NCBI RefSeq assembly: GCF_009914755.1
Contig: NC_060928.1
Length of the DNA stretch: 64,000 bases
Reading direction: 5' to 3' (one strand)
DNA from: the human T2T-CHM13v2.0 reference genome, Homo sapiens
Part shown: positions 1 through 64,000 of the stretch, one piece after another
Layout of the letters: every line of letters begins with the position of its first letter
Position numbering within the stretch: the first letter of the stretch is position 1
Program-made: the position numbers and the translations under genes
The notes under the pieces: generated by a model
Databases searched by the model: none
The model's input: only the letters and a program-made list of their open reading frames with translations
What the model was told of the DNA's origin: nothing

Positions 1-536
1 TGGGGTTCTCTAGAGGGACAGAACAAATAGGACATATGTATATATGAAAGGGAGTTTATTAAGGAGAAGTGATTTGCAAGGTAAAGTCCCATGATAGGCC
101 ATCTGCAAGTTGAGGAGCAAGGAAGCCAGTAGTGGATCAGTTTGAATTCCAAAACCTAAGAAGTAGGGAAGCCAACAGTGCAGCATTCAGTCTGTGGCCA
201 AAGGCCCAAGAGCCACAGGCAAACCAGTAGTGTAAGTACAGGAGTCCAAAAGCCAAAGAATTTGGAGTCTGATGATGGAGGGTAGGAAGTATCCAGCACA
301 GGAGAAAGAGGAAGACTAGAAGACTCAGTAAGTCTGCTCATTCCAGCTTCTTCTGCCTGCTTTTGCTACTCGTGCTGGCAGCTGAGGGGATAATGCCCAC
401 CAAGATTAAAGATGGGTCTACCTCTCCCAATCCACTGACTCAAATGTTAATCTCCTCTAGTAACATTCTTGCAGACACACCAAGAAAAAACACTTTCCAT
501 CCTTCATTGCAATCAAGTTGACACTTAACCATCACA
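1..536 (-). mobile_element. MLT2A2-like 3' LTR of HERV-L provirus 1 (last few bp fall outside the window)
   Basis: Minus strand begins TGTGATGGTTAA at 536. Collinear with the LTR at 9577-10125. A purine-rich PPT-like tract abuts it at 537+. Confidence 0.9.
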
Positions 537-1099
537 AGTCTACCACTTGTCAACTTATACCCACATACATCTCCAAATAAAGACAATAATAAGGTCATAA
601 TTACATCTAACAATAAAGCTGTCCTTTGTACAACTGGAAGCACACTAATTTTTAACCTAAATGCTATTACATAAAGTTAACAACACTTAAATGCTGATAT
701 GGAGTCAATAAATCTTATGTCACATAATAAAGAGAAAGGAAAGGAAATAAAATGAAGATATTTTCTTAGTACAAGTGTATACATGCACAAACATACTGTT
801 AATAAAATCAGGAGGAGGTATTTATGACATTCTTCATTTCTGCAACTGGTCAGGTGATCATAGTTGGCATTGATAACTACCTTCTTCTATTACCCATTCT
901 GCATTCCCTTTACCTTCAGCAAACATCTCAGATGATCATGTTTTTTTACCTGGTGAATTGACTCAAACCTTATTCCTGAGGGGGCTGAACCATTTGCAGT
1001 CCTGCCTGGACTGGGTTGTTGTAGTTTCCCATTGACCTTAATCACGGGGCATGGTAATACTAAGAGACGCCCTGAGGGATCTCTTGTGTTTCACACATA

Positions 1100-1340
1100 C
1101 ACTTCCTTACCTCTACTGTGGAGTCATAGACTGATTTCATCTTGATAGTACAGGTCAATCACTCCAGACAACACTGTAACTCCCTTCTTGGCCTGTTGAC
1201 TCAGAGGTAGGAGAAGCCCAAAGTGGCCAGGTGGCATCTTAACTTCCAGTTTACTGGAATTATTGTTGCATCTCCTGGTGGCAGCATTCCTCGCTCTGGA
1301 ACTAAGACCTCTAAACCAGGAGAACATAATGTCACAGGAA
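1100..1340 (-). pseudogene. HERV-L dUTPase remnant downstream of integrase
   Basis: Frameshifted frames ERGMLPPGDATIIPVNWKL and MPPGHFGLLLPLSQQAKKGVTVLSGVID. The position after IN is typical of ERV-L. Confidence 0.8.
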
Positions 1341-2992
1341 CAGAAGCAAAAATTTTGTTGGTGGGGGCAGTCATTTGGGGTGATGGTGAGTGGTGCCATT
1401 TGTACTTCCACCCCTTGATTTCTGGACCCATGAATCCTAGCTATGGGAGAAACAGTACCATATATTGGGCACTGAATCAGAGTATACATGGCCTTCTGGA
1501 GAACTTTACCGCAGCCCTTCAAAGTATTGTCACCTAGTTGGTACTGTAATTGTGACTTCAAAAGCCCATTCCATCATTCTATCAATCCAGCTTCTTCAGG
1601 ATGATGGGGAACGTTGATAAGACCAGTGAATTTCATTGGCATGAGTTCACTCCCTCACTTCTTTAGCCATAAAATGAGTGCCTTTTTCAGAGGCAATTCA
1701 GTGTGGAATATTATGATAGTGGATAAGGCATTCTGTGAGTCCACAGACGATAGTCTTGGCCGAAGAACTGCAATGCAGGATAGGCAAATCCATATCTGGA
1801 GTAAGTGTCTATTCCAGTGAGAACAAAGTGCTGCCCTTTTCATGATGGAAGAGGTCCAATATAGTCAACCTACCACCAAGTAGCTGGGTGATCACCCTGA
1901 GAAATGGTGCCATATCGAGTGCTCAGTGTTGATCTCTGCTGTTGGCAAATTGGGCACTCATTAGTAGCCTTAGCCAGGTCAGCCTTGGTGAGTGAAAGTC
2001 CATGTTGCTGAACCCATGCCTAACCTCCATCCCTGCCACCATGGCCACTTTTTTCATAGCCCCATTGTGTAATGACAGGAGTGGCTGGGAAAAGAGTCTG
2101 AGTGGTATCCACAGAATGAGACACCTTATCCACTTGATTATTAAAATCTTCCTCTGATGAGGTAACTCTTTGGTAAGCACTCTCTTTGGACCACTCAGAG
2201 AGATCCATCCACATACCTCTTCCTCAAATTTCTTTGACATTAATTTTCCAATCATGCTTCTTCCAAGTCCTTGAACTTCCAGCCAAACCATTGGCTACAG
2301 CCCATTAATATATAGTCACACCTCTGGCCATTTCTCCTTCCATGCAAAGTGCACAGCCAAGTGCACTGCTCAAAGTTCTGCCCACTGGAAGATTTCCCTT
2401 CACCACTGTCCTTCAGGGATGTCCTGGAAAAGGGCTATAGTGCTACAGCTGTCCACTTTTGGGTGGCACCTGCATATCATGCAGAACCACCTGTAAACCA
2501 GGCCCTAGTCTTCCCTTCCTCTGCCAAGTGTTTATAGGGCACTCCCCAGGAGGCCATCTGTATAGGCTAGGGGAGTGAATGCAGAGTGGCAAGAGTGGAG
2601 ACCATGGGCATTTGAGCCACTTCCTCATGTAACTTACTTGTGCCTTCAGGACCTGCTCAAGCCTGTCACGTATATGCCACTTCCATTTAATGATGGAATG
2701 CTGTTGTGCATGCCCCACTTTATGGCTATATGGGTCAGAAAGCACCCAGTTCATGATAGGCAATTCAGGTCACATGGTGACTTGATGACCCATAGTCAAA
2801 TGTTCAGTTTCTACCAAAGCCCAATAACAAACAGAGAGCTGTCTCTCAAAAGAAGAGTAGTTATCTGCAGAAGATGGCAGGGCCTTGCTCCAAAATCCTA
2901 GAGGCCTCCGCTGTGATTTACCAGTTGGGGCCTGCCAAAGGCTCCAAACAGCATCCCTATCTGCCACTGACACCTCAACCACCATTGGTTCT

Positions 2993-3359
2993 TGTATTAG
3001 TTCATTCTCACACTGCAAATAAAGACATACCCTAGGTGATTTATAAAGGAAAGTTTAATTGAATCACAGTTCATCAGGACTGGGAAGGTCTCAGGAAACT
3101 TGCAAGCATAGTAAAAGTGGAAGCAAACACATCCTTGTTCACATGGTGGCAGCAAGGAGAATAATGAGTAAAAAGGAGAAAAGCCCCTTATAAAACCATC
3201 AGATCTCATGAGTTCTCACTCACTAACATGAGAACAGCATGAGGGTTACTGCCTTCCTGATTCAATTACCTCCCACCAGGTCCCTCCCATGACATGTGGG
3301 GATTATGGGAACTACAATTTAAGATGAGATTTGGGTGTGGGCACAGCAAAACAATATCA
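2993..3359 (-). mobile_element. THE1D-like solo LTR (MaLR) inserted in HERV-L pol
   Basis: TGTATTAG...ATATCA termini. 5-bp TSD GTTCT/GATCT. The uninterrupted site reads GGATCT in HERV-L copy 2 (about 27139). Confidence 0.9.
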
Positions 3360-3768
3360 GATCTGCTGGGTCACATAGTCAAGGTAGTAGAGCACCTTGC
3401 ATGGCAGCCTGGACCTCTTGTAGAGCCTTCTCCTGTTCTGGACCCAACGCAAAACTGGCAGCCTTTTGGGACACTCAATAAATGGGCTGGAGTAACACAC
3501 CCAAATTAGGAATGTGTTGCCGCCAAAAACCAAATAGGCCCACTAGGGGTTGTGCTTTTTTTTTTTTTGGTTGTAGGAGGTGCCAAATGCAGTAACTTTT
3601 CCTTCACCTTAGAAGGAATGTCTCAACAGACCCCACACCACTAGAAATTTCACTTAGGTAGAATTTTAGTAAGATTTTTTTCCCATCCTCTAGCATGCAA
3701 ATGTCTCAGCGATAAGTTTACTGTGTTTGCTACTTCTTGCTCACTGGGTCCAGTCAGCATAATGTTAT

Positions 3769-6095
3769 CGATATGGTTTCGCTGTGTTCCCACCTAAATC
3801 TCATCTTGAATTGTAGTTCCCATAATCCCCACGTGTCGTGGGAGGGACCTGGCAGGGGGTAATTGAATCGTGGGGGTGGATATTCTTATGCTGTTCTTGT
3901 GATGTGAGTGAGCTCTCATTAGATCTGAGGGATTATAAGGGGCTTTCCCCCTTTTTACTCCTTCTTCTCCTTGCTGCCGCCATGTGAAAAAGGATGGTTG
4001 CCTTCCCTTTCACCATGATGGTAAGTTTCCTGAGGCCTCCTCAGCCATGATGAACTGTGAGTCAATTAAACCTTTTTCCTTTATAAAGTACCCAGTCTCA
4101 CGTATGTCTTTATTAGCAGCATGAGAACAAACTAGTACAGTAAATTGGTCCACAGAGAGCGAGGTGCTGCTATAAAGATCCCTGAAAATGTGGAAGTGAC
4201 TTTAGAACTGGGTAACAAGCAGAGACTGGAACAATTTGGAGGGCTCAGAAAAAGACAGGGAAACAGATGAAAGTTTGGAACTTCCTAGAGGCTTGGAGGG
4301 CTCAGAAGGCATGAAGATGTGAGAAAGTATGGAACTTCCTTGAGACTTGTTGAATGGCTTTGACCAAATTGTTGATAGTGATATGGACAATGAAGTCCAG
4401 GCTGAGGAAGTCTCAGAGGGAGAAGGGGAAATTGTTGAGAACTGGAGTTAAGGTCACTCATGCTATGCAAAGAGACTGGTAGCATTTGGTCCCCGTCCCA
4501 GAGATTTGAGGAAATTTGCTCTTCAGAGAGATGATTTAGGGTATCTGGTGAAATAAATTTCTAAGCAGAAAAGCATTCAAGAAGAAGCAGGGCATAAAAG
4601 TTTGGAAAATTTGCAGCCTGACAATGTGATAGGAAAGAAAACCTCATTTTCTGGGTAGAAATCCAAGCCCACTGCAGAAATTTCATAATTAACAAAGAGT
4701 TGGATCTTAATCACCAAGACAATGGGGAAAATATCTCCAGGGAATGTCAGAGACCTTTGTGGCAACCCCTCCCATCAGCGGCCCAGAGTCCTAGGAGGGA
4801 AAAATAGTTTGCTGGGCCAGATCCAGTGCCCCCCTGCTGTGTGCAGACTTGGGACATGGTGCTCTTTGTCCCAGCTGCTCCAGCCATGGCTAAAAGGGGC
4901 TAAGGTACAACTCAGGCCATTGCTTCAGAGGGTACAAGCCCCAAGCCTTGGCAGCTTACACGTGATGTTGGGCCTGTAGGTGCACCAAAGCCAAGAATTA
5001 AGGTTTGGGAATCTCCGCCTACATTTAGAAGGATGTATGGAAACACCTGGGTGTCCAGTCAGAAGTTTGCTGCAGGTGCAGAGCCTTCATGGATAACCTC
5101 TGCTAGGATAGTAAGGAAGGGAAATGTGGGGTTGGAGCCCCTACACAGAGTCCCCACTGGGGAACTGCCTAGTGGAGTTGTGAAAAGAGGGCCACTGTCC
5201 TTCAGACCCCAAAATTGTAGATCCACTGACAGCTTGCCCCTGGAAAAGCCACAGAGACTCAACATTAGTCCATGAAAGCAGCCAGGAAGGGGGATGTACT
5301 CTGCAAAGCCACAGAGGTGGAGCTGCCCAAGGCCCTGGAAGCCCACCTCTTGCATCAGTGTGACCTGGATATGAGACATGGAGTCAAAGAGGATTATTTT
5401 GGAACTTCAAGGTTTAATTACTTCCCTTTTGGATTTTGGACTTGCGTGGGGCCTGCAGCCCCTTTGTTTTATCCAATTTCTACCATTTGAAGTGGGTGTA
5501 TTTATCCAATGCCTGTGCCCTCATGGTATCTCAGAAGTAACTAAATTGCTTTTGATTTTATAGACTCATAGGCAGAAGGGACTTGCCTTGTCTCAGATGA
5601 GATCTTGAACTTGGACTTGGACATTTAGGTTAAAGCTGGAATGAGTTAACACTTTGGGGGACTGTTGGAGAGTCATGATTGTGTTTTGAAATGTGAGGAC
5701 ATAAGATTTGGGAGCAGCCAAGGAACTGAATAATATGGTTTATCTGTGTCCCTACCAAATTTCATCTTAAATTGAAATTCCCATAATCCCATGTTTCATG
5801 GGAGGGACCCAGTAGGGGGGTAATTGAATCATGGGGGCAGTTACCCTCATGCTGTTCTCATGATAGTGAGTAAGTTCTCATGAGATCTGATGGTTTTATA
5901 AGGAGCTTTTCCCCTTTTACTCAGCACTTCTTCCTGCCACCATGTGAAGAAGGACATGTTTGCTTCTCCTTCCACAATAATTGTAAGTTTGCCTCCCCAG
6001 CCATGCTGAGCTGTGAGTCAATTAAACCTCTTTCCTATATAAATTACTCAGTTTTGGGTATGTTTGTATTGGCAGCATGAGAAGGGACTAATATT
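3769..6095 (+). mobile_element. Full-length THE1D-like MaLR element (LTR 3769-4139, internal 4140-5730, LTR 5731-6095)
   Basis: Two ~370-bp direct-repeat LTRs. The ~1.6-kb internal region starts GTAAATTGGT. Perfect TSD GTTAT at 3764-3768 and 6096-6100. Confidence 0.95.
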
Positions 6096-6206
6096 GTTAT
6101 CAATGTAATGGACAAGTGTGATATCTTGTGGAAGAGAAAAGCAATCAAGGTCTCTTCGAATACAATTATGACACAAAGCTGGAGAGGTCATATACCCGTG
6201 AGGTAG

Positions 6207-6962
<756 letters not shown>

Positions 6963-9576
6963 GTAGGACAGTGAAGGTATATTGCTGGCCTTACCAGCTG
7001 AAGGCAAATTGCTTCTGGTGGGCCTTTTGGACAGGAATTGAGAAAAAGCCATTTGCCAAATCAATGGCTGCATACCAGGTACCAGGAGATGTGTTAATTT
7101 GCTCAAGCAATGAAACCATATCTGGTACAGCAGCTGCAATTGGAGTCACCACTTTGTTAGGCTTATAATAATCCGCTGTCATTCTCCAAAATCCATCTGT
7201 CTTCTGCACAGGCCACATAGGAGAGTTTAATAAGGATGTAGTGGGAATCAGCACCCCTGTGTCCTTCAAGTCCTTGATGGTTGCACTAATCTCTGCAATG
7301 CCTCCAGGGATGTGATATTATTTTCGATTCATGATATTTCTATGTAGAGGCAGTGCTAATGGTTTCTATTTGGCCTTTCCCGCCATTATAGCCATCATTC
7401 TACCAGTTAGGGAGCCAATGTGGGGGCTCTGTCAGCTGCTAAGTATGTCTACGCCAATTATGGATTCTGGCACTGGGGAAATGACCACAGAATGAGTCTG
7501 GGGACACACTAGACCCACTGTTAAGTCAGTCCTGAGCTAAAACTCCATTAATTACTTGACCTCCATGAACTCCTACTTTAAGTGGATGACCACAATGACA
7601 TTTTGTGTCCCCTGGAATCAATGTCAGCTCAGAGCCAGTGTCCAGTAGTCCCTGAAAGGTCTGATCATTTCCCTTTCCCCAATGCACAGTTACCCTGGTA
7701 AAAGGCCAGAGGTCTCTTTGGGGAAGGATGGGAGAAATATTAACAATAAATTGTAGGCAGTATAGTGTGGTCGTTCCTCAAGGGGACCTGGCCATCCCTT
7801 CATTCAAGGGGTTCTGGTTTTGTAAACTGGTTCAAGTCTGGAAATTATTGAGGAGCTATGACTCTCTATTTTTATAATTCAAATTAGTCTTTTGTCCAAA
7901 GACCTGGAAGTTTTCTGATTATATAAATTGAGTAAGAATGCAGTAGACTTTCTATCAAGTAACACTGTGATTAATTAGCCAATGCCAGAGCTCTACACGA
8001 GTCAAACTATTCTGATTACTGCTTTGCCTTTGCTGTTTACCATAGTAACTATGCCCACCTTGCCTTTGACGATCGAGTGCTGCCACTAGGCCTCTGCCAA
8101 CTTGGGATCTAACTATTCCCGTTGCATTTAAATTTTGTGATTGAGTGACTGTGGTTCCCACTGTAAGATCTGGCATACAGAGAACAGCAATCACAGAACC
8201 CTTTAAGGATGCATGTGCTACCCTCATAAATCTATTTTTCAAGGTATTGGTGAAACATATGCCTTCTGGACCTTCCCAGTTGGGATGAGTAGGTCTAAAG
8301 TGACTAAGCCTCTCCACCATCCCAGTGTCCCTAAGCCTTTCGATTCCTTCCTCTACATTAAACCAAGGGAGATCAGGCATTTTGAGCTCACTCACAGTGG
8401 GTCATCTTTTGATCCATATTGTAGCTAACCAAGCAAATGAACTATTAAAAGATTTGTTAAGTCCCTGAGCTACAGTATTAAGTACAGAATCCCTGCTAAG
8501 TGGGTCCATATCAATTAATTCAACCTGATTTAACTTTATGTTCCTTCCACTATTACCCCACACCCTTAATATCCATTTCCATACCTGTTCTCTAGATTTC
8601 TGCTTACATAAATTTGAAAACTCAAACAGTTCTTTTAGAGTGTAGTGCTTCTCCTCATGAGTCACACTCTGACCCTCACCTCTAGGGGCCTGCCAAAACT
8701 TGAGTCTAGTTATAGGTCTAGAAGCAAACAGTGGTGTTGGGGGTGGATTCTGAAGAGAATCAGCATTGTCTTGCATGGCAACTGCCTCAAGAGAGGCCAT
8801 CTCTGTTGCCTCAAGCAGTGCATAGTTAATCTCCTCACACAAAAATGGAAAGGCCAATGGCAATGGCAGCGTGGTGGGAGAGGGGATGTTGCCACCATTG
8901 GGGGTGGGGAGTCTGTTTCCTCTGACAAAAAAGCCTCATCAGAATTTAAGAGCTTAGTGCCCCCGGCTTCATTAGGGTCCTCCCACACATCCCCATTCCA
9001 AGATTCAGGGTCCCATTCTTTTCCAATCAATGCCCTCAGTTTAACAGTAGACACCGGTGAGGCTGTGTCTGCACCTTTCATTGCAGGCCAGCCACTCACA
9101 TAATAAGAGCTTGTGTCTGATTTTTCACAATTTCAGCTCTTTCTCTACACGAGATAAGACTTTCACTTGGGCCATCTTAGAATATTTGAGGCTCAGTGTG
9201 TGCTTCTGGAGCCAAGAGTTAGAATCGCTGAGTTTATCGTTTTCTTCCATCACTTTTTCCAGTGAACTTAGGAGCAACTAGCCAACTTCATTATATTCCT
9301 TGGTTCTTCATATATGGTCAAAGATATTATGTATAGAGTCACTAAACTCCTTGCCTTTCAAGAGCAGTCAATCAGGAGTATCACGTGCATTTATTTGGCA
9401 AAACTTTCTCAACCATTCACATCAAGGACTATCAGTGTTCTCCATACCATTAATAGAGTTCTTAGCATTTTGGGGCCTAACCAGATTGAGCAACCAACTC
9501 CAAAAAGCCCAAAACCAACTAAAGAAATCCATCCTTAAAATTCTGTTCCTCTAGAATCACTCTCAGTACAAAAATC

Positions 9577-10125
9577 TGTATTATTCAGGGTTTTCTAGAG
9601 GGACAGAACAAATAGGTCATATGTATATATGAAAGGGAGTTTTTTAAGGAGAAGTCACTCACACAATCACAAGGGAGAGTCCCACGATAGACTGTCTGCA
9701 AACTCAGAAGCAAAGAAGCCTGTTGTGGATAAGTCCAAGTCCCAAAACCTCCAAAGTAGGGAAGCCAACCATGCATTCTTCAATCTGTGGCCAAAGGCCA
9801 GAGAGCCCATGGCAAACGACTAGTGTGAGTCCAAGAGTCCAAAAGCCGAAGAAGCCTGATAATGGAGGGTGGGAAGTATCTAGCACGGGAGAAAGGTGAA
9901 GGCCAGAAGACTCAGCAAGTCTGCTCATTCCACCTTCTTCTGCTTGTTTTCTCTAGCCATGCTGGTAGTTGAGAGGATGGTGTTCACCCAGATTAATGGT
10001 GGGCCTGCCTCTCCCAGTTCACTGACTCAAATGTTAATCTACTCTAGCAACGCTCTCACAGACACACCCAGAAACAATACTTTGCATTCTTCAATCCAAA
10101 CAAGTTGACAATATTAACCATCACA
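9577..10125 (-). mobile_element. MLT2A2-like 5' LTR of HERV-L provirus 1
   Basis: TG...CA termini, about 550 bp, paralogous to 1-536, adjacent to the leader/PBS region. Confidence 0.9.
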
Positions 10126-11989
10126 TTATTTATCACATAATATTTTTCTCAGAATATGATATCTAAAATCATAATTCTAAAGCATCAAGTGTGTATTATG
10201 TATATTTTTTGTAAAATAATCTTACTGCTTGGTAATTCCTTTTTATCTTTTCCAGTTATTTTAAAAAATATTTTCAACGATTTTAATGAAATCTTCCAAA
10301 TATCCTGTTTCAGGATAGTCCATGTACATATTTTAACAATGCTGAGGACACAATTAACTTGAATATATGCATGGCCCTGGTCATGTGCCTATTTAAAGTA
10401 AGTGTAAGTAGCATTGAAATAAAAAAAAAATAGATAACATAAGGGTGAACAGATATTTTTAGTATATGTAGTACTTAAATTAGTTGAAATTGTCATGTGT
10501 TACTTATCTTAAAATACTGCAATATTACATTGTTATTTTTCCATTATAACTCTGAATATTTTGCTTCTATTGTCAAGGTAAGCAAAATCATAATCGCTAC
10601 CAGGTTGACAGATTGCACATTAGCCTGTAGAGGAAATTTAAGTTTCTTTCAGTTATGAAATTTAGAAATTCTATTATCACTCTGTTAGTTTATATACTTA
10701 ATTTAAAGACAGTTAAGACTTTATATATGTTATAATAATGCCATTTTAAATTCAGCAATTTTACTAGAAAAAAATATCATTATTAACAGACCTACTAAGG
10801 CATGCTCTTGCCTTTCATTAACAACAACACAAATGGTGTTTTAAAATGACCTTCTACAATTGAGGCAATATCTGATCATAAATATTTTAGAACTCATGAA
10901 TAATGGTATATTGTTCATTTATTTGCTTTCTAAAAGCATCCATGAGGTTTACTTCTAATCAGTCTTTCATCAGAACAGTTCTATTCACTTAATAAAATCA
11001 CTTAAAATTATCAAATTTTGGATGTAAAATGGGAATATTTTGTAAAAAATCTGTATCTAAAAATCCTTATTTTTTATGGCCCTTTGGTTTACTGTTATGT
11101 TATGTATATCACATTTACTTTGAGAATAACGATGAACTGTCTCTTACACATATTTAACCTCTGTGGCTAACAAATTGTACCACTCAATCTTAGAAAAACA
11201 GTGATTTCAAGGGATTACGCTATACTCCACATACAAAATAGGATTTCTCATAAGGATGATTTTCTAGGGTGTGTTTTAAAAGAATAAAACAAATAAACCA
11301 GAAAACACAACATTTTCCTTCTGTGGTCATGTGGTTATTCAAGAAGTCAATAAAAACAAATATTAAATTTGTCTCTCTTGTGAATTGCAGTATGTCATTT
11401 CTATCACAGCCCTTGAAATGTTTGCTAAAGTGCCCAGTATTTTCTTAAATGAAGAATATTAAAAATACAAATGTAAGATATTGTCTTTAAAGACAATCTT
11501 CTCTCACATAATTCTAAGTGTCTAAACTAGATTGGGCTTTAGTTCATGAATGGACAAAATTTTATGTTTTGCCTGGTATACCACTTGGTAGGTATAAATG
11601 AAGATGTGAAGTTTATTATCATTGTTGTTCACGTAAATTGTGTGTAATTTACATGTTTTTTTTTTTTCTTTGTAGCTATCAGCTAGTCCTTGAAAATAAG
11701 AAGCTGAGTTGTTCTGATTATGAGCTGCCAGGCTATTTGATTTCTTTTCAGTAATTTCAAAATTGATGTTTAACTTCCTATGAAGCAATCTTCAAAATTT
11801 GTTCTCTATTAATCCACATACTTTAAACTTTTAAAATTGGTTTGAATATTTTCAGCACTGATTTTCTTATAAAAAATTTTCTGGTTTTATTATTACAATG
11901 AGAGCAACAGATTTTTAATGTCACAGCCTTTTCTCACTTCCTTAGGAAGCTACCAAATATGGGCTTTACTAAAATGTTTTAGAAACTAA

Positions 11990-12225
11990 GTTTTTACAAC
12001 ATGAGGACTATAGTTAATAATGGTGTATTACATTCAGAATTTTTGCAAAATGAATAGATTAAGGCTTCTCCTCCCACAGGGGCAATAATAGGTAATTATG
12101 TGAGATGATGTGTACGTTACTCTGCTCCACTGTGGTAACCATTTTACTCTATGCAATATACACGTATCTTAGACCATTATGTTATATACCTTAAATACAT
12201 ACAATAAAATCTATTTTTTAAAAAC
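11990..12225 (+). mobile_element. L1MA-type 3' end fragment
   Basis: ACATGAGGACTATAGTTAATAA...TACCTTAAATACATACAATAAAA resembles L1MA 3' UTR ends. Confidence 0.65.
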
Positions 12226-12814
12226 ATTAAAAACTTTTCATTTATATTTTATTCTGACAAATACACTTCCTTGATCCTTTGCCTGAGTTGTATCTTTAAC
12301 CTGATAACTGTCTGTTATTTCAGTAATCAAAGTATAGCATCCACGACTTTAAATAAACTCATGTAATTTAATAATATCACTTAACATATGCATATGTGTG
12401 CAGCTCCTGAAAATTTCTTCCCATTGTTCGTAACCAAATTACATAGCAGAATTTGCAACATTAAGAGGCAATGTTCTCCACTAAGATAAGTCCTGTTAAA
12501 ATTTCACCTTGCTAAGAAAATGACAAAATAGGTTGCAATTTTAAGCCTATCAATGCTACCTTCTTCCATTGCATAAATTGCTTACTTTATTTTCCAGAAT
12601 TTAAAGTATTTAAAGATGAGTGTAATGTGTACTTTGTTCTCTCTTTAGTTTAAATGGGTGTAATTATTTTATTCCAAACAAGTAGGCCTAAAACTGAAAT
12701 TCTTAATTTAGAGTTCTAAGTCAGAGGTCTTTGAAACTGGAGTACATCTTTATTGTTATCATCTCCAATGGAAATTTATTATTTATTTTAACTAGAGTAT
12801 ACACATTTGAATTA

Positions 12815-13345
12815 GCTAGCTATTTTTGCATAGCAATTATGCTATAATTTGGCATCTGAAACAATAAACATTTATTATCTTTGGTGTCTTTTAGTCATGA
12901 ATCTAGGCTAGGCATCTCAGCTGAGTGTTTTAGATGCAGGTCTGAGCCAGGACTTGAATTATGTCAAGGCTTAATGCCAGGAGTATCTCCTTCCAAACTC
13001 ATCCACTTGTCTATAGCAAGCCTCAGAAAGTCTACTTCCAAGATCATGACTTGAGTATCTGCCCAGTGCTGCTTCTTGACAAGGCATCTGGCTTTTCCCA
13101 GAGGAAATAATCCAAAAGAGAGCAAGAGAACATGTCAAAACAGTGAGAGAGAAACTAAGACAGAAGCTACAGCCTTTTTATAACCTATCAAAGAAAAGAT
13201 ATTTCAGCACATTGGTGGTACTCTATTTGTTAGAAGCAAGTTACTCAATTCAACTCTCACTCAAGGGGCATTATACAAAGATGTGAATAACAGGAGATGA
13301 AATCATGGCTCAGAGGTACATTTTAGAGGCTACCTTCTGTGGCAA
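12815..13345 (-). mobile_element. Old MLT1-type MaLR LTR
   Basis: Degenerate MLT1 landmarks (AAACAATAAACATTTATTATCT, TTTTTATAACCTA, CTATTTGTTAGAAGCAAGTTACT, TGTGAATAACAGGAG). Confidence 0.55.
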
Positions 13346-14379
13346 TAAGTCATGGTAACTTTAACTGCATCTCTGCCTTTGTTAACAATAGAAATAAGAT
13401 ATATTTTTAGTTCACATTATAATTATTGGAAAGTCTCAACACATTGTTTATATTTATCAGAACCGTAAAATTATGACATCTAGAACTCATTATGTAACAT
13501 TTTAATACTTTAATAAATAAATATAAAAATGTAAAACTATTACTATGTGAAAACTTGTTCAATATTTCAATAATTGTATTTTAATATTACTGGTCTTCAT
13601 GAATCTTATATACTTAAATTTATTCTTTTACATTTATTATTTTAAGAAGGGTTTCAAAGGCTTTGTCTGATACAAAAAGACTATAGTACATTAGAGACCA
13701 CTCGTTTAAAGAAAATCAAGTAATAGATTAAACATTCACTCATGTTCAATGGTATAAGCAAAGAAGTAAGGGCACAAATCTCCCAACTCCATCAGCTAAC
13801 ATCCACCTCAAGCCAGATAATAAAAGCAATAGGAGGATTCCCAGGCAAAGAGAAACACATTAAACTAGAATGAAAATAAAAACATGATCCAACAATTTTA
13901 CTACTTTCTAGATTTTTAGGGTTTGGCAATCTGGTAGCTTAATTATGTACACAAAACTAATTAATACGTACTTGAGCATTGATCATTATTTTATATTTTA
14001 AAGATGTCAATTTATTTTAATATTTCTTTAAGAATAGAGGCATACAGGGTAATAAAAATAAAATTTGAAACTATAACTTATGTATCACAAAACTGCCTCC
14101 CCTCCCTGGACATATCCACTACTAATAACTGATCCATGTCCTTTGTAGGTCCTCACACACAATTATATTATAGTGTTGTTTTTTTTTCTTTTTCTTTTTT
14201 TTTTTTTTACATCCACAGGACCAAATGATAAATACTTTGATAATCCCTTCCTGATAAAAAAAAAAAAAATCATGAAAATCATTTCAGATCAGTGTTTTAA
14301 TTTTTCAATTGATTTGATTTGAGAGAATGTCATGGTAAGAATAGTCTGTTTTTGATATTACATTATTTGGGGGAATGCT

Positions 14380-15420
14380 GTGGCAGGAATGCTACAATAT
14401 TGATACATCATTTATTAATATTTATCTCATTCATGAGTATTTAGGTTTTACATTTTCCCTATTATGATAAATAATATAGAAAGTATCCTCATCCACCTAA
14501 CTTTGTGTATGTGAGAAATTATTTCTGTAGGATTGATGGATTGATTACTAGCAGTAGAATTGCAGGGGTACACAATTTGAAAATGTTGTTATAATTGCAA
14601 ATATGCCTTCCAAAAATGTATGGCCAACTTACATTTCTATCCCCTGTGTATAAAAACACCGTATTCACTGCTCACTTTAATGGTATAAAGTAATTTTTGT
14701 CTTCTGATTTATATAAAACTATGTCTCATTATGTCATTTGTATTCATGGGTGTGTGTGTATATATACATATATATATATGTATATATACACACACATATA
14801 TATATATACACATATATGTGTGTATATATATATATATTTTGTCCAAATCTGCCATTTGTCTCTTACCTTTATTACAAACACATTTGTTCCATACAGATGC
14901 TTTTCTTTTTTACTTTACATAATCTAAGAAATTTTGTACATAGAAAAAATTTTCACAAAATATTATAGTATGTATTTTCTATATTGTTTTATAATAGTTT
15001 TATAATAGTTCAAGACAACTATTTCTTAAACCAGTCTGGAAATGATATTGTATACAGTGTGAAGTATGAATATTGGTTTCCGTCTTTGCCAAAATATTAT
15101 CCAAATATGCTAATATTGTTTATTGAATAGTGTCTCCATTCCCATTGATTTAATATGCAATATATAACTTAACATGTATTTTGTAATGTTTCATTATAAT
15201 CTGTAATTGGACATGAATGTATATGTTTATAATATAATTTAGCATTTGATAGGATCAGCACAGAGGTAATTTTTTTCAAATTTCTTTAATTGTACTTGCA
15301 TAATTTCTCTTCCAGATAAACTTTTAAAAACAGATTGTGATAGTCCATACAAAATTATTTTAATTTATGTTTTAAATGATTTTCATTTCTATATTAATAT
15401 GGTGAGAATTAGTGTTTTTG
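14380..15420 (-). mobile_element. Highly diverged L1M ORF2/3' fragment
   Basis: T-rich antisense L1 motifs (AGTAGAATTGCAGGG, TTATTGAATAGTGTCTCCATTCCC, TCTTCCAGATAAACTTT). Confidence 0.5.
14750..14837. repeat. (TG)/(TA)/(CA) compound microsatellite
   Basis: Directly visible dinucleotide run. Confidence 0.9.
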
Positions 15421-15667
15421 CATTGATGACCACTAAACATATCTAAATCTATTTGGGGTTTCTTGATCCTTCAGCAAATTTTTTATGTGTTTTCATGTAG
15501 CCCTAACAAATTACATGGTAATTTTTAGTTATGATTGGGATATTTTTACTATGATATCTCTAGTTGATTATTACTAGTTAATAATATGATTTTTAAAACA
15601 ATTGGTGTTACATGTAGCTCACACTGCCCAATGCTTATTGTGAGACACTTCTAAATGCATGTATTAA

Positions 15668-15977
<310 letters not shown>

Positions 15978-18586
15978 AGCTACAGCCTTTGTTTATAGTG
16001 TTTTAAAATTAAAACATGTAGCTGACTTCTATTAGTATTTCTTCTAATAGTCTTTCATCATTAAACTGCATGTTACACATTAAAAAATTTGAAGGCAGAA
16101 AAAAAAATTATGGTTTAATATTTTCTGGCTTAAAAGATTGTCATGTTTCATAAATCATGCAGAACTAAAATGTGCAAATAACATATTTTACCATTTATAA
16201 TATAAAGCTTTTTGTATGCTTTACAAATAAAGCTTGTTATTGAAATTATATAGAGTGCTAAGTAGATTTTTTAAACTTAATTTTAACAACTATTTAAAAG
16301 ATAAAAAATGCCTTTGAAAGAGCCAAGATGGCCAACTAGATGCAGCCAGGAGGAACTTTTCCCATTAAGAAAGACCAGACCATCAAGTAGAGCAGCAGAC
16401 TACCCAGATTTTCTGAAAGAAGGCATTGAGAGTCGATAGATGTAGGTCGCAGGCCACAGGACTGAAAGGGAAACAGTCTGGACACCTTGCATGGGATTGC
16501 TGAGGATCAGAATGTGTTCCTGGATTTAAGTGGCTCCTATGAAAAGGGTGAGAGAAATAGGCCTGGAGTGGTCTACCCTCACCGAGGACCTCCACGATCT
16601 GGGCTGTGGGAGACCCCATGACCCCTACGGACATTTTAGTTAGCAGGAAGAACTGCTTGGAGAGTTGGCAGAGCTAGAACTCCAGTCTGTACAGAGTCCA
16701 CAGGGTTTGGTATGGAAGTGGCTGCAGTGGACCACAGCCATGAGTGACCATCCCCCAAGCCTTGTTTTGTTTATTTTCGGTAGTTTAGCCTTTGTTAGCT
16801 GCTGCACCTGGGCAGAGTAGGGCTGCCTTGCTAGTGGGACAGAGCCCGTGTAATCTGAATGCACCCCTGTCTGTGGGTCCCTAACTGGTCACACCCACTT
16901 GCAACACAGCTTCAGCTGCCTTACAGAATGATTACCGTTGGCCACACTCATAGATCTTTCACCAGCAGTTCCCACCTTCCCATCAGAGCACTTTTGCAGA
17001 CAGACTCCTGCCGGTACACACCCAATCAGAGCCTCCCCCGTCTACTACCCTGCCACATACACACACCCACATCCCTCCCCCAGCATCCCCCAGGGCCCCC
17101 ACCTGAACATTTTGCTGGCAGCCTCCATGGGAGTGTTATTGCCAGCAGATTGGTAACACCTCAGCTCCCCAAGTACAGCAGGTATTTGACCTCAAGAGGC
17201 CAGAGAAGAAAGCCATGGGCCTAATCCCAGCACACCAGAGAAAGAGCACACAGTTCAGGAGTGTTGAGATGAGCCTTGGTCCCCTGAAAGCATTTAGAAA
17301 TAAAGTCAATTGACTAAACCCAACTTATGCCACAGTCAAACCCTCAAGGGCATCACAAAATATAAAAGCAAAAAGCCCTATTCAAAAGACAACAACTCCA
17401 AAGATTAAAGAAACATCAATTCACACAGATGAGAAAGAGTCAATGTAAGAATTCTGACAACTCTAAAAGCCAGATGACTACATTCTTAACTCCAAGTGAC
17501 TACACTAACTCCCCAGGAATGCTTCCTAACTGACTGAAATAGCTGAAATGACAGGCACAGAACTTAGAAACTGGATGGCAAGGAACCTCAATGAAATACA
17601 GGAGAAACTTGAAGCCCAATCGAAGGAAACAAAATGATGACAAAAATTTTAAAAAAATTTCAAAAAATGAGCAAAATCACTAAGAATTGGCATTGTTTGA
17701 AGAGACCAAACCTGTGATTCACTGGCATTCCTGAAAGAAATGGAAAGTGAGCAAACAACTTAGAAAACATATTTGAGAACACTGTCCATAAAAATTTTCC
17801 CAACTTTGCCAGAAAGGTTGACATGCAAACTCAGGAAATTCAGAGAATCCCTGCAAGATACTATTCAAGATGACCATCCCCAAGATACATGGTCATCAGA
17901 TTCTCCAATGTCAGTATGAAAAGAAAAAAAGTCTTAAAGGGAGCTAGGGCAAGTCATATGCAAGGGGAACTCTATTAAACTAACAGTGAACCTCTCAGCA
18001 GAAACCTTATAAGCCAGAAAAGATTTAGGGCCTATATTCAGCAATCTTAAAAAATGAATTCCAACTAAGAATTTCATATCCAGCCAAACCAAACTTTATA
18101 AACAGAGAAATAAACACTTTTTGGATAAACAGATGCAAAAATGCAAAGGGAATTTGTTATCACAAGACCTTGCTTATAAGACATCCTTAAGGGAGTGCTA
18201 ATCATGGAAATGAAAGACCAATACCTGCCACCACAAAAACACACTTACATACATAGCCTACTGACACTACAAAACAACTATACAATGAAGTCTGCAAAAT
18301 AACTAGCTAGCAATATGATGACAGGGTCAAATCCACACGTCAATATTGACCTTGAATGTAAATGAGCTAAACACTCCACTGGAAAGGCAGAGTGGCAAGT
18401 TGGATAAAAAATTGTGTGTTGCCTTGAGACACCCATCGCAGATGCAATGACTCCCAGAGGCTCAAAGTATAGAGTTGGAAAAAAATATATTAGGCAAACA
18501 AAAAACAGAAATGAGTAGAGGTTGCTATCCTTATATCAGACCAAACTAACTTTAAACCAACAAAGATAAAATTGTACTAAGAGAGA

Positions 18587-18872
<286 letters not shown>

Positions 18873-20198
18873 AAGAGAGATGAGATGGGGAGAACAAAGA
18901 AGGGCACTACATAATAATAAAGGGTTCAGAAAACTTAACTCTCCTAAATACATATGCACCCAATATTGGAGTACTCAGACTCATAAAACAAATTCTTAGA
19001 AACTTACAAGGAGACTCAGATAGCCACACAATGACAGCGGGAGACTTAAAGATTCCCTGACAGTGTTAAACAGATCATCAAAGCAAAACACTAGCAAAGA
19101 TGTTCAGGACCTGAACTTGACACTACCAAATAGACCTAACAGACACCTAGAGAATACCCTACCCAACAAGAGAATACCCAACAAGAGAATAAACATTTTT
19201 CTCATCTGCACATGGCACATACTCTGAGATTAAACACACACTCAGCCATAAAGCAGATCTCACCAAATTCAAAACAATGGAACTTGTGTCAACCACACTT
19301 TCAGACCAGATCACAATAAAAATATAAGCCAATACCAAGGAGGCGCTCTCAAAACCATACAATTACATTAAAATTAAATAACTTGCTCCTGAATTTCTTT
19401 TAGGTAAAGAATGAAATAAAAGCAGAAATAAAAAAAAATGTTTGAAACAAATGAAAACATAGATATATCAGAATTTCCGGGACACTGCTAAAACAGTGTT
19501 AAAGGAAAGTTTATAGTGCTAAACACCTACATCAGAAAGTTAGAAAGGTCTCAAACTAACAACCTAACATCATACCTAGAGGAACTAGAAAAATAGGGCA
19601 AACAAATCCCAAAGCTATCAGAAGAAAAAAAAATAACCATAATCAAACCTGATCTGAAAAAAATTGAGTACAAAAATCCATATAAAAGATAATGAAACCA
19701 ACAAGTTCCCTCTTAGAAAGAATATATAAGACTGATAGACTGCTAAACAATATTATTAAGGAAGAAAAGGAAGATCCACACAAGCAAAACCAGAAATGAC
19801 AAAAGTGACATTTCCATTGACCCCACAGAAATACAAAATATCATCACAGGCTATTACAAACACATCTATGCACACAAACTAGAAAACCTAGAAGAAATGG
19901 ATACATTTCTGTAAACATACAACCTCTCAAGATAGAAACAAGGAGAAATTGAAATCTTGAAGGGAGCAGTAACAATTTCCAAAATTTAATCAGTAATAAA
20001 AAACCTACCAAGCAGAAAAAGCTCTGGACCAGACAGAACCACAGTTAAATTCTACCAGACATACAAAGGATTGCTGGTACCATTTGTACTAAAATGATTC
20101 CAAACAATAAAGGAGGAACCCATTATATGAAGCCAGCGTCATTCTGATACCAAAACCTGGCAGAGATACAGAAAAAAAGAAAACTTCAGGCCAATATC

Positions 20199-20607
20199 TC
20201 ATATAATTTAGATCTGTGTCCTCAACTAAATCTTCTGTCAAATTATAATGCCCAGTGTTGGAGGTGGGGCCTGGCGGGAGGTGCTTGGATCATGGGGATG
20301 AATTTCTCATGAATGATCCCTTGGTGCTATTCTCATAATAATGAGTTTTTATGAAATCCGATTGTTTAAAAGTTTGTAGCACCTCCCCACTGTGCTCCTG
20401 CTCCTGCTCCTGCTCCTGTCATGTATGATGTGCTGGCTCCTGCTTCACCTTCTGCCAGGAGTAAAAGCTTTCTAAGGCCTCCACAGAAGCAGAAGCTGCT
20501 ATTCTTCCTGTACAGCCTGCATAACTGTGAGCAAATTAAGCCTCTTTCTTCTATAAATTACCCAGTCTCAGGTATTTCTTTATAGCAATGTGAAAACACA
20601 CTATACG
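20199..20607 (+). mobile_element. MSTA-like solo LTR inside L1 ORF2
   Basis: MST landmarks (TGTTGGAGGTGGGGCCTGG, AAATTACCCAGTCTCAGGTATTTC). TSD ATATC/ATATT splits L1 CCAATATCCCTGATGAAC. Confidence 0.88.
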
Positions 20608-23319
20608 ATATTCCTGATGAACATGTAAACAAAAATTCTCAACAAAATCCTAGTAAATAAAATCCATCAGCATATTAAAAAATTAATCTATCAAAATCAA
20701 GTAGGCTTTATTTCTGAGATGGAAGGTTGGTTCAACAGATGCAAATCAATAAATGTGATTCATCATATAAACAGAACTAAAAAGAACAACCGAATGTTTA
20801 TTTCAACAGATGCAGAGGAGGCTTTAGATAAAATTCAATATCTCTTCATGTTAAAAATCCTCAACAAACTAGGCCTGGTAAAAACATATCTCAAAATTAT
20901 AAGAGCCATCCATGACAAACCCACAGCAAACATCATCACATTAAGTGGGCAAAAGCTCAACACATTCCCCTGGAGAGCTGGAAGAAGACAGGATGCCCAC
21001 TCCCACCATTCCTATTCAGGATAGTATTAGAAGTCCTAGTCAGAGCAATCAGGCAAGAGAAAGAAAAGAAAGGCATCCAAGTAGGAAGAAAGGAAGTCAA
21101 ACTATCTCTCTTTGCAGATGATATGATTATACGTAACACTTAGAAAACCCCATAGTCTCTGCCCAAAGGTTCTGAGAACTGATTTAAAAAAAAAAAAAAA
21201 AAGAGGAAAAGAAAAGAAAAGAAAAAAAGCTTCAGTATGGTTTCAGGATACAATATCAATGAAAAAAATCTGTATCATTTCTACACACGAATAATGTCCA
21301 AGCCAAGAATGTAATCCAATTCACAAAGTCCACAAAAAAGAATAAAGTATCTAGGAATGTCACTAACCAATGATTTCTATAACAAGAATTATAAAACACT
21401 GTTGAAAAAAATCCAAGATGACACAAACAAATGGAACAAAACATTCCATACTCATGGATTGGAAGAACCAATATTGGTGAAATGGCCATACTGCCCAAAG
21501 CAATTTATGGATTTAATACTATTCTTACCAAACTACAAATGGCAGTTCTCACAGAATTAGAAACAAAAATAAAAATTAACATAGAACAAAAAAAGAGCCC
21601 AAATATACAAAGGAATCCAAAGTGAAAAAAACAAAATTGGAGGAATCACATTACCCAACTTCCAACTCTAAGGCCACAGTAACCAAAACCCCATGGTACT
21701 GGAACCAAAACAGACACATAGACCAATGGAAGAGGATAGAGAACCCAGAAATAAAGCCACACAGCTACTGACATCTGTTCTTTGACAAAGCTAACAAAAA
21801 TAAGCAACAGGGAAGGGAATCCTTATTCCATAAATGGTGCTTGGATAACTGGCCAACCATATGAAGAAGATTGATATTGGACCCCTTTCTTTTACCATAA
21901 ACAAAAATCAACTCAAAATGGTTTAAAGACTTAGACATAAGACCCAAAACTTTACAAACTCTAAAAGAACATCTAGAAAATACCATTCTGGACACAGGGC
22001 TTGGCCAAGATTTTATGACAAATTCTTGAAAAGTAATTGCAACAAAAACAAATTTGACAAGAGACTTCTAATTAAACTAAAAAGCTTCTGCACAGTGAAA
22101 TAAACTACCAAAAGAGTAAAGAGACAACCTACAGAATGGGAGAAAATATTTCAAACTATGCATCTGACAAATGTCTAATGTCTGGAATTTTAAGAAACAT
22201 AAACAAATTAACAAGCCAAAAACAAATAACTCCATTAAAAATGGGCAAAGTACATGAAGAGACATTTTTCAAAAGAAGATATCCATGTGGCCAACAAGTG
22301 TATGCAAAAATGCTCCACATCACTAATCATCAGAGAAATGCAAATCAAAACCATTGGTAATGGTTTGGAATCAAGACTATCCTACACCAGTCAAAATGGC
22401 TATTATTAAAAGTAAAAAAGTAACAGGTGTCGGTGAGGTTACAGAGATAAGAGAATGATTATACAATGTTGGTGGGACTTTAAATTCCTATCAGCCACTG
22501 TTGGAAGCAGTGTGGATATATCTCAAAGAGCTTATAACTACCATTTGACCCAGCAATCCCATTACTGCATATATACTCAAAAGCATATAAGTCATTTTTC
22601 CAAAAAGACACATGCATGTGTATGTTTATTATTGTAGCACTATTTACAATAGCAAAGACATTGATTCAACCTGCAAGCCCATCAAAGGTGGATGGGATAA
22701 AGAAACTGTGGTATAAATACACCATAAAATACCATGCAGCCATTTAAAAAAAAGTAAAATCATGTCCTTTGTAGCACCGTGGATGGAGCTGGAGGCCATT
22801 ATCTCAAGTGAAATGAAGCAGAATCAGAAAACCAAATACCACATGTTCTCACTTATAAGTAGGAACTGAACATTGAGTACACATGGACACAAAGATGGGA
22901 ACAATAGATACCAGGGACTTCTTAAAGCAGGTAGATGGGAGGAGGGCGAGGCTCAAAAAACTACCTATTGGGTATATGCTCACTACCTGGATGACAAAAT
23001 CATCTGTACACCAAACTCCAGCCACATGCTATTTACCCATATAACAAACCTGCATATATACGCCCTGAACCTAAAATAAAAGTTGAAAGAAAAGTCTCCT
23101 ATTTTGATACGGGATTTGGCTAATCTACCTTTTTAAATGTATATGCCTTATACATTTTCAAACTGTGTTCCTGGGTATCTAAAGATACATATCTCATATA
23201 TTCTGATGGTTGATGCTTGATTATTTTCTATTTTATTAAAAATGAATATCTTATTCTCTTGTAATAGCACCTTTCCCTCAAAGTGTATACTTTGCATATT
23301 ACTAGTACCCAAAACGTGT

Positions 23320-23545
23320 GCAATTGGATCCTTCAGAAAACATACATTGAAACAAATTTAGCAATGGAAACATTCATTGTGGAGTAAACTCAAAAAAAGT
23401 AGGAGGTGGCGGGTCGGGGGATTGGGCACCAGAAATAAACGTGGAAAACTGTGAGAACATGATGCAGATCTATGAAAGTTTTACTAGGCCACTAGGGAAA
23501 CCAGAGCACAGATTACTCAGTACAGAGCCCCAAATTGGGACTCTC
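23320..23545. mobile_element. Possible ancient ERVL LTR (LTR16-like) fragment
   Basis: Weak resemblance only. Confidence 0.3.
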
Positions 23546-24129
23546 CATGTGTATTTATTTTGCTAAACGAGTATTTAATGATTTTGAAATAATTTCTAGA
23601 TTGTAGTTATGTCATCTGTAGTTTGTTTTTTTTTTTTCACCAAATAGTGAAGGCCAGTGTTTTAACATGTCATAGGTTTAAAAACTACATACTGATTCTG
23701 CCAGGAGATGAGCCAATCCTTCTCTTTTATGATGTCTGAGCCCAAATGACAGAACATCTCTCCCAGTGTCTGACCTCTATTTCTGTAAATAATTCTGCTG
23801 CTGCATTGTTGTGAAAAAGCAACAGAGGTCTTTCCCTTTGGGTAAGAGAGAGTAGACATACTGCTCCCATCAAGTCCAACTAAAAACTCTGGAAATCACA
23901 TTTATTTTAAACAAATAATGGTTGAAAGACTCTCTTAGAAAGATGAAGAAAAGAAGTAGGCCAAGTAGGGTACAAGGGCTTTTAGCAGAAAAGAGATAGC
24001 AGAAATAAGGTGGCAACACTCCTCCTCCTTCCTGAATGGTGTCAAAGAAAGTCAATTAAAACCGATGGTTTAAATAATATGTAAATACTTATAAAATTGT
24101 ATGCAAAGAATTGAGTTTCAACCTTAAAT

Positions 24130-24590
24130 TATTTCTATAGCAAGAATTAAAAAGACATCAAACTGAATGAATAAACAATTTCAATAGATGCAAACACCGA
24201 GGTGAGAGAAGTGGAAAAAAGTCTGAGAAAGATTGTAAATCAGCTATGGTAAAAATACTTTAATGAACTATTATGAACATATAGAAATCAAATAATTTAT
24301 TTTAAAAAATATTAGCACAGAAATAGAAAGTCTCAGTAGAAAAATAAAAGAGATGGTGAAGAACCAAATAGAAATTATAAAACTGAAAATTATTATAGGC
24401 AAGTAAAATACATCCAGTGGATAAACTCAAAAGCAGAATGGTGGGACAGAGGAAAAAAACTGAACTGAAATATAGAAAAAAATTTAACCTAAACAGAAAA
24501 GAAAAATAGACCAAAAAATAAATGACAGAGCCTCATTAACCTGTGGGACTATAACAAAAATTTTACCATTTGTGTAATGAGTCATCCACA
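24130..24590 (+). mobile_element. Old L1M ORF1 fragment
   Basis: A-rich coiled-coil coding remnants (GAACCAAATAGAAATTATAAAACTGAAAA, ACAGAGCCTCA...CTGTGGGAC). Confidence 0.6.
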
Positions 24591-25595
24591 ACTAATAATA
24601 AAATTTATACTGTAGTAAATTATTTGCTATAAAATATATGTGCTATAAAGTGTAGAGAGTTAATTAAGGATTATCCTTGAAAAAAAAAGAATGATTATAA
24701 GGTACTATTTATCTTTACCTTATGCTGTCTTCAATTGCATTCATCAGATGGCATGTGGATTGCATGATAACTTGGCAGACAACCACCTTCTGAATCAGAA
24801 GTTTTGAATTTTCAGACTTTTGGCTTAATTGCCTGTTCCACCAGCCTAATATTTAAGCCAGTCACTGTGTTATATCCTGTTATTAGAAAAATCTGTTGCA
24901 GTCTATAGTACCTTGTGGCTTTTCATATTGATGAGCAAAATGAATGAAAATACTAACAAAATGGGCACTTTTGGGTTTTCTTTACCTTCCCTTAAAATAA
25001 TCAGTTTTATTTAAAAAGAAAAAAAAAGAACAGCATAAGTGTCTTCCTGCTTTCCTTTTCAAATTTAAAATGATAAGTTAGAAATAAAAGGGAAATGGGT
25101 TTTTAGAGGGATGTTAACTTTTCTAGAGTTGCCTACATTGAAATAATAGAAAAAAATGTTAAAACAAATACAGTGTAGATTTGTTTTGTTTCGGTTTCTT
25201 TTTTTTTTTTTTTTTTGCAATTCAGCTTAGTTCTTGTAAACAATAGTGAAATCATAAGAAAGCAGGTGACAATACTGCATATTACTAAAAAATGAAATAA
25301 CTGAAATAAAACAATTATTATTGCCTATCACTAGAATATAACTTTATATGTAACATAATGCTTTATTATATTCCCTAAGGGCCTCTGGTATTAATAAGAG
25401 TGGTTGGTCTTTCTTAAAGTTGTTAAAACTAAGTTTAGATAAATGTTAGCAATTTGAGTTTTCTTTTAAAATTGAACTTGGAGACATAACTCAATTGACC
25501 CTACATAATGACAAATATCCGGATTTTGAGAGCTGAATTCCTATATAGTTCTATAAAATCTGGACAAAGAGGCTTGTGTTATATAAATTAATGTA

Positions 25596-26198
25596 CAGTT
25601 AACCTTTAAATAACACAAGTTTGAACTGAGCAGGTCCACATATATGTGAACTTTTTTCAATAAATATATTGAATAATTCTTTGGAGATACGTGACAATTT
25701 GAAAAAACTCAACAGATGAAACACATAGCCTAGAAATACAAAAATAAAAAAGAAATAAATAGATATGCCATGAATACATAAATATATGTAGATACTATAT
25801 TTTATCTATACTATGAAATATACACAAAGCTATTACAAAAATTTAAAATTTATCAAAAATCACGAATACACTTGTAGAACATACATGGTGCCATAGAACA
25901 TTTACAGAACATAAATGTAAATAAATGTAAAGATGTCAAGTAAAGTAGAAGCGCATAAAATTAACTGTGGTACACACTGTAGTACCATAATAGTTCACAG
26001 CCACCTCCTCTTGCTATCGTAGTGAGGTCAAATGTTGCGAGTATCTGCTTAAAATGCTATGTGACTAGTCATCTCCACATGAGCAGTTGGTCTCTCCAGT
26101 AAACTGCATATCACGGTAAAAAGTGATCTTGTGTGGTTCTCACATATTCTTTTTTGTGTTTAGTGGAATATCATAAACCTTGAATATCATGATGACAC
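25596..26198 (+). mobile_element. Tigger2-family (Tigger2b-like) DNA transposon, left part
   Basis: TA followed by a CAGTTAACCTTTAAATAACAC terminal repeat. Resumes at 30799. Confidence 0.85.
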
Positions 26199-26323
26199 TG
26201 TTGCCAGACTTTTCCTTAGTTGAGCTAAAGACGGGGTTCTTTGTCCCATGGCCACAAAATTCAGGCTCACAGACAATTGAATAGTAAGGTTTTACTGAGT
26301 GAAAAGGGGGAAACAGGGACTCC
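26199..26323 (-). mobile_element. MER61-like LTR, 3' end
   Basis: Minus strand ends ...TTTAGCTCAACTAAGGAAAAGTCTGGCAACA. Matching 5' end at 30774-30794. TSD ACAC/ATAC. Confidence 0.75.
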
Positions 26324-29300
26324 AACTGGTTTTTGAACACTCAGAGAGGTCCATGCACATACCTCTTCCCCAAATTTCTTTGTCACCAATTTTCTAATCA
26401 TGCTTCTTCCAAGTCCCTGAACATCCAGCCAGACCACTTGCTACAGCCCCGGAATCAGTATATAATCGCACATCTGGCCATTTCTCCTTCCATCCAAATT
26501 GCACAACCAGGTGCACTGCTCAAAGTTCTGCCCACTGGGAAGATTTCCCTTCACCACTGTCCTTCAGGGATGTCCTAGAAAGGAGCTGTAGTGCTGCAGC
26601 TGTCCACTTTCAGGTGGTGCCTGCATATCATGCAGAACCATCTGTGAACCACACCCTAGTCTTCCCTTCCTCTGTCAACTGATCATAGGGAACTACCCAT
26701 GAGGCCATCAGTGCAGGCTGGGAAAGAGAAGGCAGGGTGGTGGGAGTGGAGACCATAGGCATTTGAGCCACTTCTTCATGTAACTTATTTGTGACTTCAG
26801 GATCTGCTAGAGCCCGATCACATATATACCACTTCCATTTGATGATGAAATGCTGCTGTGCACCACCCACTTTATGGCTAGATGGGTCAGAAAGCACCCA
26901 GTTCATGATAGGCAGTTCAAGTCACATGGTGACTTGAAGACCCATAGTCAAGCATTCAGTTTCCACCAAAGTCCAGTAACAGGCCAAGTGTTGTCTCTCA
27001 AAAGGAGAGTAGTTATCTGCAGAATATGGCAGGGCCTTTCTCAAAAATCCTAGAGGCCTCTACTGTGATTTACCTGTTGGCTCCTGCCAAAGGCTCCAAA
27101 TAGCATTCCCATCTGCCACTGACACCTCAAACACCATTGGATCTGTTGGGTTATATGACTCAAGTGGCAGAGCAGCTTGCACAGTAGCCTGGACCTGTTG
27201 CAGAGCCTTCTCCTGTTCTGGATCCCACTCAAAACTGACAGCCTTTCAGGTCACTAGATAAATGAGCCAGAGTAACACACACAAATGAAGAATGTGTTTC
27301 CTCCAAAATCTCAATAGACCCACTAGGCCTTGTGTCTCTTTCTTGATTGCAGGAGGAACCAAATGCAGCATTTTGTACTTTATCTTAGATGGAATATCTC
27401 AACAGGCCTCATACTACTGGACCTCTATAAATTTTACTGAGGTAGAAAGTCCCTGAATTTTAGTCAGATTCATTATCAGCATGTCATCAATTTAATGGAC
27501 CAGTGTGATATTTTGTGGAAGCAAAAAGTGATTAACTTCTCTCCTAATAAGATTATGACAGAAGCTGGAAAGTTGCTATACCCCTGAGGTAGGACAATGA
27601 AGGTATATTGCTGGCCTTGCCAGCTGAAGGCAAATTGCCTCTGGTGGGCCTTATGGACAGAAATGGAAAAAAAGGTATTTGCCAGGTCAATTGCTGCATA
27701 CCAGATACCAGGAGATGTGTTAATTTGCTCAAGCAATGAAACCACATCTGGTACAGCAGCTGCAGTTGGAGTCACCACTTGGTTAAGCTTACAGTAATCC
27801 ACTGTCATTCTCCAAGATCCATCTGTCTTCTGCACAGGCCAAATAGAAGTGTTAAATGCGGATGTGGTGGGAATCACCACCCATGTGTCTTTCAAGTTAT
27901 TCATGGTGGCACTAACCTCCACAGTCCCTCCAGGGATATATTATTTTTGATTTACTATTTTTCTAGGTAGAGGCAGCTCTAATGGCTTTCATTTGCCCTT
28001 TCCCACCATCATAGCCCTCACCCTACCAGTCAGGGAGCCAACGTGGTAGTTCTGCCAGCTACTAAGTATGTCTATGCCTATTATGCATTCTGGCACTGGT
28101 TAAATGACAACAGGATGAGTCCAGGGACCCACTGGACCCACTGTAAATCAGACCTGAGCTAAAACTCCATTAATTACCTAACCTCCATAAACCCCTACAT
28201 TAACTGGAGAACCATATGACAGTTTGGGTGTCCTGGAATCAATGTCAGCTCAGAGCTGATGTTCAGTAGTCCTTGAAATGTTGGATCATTTCTCTTTCCC
28301 CAATACACATTTATCCTGGTAAAATGTCAGAGTCTCTTTGGGGAAGGGTGGGAGAAAGATTCACTACATAAGTTGTCGGTAATGTGGTGGAGTCCTTCCT
28401 CAAGGGTACCTGGCATCTCCTTCATTCTAGGTGTCCGAGTCTGTAAACTGGTTGAAGTCTGGAAATTGATTGAGGGGCCATGATTCTCTGCTTTTATAAC
28501 TCAAATTATTCTTTCATCCATTCAACCCAGAAGTTTCTCCTTATATAAATTAAGTAGGAATGCAGTAGGCTTCCTATCAATTTCACTTCTAGGAACACAG
28601 TGATTAATTAGCCAATGCCAGAGCTCTACACAAGTCAGACTATTCTGATTGCCGCTTTGCCTCTGCTGTCCATTAAGGTAGCTACATCCACCTTGCCTTT
28701 GACTGGTGAGTGCTGCCACTTGGCCCCTGCCACCTCGGGATCCAATATGCCGGTTGTATTTAAATTTTGTAGTTGAGCGACCATGATTCCTACTGTTAGA
28801 TCTGACACACAGAAAAGAGCAATTACAGGGCTCTTCAAAGTACAGGTGCTGACCTCACAAATCTATTTCTCAAGGCATTTGTCGAGGTTATATCTTCTGG
28901 CCCCTCCCAGCTGGATGAGTAGGTCTAAAGTAACTAATCCACTCCACCATCCAATCTCCCTAAACTTTTGGATCCCTTCCTCTACATTAAACTAAGGGAG
29001 ATCAGGCATTTCCAGCTCATTCACAGTGGGCCATCTTTAAATCCATATTTCAGCTAACCAAGCAAATAAACTATTAGAAACTTTTTTAACTCCCCAAGCT
29101 GCAACATTAAATGCAGAGTTCCTACTTAGTGGGCCCAAATCAACAAATTCAGCCTGATCCAACTCTAGGTTCCTTCCACCATTATCTGATACCCTTAATA
29201 TCCATTCCCATGCCTGTTCTCCAGATTGCCGTTTATAAAAATTAGAGAACTCAAGCAGTTCTTTTTGAGTGTAGTGCACCTCCTCATGGATCACACTATC

Positions 29301-30191
29301 AAATTCACCTTCAGGGGCCCGCCAGGACTTTAGTTATAAGTCTAGAAGCAAACAGGGGTATTGGCTCCTGAGGAGAATCAATATTATCTTGCCTGGCAAC
29401 TGCCTCGAGGAGGCCATCACTATAGCCTCAGGCAGTGCAGGATTTTTCTCCTTAGACAAAGGTGAAAAGTCTGATGACAGCATGGGTTGGGGAGGGGATG
29501 TTGCCACTATTAGGGATGGGGAAGTTGTTCCTTCTGGCAAAAAAAGTTCATCGGAGTTTACAAGCTCAGTGTCTCCAGCTTCATCAGGGTCCTCCCTCAC
29601 ATCCCCATTCCAAGTTGCAGGGTCCCATTCCTTTCCAATCAATGTCTTCACTTTAACAGTAGACACCTGGAGAGGCTGGGAATGCACCTTTCATTGCAGG
29701 TCAGCCACTCGCATGATAAGAGCTTGTGTCTGTTTTTCCACAATTTCAGCTTTTTCTCTACAGGAGATAGGACTGTCACTTAGGGCAATCTTAGCAGATT
29801 CGAGGCTCAGTATCTGATTCTGAAGCTGGGAGACAGAATCCCTGAGTTCACTATTTTCTTTCATCACTTTGTCCACTGAACTTAGGAACAAACAATCAGC
29901 TTCATTACGTTCCTTTGTTCTCCACAGCTGGTCAAAGGTATTATGTATAAAGTCACTAAACTCCTTGCTTCTCATGAACAGTGAATCAGGAGTGTCAAAT
30001 GCATTTATTTTGCATAACTTTCTAAACAGTTCATGCCAAGGACTATCAGTGTTCATGCTATTAGAAGTAGAGTTCTTAGCATTTTGGGGTCTAATTATAT
30101 TAAGCAGCCAACTCCAGAAACTCCAAAACCAACGAAAGAACTCCATCCTTAATATTCAGTTCCTCTCTAACCCACTCCTGGTACCAAAATC
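26324..30191 (-). mobile_element. HERV-L provirus 2 internal region (gag to RNase H); IN, dUTPase and 3' LTR deleted
   Basis: gag N-terminus ORF 29691-30146, RT ORF 27476-27922, RNase H WFTDGSA. Collinear with about 2185-9576 once the insertions are removed. Confidence 0.95.
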
Positions 30192-30252
30192 TGTATTAGA
30201 CAGGTTCTCTTAGAGGGACAAAACTAATAGTATATATATATATAGTATATAG

Positions 30253-30288
<36 letters not shown>

Positions 30289-30773
30289 TATATATATCAG
30301 TATATATACACTAATATGTATACTAATAGTATATATTATATATACCAAGATATATAATAGTGTATGTATACTGATAAATATATATATTTATAACTCTAAA
30401 GTTTATTAAGTATTAACTTACACAATCACAAGGTCCCACAATAGGCTGTCTTGAAGCTGAGGAGCCAGGAGAGCCAGTCAGAGTCCCAGACTGAAGAACT
30501 TGGGGTCTGATATTCAAGGGCAGGAAACATCCAGCATGGGAGAAAGATGTTGGCTGGTTGACTAGGCCCATTTCTCCTTTTTACATTTTTCTGCCTGCTT
30601 TATATTTGCTGGAAGCTGATTAGATCGTGCCCACCAGATTAAGGTGGATCTGCCTTCCCCAGCCCACTGACTCAAATGTTAATCTTTTTTGGCAACACCC
30701 ACAAGACACAACCAGGATTACTACTTTGTTTCTCTCAATACAATCAAGTTGACAGTCAGTATTAACCATTAGA
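30192..30773 (-). mobile_element. MLT2A1-like 5' LTR of HERV-L provirus 2 with expanded TA/CA tract
   Basis: Short MLT2A form lacking a ~100-bp block present in the provirus 1 LTRs. Adjacent leader GATTTTGGTACCAGGAGTGG. Confidence 0.88.
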
Positions 30774-30794
30774 CCCTCCTACCTGGCTGTCTCA
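30774..30794 (-). mobile_element. MER61-like LTR, 5' 21 bp
   Basis: Minus strand TGAGACAGCCAGGTAGGAGGG. Confidence 0.7.
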
Positions 30795-30798
30795 ATAC

Positions 30799-31241
30799 CC
30801 ATACAAAGTGCCACTAGTGATGCTGGAAGTGCTCCCAAGCAGAGAAGAGTCATAACATTACAAGAATAAAATGGAATTACTTAATATAAACTGTAGATTG
30901 AGGTCTGCAGCTGTGGTCATCCACCATTTCAGATAGATGATTCATCTTGCAAACAAATAAACTTATCTGATAAATAGAGTATAATATTATAAATATATTT
31001 TTCTTGCTTACAATTTTCTTAATATTTGTTTTCTCTAGCTTGTTTCATTGTAAGATACAATATATAATACCTATAGCAAACAAAATATGTGTTAATTAAT
31101 GGTTTATGTTATCAGTAAGACTTCCAGTCAAAAGTAGGTTATTAATTTTGAAGTTTTGGGTAAGTCAAAAGTTATATGTTAATTTTCAATTGCAGAAGGG
31201 CCAGAGCTCCTAACCTCTGTGTTGGTCAAGGGTTGATTCTG
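30799..31241 (+). mobile_element. Tigger2-family element, right part
   Basis: CCATACAAAGTGCCACTAGTGATGCTGGAAGTGCTCCC continues the left part. Right terminal repeat GTTGGTCAAGGGTTGATTCTG. Confidence 0.85.
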
Positions 31242-31275
31242 GTAACTCACCCTGGTGATGCTGGGGCTTTCTAGC

Positions 31276-31629
31276 TGATATGATTTGGCACTGTGTCCCC
31301 CTCAAATCTTATTTTGTAGTTCCCATAATTCCCACATGTTTTAGGAGGGACTTGGTGGGAGATGACTGAATCATGTGAGCTGGTCTTTCCCACGCTGTTC
31401 TCATGATAGTGAATGGGTCTCATGAGAACTGATGGTTTTAAAAGCGGGAGTTTCTCTGCACAAGCTCTCTCTTTGCCTGCTGCCATCCAAGTAAGACGTG
31501 ACATGCTCCTCCTTGCCTTCCTCCATGATTGCGAGGCCTCCCCAGCCGCGTGGAACTGTGAGTCCAGTAAACCTTTTCATTTTTTAAGTTGCCCAGTGTT
31601 TATCATCAGCGTGAAAATAGACTAATACA
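31276..31629 (+). mobile_element. THE1A-like solo LTR
   Basis: TGATATG...CTAATACA termini. Perfect TSD CTAGC at 31271-31275 and 31630-31634. Confidence 0.92.
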
Positions 31630-33689
31630 CTAGCTTTATGCAAAGGCAAGATCTGCATTCATTAAGCAGAAAAATGACAGTACTGACCAACATGTAAGTA
31701 TATAATAAGTATATAATAAGAGTAGAGATTAATGAAGCTTTTTGTCTTTAGACCTTTTTTAAAGAGTTATCATCTGTATATTTCATATTTTATAACACTA
31801 TAGCTAGTTGACATTGACTTAACTCCAGATTATAATTATTTATATTATAAATTGGGTATATATATATCATTAATCTATATTCATTCTAGAAACAATGTCA
31901 TATATTATTATATTTTGTTAATGTTATTTTATATTATTATAATCTCTTTCCACATAGCAAAGTCTGTCATATTACATTGTAAGTCATTTCCCTTACTATG
32001 TACAACATCCTGTCATGCCAAAATGCATAAATTGAGAACATTTTATTGCTTCTCTATCCTCTTAATAAATTTATCATGTTTTAAATACATGTGAAAAAAT
32101 ACTACACACATACACAGAGATATATGTTATACATTCTTTAAAAGTTGTATACAATAAATAATAAATGAAACATTTTATTAATAGCCATGGATAATTATTT
32201 CATATTCAGTGTAGTTATTAGTTTTAAAATAGCTATTGGATTAAAAACAAATGCTTTTATATTTAAAGGAAGACAGAATAGCACCAATTTAAAATACAAA
32301 GATACTGTAGAGACAGCTGTTCCATACTTCATGTACCAGGTGCATAAACAATAAACCTTTCCAGTTATAATTAAAATTGCAATAAATCCTTTTTAAGAAC
32401 ATTGAATATTACACAAAATATTTCCTACTCAATTATATTTTATAATTTTTATTCTATTTCAATATCATATTCCCTTTTTGTTTTAACATTAATTTATAGA
32501 CAGAATAATTTTAAAGTTTATGTTTAAATCATAATTTTTAAAATATAAAGTTAATTAAACCAGAAAAATTCAATGGGAACATTATGTTACTTAGTCATCT
32601 AGAATGCTTAATTATTGAATATTTCACAATCCTGTTAATGAAAATTTGCTTGAGGAAGACAATTTTGTAGGCTGGTAAAATACTTATACTTACTACAGAC
32701 AATATACAATACATAATTTAACTACTGCTGTGTAAATTAACAGCATGCAATTCAAACTAAAACATAACCATATATAATTCAGGAGTAAGAAGTCATTACT
32801 TTGCGAACATACTTAATTATAGTTAATTTATTCATTCTTCCCATACTCCCCAAAATCTGGATCTACGATAGTGCCTGGATGTAAATTTCTCATAAGAATT
32901 CTAAGAAAAAACATACAGTTACAGAGAATCTTCAGCTACGTAAAATAGGGTTCCTTGAGCATTAAAATAACATTTTTATCTTTTTATTCTACTTGTCCTA
33001 CGTAGTTTAGGTTATGCTAAACTATACTATGGTAGAAAATAAACTTCAGTATATCAAAACCAAAATATTAATAATAATATGGGAACTCACAAGAGGTCTT
33101 AGACATCTGGCCTTTGACCATCCCTTGTATCTATACTTCTCTAAACAAAACTCAGTCTCATAGCCTTATCTGTTAGTAAAGCTGGAATATATTGTCTATA
33201 CTCCTGCCTGTAAATAAAATAAAATCAATATAGTGAATTCATAGCATTGTCTGTATTGCATTGTCAAACTTTCAAATAGACTTGTTTAACTAACTGTACC
33301 AAATTGCTTATTAATTTTTTTTGTAGTTGTTACACATTTGGTAGCATGCTGGAATTTAAATTCTTCATCATTGTCTATCAGGCCTATTTAAAATACCCCA
33401 GATATGCTACTGTAGTTATGATATAATTATTTGTCCCTATGTAGTGATAAGTAACCTATCTTTATTTTCAGGCAAGTAATAACCCAATCCTGCATCTAGA
33501 TCTATGTAGCTAAAAGACTATTAATTATGTCTATATGTAGGGTAAATTTTCTAAGTGAACTTGTCTTCTACTTCCTTTTGGAAAAAAAATTATATATTTT
33601 ATATTGTTTATGCACTCACATAAATTTATTCATTATTAAACATTGATGATGAATCCAATAGTAGTGTGTATATCTCCTCTATGAGACTA

Positions 33690-33870
33690 TGAGCTCCCAG
33701 GTCCTTGAGAAAGATACTCCTCGGTTCTGAACTTGACAAGAGTCTTTGCAGGAAATGTGTATACACTTCACAAGAGGCAGAGGAAGAATTTGCAATTACA
33801 AGTCTTCTAAAGTAAATGCTCTAAGATAAAAGAGGTCAAGGGCCTATAGTGAGAAAGAAACCTACACTTT
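33690..33870 (-). mobile_element. MER34/MER39-like LTR fragment
   Basis: GGTCCTTGAGAAAGA...TTCTAAAGTAAATGCTCTAAGA recalled as a MER4-group LTR segment. Confidence 0.4.
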
Positions 33871-34406
33871 AGTCAACCCATGAAGCCACCTTGATCACTA
33901 AATATATCCCAATCACATTCTCTCTGAATAGTCTTCTTTAATTAAATTCTATGTTAAATTAATTCTACCATGTTAAAAGCAATTTAATCTGTCAGGCCTC
34001 TGAGGCCAAGCTAAGCCATATCCCCTGTGACCTGCATGTACACATCCAGATGGCTGGTTCCTGCCTTAACTGATGACATTCCACCACAGAAGAAGTGAAA
34101 ATGGCCTGTTCCTGCCTTAACTGATGACATTGTCTTCTGTTGTGAAATTCCTTCTCCTGGCTCATCCTGGCTCAAAAGCTCCTCTACTGAGCACCTTGTG
34201 ACCCCCACTCTGCCCACCAGAGAACACCCCACCTTTGACTGCAATTTTCCTTTACCTACCCAAATCCTATAAAATGGCCCCATCCCTATCTCCCTTCACT
34301 GACTCTCTTTTTGGACTCAGCCCACCTGCACCCAGGTGAAATAAACAGTTTTATTGCTCACACAAAGCCTGTTTGGTGGTCTCTTCACATGGACGCGCAT
34401 GAAATT

Positions 34407-34424
34407 TTGTGCCATGACTCGGAT
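34407..34424 (+). other. tRNA-His primer binding site (2 mismatches)
   Basis: TTGTGCCATGACTCGGAT versus canonical TGGTGCCGTGACTCGGAT, immediately after the 5' LTR. Confidence 0.85.
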
Positions 34425-35004
34425 CGGGGGACCTCCCTTGGGAGATCAATCCCCCATCCTCCTGCTCTTTGCTCCATGAGAAAGATCCACCTACGACCTC
34501 AGGTCCTCAGACGAACCAGCCCAAGAAACATCTCACCAATTTCAAATCCAGTAAGCGGCCTCTTCTTACTCTCTTCTCCAGCCTCTCTCACCGTCCCTCA
34601 ACCACTTTGTCCTTTTCACTCTTCAATCTCTCCCTTCTCTTAATTTCAATTCCTTTCATTTTCTGGTAGAGACAAAGGAGACACGTTTTATCCGTGGACC
34701 CAAAACTCCGGCGCCAGCCACAGACTAGGGAAGGCAGGCTTCCCTTGGTGTTTAATCATTGCAGGGATGCCTCTCTGAATATTCACCCAGGTTTCAGAGG
34801 TGTCAGAACATGCAGGGACGCCTGCCTTGGTCCTTCACCCTTAGCGGCAAGTCCCGCTTTTCTGGGGAAGGGGCAAGTACCCCAACCACTTCTCTCCATG
34901 TCTCTACTCCTTCTCCACCTTTCTGGGGGCAAGAAACCCCAACCCCTTCTCCTTCACCCTGAGCGGCAAGTCCCCCTTTTTTTAGGGGAGGGGGAAGTAC
35001 CCCA

Positions 35005-35175
35005 GCCTCGTATCTCTGTGCCCCAATCCCTTATTTCCACACCCCGACCTCTTATCTCTGTACCCAATCCATTATTTCCACACTCCAACCTCTTATATCT
35101 CTGTGCCCCATCCCTTATTTCTGCACCCTGACCTCTTATCTCTGTGCCCCAACCCCTTATTTCCATGACCCAACC
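35005..35175 (+). repeat. HERV-H leader tandem repeat (~35-bp CTTATCTCTGTGCCCC..CCCTTATTTCC units)
   Basis: About four imperfect units visible. Confidence 0.8.
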
Positions 35176-36137
35176 CCTTTCCCACTTTTCTGGAAGGTAA
35201 GAACCCCCGAACCCCTTCCCTCCATGTCTCTACTCTCTCTTTTCTCTAGGCTTGCTTCCTTCACTATGGACAACCTTCCACCCTCCATTCCTCCTTCTTC
35301 TCCCTTAGCCTGTGTCTTCAAAAACGTAAAACCTCTTCAACTCTCACCTGACCTAAAATCTAAGTGTCTTATTTTCTTCTGCAATGCTGCTTGACCCCAA
35401 TACAAACTCAACAGTAGTTCCAAGTAGCCGGAAAACGGCACTTTCAATTTTTCGATCCTACAAGATCTAAATAATTCTTGTCGTAAAATGGGCAAATAGT
35501 CTGAGGTGCCTGACGTCCAGGCATTCTTTCACACATCGGTCCCTCTCTAGTCTCTGTTCTCAATGCAACTCATCCCAAATCTTCCTTTTTTCCCTCCCAC
35601 CTGTCCCCTCAGTCCCAACCCCAAGCATCACTGAGTCTTTCTAATCTTCCTTTTCTACAGACCCATCTGACCTCTCCCCTCCTCCCCAGGCTGCTCCTCT
35701 CCAGGCCCAGCTAGGTCCCAATTCTTCCTCAGCCTCCGCTCCTCCACCCTATAATCCTTTTATCACCTCCTCTCCTCACACCTGGTCCAGCTTACAGTTT
35801 CGGCCCGTGACTAGCCCTCCCCCACCTGCCCAGCAATTTACTCTTAAGGTGGCTGGAGCTAAAGGCATAGTCAAGGTTAATGCTCCTTTTTCTTTATCCC
35901 AAATCAGATAGTGTTTAGGCTCTTTTTCATCAAATATAAAAATCCAGCCCAGTTCATGACTCCTTTGGCAACAACCCTGAGACACTTTACAGCCCTAGAC
36001 CCTAAAAGGTCAAAAGGCCGTCTTATTCTCAAAATACATTTTATTACCCAATCTGCTCTCGACATTAAATAAAACTCCAAAAATTAAATTCCGGCCCTCA
36101 AACCCCACAACAGGATTTAATTAACCTCGACTTCAAG

Positions 36138-36470
36138 GTGTACAATAATAGAAAAAACTTGCAATTCCTTGCCTCCACTGTGAGACAAACCCCAGCCACA
36201 TCTCCAGCACAAAAGAACTTCCAAACGCCTGAACCACAGTGGCCAGGTGTTCCTCCAGAACCGCCTCCCCCAGGAGCTTGCTACAAGTGCCAGAAATATG
36301 GCCACCAGGCCAAGGAATGCCTGCAGCCCAGGATTCCTCCTAAGCTGCGTCCCATCTGTGTGGGACCCCACTGGAAATCGGACTGTCCAACTCACCTGGC
36401 AGCCACTCCCAGAGCCCCTGGAACTCTGGCCCAAGGCTCTCTGACTCCTTCCCAGATCTTCTTGGCTTAG
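36138..36470 (+). pseudogene. HERV-H gag nucleocapsid remnant
   Basis: CX2CX4HX4C knuckle plus a degenerate second knuckle (CVGPHWKSDC). Confidence 0.85.
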
Positions 36471-36539
36471 TGGCTGAAGACTGACGCTGCCCGATCGCCT
36501 CGGAAGCCCCCTAGACCATCACGGACGCCGAGCTTTAGG

Positions 36540-38750
36540 TAACTCTCACAGTGGAAGGTAAGTCCGTCCCCTTCTTAATCAATACGGAGGCTACCCACTC
36601 CACGTTAACTTATATTCAAGGGCCTGTTTCCCTTGCCTCCATAACTGTTGAGGGTATTGACAGCCAGGCTTCTAAACCTCTTAAAACCCCCTAACTCTGG
36701 TGCCAACTTAGACAATACTCTTTTAAGCACTCCTTTTAGTTATCCCCACCTGCCCAGTTCCCTTAGTAGGCTGAGACACTTTAACTAAATTATCTGCTTC
36801 CCTGACTATTCCTGGATTACAGCTGCATCTCATTGCCACCCTTCTTCCCAATCCAAAGCTTCCTTTGCGTCCTCCTCTTGTATTCCCCCACCTTAACCCA
36901 CAAATATAAGATACCTCTACTCCTTCCTTGGCAACCGATCATGCACGCCTTACCATCTTATTAAAACCGAATCACCCTTACACCGCTCAATGCCAATATC
37001 CCATCCCACAGCATGCTTTGAAAGGATTAAAGCCTGCTATCACTCGCCTGCTACAGCATGGCCTTTTAAAGCCTATAAACTCTCCTTACAATTCCCCCAT
37101 TTCTCCTGTCCTAAAACCAGGCAAGCCTTACAAGTTAGTTCAGGATCTATGCCTATCAACCAAATTGTTTTGCCTATCCACCCCATGGTGCCAAACCCAT
37201 ATACTCTCCTATCCTCAATACCTCCCTCCACAATCCATTATTCTGTTCTGGATCTCAAACATGCTTTCTTTACTATTCCTTTGCACCCGTCATCCCAGCC
37301 TCTCTTCACTTTCACTTGGACTGACGCTGACACCCATCAGGCTCAGCAAATTACCTGGGCTGTACTGCCGCAAAGCTTCACAGACAGCCCCCATTACTTC
37401 AGTCAAGCCCAAATTTCTTCTTTATCTGTTACCTATCTCAGCAAAATTCTCACAAAAACACACGTGCGCTCGCTGCTGATCATGTCTGATTAATCTCCCA
37501 AACCTCAATCCCTTACAAAACAACTCCTTTCCTTCCTAGGCATGGTTAGTGCGGTCAGAATTCTTACACAAGAGCCAAGACGGCACCCTGTAGCCTTTCT
37601 GTCCAAACAACTTGACCTTACTGTTTTAGCCTAGCCATCATGTCTCCGTGCAGCGGCTGCTGCTGCCCTAATTGTTCTAGAGGCCCTCAAAATCACAAAC
37701 TATGCTCAACTTACTGTCTACATTTCTCATAACTTCCAAAATCTATTTTCTTCCTCATACCTGATGCATATACTTTCTGCGCCCTGGCTCCTTCAGCTGT
37801 ACTCACTCTTTGTTAAGTCCCACAATTACCATTGTTCCTGGCCCAGACTTCAATCTGGCCTCCCACATTATTCCTGATACCACACCTGACCCCCATGACT
37901 GTATCTCTCTGATCCACCTGACATTCACCCCATTTCCCCATATTTCCTTCTTTCCTGTTCCTCACCCTGATCACACTTGATTTATTGATGACGGTTCCAC
38001 CAGACCTAATCGCCACAACCAGCAAAGGCAGGCTATGCTATAGTACAAGCCACTAGCCCCACCTCTTAGAACCTCTCATTTTCTTTCTATCATGGAAATC
38101 TATCCTCAGGGAAATAACTTCTCAGTGTTCCATCTGCTATTCTACTACTCCTCAAGGATTATTCAGGCCCCCTCCCTTCCCTACACAGCAAGCTCAGGGA
38201 TTTGCCCCCACCCAGGACTGGCAAATTAGCTTTACTCAACATGCCCCGAGTCAGATGACTAAAATACCTCTTAGTCTAGGTAGACACTTTCCCTGGATAG
38301 GTACAGGCCTTTCCTACAGGGTCTGAGAAGGCCACCGCAGTCATTTCTTCCCTTCTTTCAGACACGAGTCCTCAGTTTAGCGTTCCCACCTCTATGCAGT
38401 CTGATAACAGACCAGCCTTTATTAGTCAAATCAGCCAAGCAGCTTTTCAGGCTGTTAGTATTCAGTGAATCCCTTAGGGTCTTCCGTCTTCAGGAAAAGT
38501 AGAACAGACTAAAGGTCTTTTAAAAACACACCTCACCAAGCTCAGCCACCAACTTAAAAAGGACTGGACAATACTTTTACCACTTTCCCTTCTCAGAAAT
38601 CAGACCTGTCCTCAGAATGCTACAGGGGACAGCCCATTTGAGCTCCCGTATAGATGCTCCTTTTTATTAGGTACCAGTCTCATTCCAGACACCAGACCAA
38701 CTTGGATTGGGCCCCAAAACACTTGTCATCCCTACTGTCTTCTGTCTAGT
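36540..38750 (+). pseudogene. HERV-H pro-pol remnant
   Basis: Frameshifted RT frames 36928-37493 with no YxDD motif. IN fragments further downstream. Confidence 0.85.
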
Positions 38751-39710
38751 CATACTCCTATTCACTGTTCTCAATTACTCATACATGCCCTGCTCTTGTT
38801 TACACTGCCAGTTTACACTGTTTCTCCAAGCCAGCACAGCTGATACCTCCTGGTGCTATCCCCAAACCACCACTCTTAACTCTTAAAGTAAATAAATAAT
38901 CTTTACTGGCAAGGCTATGATGAACCTCCTTAGGCACTCTCTAATTAGATGTCCTAGGTCCTCCCAAATCTTAGTCCTTTAATACCTGTTTTTCTCCTTC
39001 TCTTATTCCGTTTAGTTTTTCAATTCATACAAAACTGTATCCAGGCCATCACCAATAATTCTAAATGACAAATGTTTCTTCTAACAACCCCACAATATCA
39101 CCCCTTACCACAAAATCTTCCTTCAGCTTAATCTCTCCCACTCTAGGTTCCCACGCTGCCCCTAATCCCGCTCGAAGCAGCCCTGAGAAACATCACCCAT
39201 TATCTCTCCATACCACCCCCAAAAAATTTTCACCATCCCAACACTTTACCACTATTTTGTTTTATTTTTCTTATTAATATAAGAAGACAGGAATGTCAGG
39301 CCTCTGAGCCCAAGCTAAGCCATCATATCCCCTGTGACCTGCATGTACACATCCAGATGGCCGGTTCCTGACTTAACTGATGACATTCCACCACAAAAGA
39401 AGTGAAAATGGCCTGTTCCTGCCTTAACTGATGACATTGTCTTGTGAAATTCCTTCTCCTGGCTCATCCTGGCTCAAAAGCTCCCCCACTGAGTACCTTG
39501 TGACCCCCACTCTGCCCGCCAGAGAACAACCCCCCTTTGACTGTAATTTTCCTTTACCTACCCAAATCCTATAAAACGGCCCCACCCCTATCTCCCTTCG
39601 CTGACTCTCTTTTCGGACTCAGCCCACCTGCACCCAGGTGAAATAAACAGCTTTATTGCTCACCCAAAGCCTGTTTGGTGGTCTCTTCACAAGGACGCGC
39701 ATGAAAATGG

Positions 39711-40262
39711 TGAAACGAGAAGTCTTCCTCTGATGGAAGGTTTTTCTCGATCGAAGAGTTCGTGGTCTCACCGGCTTCAAGGAATGAAGTGTTACTGCTT
39801 GATTAGAGAAAGGTGCGGACCCAAAGAGTGTGGGGCGGCAAGATTTATTAAAGGGAAAGCGAAAGCGAAAGTAAAGCTTCGCCGATGAGGAAGGGGACCC
39901 GGAAGGGTTGCGTTTCTGGCTTGGATGTCTTATGCTTATATCCCCTCATGATTCCTCTCCTTTTCCTTTCTCTGTTCTATAGGACTAGCTTATTTTCTAT
40001 TCCCTTGTGGGTTGGTGGACCTAACTGGTTAAAAACATCAGGCTGCAGGTAGAGCTTAAACTCCCTATATGATTGGTTGAAGTTTCATTCCCTTAGTTTG
40101 CAGCTATAACTCATTTTGGCTTAGGGGAAAGTCCCTTTTGATTGGTTGAAGTTTCAATCCCTTAGCTTGCAGCTATGACTCATTTTGGCTTAGGGGAAAG
40201 TCCCCTTAGGGAAGTCCCTATTGGGCCTGGAAGTCCAGCCAACTTAGCCACTTAGTTCCTCA
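39711..40262 (-). mobile_element. Solo LTR of the HERV9/HERV-W/HERV30 group (LTR12/LTR30-related; exact family uncertain)
   Basis: TG...CA termini. TSD ATGG at 39707-39710 and 40263-40266. LTR12-like blocks CGGACCCAAAGAGTG, GCAAGATTTATT, GGAAGGGGACCC. Confidence 0.8.
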
Positions 40263-43200
40263 ATGGGAAGAATCAGATCTAAAGCTCTGCTCTCTTTCTG
40301 GGATTTCTTTGGTTTGGGGGAGTGCCAGGGATCACTTTGTACCATGAAAGCACATGACCTTTTAATGTGCAATGGCCAAAAACTCATTGGTGAGTGCTAA
40401 CTGAAGTTTTGGATGTGACTGACAGAGCTTATGAGGAATGGCTATTACTGCAGGGAGCCACTCATTTATTTGTGAGTATAGGTAAGAAAAGTGTGACTTG
40501 GAGCCCTGGAGGCTATGAAACACCACTGAGGGATAAGAATTCCAAGTGGGATGGACTGATCACAGAATGGGCTTATTGGTGTTGGGTTGCCCACCAGCCT
40601 TGGGGGGAATGTCCTTGCAATGAGCTGCACTGTGGCAGTGTTGCAGACTCATGATGTTTCCCTCTTTCTGGGATCAAAAAATTCAATGAAAAAGTGGGAT
40701 TCTCAATTGGGGTTGATCTAAGTGTTTTGTTTTTCACCTACGCCTACTTTTCACATATTTAAATATTAAGGCCTTAAAAACTGCATGCTTTCTTTGTCCT
40801 ATACATTAAGGGACTCCATCTGGAAGTCAGTAATAGAATCAAGAAAACAAGTTAAGTTGAAAAAACTGCCTACCTAACTAGATTGGTTTCCAAAATATGA
40901 CTTATTGGCATTAAGCTGGCTATTTTTAAATTGTTTGTAAAATAAATTTACATCTACAAAGGAAATCTCCATTTATAATGGCATCTTCCTCTCTGTATTT
41001 AAGCCACTAGAAATTTTTGAGATGAGGAAAACATTGGCTTAAAGTTTACATAACAAATCTTATCTTTGTTAAAGATACTTTTACTGGCAATGCTGTCTTT
41101 ACTAAGCCTTTATCTATTCTCTTCTTTGTTTAAGCAAATACGGTGTTTAAATGTAAGTTCTACGTCTTTGGGATGTAAATTTTTACTTAAGAGTCATGTC
41201 TTTGGAAGTACAAATTTAGAGTTGCCTAACCAGCTAACAATTATTTAGAGCAATGGAACAGATGAGGAAGAGATTGATAGAATAAAGTGGGCAAAGAAAC
41301 TGTTTGAAGAAGAATGTTACAACACTGTAGAATTTGCTTCTGTCTATATGTTTATATACATGATATTTTACTACCTATATGTATTAAATAAATTCGATCA
41401 GTAGACAGGCTTTTTATGAAGTTTGTTTTTTCTTCTTTCCATATTACAATTTCTAGATGCAAAAACTAAATCTTGCTACTCTTCTGCCCCTTCTTCTTAG
41501 ATGAAAAGCCACACAATTTCCTAATCTTAACCAACCAGCTACTTTCTCCTACAATGGTCCTGCAAAAAAACTCTCCTTACTAATGCTAATGTTGTTTTGT
41601 GTACAGATAAATCATACTTGATGATTCTGGAATTTATCATGCAGGTTATGTTATAGGATCTTTAACTGAGAATACAGAAAGTGCTTATCTTCCAGAAGCA
41701 AACTTGGCTCAACAAGCTGAGTTAATAGCATTAATTAGAGCTTGTCAATTGGCAAAAGGAACAACTGCTAATATTTATAGAAATAGCACATATGCTTTCA
41801 GAGTAGCTGATGACTTTGGAATGTTATGGAAAAAAAGAGAATTTTGAACATTTCCTATCAGTCTAAAGAATGGACACTTTGTTTCAGAATTTCTGGAAGC
41901 CATATTATTGCCAAAAGCATTAGCTACTATCAAGATTCCAGACCACTGAAAGTCAGACGCTACAGATAGCAAAGGACAGCAATTATCAAATAATATAGCA
42001 AAAAGGGCTCCCTTAATGTATCTGAGCAAGAAAGTCAACCCATTTTTGTTTTCAAGGAAGTACTTGATTTTGATATACAATTACTTCAATCCAAAGTCCT
42101 AAAAATAGAACAAGAAAATTGGTAAATAGAAGGGTAAATAACTCCTCTATGACTGGACTGTGGTATGCACCAAATGGTCTACTCATACTTCCAACAAAAT
42201 TACAGTTATCTTTCCTAGCTTATGTACCTGGTTTAATTCAATGGAGCCCTGGTGAAGTGATTACTTGGAGAAAACAATATTATTGGAAATTTCTGCAATT
42301 ATTGCTCATAATGTATGCAATCACCGTCACTTCTGCCAAAACTATAATCTGGGGAAATATTTACATAGTACTCAAAGTCATTTTTCTTTACCTGAAGGCC
42401 CCTTCAAAGCGTGACAATTATATTTTATCCAACTATTTATGTTACAAGGGTACGAGTACATTCTAGTGATGATTTATATGTTTTCTCATTGGGTAAAAGC
42501 ATTTCTATGCAGAAGAGCAACAGACTTAGGAGTAAATAAAATTATCTTTGGGAAAAATATTCTGATATGTGGAGTTCCTCTAGACATTCACAGTGACTCA
42601 TTTCACTGGACAAATAATCTAGTCGATATATAAAATCTGGCTCACTCTCCAACATTTCTATTGTGCATATTACTGCCAGTCACCTGGGTTAGTGGAACAC
42701 ACAAGCAAAATAATCAAAATTCATTTGGCAAAAATAACTGAGGCTTTTAAAATCCCTTGGCCAAAAGCTCTTTCACTGGTTGCTTGTTCTTATCCTAAGA
42801 TCCACCTCTTTCCCTATTCATAAACACTGGCTCTCTCTATTTGAAATTATCACAGGCAGACCTATGAAATTATTTTCAGGTAATTGTAAATCTATGATAT
42901 CAAAGGGGGATATGTTGTATTATTGCAGCAGCCTCATAAGGCAACTAATTAAAAATTGTAATTTATTAATAGTAAAACACTCTTTCCACAGTGAGCTCCA
43001 AGGAGACAAGGAACACAAGGACCATGGACATCAACCAGGAGATTTGTCTGTTGAAAATGGCATTCTTTTAAAGGACTTCATTTAACCAAAATGGAAGGGA
43101 CCTTATCAAGTGCTCCTAACTAACCTGTGTGCTGCTAAGTTAAAAGTAATAGATTTTTAGATACATGTCACTCATTTAAAGAAAGTCACTTTACTAATTT

Positions 43201-44961
43201 CTACCTTATCTTAAACCAGTGATTTAAAAATTGAAACTATCTAGAACCAACAAAGATGAGAAAAATATATCAGATGCAGTTAGCTTTCTCAAAACACCAA
43301 ACCAGACCTGTGTCTAAACTAATGCTTAATATTAACAATCATTAATAGATTAATGATTAATAGATTAATCATTAAAAGTCTTCCTTTGCAAGTTCCCACT
43401 AAATATCTTTCTTTTCAACCCTAGATATTATGCTTTATTGCTACTACCAAAGCTATTGCCTATGAATCTAATCTCTTGCAATGGAGTCAAAACTATGCTG
43501 ATAGATTACAAAAAAACACTTGTTGGATATGTGACCTCATACCTTTTTCTGGTGGTTCTTACCTATCACGGTGGGTATCTCCTTTCTAAGGAAAATATTG
43601 GATAGAATATCAGAAATATATCTGTATTTCTCAAGAAAAATCATTGGTGCTTACATTAGTATGACTAAGGATGACATATGTAACTGGTCTATTAATTATA
43701 CTTTACAAAGCAAAGGGCATGGGAAGAGCTTTTTGGTAGATGAAATCTTTTTTTGCTTTTAATACTACCGTTGCCTCAACTGAGAAATAAGACAACTTAA
43801 TTCTAGGATGGTACAACACAAATTTGAGACATCTCTGTATAGCTTACCCCTTCTTTTGGTCAACTTAGTCAGCTTTATGTTGAGAAAAAAGAAAAGAATC
43901 ACACCAAAGACACATAGTTCAGTAACACTGAAGATATGGGATGGATACCCAAGAAATGATGTGTCCACACCCTTATCTTACAAAGTACTGATTGGCATGT
44001 CACTGAATGAACACAGTGGCCAGTATTTATTGGCTAGCTCCAAATGGAATAACTTGACAATGAGGCACCAATTAATGGCTACAGTTAACCCAAGGATGTT
44101 TAGGACAGTGTTCTTTGGGTTACAGCTGGGCACAAGGTTAAATAGTTCATACGCTTTCACAGCCTGAAAATTTTTCTTATTTATAGTCTTATTTGGCTCA
44201 TTCCCTATTTCATTGGTATAATCATTTAGCTTCCATCTTTCTGCCACAACTGGGTACTGAGGTTGTCATTTGGCATGTAGAGACTTTAACCAATTACACG
44301 ATAAAAGGTGGTAAATGGTAGTCACCTGGATCTTATTATTAAACAGTGAAGTTGCTCTTATGAGAATTGCTGTATTGCAGAACCATATAGCTTTAGATAT
44401 ACTCACTGTATTGAAAGGGGGAACTTGCACTATCGTAAAAACTGAGTGTTGTGTCTATATCCCAGATGAACTAGATAACATATTTACATTAATGGCTGAT
44501 ATGGAAAACCAAATAACTAACCTTTCAGATTTAATATCCTCTCTGGATTATTGGATAAGAAGCTGATTTGGATCTTGGGAAACCTGATGGAAAAAACTAG
44601 GAATAATAATCATTTGTAGCATTTTGTCTTGTTTTTGTCTTTACTCCTGGTGCGGCATTTGTTGGCAATGGAGTCAACACACAACTGACAAAACTAAAGT
44701 TTGTTCAAAAAATTGCATTAATTGAAGATGCAACTGTGAAGCCTGACTCAAGTCACAATGTCACCTTCTTCACCTTGCTCTAAATTTGGGCTATACCCCA
44801 TCAGCTTTATAACTTGGTAAATTGCTCATCAATGAAGCATGACTTCCTAGGAGTGAGCTTTTCTAGCAACACTGGACTAAGTTCCTGAACTTATAGGGAA
44901 CCAAACTGTTTGAGGTTATCTACCATGCTTTCTTTGGAACATCTTGATGGAAAAAAAGAAA
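40263..44961 (+). mobile_element. ERV1 (MER4 group) internal region, 3' half: non-coding segment, RNase H, integrase, env
   Basis: RNase H AQQAELIALIRA (about 41708), IN (YILVMIYMFSHWVKAF, LFEIITGRPM, KWKGPYQVLL), env TM. PPT before 44962. Confidence 0.88.
43420..44760 (+). pseudogene. Gamma-type env remnant
   Basis: ORF 44315-44566 has the ISD-like LQNHIALDILT and CX6CC (CTIVKTECC). The upstream SU region is broken by stops and frameshifts. Confidence 0.85.
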
Positions 44962-45442
44962 TATGAAATTAAATAATTCAAGCTTAAAGCTGTTGGAAAT
45001 TTAAGTTACTTAAGCTTTGAGATGAATGTGACTATGTGGTTTGAACGATGTAGCATGCATTTGCAACTTCTGCTTCTTTGTTTTTAGATTAAGTCTCTTT
45101 ATTTTTTTGTCTGTAAATTATTAGAAAAGACCAAATGGCACCAGAGATAAGGCCCATAAAAACCATTGCTTCTCCAGACAGAATTTTAAAGCGATCTTCC
45201 TTGGAACATAGCAAGCTGTAACCGATCAAATTGCTGTAATGGATGTACTGGCCTTACATGGAAAATGTTGCAACCCTGTTGAACTTCTGTGTTTCTGTCT
45301 ATACAAGTAATACTTTAGCTTCTGCATTTTGGAAAGCCGACACTTTGGAGTCCGTATTTCCTGAGTGCCATTCTCAAACTTTGATCATGAATAGACTCTG
45401 TACTTAATTATATTTTCTGGATCTCATCATTTAAGGTTGACA
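44962..45442 (+). mobile_element. 3' LTR of the ERV1 provirus (LTR23/MER84-like)
   Basis: TATGAAATTAAATAATTCAAG...TTTAAGGTTGACA. Paralogous to 58425-58898. Confidence 0.88.
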
Positions 45443-45720
45443 TCTTTATCTTACATGCAAGTATATTTTTACAAAAAGACATATAAAAGAATACTCATTA
45501 TATTATTGAGTATAAGCACATTCAAATATTTTCTCTTTGTAATAACAAAAAATGTTAAAGCGAAATGAATTGTGATATATTTATTCAATAAAATATCACA
45601 CAGTAAAAAATGGATTTATTTTCCACAGAAAAACAGGAATAAATCTCTCATATGTTTAGTAGAAGTTCCTACACAAAAACAAACAACTCTATAATTTTGT
45701 TTAATTAAAGTTAAAAAAAG
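45443..45720 (+). mobile_element. L1ME-type 3' fragment, apparent continuation of 57305-58424
   Basis: CAAAAAGACATATAAAAGAATACTCAT...AATTGTGATATATTTATTCAAT is the L1 segment that follows AATTCCACT. Confidence 0.55.
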
Positions 45721-47531
45721 AAGTGAGACATTTAATATAGTTTCATCAGCATGCATTACAGATCATTAGATAATAGTTTTATTTTATCAGGAATATAGAA
45801 AAAAACTGCTTTTAATTGTTGTTTAAAGAATTTTTTTCCAACACAACACACATTGAAAGATGTGAGAATTGAAAACCATTTGAATTATAAAAAAGTTGAA
45901 TTGTTATTAGAGTTTCACGTAGTAACTGGAGTAACTCTTATACATTAGAAGAAGCTTTCTTTTTTCCTTCTATTGCTTCAGATTGTAGACTGTAAATCTT
46001 ATCATATTCCATAAAATAAAGAACAGTGTACTTGCCAGGTTGCAATTTTTTATTCTTGGTTTTAATTTAGCATTGCCAATGTATTAAAATATAGAAAGAA
46101 AAAATAAAAGGTGTTATATGAGAATATTTTCAGTAATTTGACCAGGAATATCTACAAGCTCTTAGTTGCTACTTTGGTATTACTCTGTTGATATTTTTCA
46201 CTTCTCTACATACTACTCATAGTCACCTTGCTCTGACTTATCTTCCACAGCTGCTAATACAATCTAAGTACATTTATCTTCTTAACATGATCAGCCTTGT
46301 AGAGCTGGGTTACAACTAACATGACATCAATGCTGATAAACTGACTGTATTTCACTATCTCACTGATGTTTTGTCTTGCCTTATGATATAAGGTCTAGTT
46401 CATACATTACTGATAAGACTATTCAGGAAACTAGATAGATGTCTGTGGCAGGTTCAACTATTGGAGTCATAAAAAGGAGGGATAATACTATTACTCTGAA
46501 GACCTGGATGCTGGTGACACATCGATGAAAAGTTATTTGTCCAGGTATTTTTATAAAGTTGGAGATTTATTTTATTTCAAAGATGGTACTTTCCCACATT
46601 GTGCTAATATATGTTTTATCTCTTTACTTATATATGTCAAAGTCCCATGGCACACAAATAGCAGGCATTTGTTTTAGGTGTGATATTACTGTTTTGAAGG
46701 TCAGCTCATTTATAAAAAAGTTTCTTTTAACCTGTACATTTACAAGACACATCTGAGCTGCATATTTTATCATGTGCATTTTAACGAGAATTCCACTACT
46801 GGCTATTTCCTACTGAGTTGGAAAAGAATAGACTTTTGTTATGATAAAATGCTCTTGATTTTGTTTCGAAAAAGATGGAACAATTCTATGGCAATACAAT
46901 TTACATTAACAATATAGATGATCCTATAACTGCTCTCCCATTAACACTGTTGTTTTTACTCTGTTCACCATTTTCTAAAAAGTCCACCTTTAAGGTTGAA
47001 ATATTTCATACTTGTCTCCAAACAAAATGTGTCTGTTTCTATAACATTTCACTCATGTCAATTGTGCTATTATTCTGTACAAGGAAATGGAAAGAAAGTC
47101 ATTTTTATCTTCCCTTAAAGTCTTTTTATACATAAGCAAAGTCTATATAGCAAAATATTATTTTTTCTGCAAGTTTGTTCATAAGGACAAATGTTACTCT
47201 ACTTTTAAAAAATAGCATATTTTAGTGAAAGTGATGCCTAATTTAGTCCAAGATGAACTGTTCAATTGGAGAAAGTAGTTTTTTCTCAACATAAAATTAT
47301 TTTAAGTTACTTGTATAAAACAAATTTACCATAAAACCGTAAAATAATTTTACTTTACCTATGATATTTATGTACATATGTAATATTTAAAATCAATTTA
47401 GAAAACATATTTCAATTGCTTTAGAAAAACAAGACTGTTTGTGTATATGAATATACCTGTGTATGTATGTATAGGTTTGTGTGCATGTGTGTGTGTGTAT
47501 TTGGCAGTGAGGATAGAAAGAAGATGGATTA

Positions 47532-47607
47532 TTTCATGCGCGTCCTTGTGAAGAGACCACCAAACAGGCTTTGTGTGAGCAATAAAGCTGTTTATTTCAC
47601 CTGGGTG
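47532..47607 (-). mobile_element. LTR7 3'-terminal stub (76 bp)
   Basis: Reverse complement CACCCAGGTGAAATAAACAGC...GGACGCGCATGAAA, one mismatch to the end of the 39294-39706 LTR. Confidence 0.95.
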
Positions 47608-49016
47608 AAAAGTTTAGATGGTGCTGAAATATTTACATATAATTCTTCTTCTGAAATATTTAACATCAGGCAAATTTTAATCAAAATATACTGTACTTTT
47701 AAGTGAATGAAAGCTTTCTATTTTATCATAGAAACATGCATATGTGTATAAAAGGGGTTATTTTAGAAACTGTTTTTGTCTCCTCTCCCCCTCCTTACTT
47801 CAGCTTTTGATCAAATTTGGACTAAACTGATGACCAGTACCGTCTGTGACTTTCTGTGTCACTTATTATTAATGTCTGGAAAAATTCCTGACAGTCACGA
47901 TTATGTTATTGTGGCATCCATCCATGTCCTGAAGCAGGATCAGAAAATGTAAAACAGTGCTCACCTTGAACTACTTATATTTTCTAAATCATCCATTTAC
48001 TAATATTTACAAGTAATAAAAAGTAAAGATAAATTAAACTCTAAGGTAATCTTCAAGAATGCATATGTTGTATTACTGTACATGAGATATTCATATATTC
48101 AGGCCCTTCACACTGTAGCCAAGACATTATATCCTATGAATAAAATATAAGAAGCTCTATGATAGTGTAAATACTAGAAAATGACCATATGGTTTATTTA
48201 TTATATCAGCTTGGCATTATTATTGGGAAAAATTCAAATAAACATTTCCTCATTGTTTTATCTGTCATAGGATCACAGCAAACTCGTAGATCTTAGTGGG
48301 AGAATGCAGAAGAGGATCATTTCCCCTAGACTTGGAATTTTAAAGCTGTATGATTAAGGAATCAATTGCCTTTCACTCCGTGTAACTAGAGACTGACTTA
48401 AAATAGTAATAAAATATACTGAAACCCTGGCTCCTGTCAGCTTCATGTCAATGATTAGTGACTGAGGAAGACAAGTCTTAAAATGTCAGTATTGTTTGTC
48501 TTAAGAACTGAAACTTAGCTAAATTCCATGGAGGTCTGAAGGAGGCAAACTCCTTTCCTGGGAGGCAAATATACATATATAAATCTTAGATGAAATAAAT
48601 GTAACTTCACATCAGTATTTCAGAAACACAACTGGATAATGCTAACACTAAAAAAGAGAATAAGAAACAAATTACTAACAGTAAATCCAAACTTTGATTC
48701 AATATAAAGGAACATGGCAAGACTGAGTGGAAAGTTAGTCCAAAGTGGTGTATAAAAATGAAGATATAAGAGGCATCAGAGACTTATACTAAAGTAAACA
48801 TGAGAAACATAAGAAACAAATTGACTGTTAAAGAATAAAAAGGAAGCTGGAAATTTACTTAATTAGGAAAACAATCAAATATTATTATAAATAAATAGCA
48901 ATCAAAGAATTTGGGATGCCAATGATAACAGTAAGTATAATTCTAATGGTTAAAAATCTGCCAATAATACCTAAGCTTCAGAGAAAAGCAGACTTGATTT
49001 CATATCATTGCACTAA

Positions 49017-50705
<1,689 letters not shown>

Positions 50706-51904
50706 AAAGAATTAAAAGACAGTACATTTCTATTGTTTAATGTACTGTCTTACAGTTCTTGAGGATTATGATAGCCCTGGCAAATTATTGCTTCTTCAAG
50801 AGGGAAAAAAAGGGTTTATTTCTACACTTGAAAATGATGCCACTTACACAGGGAAGCAGTAGACATACAAAATCAGTTTTTGACTCAAAAAGTGTTGAAA
50901 GAGGATAAGCCTTAATCTTATTTGAATAAATACATAGAACAAAATGTGCTGATTTTAGATGTGTAAATAAAGTGAATAGAAGGAATAAAGATTTTACTTC
51001 ATTGATGCAGAGTTCAAATAAGTGTATTGCCTTCTATTTCTGGTTATAAAGCCTAATGAATTATCAACACTATTTGCATTTTCACAATATTCCTAAGTTG
51101 AGTACATCTCCTTTTCTGGAATACTTCATTTGTTATCCTTTTTACATTGTAAAAGTTGATATAAACATCTTAATTTTATTCATGTAAACAGGCATGTCCA
51201 TTTTGTTTTATATTTTGACCTCAAATGATATTCATTCTTTTAGTCTTTGCATTTTTTATAGCAGTGTATTTCTAAGAACTAATACAATAAACAATGCTAT
51301 TAAAATTTAAAAAATATCTACTAAAGACATTAGAACTATCAAACTAGGAAACACTTGCAAAACTGGATTTTAAGGAAAAGAGAGTCAAGCCAATATTTGG
51401 CAATGTTTTTCTTCTAAAGGACATTTTCTATTTGAAAGCAAATGAGAGGCTGAGAAACTGAGCAGGAATTGCTCATGGATAGGTAGATTACTGTGGGTAG
51501 AAACTCAACATCTGAGGGAGCTGTTCCTAAGGAAACACTCTAAGCTTTCAGTTAAGAAACTATTAAAGGTGAATTGAAAATAAACCAGACATAACAAAGA
51601 ATAACACCTAGACTGAAAGTGTTCCTAGGTTATTTGACAGAATCAAAGTAAATTTTCTTTGAGAGAATATTCCTCCTCTAGAGAATTAAATTACCTCCCA
51701 ATTTTAAAATGTGAAATATGTCACTCAATAACAAATGGTGGAGTGAAAAAAAGACAAAAATTGACAAAACTAAGAGAAAAATTTAAAATACATAAAGATC
51801 AGGAAATGCAGACATAGAACTTAAAGTTATGAGCCTTATAACATCTACAATTATTATTCTTAAGATATTAATGACAAAATAAAACATTCAGACTAAGGTA
51901 CAAA

Positions 51905-53395
51905 AACAGTAATAGAAAAAGCAATCCTAAGCAAAAAGAACAAAGCTGGGGCATCACATTACTCGACTTCAAATTGTACTGTAAGACTATATTCATCAAA
52001 ACATCATGGTACTGATACCAACAAAAATAGACACAATGACCAAAGGAACCAAATAGAAAACCTCAAAATAAAACTACACATCTATAGCCATCTGATCTTT
52101 GACAAAGTTAACAAAAATAAGCAATAGGGAAGGGAATCACTACTCAATAAATGATGCTGAGATCCTGGCTAGCCATATGCAGAAGAATAAACCTGTACTC
52201 TTCCCTTTCATCATGTACAAAAATTATCTCAAGTTGGATGTGGATTAAATATTTAAGAGCTCAAACTGTAAGAATTCTAGAAGAAAACCTAGGAAGCACT
52301 ATTCTGGACATCAGTCTTGTGAAATGATTTATGGTTAAGTCCTCAAATGCAATTGCCACAAAAACAAAAATTGACAAGTGGGACCAAATTAAGCTAAATA
52401 ACTTCCCCACAGCAAAAGAAAGTATCATCAGAGTGAACAGAAAAACCACAAGATGGGAGAAAATATTCACAAACTCTGCATCAAACAAAGATCCAATATC
52501 CAGAATCTATAAAGAACTTACACAATTCAACAAGCAAAAAATACATAATCATATTAAAAAGTGGGCCAAAAAAATATGAACAGACACTTCTCAAAAGAAC
52601 ACATACAAGCAGCCAATGAACATATAAAAAAAATGCACATCACTAATCATCAGAGAAATGCAAATCAAAACCACAATGAGATATCATCTCATACCAGTCA
52701 GAATGGCTATTTTAAAAAGTACAAAACAACAAATGCTGAGGAGGCTGCTAAGAAAAGGGAATGCTTAAATGCTGTTGGTGGAAATGTAAGTTAGTTCAGC
52801 CACTGGAAAACAGTGCGAATATTTCTCAAAGAACTTAGAACTACCATTTGGCCCAGAAATCTCATTAAGGGACATATATTCAAAAGAATATCAATTGTTC
52901 TACTAAAAAGACATATGCATGCATATGCTCATTGTAGCACTATTTACAATAGCAAAGACATGGAATCAACCTGGTTGCCCATCAATAGTGGGTTAGAAAA
53001 ATAATATGGCACATATACACCATGGAATATTACACAGCCATAAAAAAGGAACAAAAACATGTACTTTGAAGAAACATGGATGTGGCTAGATGCCATTATC
53101 CTGACAATTTAGAAACAGAAAACCAAATACCACACGTTCTTGCTAATAGGTGGGAGCTAAACATTGGGTACTCATGGACATAAAGATGGCAACAATAGAC
53201 ACTGGGGATTGCTAAAGGGGGAAGGGAGAGTAATAGTTGACTAACTATTGGGTACTATGCTTGCTACCTGGGTAACAGGATCATTTGTACTTCAATCCAC
53301 AACATCATGCAATGTATCTATGTAACAAACCTGCACATGTACCACCTGAATCTAAAATAGTACTTGAAATTATTTTGAAAATTAAAAAAATAGTA
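51905..53395 (+). mobile_element. 5'-truncated L1PA16/17-like LINE-1
   Basis: ORF2 C-terminal remnants and 3' UTR GACATAAAGATGGCAACAATAGACACTGGGG. Confidence 0.9.
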
Positions 53396-53449
53396 AAAAA
53401 TAGAATTGAGTATTTTAAACTAATGTAATTGAAATTTAAAATTCTAAAG

Positions 53450-53760
53450 TGTCAGAACAAACAATATAGCAAGCCTGATATTGCTATTTTTAGAAAGATA
53501 TGCATATAAAGTTAATTTGGTACTTGAGAACTTGGATTTGGATTTGGGGGTCTTTACATTGTTACCTAATAAAAATGGCTTATTTTGACCAAACTGTTTG
53601 TAGAAACAATGTGGTTTATGCCTAACACTTGCCTTCTTTCTGGGAGTCTAGAAATTTGATATAAGCTAGCAGAAGGTACCTACATGACCAGCCCTAACAG
53701 AAACACGCTGGGCAGTGAATCTCTTATGAATTTCCTTGGTAGACAATAATTCACGTTTAC
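53450..53760 (+). mobile_element. MER34/MER39-like LTR fragment
   Basis: CTTTCTGGGAGTCTAGAAATTTG...CCTACATGACCAGCCC recalled as a MER4-group LTR segment. Confidence 0.5.
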
Positions 53761-53764
53761 TAAA

Positions 53765-56200
<2,436 letters not shown>

Positions 56201-56205
56201 GCATC

Positions 56206-56584
56206 TGATATGCTCTGGCTGTGCCCCCACCCAAATCTCATCTTAAATTGTAGTTTCTGTAATCCCCATGTGTTGGGGGTGGGAGGCACCTGATGGGAAA
56301 TAATTTAATCATGGGGGCAGTTACCCTCATGCTGTTCTTGTGATAGTGAGTGAGTCCTCACAAGATCTGATAGTTTTATAAGGGGCTTTTCCCCTTTTGC
56401 TCATCACTTCTCCTTCCTGCCACCATGTGAAGAATAACGTGTTTGTTTTCCCTTCTGCCATGATTGTAAGTTTTCTGTGGCCTCCCCCGCACTGCGCAAG
56501 TGTGAGCCAATTAAACCTCTTTTCTTTACAAATTACCCCGTCTTGGGTATGTCTTTATTAGCAGAGTGAGAACAGACTAATACA
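56206..56584 (+). mobile_element. THE1D-like solo LTR
   Basis: TGATATG...CTAATACA termini, collinear with the other THE1D LTRs in the window. Confidence 0.92.
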
Positions 56585-56869
56585 TCATTATAATTAAATG
56601 CATAATACTGAAAACCTTACGAAAACAGAAACAGGAAAGGGATTAGCATTATTAACTTGTAAACATTGTAGTATAGATTGTTGTAAGAAAAAAAGTAAAA
56701 GCAATAAGGATGGGTAAGAAAAAAATAAATTTGTCATTTCTTAGAGATGATATATATGTGTGTAGACAAAATCCAAAAAAAAAGGAAATCTATATAATGT
56801 TATCAGTAAGTAAATTTTTCATGATTACAGGATACAAGAATAAAATTATTATCAGATTTTGCCTTGAAA

Positions 56870-57304
56870 GGGTATTTTTCTTCACAGTATGATTCTGACT
56901 AGGCCCAATGACTACATTTGTCCAATTAAGTGACATTATTCAAGTTCAGAGTGTAAATATCAAGAGTTTTTCAAGGCTTTACAGACTCATTTGGGTCTTT
57001 GTCCACCTTTACCATATGAAAAGGTCTATACTAGCCTCCTAATGATTATAAACCACATGTAGCTAGAAGAGTCATCTTACCCAAGTGTCTTAGAGAAGTC
57101 AGTTCCAAGCTTTCCCAGCTGCTTATCACAAACCCAGAGGGAATCCAACCAGAATGAGCTAAGCAAGACCCACACCAGTAGAACCACCCCAATGAGATTC
57201 AGCCCATTTGTCAATGCATATAATTATGGCCTAAAAAATTGTATGCTTTTTTATTTTGATAAATTTTGGGATGTTTTACTTAAACCAAAGCTAACTGATA
57301 TAAA
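56870..57304 (+). mobile_element. Old MLT1-type LTR fragment
   Basis: Ends TAAATTTTGGGATGTTTTACTTAAACCAAAGCTAACTGATATA, an MLT1-like terminus. Confidence 0.55.
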
Positions 57305-58424
57305 ACCCAACCAAATATGTGCAAGACCTATACCAAGAAAATGATAAAGCATTAGGAGACCTTCAAGAAGATTTAAATAAATTGAGGTGTATACTAACAT
57401 CATGGATAGAGAGAGGTAAAGATGTGAATGCTCTCCAAATTGATCTAAAAATTCAATGTATTCCCAAATACAACATTACCAGAATTCTGAATTGGAAATA
57501 AAAACTGATCATATAATATTTATGGTAACAAAATAAATGACTAAGAATCACTGGGACATTCTTGAACACAGACAAAATATTGGTAAACATAATTAACAGA
57601 TCAGTTATCAACATTGATTGTAATTAGGACAAACACAGAAAATAGGACAATATAATACTGGCATGAAGAAAGACAAATGGAGCAGTATAACAGAATAAAT
57701 AGACCAAAAATACACCTACGTAATAAATATGATCTTGATTTACAGCAAGGTTTACATTACAAAAGGATTATCTTTAAATAAATGAAGGTGTGAAGTGTAT
57801 ACTGAAATAGAAGAAAATTGTCTGTGACCCCCTTCCAAACACTATACACAGAAAAGTAGTATAAAACCTAACTGTTAAAAGTTAATTAATAAAAATTATG
57901 GATATAAATATGGAATTAATTACTATAACATTATTTTACATGAAAATTAAGAACTTTGTTCATAAAGAATACCAATACAAATGTAAATTCAAAGAACAGA
58001 TGAATTATTTGCAATAAATACAACTCATTAAGGTCTTGCAAATATTCTCCCAGAATATATAAATCTATAAGACACTAATTAATAAGAAAGAGAGATAATA
58101 CAAATGAAAAATGAAGAATTAAACTTGAGGATAACTTCATAAAATATATTCAGATACTCAATAAAAACACACATAAGTACAATACCCTATTATTAATCAA
58201 GAAAAGTACTAAGTAATATAGGCATTATACACTCATCAGAATGGCTAACATAAGAAACATTATAGTAACGTGAGTTGACAAAGTTCTGTAGCAATTGGAA
58301 CTCTCATGCATTGCTTGTACAAATGTGGGTAAATTGGTACCACTTAGAAAAACTGGGAAGATCTACTAAAATAGAATAAAACAATTTCTGATGACAAAAC
58401 AATTCCACTATCTTTACATAGCCT
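57305..58424 (+). mobile_element. L1ME-type ORF2 3' region (host of the ERV1 insertion)
   Basis: Degenerate ORF2 (MQDLYQEND..EDLNK..SWI) running to GGAACTCTCATGCATTGC...AATTCCACT. Confidence 0.7.
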
Positions 58425-58898
58425 TGTGAAATTAAATAATTCAAACTTAATGTTATTGGAACTTTGAATTATTTGAGCCCTGAGAGGAATGTGATTTCTT
58501 GGTCTAAGTCACATAGGATGCATCTGTAACTTCTGTTTCTCCAATTGCAGATGAAACCTCTATCTCATTTTTGTTCTGTAAATTATTAGGGAAGACTAAA
58601 GGCTACCAGAGAAAAGACCCCTAAAAGCTATTACCCCTCCTCACAAATATTAAAGCAATCTTTCTTGGAATGTAGCAAGCTATAACCAATCAAATTGCCT
58701 TAACATATTCACTCACTTTATTGCAACCCTATTAGACATTTCTGTTTCTGCCTGTGTGCGTGAAACCTTAGCTTTACCATTTTGGGATGCTGACCACATT
58801 TACTTGAAGCTGGTGTTTCCTGGGTGACTATCTTAAAGCTTTGCATTGAGATAAACTCTAAACTTAATCACATTTTCTTAATCTAATTTAAGGTGACA
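58425..58898 (+). mobile_element. 5' LTR of the ERV1 provirus (LTR23/MER84-like)
   Basis: TGTGAAATTAAATAATTC...TTTAAGGTGACA followed by PBS-like TTTTGGTGAGCAAGAAGG. Confidence 0.88.
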
Positions 58899-61800
58899 TT
58901 TTGGTGAGCAAGAAGGAACCCAAAATGGACCTCCAGTGATACTCAAATCTTGGCCAATAACCAGAGCTCTGATACCAGCAAAATGACTTTCACTCACCCA
59001 ACCTCACTGGAATCCATGGGCAATATCTGGTAAGGCCCTTTTTGAGGGCTGAACCTCCCAGCTTGGTTGAGGTTCAGACTTTATTCAAGATATAGACTTC
59101 CTAACTCAACAAAGTTGGAATTGAAGCTCTACTGCTAGGTAGAAGCTTCATTTGTTATTTTCTAGAGATTTTGCTGACCAAAAACTTGTGACTTTCACTT
59201 TTCTCTGAGGTAAAAGTTTTGTTTTTAATTATTCATTAGGGTTTCTATAGCCTTTTCTCTCATTCAAAATTTTGGTCAGGAAGAAAATAGCTTTTCTTTG
59301 AAAGTAAAAAGTGAATCTTTGTAGTTTAAGCAAAATTTGTAATCTTTAAAACTGGCCAGATTCTGAAGCTTTGTTTGGTTGTCAAATCTAAACTTCCCTC
59401 TTGAGTGACCAAAATTATAAAAGGCTTCCTATGGGGATAAAATAAGAACCAAAGTTTTTTTATACTTTTTATTATTATTCTGACCAGAAGGCACCATAGG
59501 TAACTAGGGTCTTTCAGGTATGTCAGAGTGTATTTCTCATGATGTTAAATGGTCTCATAGGGAATCCCTTGAGAAGAACATACAAGGACTCTTGCTTAAT
59601 CCAGTGTGTACACATTAAAAAATGGCCACCTAGTGCCTTAAGCACCCAAGTCTCTTGGGATCACTGAGACACAAGAAAGGGAACAATTGACTCCAGAGTG
59701 ACACCTCAAGGTAATGTTCCCACAGGTAGTACACTTGACTCAAAATACTTTCCATTAAGTTTTTTTAGAGAAAAATCTAAATTAGGGGCAGTCCTGTATC
59801 TAAAACCAAGTGTTCATTTTTAAGGAGCAATCCACCACTAGAAACACCAGTTTCATTCATTGTTTAATACTTATGGTGCCTCTTCATGAAAATATTTAGA
59901 AAATATGTCACACATATGATGACACCAAATTACAATGACCAAAATAGGGCACATTTGAAACACCTAAACGAATTTACCTGCATGCTTAATTAGACAAAGC
60001 TAGCTCTAAAATAAAACAAAATAACTAGAAAAATGAATGTGATTGGTACTTAGAAGTCTCTAAAAAGAGGTTCTAATAAACTTATCTGTAGGAGTAAAAC
60101 AAAAAAAGTCTAAGATAATTTCTGAATTGGAAAAAGATTCTGAAATTTCTCCTCCTGCTTCAGCCCTTCCTTTTCATTAGCACACATCATCAGAACTTTC
60201 TAGCCTAGATTTACATCCTCCTCCTTTTCCTTAACCTTTTTCTGCTGTTCTGATTCCATTTTGGGAACACTCTGTATCTGTATCCAGTAGAGAAGAATCT
60301 GTCTCAGTTTGTCAACCACAGTCAGAGGTCAAGATTAAAACTATAATTAAAGAATTCCTTGACTGAACTTCTTAAGAGCCCTATTGGATTTAACAGAATA
60401 CTCAAATTAAACATCTGAGCTTATAATTTCAGGTTATCTGATTTATAACAACTGGTCTACAGGGTTGTTTTAGAAAGTAAAGCCAAATATTGGATAGCAA
60501 AGGAAAACTGGAGCAATTTTTAGAAGACTTTCATACATTTCTGAAGCTGATTATGAATAAAATACTACTGCTAAAGCTTTACGAAACAATATTACCTTAG
60601 TTTTCCGAAAGGTGTTTGATAAGAACAAAATACAACAGTGCCAACAAAAACACTAATGAGCTCCTAATGTTATACCATGAAAGATTTGGAAAAAAAAAAG
60701 TAACAATATTCAGGCCTGTTAGGAGAAAGATATGTTAATCACCAAAATAATACACTCCCTAACTCAAGCATTATAAATGGATTCAATGACAAATTGGCAA
60801 GTATAATAAAGAGACAATCCCCCAGTTGGGCTACCTCTTAATCTCATGATCTAGTTAATTTTGCATGACCAAATTCATGCATTCTAACCAAGGAAGAAAA
60901 GAAAAGGAAAAAAAAGAGAAGAAAAGCAAGTAAGTCTTGAGTTTACAACTAAAACAATTGTTCAGCCAATTTATAACCCCTAAATGACTTCTTAAACTCA
61001 AAAACTAACCCAATTCTCTGCTTCTCAGTGAATGTAAAAAACTGTGGACAAGAATTTGACCAAAAGGCATAAGGCAGAGTGAGAAACTAAGACAAGTTTT
61101 AGAACAGGAGTGTAAGTTTAACAAAAAGCTTTAGAGCGAGAACAAAAGGAAGTAAACTTGGAAGAGGACAAAGCTGGCGACTTGAAAGATAAGTGCATAG
61201 TTTGACCTTTGACTTACACTTTTATACGTTGCTATACTTCTGGGGTCTTGCATCCCTTCTTCCCTGATTCTTCCTTTGGAGTGGGCTGTCCACATGTGCA
61301 GTGCCCTGCCAGCACTTGAGAGGCGCCGCATGCACAGTTTGTTTACTGGTGGTGTACACACTCTCACTTGAGGTGTTCTTCTCTTAACACTCTAATATTT
61401 CTAGAATGCCATTTACTGGTTAAACTTCACTATTTTGCCTCTTAGTGTGCATGCTTGAGCCCACTTACCCAACTCTTAAGATCTTATTGGGAAGCTGCTG
61501 ATCACTAACTACTTTCAGGTTTTTTTCTATCTATTGGGAGGCGGCCTTTTTCTGGCACCAGCTGTGACAAATTATCATTTTAGAGCGATGTATAACAACT
61601 GCCTGACCACCACCTGATAGTTGCCTGACATTTCTACTGTGGGTGGGGATTTGGGGGTTCTGTCCTGCCCTGCTCATGTCTGACTAGCTATCTACTTCAG
61701 CAACACTAATACTTTAGGATAAATTCAAATTATTTTAAATTGAGAACAAACAAGCTCTTACTGACACTGAGCTACATTATTAGCAATGAATCCCACATTA

Positions 61801-62711
61801 TTACAAGGACCATTCCTTGAATTGAAAAAACGATACAGATGGTAGGTGAAACACATACTTTTATATCAGCAAATAAGTCTTAATTTATAGTTTCCAATTA
61901 GGTTTTATACAAGGAACACATGTTTTTCTCTTGATTCCCTCAGCCCCCATCCATTTGATAGGGAGAGACTTTCAGAATTACATAATGCCCATATCTTATT
62001 TTCTAAGAAGGGGGGGATGTATTTAGCATTAGAAGATAAAATTGAATTATTAGATATAATTTTTGTTCAAACTCTGCTTCTTTTAATTCATATATTGCAA
62101 TTCTTATCGCCATGGAAATACTGAATTGTTAAATAATGAAGAATTACAAACCTGTCAAAAGTGGTTTCTGATCAATTGTGGTCAAAATCATCCACCAATA
62201 TTGGAAAACTTATCTCAGCTGTCTCAATCAAAATTGAAGTAGGTCCATCGAAATGTCTTTCAAACTTTAAGCAATATCTTCCAGTATCAAGGACCTTGGA
62301 GGGAATAAGAACTATAGTTTTGGAATACATAAAAGATTACTTACTTCTTGTACAAGAGCATGTAACACTTTACTCCTTCTTGTAAGAAAACCAAGTTGTG
62401 TAGGAATGGTGGAGATTTGTACAGAATCTACGTGCAATTAATAACAGTCATTCTTTGACATCCTGGAGTATCAAAAAAAATTTTGTCTTGTGGAGACCTT
62501 AAAATCTCCCCAGTTTGGCTCCTCTGTGACTTATTCTTCCATTTCCTGCCACTCTTCTCCTCCTTCTTTTTGTCGTCTTTGATACAACATGAAGAACATT
62601 TACAGAAGACTTCTCACAGCCCTGTTATACCTTCAAGAACACATAAAAAGGAACCACACATTCTACTTTTAGAATTTTCTGCTCCCTTTGTAGTGTTCCA
62701 AGAGTCATGGT
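58899..62711 (+). mobile_element. ERV1 (MER4 group) internal region, 5' half: leader, gag, protease, RT start
   Basis: Protease-site remnant CTTACTGACACTG (about 61757), HLIGRDF-like segment (about 61952), RT start WRFVQNLRAIN (about 62409). Confidence 0.82.
61050..61705 (-). mobile_element. MER50-like LTR inserted at the gag/pro boundary, 3' end truncated
   Basis: Minus strand begins TGTTGCTGAAGTAGATAGCTAGTCAGACATGAGCAGGGCAGG. Confidence 0.75.
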
Positions 62712-62780
62712 TGTCAGGCCTCTGAGCCCAAGCTAAGCCATCATATCCCCTGTGACCTGCACGTACACATCCAGATGGCC
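62712..62780 (+). mobile_element. LTR7 5'-terminal stub (69 bp)
   Basis: TGTCAGGCCTCTGAGCCCAAGCTAAGCCATCATATCCCC...CAGATGGCC, one mismatch to the start of the 39294 LTR. Confidence 0.95.
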
Positions 62781-62802
62781 AGTGTACATCCAGATGGCCA
62801 GA

Positions 62803-62880
62803 CATATACATATATATACATATATATGTATATGTCATATACATATATATACATATATATGTATATGTCATATACATATA
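62803..62880. repeat. Two exact 33-bp quasi-palindromic TA-rich units plus a partial third
   Basis: CATATACATATATATACATATATATGTATATGT at 62803 and 62836. Confidence 0.9.
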
Positions 62881-63275
62881 TGACATTCTGGAAAAGGCAA
62901 AACAGAGAAGAGTAAAAAGCTCAGTGGTTGCAGGGGTTATGGTAGAGGCAAGGATGAACAGGAAGAGCACAGAGGATTTTTAAGACAGGGAGACCCTTCT
63001 ATATGATACTACAATGGTGGATACAATAATTATGCATTAAAACTCATAGAATATACAACACAAAGAATGAACCCTAATTAAACTATGGACTTGGGGTAAT
63101 AATGATGTGTCAATATAGTTTGACAAAAATTGTAGCAAATCTACCACTCAAGTGCAGGACACGAAATCTGTCCCTACTGCAGGAGATTGCGCCGGGGGTA
63201 CATGAAGACTTTGTACTTTCTGCTCAGTTTTGCTGTGAACCTAAAACTACTCCAAAAAATTTATTAATGAAAAAA
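62877..63275 (+). mobile_element. L1MC/L1MB-type 3' end
   Basis: TATATGACATTCTGGAAAAGGCAAAAC...CAGTTTTGCTGTGAACCTAAAACTACTC. Confidence 0.8.
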
Positions 63276-63789
63276 ATTCATGACATTTAATTTGATGGAG
63301 AGAATGTAAAACAGTATTTAACCAACTCACACTCCTGCTGATTTACATGGTAATAATTACTGAAGCTAAAGAAAGTCAGTGAGTACCTCCAGGAATGAAA
63401 TAAACTATGAGAGATTGTGTTTAAGGAACAAGCTAGGTTTCCATGTCATAACTTCAGAAATAGAATAATACTTTGGATAATATATCATAAACACAGGAAA
63501 AGTCAATTCTCCCTCAAACTAGCTAGGTTTTCTTGATAAATAATATATATATGGAAAAGAAAAACTCCTTGGTTAGACTTTAAAATAATAATTATATAGA
63601 ATGATAGATAAAATAAACAGGAAAATATGAGAAATGAAAAATAGGTTTGATAGTTATTATGTAATTGCATGAACTATTCATATGTTCTCTTGAAAGAATG
63701 ATAGCTAACTAGTAACTTAATACATACTATTTTTTTTTTTGAATTTCAGACATGATGCTAAGTACTTTACATTCAATTCACAATTTTTC

Positions 63790-63950
63790 CTCACAAACAA
63801 GCAGTATCAGCATCAAGGGCCAGCATTGTCATCAACAGGGAGTGTGTCAAAAATACACAATTTCAGTCCTTATTCCAGATCTACTGAACCAGAATGTGCA
63901 CTTAAAGTCCTTCGGTGATGTTTTTTCATATTAATGTTTGAGAATACTAC
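63790..63950. mobile_element. MER5A-like hAT MITE
   Basis: CCAGATCTACTGAACCAGAA...GGTGATG...GTTTGAGAATACT. Confidence 0.6.
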
Positions 63951-64000
63951 CTTATAGCTACAGATCTTTTCCCAGGATCACCCAGGTAGTAGAGCAGAAA

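What the first reader, a model, noticed from the sequence alone, without database searches (positions are those of the whole stretch)
33985..62880. Swapped target-site duplications reveal two LTR7 integrations and a double inversion spanning ~23 kb
Seen: the HERV-H provirus has non-matching 5-bp flanks, TAATC (33985-33989) and ATGGT (39707-39711). The orphan LTR7 3' stub at 47532-47607 (minus) is followed on its own strand by TAATC (GATTA at 47527-47531). The orphan LTR7 5' stub at 62712 is preceded by ATGGT (62707-62711). Established: retroviral integration leaves identical flanking repeats. Inference: element A (TSD TAATC, plus) and element B (TSD ATGGT, minus) originally faced each other 7.8 kb apart. 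Recombination between the inverted LTRs flipped 39707-47531. A second, non-homologous event broke the reciprocal LTR, lost its middle (about 270 bp if solo) and flipped 47608-62780. The apparently normal provirus is therefore a recombinant marking an inversion breakpoint.
Basis: partly seen in the sequence, partly recalled or inferred. Interest (0 to 1): 0.9.

Follow-up and report, generated by a model that had tools for sequence, protein, structure and literature searches.

The report
Retroviral repeats behind a human-specific inversion
A 29-kb stretch of human chromosome 4 that is already listed as flipped relative to other primates carries pieces of two HERV-H retroviral insertions whose 5-base flanking duplications are swapped, which likely means the flip arose by recombination between the two insertions together with a second, adjacent flip.

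Summary
The HERV-H provirus (33990-39706) has flanks TAATC and ATGGT. The reciprocal flanks sit beside two LTR7 stubs, at 47532-47607 (minus) and 62712-62782 (plus).

New support:
- An ancient repeat ending at 62710 continues at 40272 in 9 of 11 paralogous copies. So 62710 and 39711 were once contiguous.
- Eight of 8 control HERV-H proviruses have matching 5-bp flanks. This one matches at 0 of 5.
- Its two LTRs differ at linked sub-lineage markers that agree in 8 of 8 controls. They carry 12 versus 2 private substitutions.

The region is the published inversion chr4_inv19 (hg38 chr4:132118123-132147236). It is assigned there to the human lineage and listed without segmental duplications at its breakpoints. 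I found no text linking it to HERV-H.

The published breakpoints span 26-29 kb. A rare variant is shared by the 3' LTR and the 3' stub. Both suggest the provirus body was flipped too. That would make TAATC the site of a solo LTR and ATGGT the site of the provirus.

Unresolved: the block order in outgroups, whether there was one step or two, and where the crossover lies.

The parts
33985..33989 (+). TAATC: 5' copy of the target-site duplication of element A
33990..34404 (+). 5' LTR of the provirus (415 bp, annotated LTR7d2). It carries 12 private substitutions, a 3-bp deletion and a 5-bp insertion, and has sub-lineage markers T-C. Assigned to element A.
34405..39293 (+). HERV-H internal region (primer-binding-site region directly after the LTR). 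Its parent element, A or B, is not resolved.
39294..39706 (+). 3' LTR (413 bp). It has 2 private substitutions and markers C-T, and carries the rare CACAAGGACG variant. Assigned to element B.
39707..39711 (+). ATGGT: 3' copy of the target-site duplication of element B. ATGG is also the 5' duplication of the older LTR, and T is that LTR's first base.
39711..40262 (+). Older solo ERV LTR (TGAAACGAG...CCTCA) with 4-bp duplications ATGG at 39707-39710 and 40263-40266
40272..41389 (+). 3' part of an ancient repeat whose 5' part lies at 62476-62710
   Evidence: collinear in 9 of 11 paralog loci
39712..47526 (.). Block a (7.8 kb), inferred to be inverted relative to the ancestral order
   Evidence: Flanks. 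Orientation in gibbon.
47527..47531 (-). GATTA, which reads TAATC on the minus strand: 3' copy of the duplication of element A
47532..47607 (-). LTR7 3' stub (LTR positions 338-413). It is 98.7% identical to the 3' LTR and shares the rare A variant with it.
47608..62706 (.). Block b (15.1 kb), inferred to be inverted. Its first 500 bases are single-copy.
62476..62710 (+). 5' part of the ancient repeat that continues at 40272
62707..62711 (+). ATGGT: 5' copy of the duplication of element B
62712..62782 (+). LTR7 5' stub (LTR positions 1-71), 97.1% identical to the 3' LTR and 92.6% to the 5' LTR
62783..62801 (+). 19-bp filler at the junction. It contains an exact 16-base copy of the end of the stub (ACATCCAGATGGCCAG).
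   Evidence: D3
62801..62886 (.). AT-rich palindromic repeat (34-nt arms, 94% complementary, 1 nt apart) abutting the right breakpoint

Best explanation
The window holds a chimeric HERV-H provirus and two LTR7 stubs with swapped 5-bp flanks, and this likely records an exchange between two oppositely oriented LTR7d2 insertions plus a second, non-homologous flip that together would have produced the published human-lineage inversion chr4_inv19.

Inferred ancestral order: left flank, TAATC, element A (plus strand), TAATC, block a reversed, ACCAT, element B (minus strand), ACCAT, block b reversed, right flank.

Step 1 (inferred): homologous exchange between A and an LTR of B, in register. It flips everything between them and swaps one flank of each element.

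Step 2 (inferred): breaks inside the reciprocal LTR and at an AT-rich palindrome flip block b. About 266 bases of LTR are lost (positions 72-337) and a 19-base copied filler is left behind.

Most likely sub-version (about 0.5): A was a solo LTR and B the provirus. The exchange fell in the last ~14 bases of the LTR, so 34.4-47.5 kb flipped first.

Whether the two steps were separate events or one complex repair event is open.
For: Shown directly:
- The four junctions and swapped flanks. There are only four LTR7 pieces in the window and no stray internal sequence.
- Control of 8 proviruses: 5-bp flanks match 5/5 or 4/5 in all 8, against 0/5 here.
- B site. 39711-40262 is an older solo LTR with a 4-bp duplication ATGG. 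An ancient repeat covering 62476-62710 continues at 40272-41389 in 9 of 11 paralog loci. In 5 of these (L022, L026, L027, L028, L032) the two parts lie 10-16 bases apart in the paralog. So 62710 and 39711 were contiguous and on the same strand.
- Chimerism of the provirus. Linked markers at alignment columns 199/206 agree between the two LTRs in 8 of 8 control proviruses and disagree here. LTR5 has 12 private substitutions and 2 indels against 2 substitutions in LTR3 (p=0.013). None of the 8 control pairs gives p below 0.1. None of the 39 other-locus hits listed for LTR3 is LTR5.
- Literature. Mercuri 2022 supplementary tables S2/S5/S7 list chr4_inv19 at hg38 chr4:132118123-132147236. It is homozygous in gibbon, has no segmental duplications at either breakpoint, and is assigned to lineage HSA. 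Sections 7 and 12 were read. Carter 2022 supplements place the provirus and both stubs in hg38, giving an offset of 3,323,811. The breakpoints therefore map to window 33934-36331 and 62549-63047.

For the sub-version:
- The breakpoint span of 26.2-29.1 kb fits 34.4-62.8 kb.
- The variant CACAAGGACG is shared by LTR3 and the 3' stub. It has 5 exact genome matches including these two, against 254 for the C form. The other three carriers are unrelated LTRs.
- Both stubs are closer to LTR3 than to LTR5.
Against: - No outgroup sequence was available. Strand-seq gives orientation, not block order, so two adjacent flips are inferred only from the flanks and the split repeat.
- The A-site contiguity (33989 next to reversed 47526) rests on the 5-base match alone. 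No paralogous repeat spans it.
- The junction of reversed 47608 with 62783 is assumed. 47608-48107 is single-copy.
- Two independent inversions sharing a breakpoint within the human lineage is a priori unlikely.

Against the sub-version:
- Private-change density is 2.45% up to about 38.8 kb and 0.86% after it (permutation p=0.037). This would fit a crossover near the 3' end instead, although one of six control proviruses shows equal heterogeneity (p=0.030).
- Internal lineage markers split 3 to 3.
- The shared rare variant could come from gene conversion between the inverted LTRs.
- The gibbon breakpoint inside a repetitive provirus could rest on a mis-mapped read.
Confidence: 0.7

Rival explanations
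1. Element A (TAATC) was the provirus and element B (ATGGT) a solo LTR. The crossover lay in the 3' LTR, so the provirus body never moved and only 39707-62782 (23 kb) is inverted relative to outgroups.
For: - It has the same flank logic.
- The private-change density is high from the 5' LTR through to about 38.8 kb and low after it. This fits a provirus that is mostly one old element with a younger 3' end.
- It needs only a ~266-base loss in the second event.
Against: - The published gibbon breakpoint 1 maps to 33934-36331, and the inner span of the inversion is 26.2 kb, larger than 23 kb.
- The 3' stub would then come from A, yet it shares the rare A variant with the B-derived 3' LTR. It also lacks the 5' LTR's private changes.
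- The crossover would have to lie before alignment column 199 of the LTR.
Confidence: 0.2
2. Both elements were full proviruses. The crossover lay inside the internal region, and the second event removed about 5.3 kb of the reciprocal provirus, leaving only its two LTR ends.
For: - The first three lineage markers (to 34727) side with the 5' LTR type and the next two (35563, 35737) with the 3' LTR type.
- Private density is 3.2% in the first ~1.4 kb against 1.9% afterwards.
- A crossover before 36.3 kb fits the published breakpoint 1.
Against: - The internal markers alternate afterwards, 3 to 3 overall, so they are unreliable.
- The model needs a much larger deletion.
- The 3' stub would be A-derived. 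That again leaves the rare variant shared with the 3' LTR to chance (about 1%) or gene conversion.
Confidence: 0.2
3. One complex repair event rather than two successive inversions. There would be three simultaneous breaks: at the LTR homology, inside the far LTR, and at the AT-rich palindrome. A broken LTR end would invade the other LTR, and the remaining ends would be joined without homology.
For: - The published assignment places the whole 29 kb in the human lineage. About 6 inversions arise per million years genome-wide, so two independent hits sharing one breakpoint are unlikely.
- The exchange appears to sit at the very edge of the 76 bases of LTR that survive next to the break.
- The right junction has a copied 19-base filler next to a palindrome, as seen in error-prone end joining (recalled knowledge).
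Against: - No intermediate can be excluded. The shared-inversion analysis in that paper scored calls as shared at 50% overlap of the maximum length, so if the HSA assignment rests on a similar comparison, an ape carrying only the first flip could have been scored as the same inversion.
- There are no duplications of the kind that replication-based mechanisms usually leave, apart from the 19 bases.
Confidence: 0.4
4. A single simple 29-kb inversion, as published, with the swapped flanks and split repeat due to chance or to older events shared by all primates.
For: The published tables list it as a simple, non-nested inversion.
Against: - Reversing 33990-62782 as one block does not rejoin the ancient repeat.
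- It also places TAATC against the broken end of a stub instead of an LTR terminus.
- The extra events would have to follow LTR7d2 insertion yet be shared with macaque, where only 5 of 550 7d elements are found.
- The joint chance of the flank matches is about 1e-6.
Confidence: 0.03
5. Assembly artefact in the window.
For: None found.
Against: GRCh38 carries the same three LTR7d2 pieces with the same strands and spacing to within 2-3 bases: 13,540 and 28,719 in hg38 against 13,542 and 28,722 here.
Confidence: 0.01

Closest known systems
Inversion chr4_inv19 (hg38 chr4:132118123-132147236) in Mercuri et al. 2022, Genome Res (PMC9712629). Its table cites Maggiolini et al. 2020 and Porubsky et al. 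2020.
   Same: It is the same locus. With the offset, its breakpoint intervals contain the 5' LTR and the 5' stub. It is inverted in gibbon relative to GRCh38 and assigned to the human lineage.
   Different: It is listed as a simple inversion with 'no' segmental duplications at both breakpoints and no mechanism. Strand-seq cannot see block order. The retroviral pieces, swapped flanks, split repeat and two-block structure are not in the rows or sections I read. The supplements of Maggiolini 2020 could not be read and Porubsky 2020 is not held.
Rearrangements detected from proviruses with mismatched target-site duplications and discordant LTRs (Hughes and Coffin 2001, Nat Genet, HERV-K). Recalled; not seen here.
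   Same: The logic is the same. A provirus whose two flanks do not match and whose LTRs are not each other's partners marks recombination between two elements.
   Different: Here the family is HERV-H (LTR7d2). Both reciprocal flanks are still present nearby, and the reciprocal product was broken by a second event.
LTR-LTR recombination of HERV-H within one provirus, forming solo LTRs (Thomas, Perron and Feschotte 2018, PMC6298018; passages seen)
   Same: Homologous recombination between LTR7 copies changes genome structure long after insertion.
   Different: That process acts between direct repeats of one element, deletes the body and keeps the flanks matched. Here the repeats are inverted, belong to two elements, and the result is an inversion with swapped flanks.
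Serial or nested inversions with breakpoint reuse in primates (Maggiolini 2020 title and abstract; Hops et al. 2024, PMC11393467; ape genomes paper, passages)
   Same: Two flips share one breakpoint and give an order that a single inversion cannot explain.
   Different: Those cases are driven by large segmental duplications. Here the homology is a ~413-base LTR. The locus is absent from the three readable supplements of Hops et al. (three of four; one was unreadable).

Membership tests
HERV-H provirus (LTR7 group) | Two LTR7 LTRs with termini TGTCAGG... and ...CATGAAA flanking an internal region that starts with the primer-binding-site region | tested here: met
   Annotated as a full-length LTR7d2 HERVH in Carter 2022 supplements.
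HERV-H provirus (LTR7 group) | Matching 5-bp target-site duplication on both sides | tested here: not met
   TAATC against ATGGT, 0/5. Eight of 8 control proviruses match 4/5 or 5/5. This failure is the signature of a recombinant, not evidence against HERV-H identity.
HERV-H provirus (LTR7 group) | 5' and 3' LTR descend from one integration (same sub-lineage, similar load of private changes) | tested here: not met
   The markers at columns 199/206 are discordant here and concordant in 8 of 8 controls. Private substitutions are 12 against 2, p=0.013.
Inversion by homologous recombination between inverted repeats | Homologous repeats in opposite orientation at the two exchange points, joined in register | tested here: met
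   The provirus LTRs and the minus-strand stub are intact to the last base at their termini. The orientation is opposite.
Inversion by homologous recombination between inverted repeats | Reciprocal swap of unique flanks between the two repeats | tested here: met
   TAATC and ATGGT are each split between the provirus and a stub. The ATGGT site is confirmed by the split ancient repeat.
Inversion by homologous recombination between inverted repeats | Opposite orientation of the intervening DNA in outgroups | tested here: inconclusive
   The published Strand-seq call shows inverted orientation in gibbon over window ~36.3-62.5 kb, and the source assigns it to the human lineage. No outgroup sequence was examined here and block order is unknown.
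Non-homologous (end-joining type) inversion, for the second flip | No shared homology at the two breakpoints, with loss or filler at the junctions | tested here: met
   47607/47608 joins LTR position 338 to single-copy DNA. 62782/62783 joins LTR position 71 to a 19-base filler and an AT-rich palindrome. LTR positions 72-337 are absent from the window.
Published inversion chr4_inv19 | Same genomic interval | tested here: met
   The offset of 3,323,811 comes from three annotated LTR7d2 pieces and from a printed alignment row that shows this LTR's private G and its 3-base deletion. Breakpoints then map to 33934-36331 and 62549-63047.

The most novel reading that the evidence does not exclude
One of the dozen or so inversions assigned to the human lineage is not a simple flip. 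It is a two-block rearrangement seeded by recombination between two HERV-H LTR7d2 insertions only ~413 bases long. It left a chimeric provirus and a shattered reciprocal LTR beside an AT-rich palindrome. The published description ('simple inversion, no duplications at the breakpoints') therefore misses both the mechanism and the true ancestral order.
Probability: 0.6. Interest if true: 0.65.

Novelty: new member of a known kind. Interest (0 to 1): 0.55.

Why it matters
Few inversions are assigned to the human lineage: 12-14 in the study read here. Most lack a base-level mechanism.

This locus would show three things:
- A pair of ~413-base retroviral LTRs, far below the size of segmental duplications, can seed such an event.
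- Strand-seq calls of 'simple' inversions can hide serial or complex rearrangements.
- A seemingly ordinary full-length HERV-H in catalogues is a chimera of two insertions. That affects LTR-divergence dating and orthology-based ageing of this element.

The rearranged block carries RefSeq-annotated enhancers (40004-41517) and a silencer (37439-37614) in a gene-poor region. Any functional effect is untested.

Tried and rejected
- Paralog test of the A site. The left flank's repeat ends at ~33880 and the right flank matches only a microsatellite. None of the 23 paralog loci examined spans the junction.
- Paralog test of the third junction. 47608-48107 is single-copy. 62877-63260 is a common repeat (it looks like an L1 3' end, by recall) that starts sharply in this copy. 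No test was possible.
- Locating the crossover inside the provirus:
  - Private-change profile and change-point give p=0.037, but a control provirus gives p=0.030.
  - Lineage markers from 3 versus 5 reference proviruses split 3 to 3 in the internal region. Inconclusive.
  - A first pass against 5 unrelated proviruses was confounded by subfamily differences.
- Whether the rare A variant marks a lineage: its three other carriers are unrelated LTRs, 85.5-95.5% identical to LTR3, so it is a recurrent mutation.
- Nearest-neighbour test of the LTRs. All copies form a star, so rank alone is uninformative.
- One search used LTR ends mis-set by 2 and 8 bases. This was corrected.
- Literature on outgroup structure. 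The ape-genome supplements were too large to read. The macaque paper's supplement was unreadable and its main text is silent on the locus. Porubsky 2020 is not held. Mao 2023 has no supplements. Hops 2024 has no entry. The Cell 2022 human inversion paper is not held, so polymorphism in humans was not checked.
- Searches for the coordinates (0 papers) and for 'human-specific inversion' with HERVH/LTR7 terms (none of the 15 listed papers of 119 holds that phrase) found no text linking this inversion to HERV-H. Searches likewise found none.
Full report
**1. The observation**

- The provirus begins with TGTCAGG at 33990 after TAATC, and ends with CATGAAA at 39706 before ATGGT.
- A 76-base piece equal to the last 76 bases of the LTR lies on the minus strand at 47532-47607. 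On its own strand it is followed by TAATC.
- A 71-base piece equal to the first 71 bases of the LTR lies on the plus strand at 62712-62782, preceded by ATGGT.

BLAST finds no other LTR7 piece in the window and no HERV-H internal sequence outside the provirus. The corrected LTR coordinates are 33990-34404 and 39294-39706.

The two 5-mers each occur at about 0.001 per position per strand in the window. Two matches at fixed positions are therefore not chance.

As a control I took eight other HERV-H proviruses from the same genome. In all eight, the five bases before the 5' LTR and after the 3' LTR agree: 5/5 in five of them and 4/5 in three. I read this by eye, because the script's automatic flag recognised only one of the eight: in four pairs it mislocated a mutated LTR terminus, and the three 4/5 pairs are not exact matches. 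The window's provirus agrees at 0 of 5.

**2. Independent evidence that 62710 and 39711 were once joined**

The DNA right after the provirus (39711-40262) is an older solo LTR of another family, TGAAACGAG...CCTCA.
- It has hundreds of copies in the genome at about 80% identity.
- That family makes 4-bp duplications. Here they are ATGG at 39707-39710 and 40263-40266.

The DNA left of the 5' stub (62476-62710) belongs to a much older, low-copy repeat. I compared the eleven paralogous copies fetched for that repeat with the whole window.
- Nine of them continue collinearly, on the same strand, from the match to 62476-62710 into a match to 40272-41389.
- In five of these (L022, L026, L027, L028, L032) the two matches lie only 10-16 bases apart in the paralog.
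- The other two loci (L023, L025) match only the left part.

The ancestral sequence therefore ran from ...62710, through the older LTR, to 40267... . The LTR7-bearing element with the ATGGT duplication was inserted exactly at that point. This does not depend on reading the 5-base duplication.

The same test could not be made for the other two junctions.
- At the TAATC site, the flanks there are single-copy or simple sequence.
- At the junction of 47608 with 62783, one side is single-copy and the other is a simple repeat followed by a common repeat.

**3. The provirus is a chimera**

I aligned the two LTRs with twenty closely related LTRs, eight of them being LTR pairs of single proviruses.
- Alignment columns 199 and 206 are tightly linked in this panel (T-C in 7 LTRs, C-T in 12, C-A in one). 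[quoted passage not shown]
- In the window the 5' LTR is T-C and the 3' LTR is C-T.
- The 5' LTR has 12 private substitutions, a 3-base deletion and a 5-base insertion. The 3' LTR has 2 private substitutions (binomial p=0.013). None of the eight control pairs gives p below 0.1; the most skewed is 6 to 1, p=0.125.
- The 5' LTR keeps 2 CpGs and the 3' LTR keeps 7.
- The 39 other-locus hits listed for the 3' LTR are 96-98% identical to it, and the 5' LTR is not among them. The 5' LTR's own best hits are 94% or lower.

One caveat applies. The panel was chosen as the best matches to the 3' LTR. This inflates that LTR's similarity to the panel, but it does not create the 5' LTR's private changes.

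**4. The locus is a published inversion**

Supplementary tables of Mercuri et al. 2022 (PMC9712629; rows seen, sections 7 and 12 read) list chr4_inv19.
- Interval: hg38 chr4:132118123-132147236.
- Breakpoint 1: 132118123-132120520. Breakpoint 2: 132146738-132147236.
- No segmental duplication at either breakpoint.
- Homozygous in the gibbon, supported by a discordant BAC-end pair.
- Previously reported by Maggiolini 2020 and Porubsky 2020, and assigned to the HSA lineage.

Supplements of Carter et al. 2022 (PMC8912925) annotate three pieces in hg38:
- a full-length LTR7d2 HERVH at chr4:132118178-132123891 (+);
- a 73-base LTR7d2 at 132131718-132131790 (complement);
- a 71-base LTR7d2 at 132146897-132146967 (+).

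The spacing and strands match the window. A printed alignment row shows this LTR's private G and its 3-base deletion. The resulting offset of 3,323,811 places breakpoint 1 at window 33934-36331 and breakpoint 2 at 62549-63047. These intervals contain the 5' LTR and the 5' stub.

The same data show that GRCh38 has the same arrangement, which excludes an assembly artefact.

Searches for the coordinates and for human-specific inversions together with HERVH or LTR7 found no text that links this inversion to the retroviral elements. Carter et al. list the stubs as two separate 'solo' LTRs.

**5. What happened (inference)**

The flanks and the split repeat fix two ancestral adjacencies:
- 33989 next to reversed 47526;
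- 62710 next to 39711.

The simplest ancestral order is: left flank, element A (plus), block a reversed, element B (minus), block b reversed, right flank. The present order differs by reversal of two adjacent blocks that share a breakpoint.

- The first junction is in register inside LTR homology. This points to homologous exchange between the inverted LTRs.
- The other two junctions are non-homologous. LTR position 338 is joined to single-copy DNA. LTR position 71 is joined to a 19-base filler that holds an exact 16-base copy of the stub's end, followed by an AT-rich palindrome with 34-base arms. LTR positions 72-337 are gone.

A single reversal of the whole block does not rejoin the ancient repeat, and it puts TAATC against a broken stub end. 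I therefore reject the simple-inversion reading. Strand-seq cannot tell the two apart, because it reports orientation only.

**6. Which element was the provirus**

Three lines favour B instead, with A a solo LTR and the exchange in the last ~14 bases of the LTR.
Breakpoint 1 ends at 36.3 kb, inside the provirus.
- The 3' LTR and the 3' stub share CACAAGGACG. Seven of seven sampled LTR7 copies have C at that position. Genome-wide there are 254 exact matches with C against 5 with A, two of the five being these pieces. The other three carriers are unrelated LTRs, so the change recurs at about 1%. Sharing it is what the two LTRs of one provirus would do.
- Both stubs lack all the private changes of the 5' LTR and are closer to the 3' LTR: 97.1% and 98.7% against 92.6% and 97.1%.

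Against this:
- The density of private changes stays high (2.45%) from the 5' LTR to about 38.8 kb and drops to 0.86% after it (p=0.037). One of six control proviruses is equally uneven, at p=0.030.
- Lineage markers in the internal region split 3 to 3.
- Gene conversion between the inverted LTRs could explain the shared variant.

My estimates are:
- about 0.5 for A solo and B provirus;
- 0.2 for two proviruses with an internal crossover;

**7. One event or two**

The source assigns the whole interval to the human lineage and estimates about six inversions per million years genome-wide. Two independent hits sharing a breakpoint would therefore be surprising. A single complex repair event is a serious alternative (about 0.4). 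In that event, a break in the far LTR would leave an end that invades the other LTR.

The 50% overlap rule used in the same paper's shared-inversion analysis means an ape with only one of the two flips might have been scored as the same inversion, if the HSA assignment rests on a similar comparison. The intermediate therefore cannot be excluded from what I could read.

**8. Age**

Carter et al. report that only 5 of 550 LTR7d1/d2 elements are found in macaque, about 30% in gibbon and about 75% in orangutan (passage). The two insertions are therefore old relative to the inversion. The unequal private loads suggest A is the older of the two. I did not date them further.

**9. Verdict**

The inversion itself is already known. 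What appears to be new:
- its base-level anatomy;
- the retroviral mechanism;
- the two-block structure;
- the chimeric nature of a catalogued provirus.

The decisive test, alignment to outgroup assemblies, could not be run with the tools at hand.

Noticed in passing
window 39711-40262: Older solo ERV LTR (TG...CA, 4-bp duplication ATGG). It contains a ~69-base unit repeated around 40070-40207; one paralog (L018) carries four copies of the unit. Its 3' end and the adjoining ancient repeat coincide with the RefSeq enhancers at 40004-41517. The family could not be named, as no repeat library was at hand.
   Followed up: partly
window 62801-62886: Near-perfect AT-rich palindromes (arms of 34, 29 and 20 nt) directly at the right breakpoint. 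This kind of sequence can form cruciforms and break (recalled knowledge).
   Followed up: partly
window 47440-47500: A (TG)n/(TA)n-type microsatellite lies about 30 bases from the TAATC duplication next to the 3' stub. The 2-3 base differences in spacing between hg38 and this assembly may come from such repeats.
   Followed up: no
window 62877-63260: A common repeat with thousands of candidate copies at 72-80% identity starts sharply at 62877. By recall it looks like an old L1 3' end.
   Followed up: no
LTR alignment columns 199 and 206 (window 34185/34192 and 39487/39494): Two linked sites split the LTR7d2-like LTRs sampled into T-C (7 of 20) and C-T (12 of 20) types. They agree between the two LTRs of each of 8 proviruses, which makes them a handy marker for spotting chimeric proviruses.
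   Followed up: partly
window about 36.8 kb, if the recalled hg19-to-hg38 shift of about -921 kb is right: A childhood blood-pressure GWAS (PMC9973622, table passage) lists rs188276693 at chr4:133,042,109 (build not stated in the passage), with nearest gene LOC105377428 and p=1.1e-7. It may fall inside the provirus. The coordinate conversion is unverified.
   Followed up: no
window 37439-37614 and Carter 2022 supplement row for chr4:132118178-132123891: The provirus is scored RNA=0 in embryonic stem cells with a ZNF534 peak, and RefSeq marks a silencer inside it. So this copy appears transcriptionally silent in that cell type.
   Followed up: no
window 245-536, 8772-10126, 29390-30769: Three stretches match the same repeat (probably L1) that flanks one of the older-LTR paralogs, L010. 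This is ordinary interspersed repeat content upstream of the finding.
   Followed up: no
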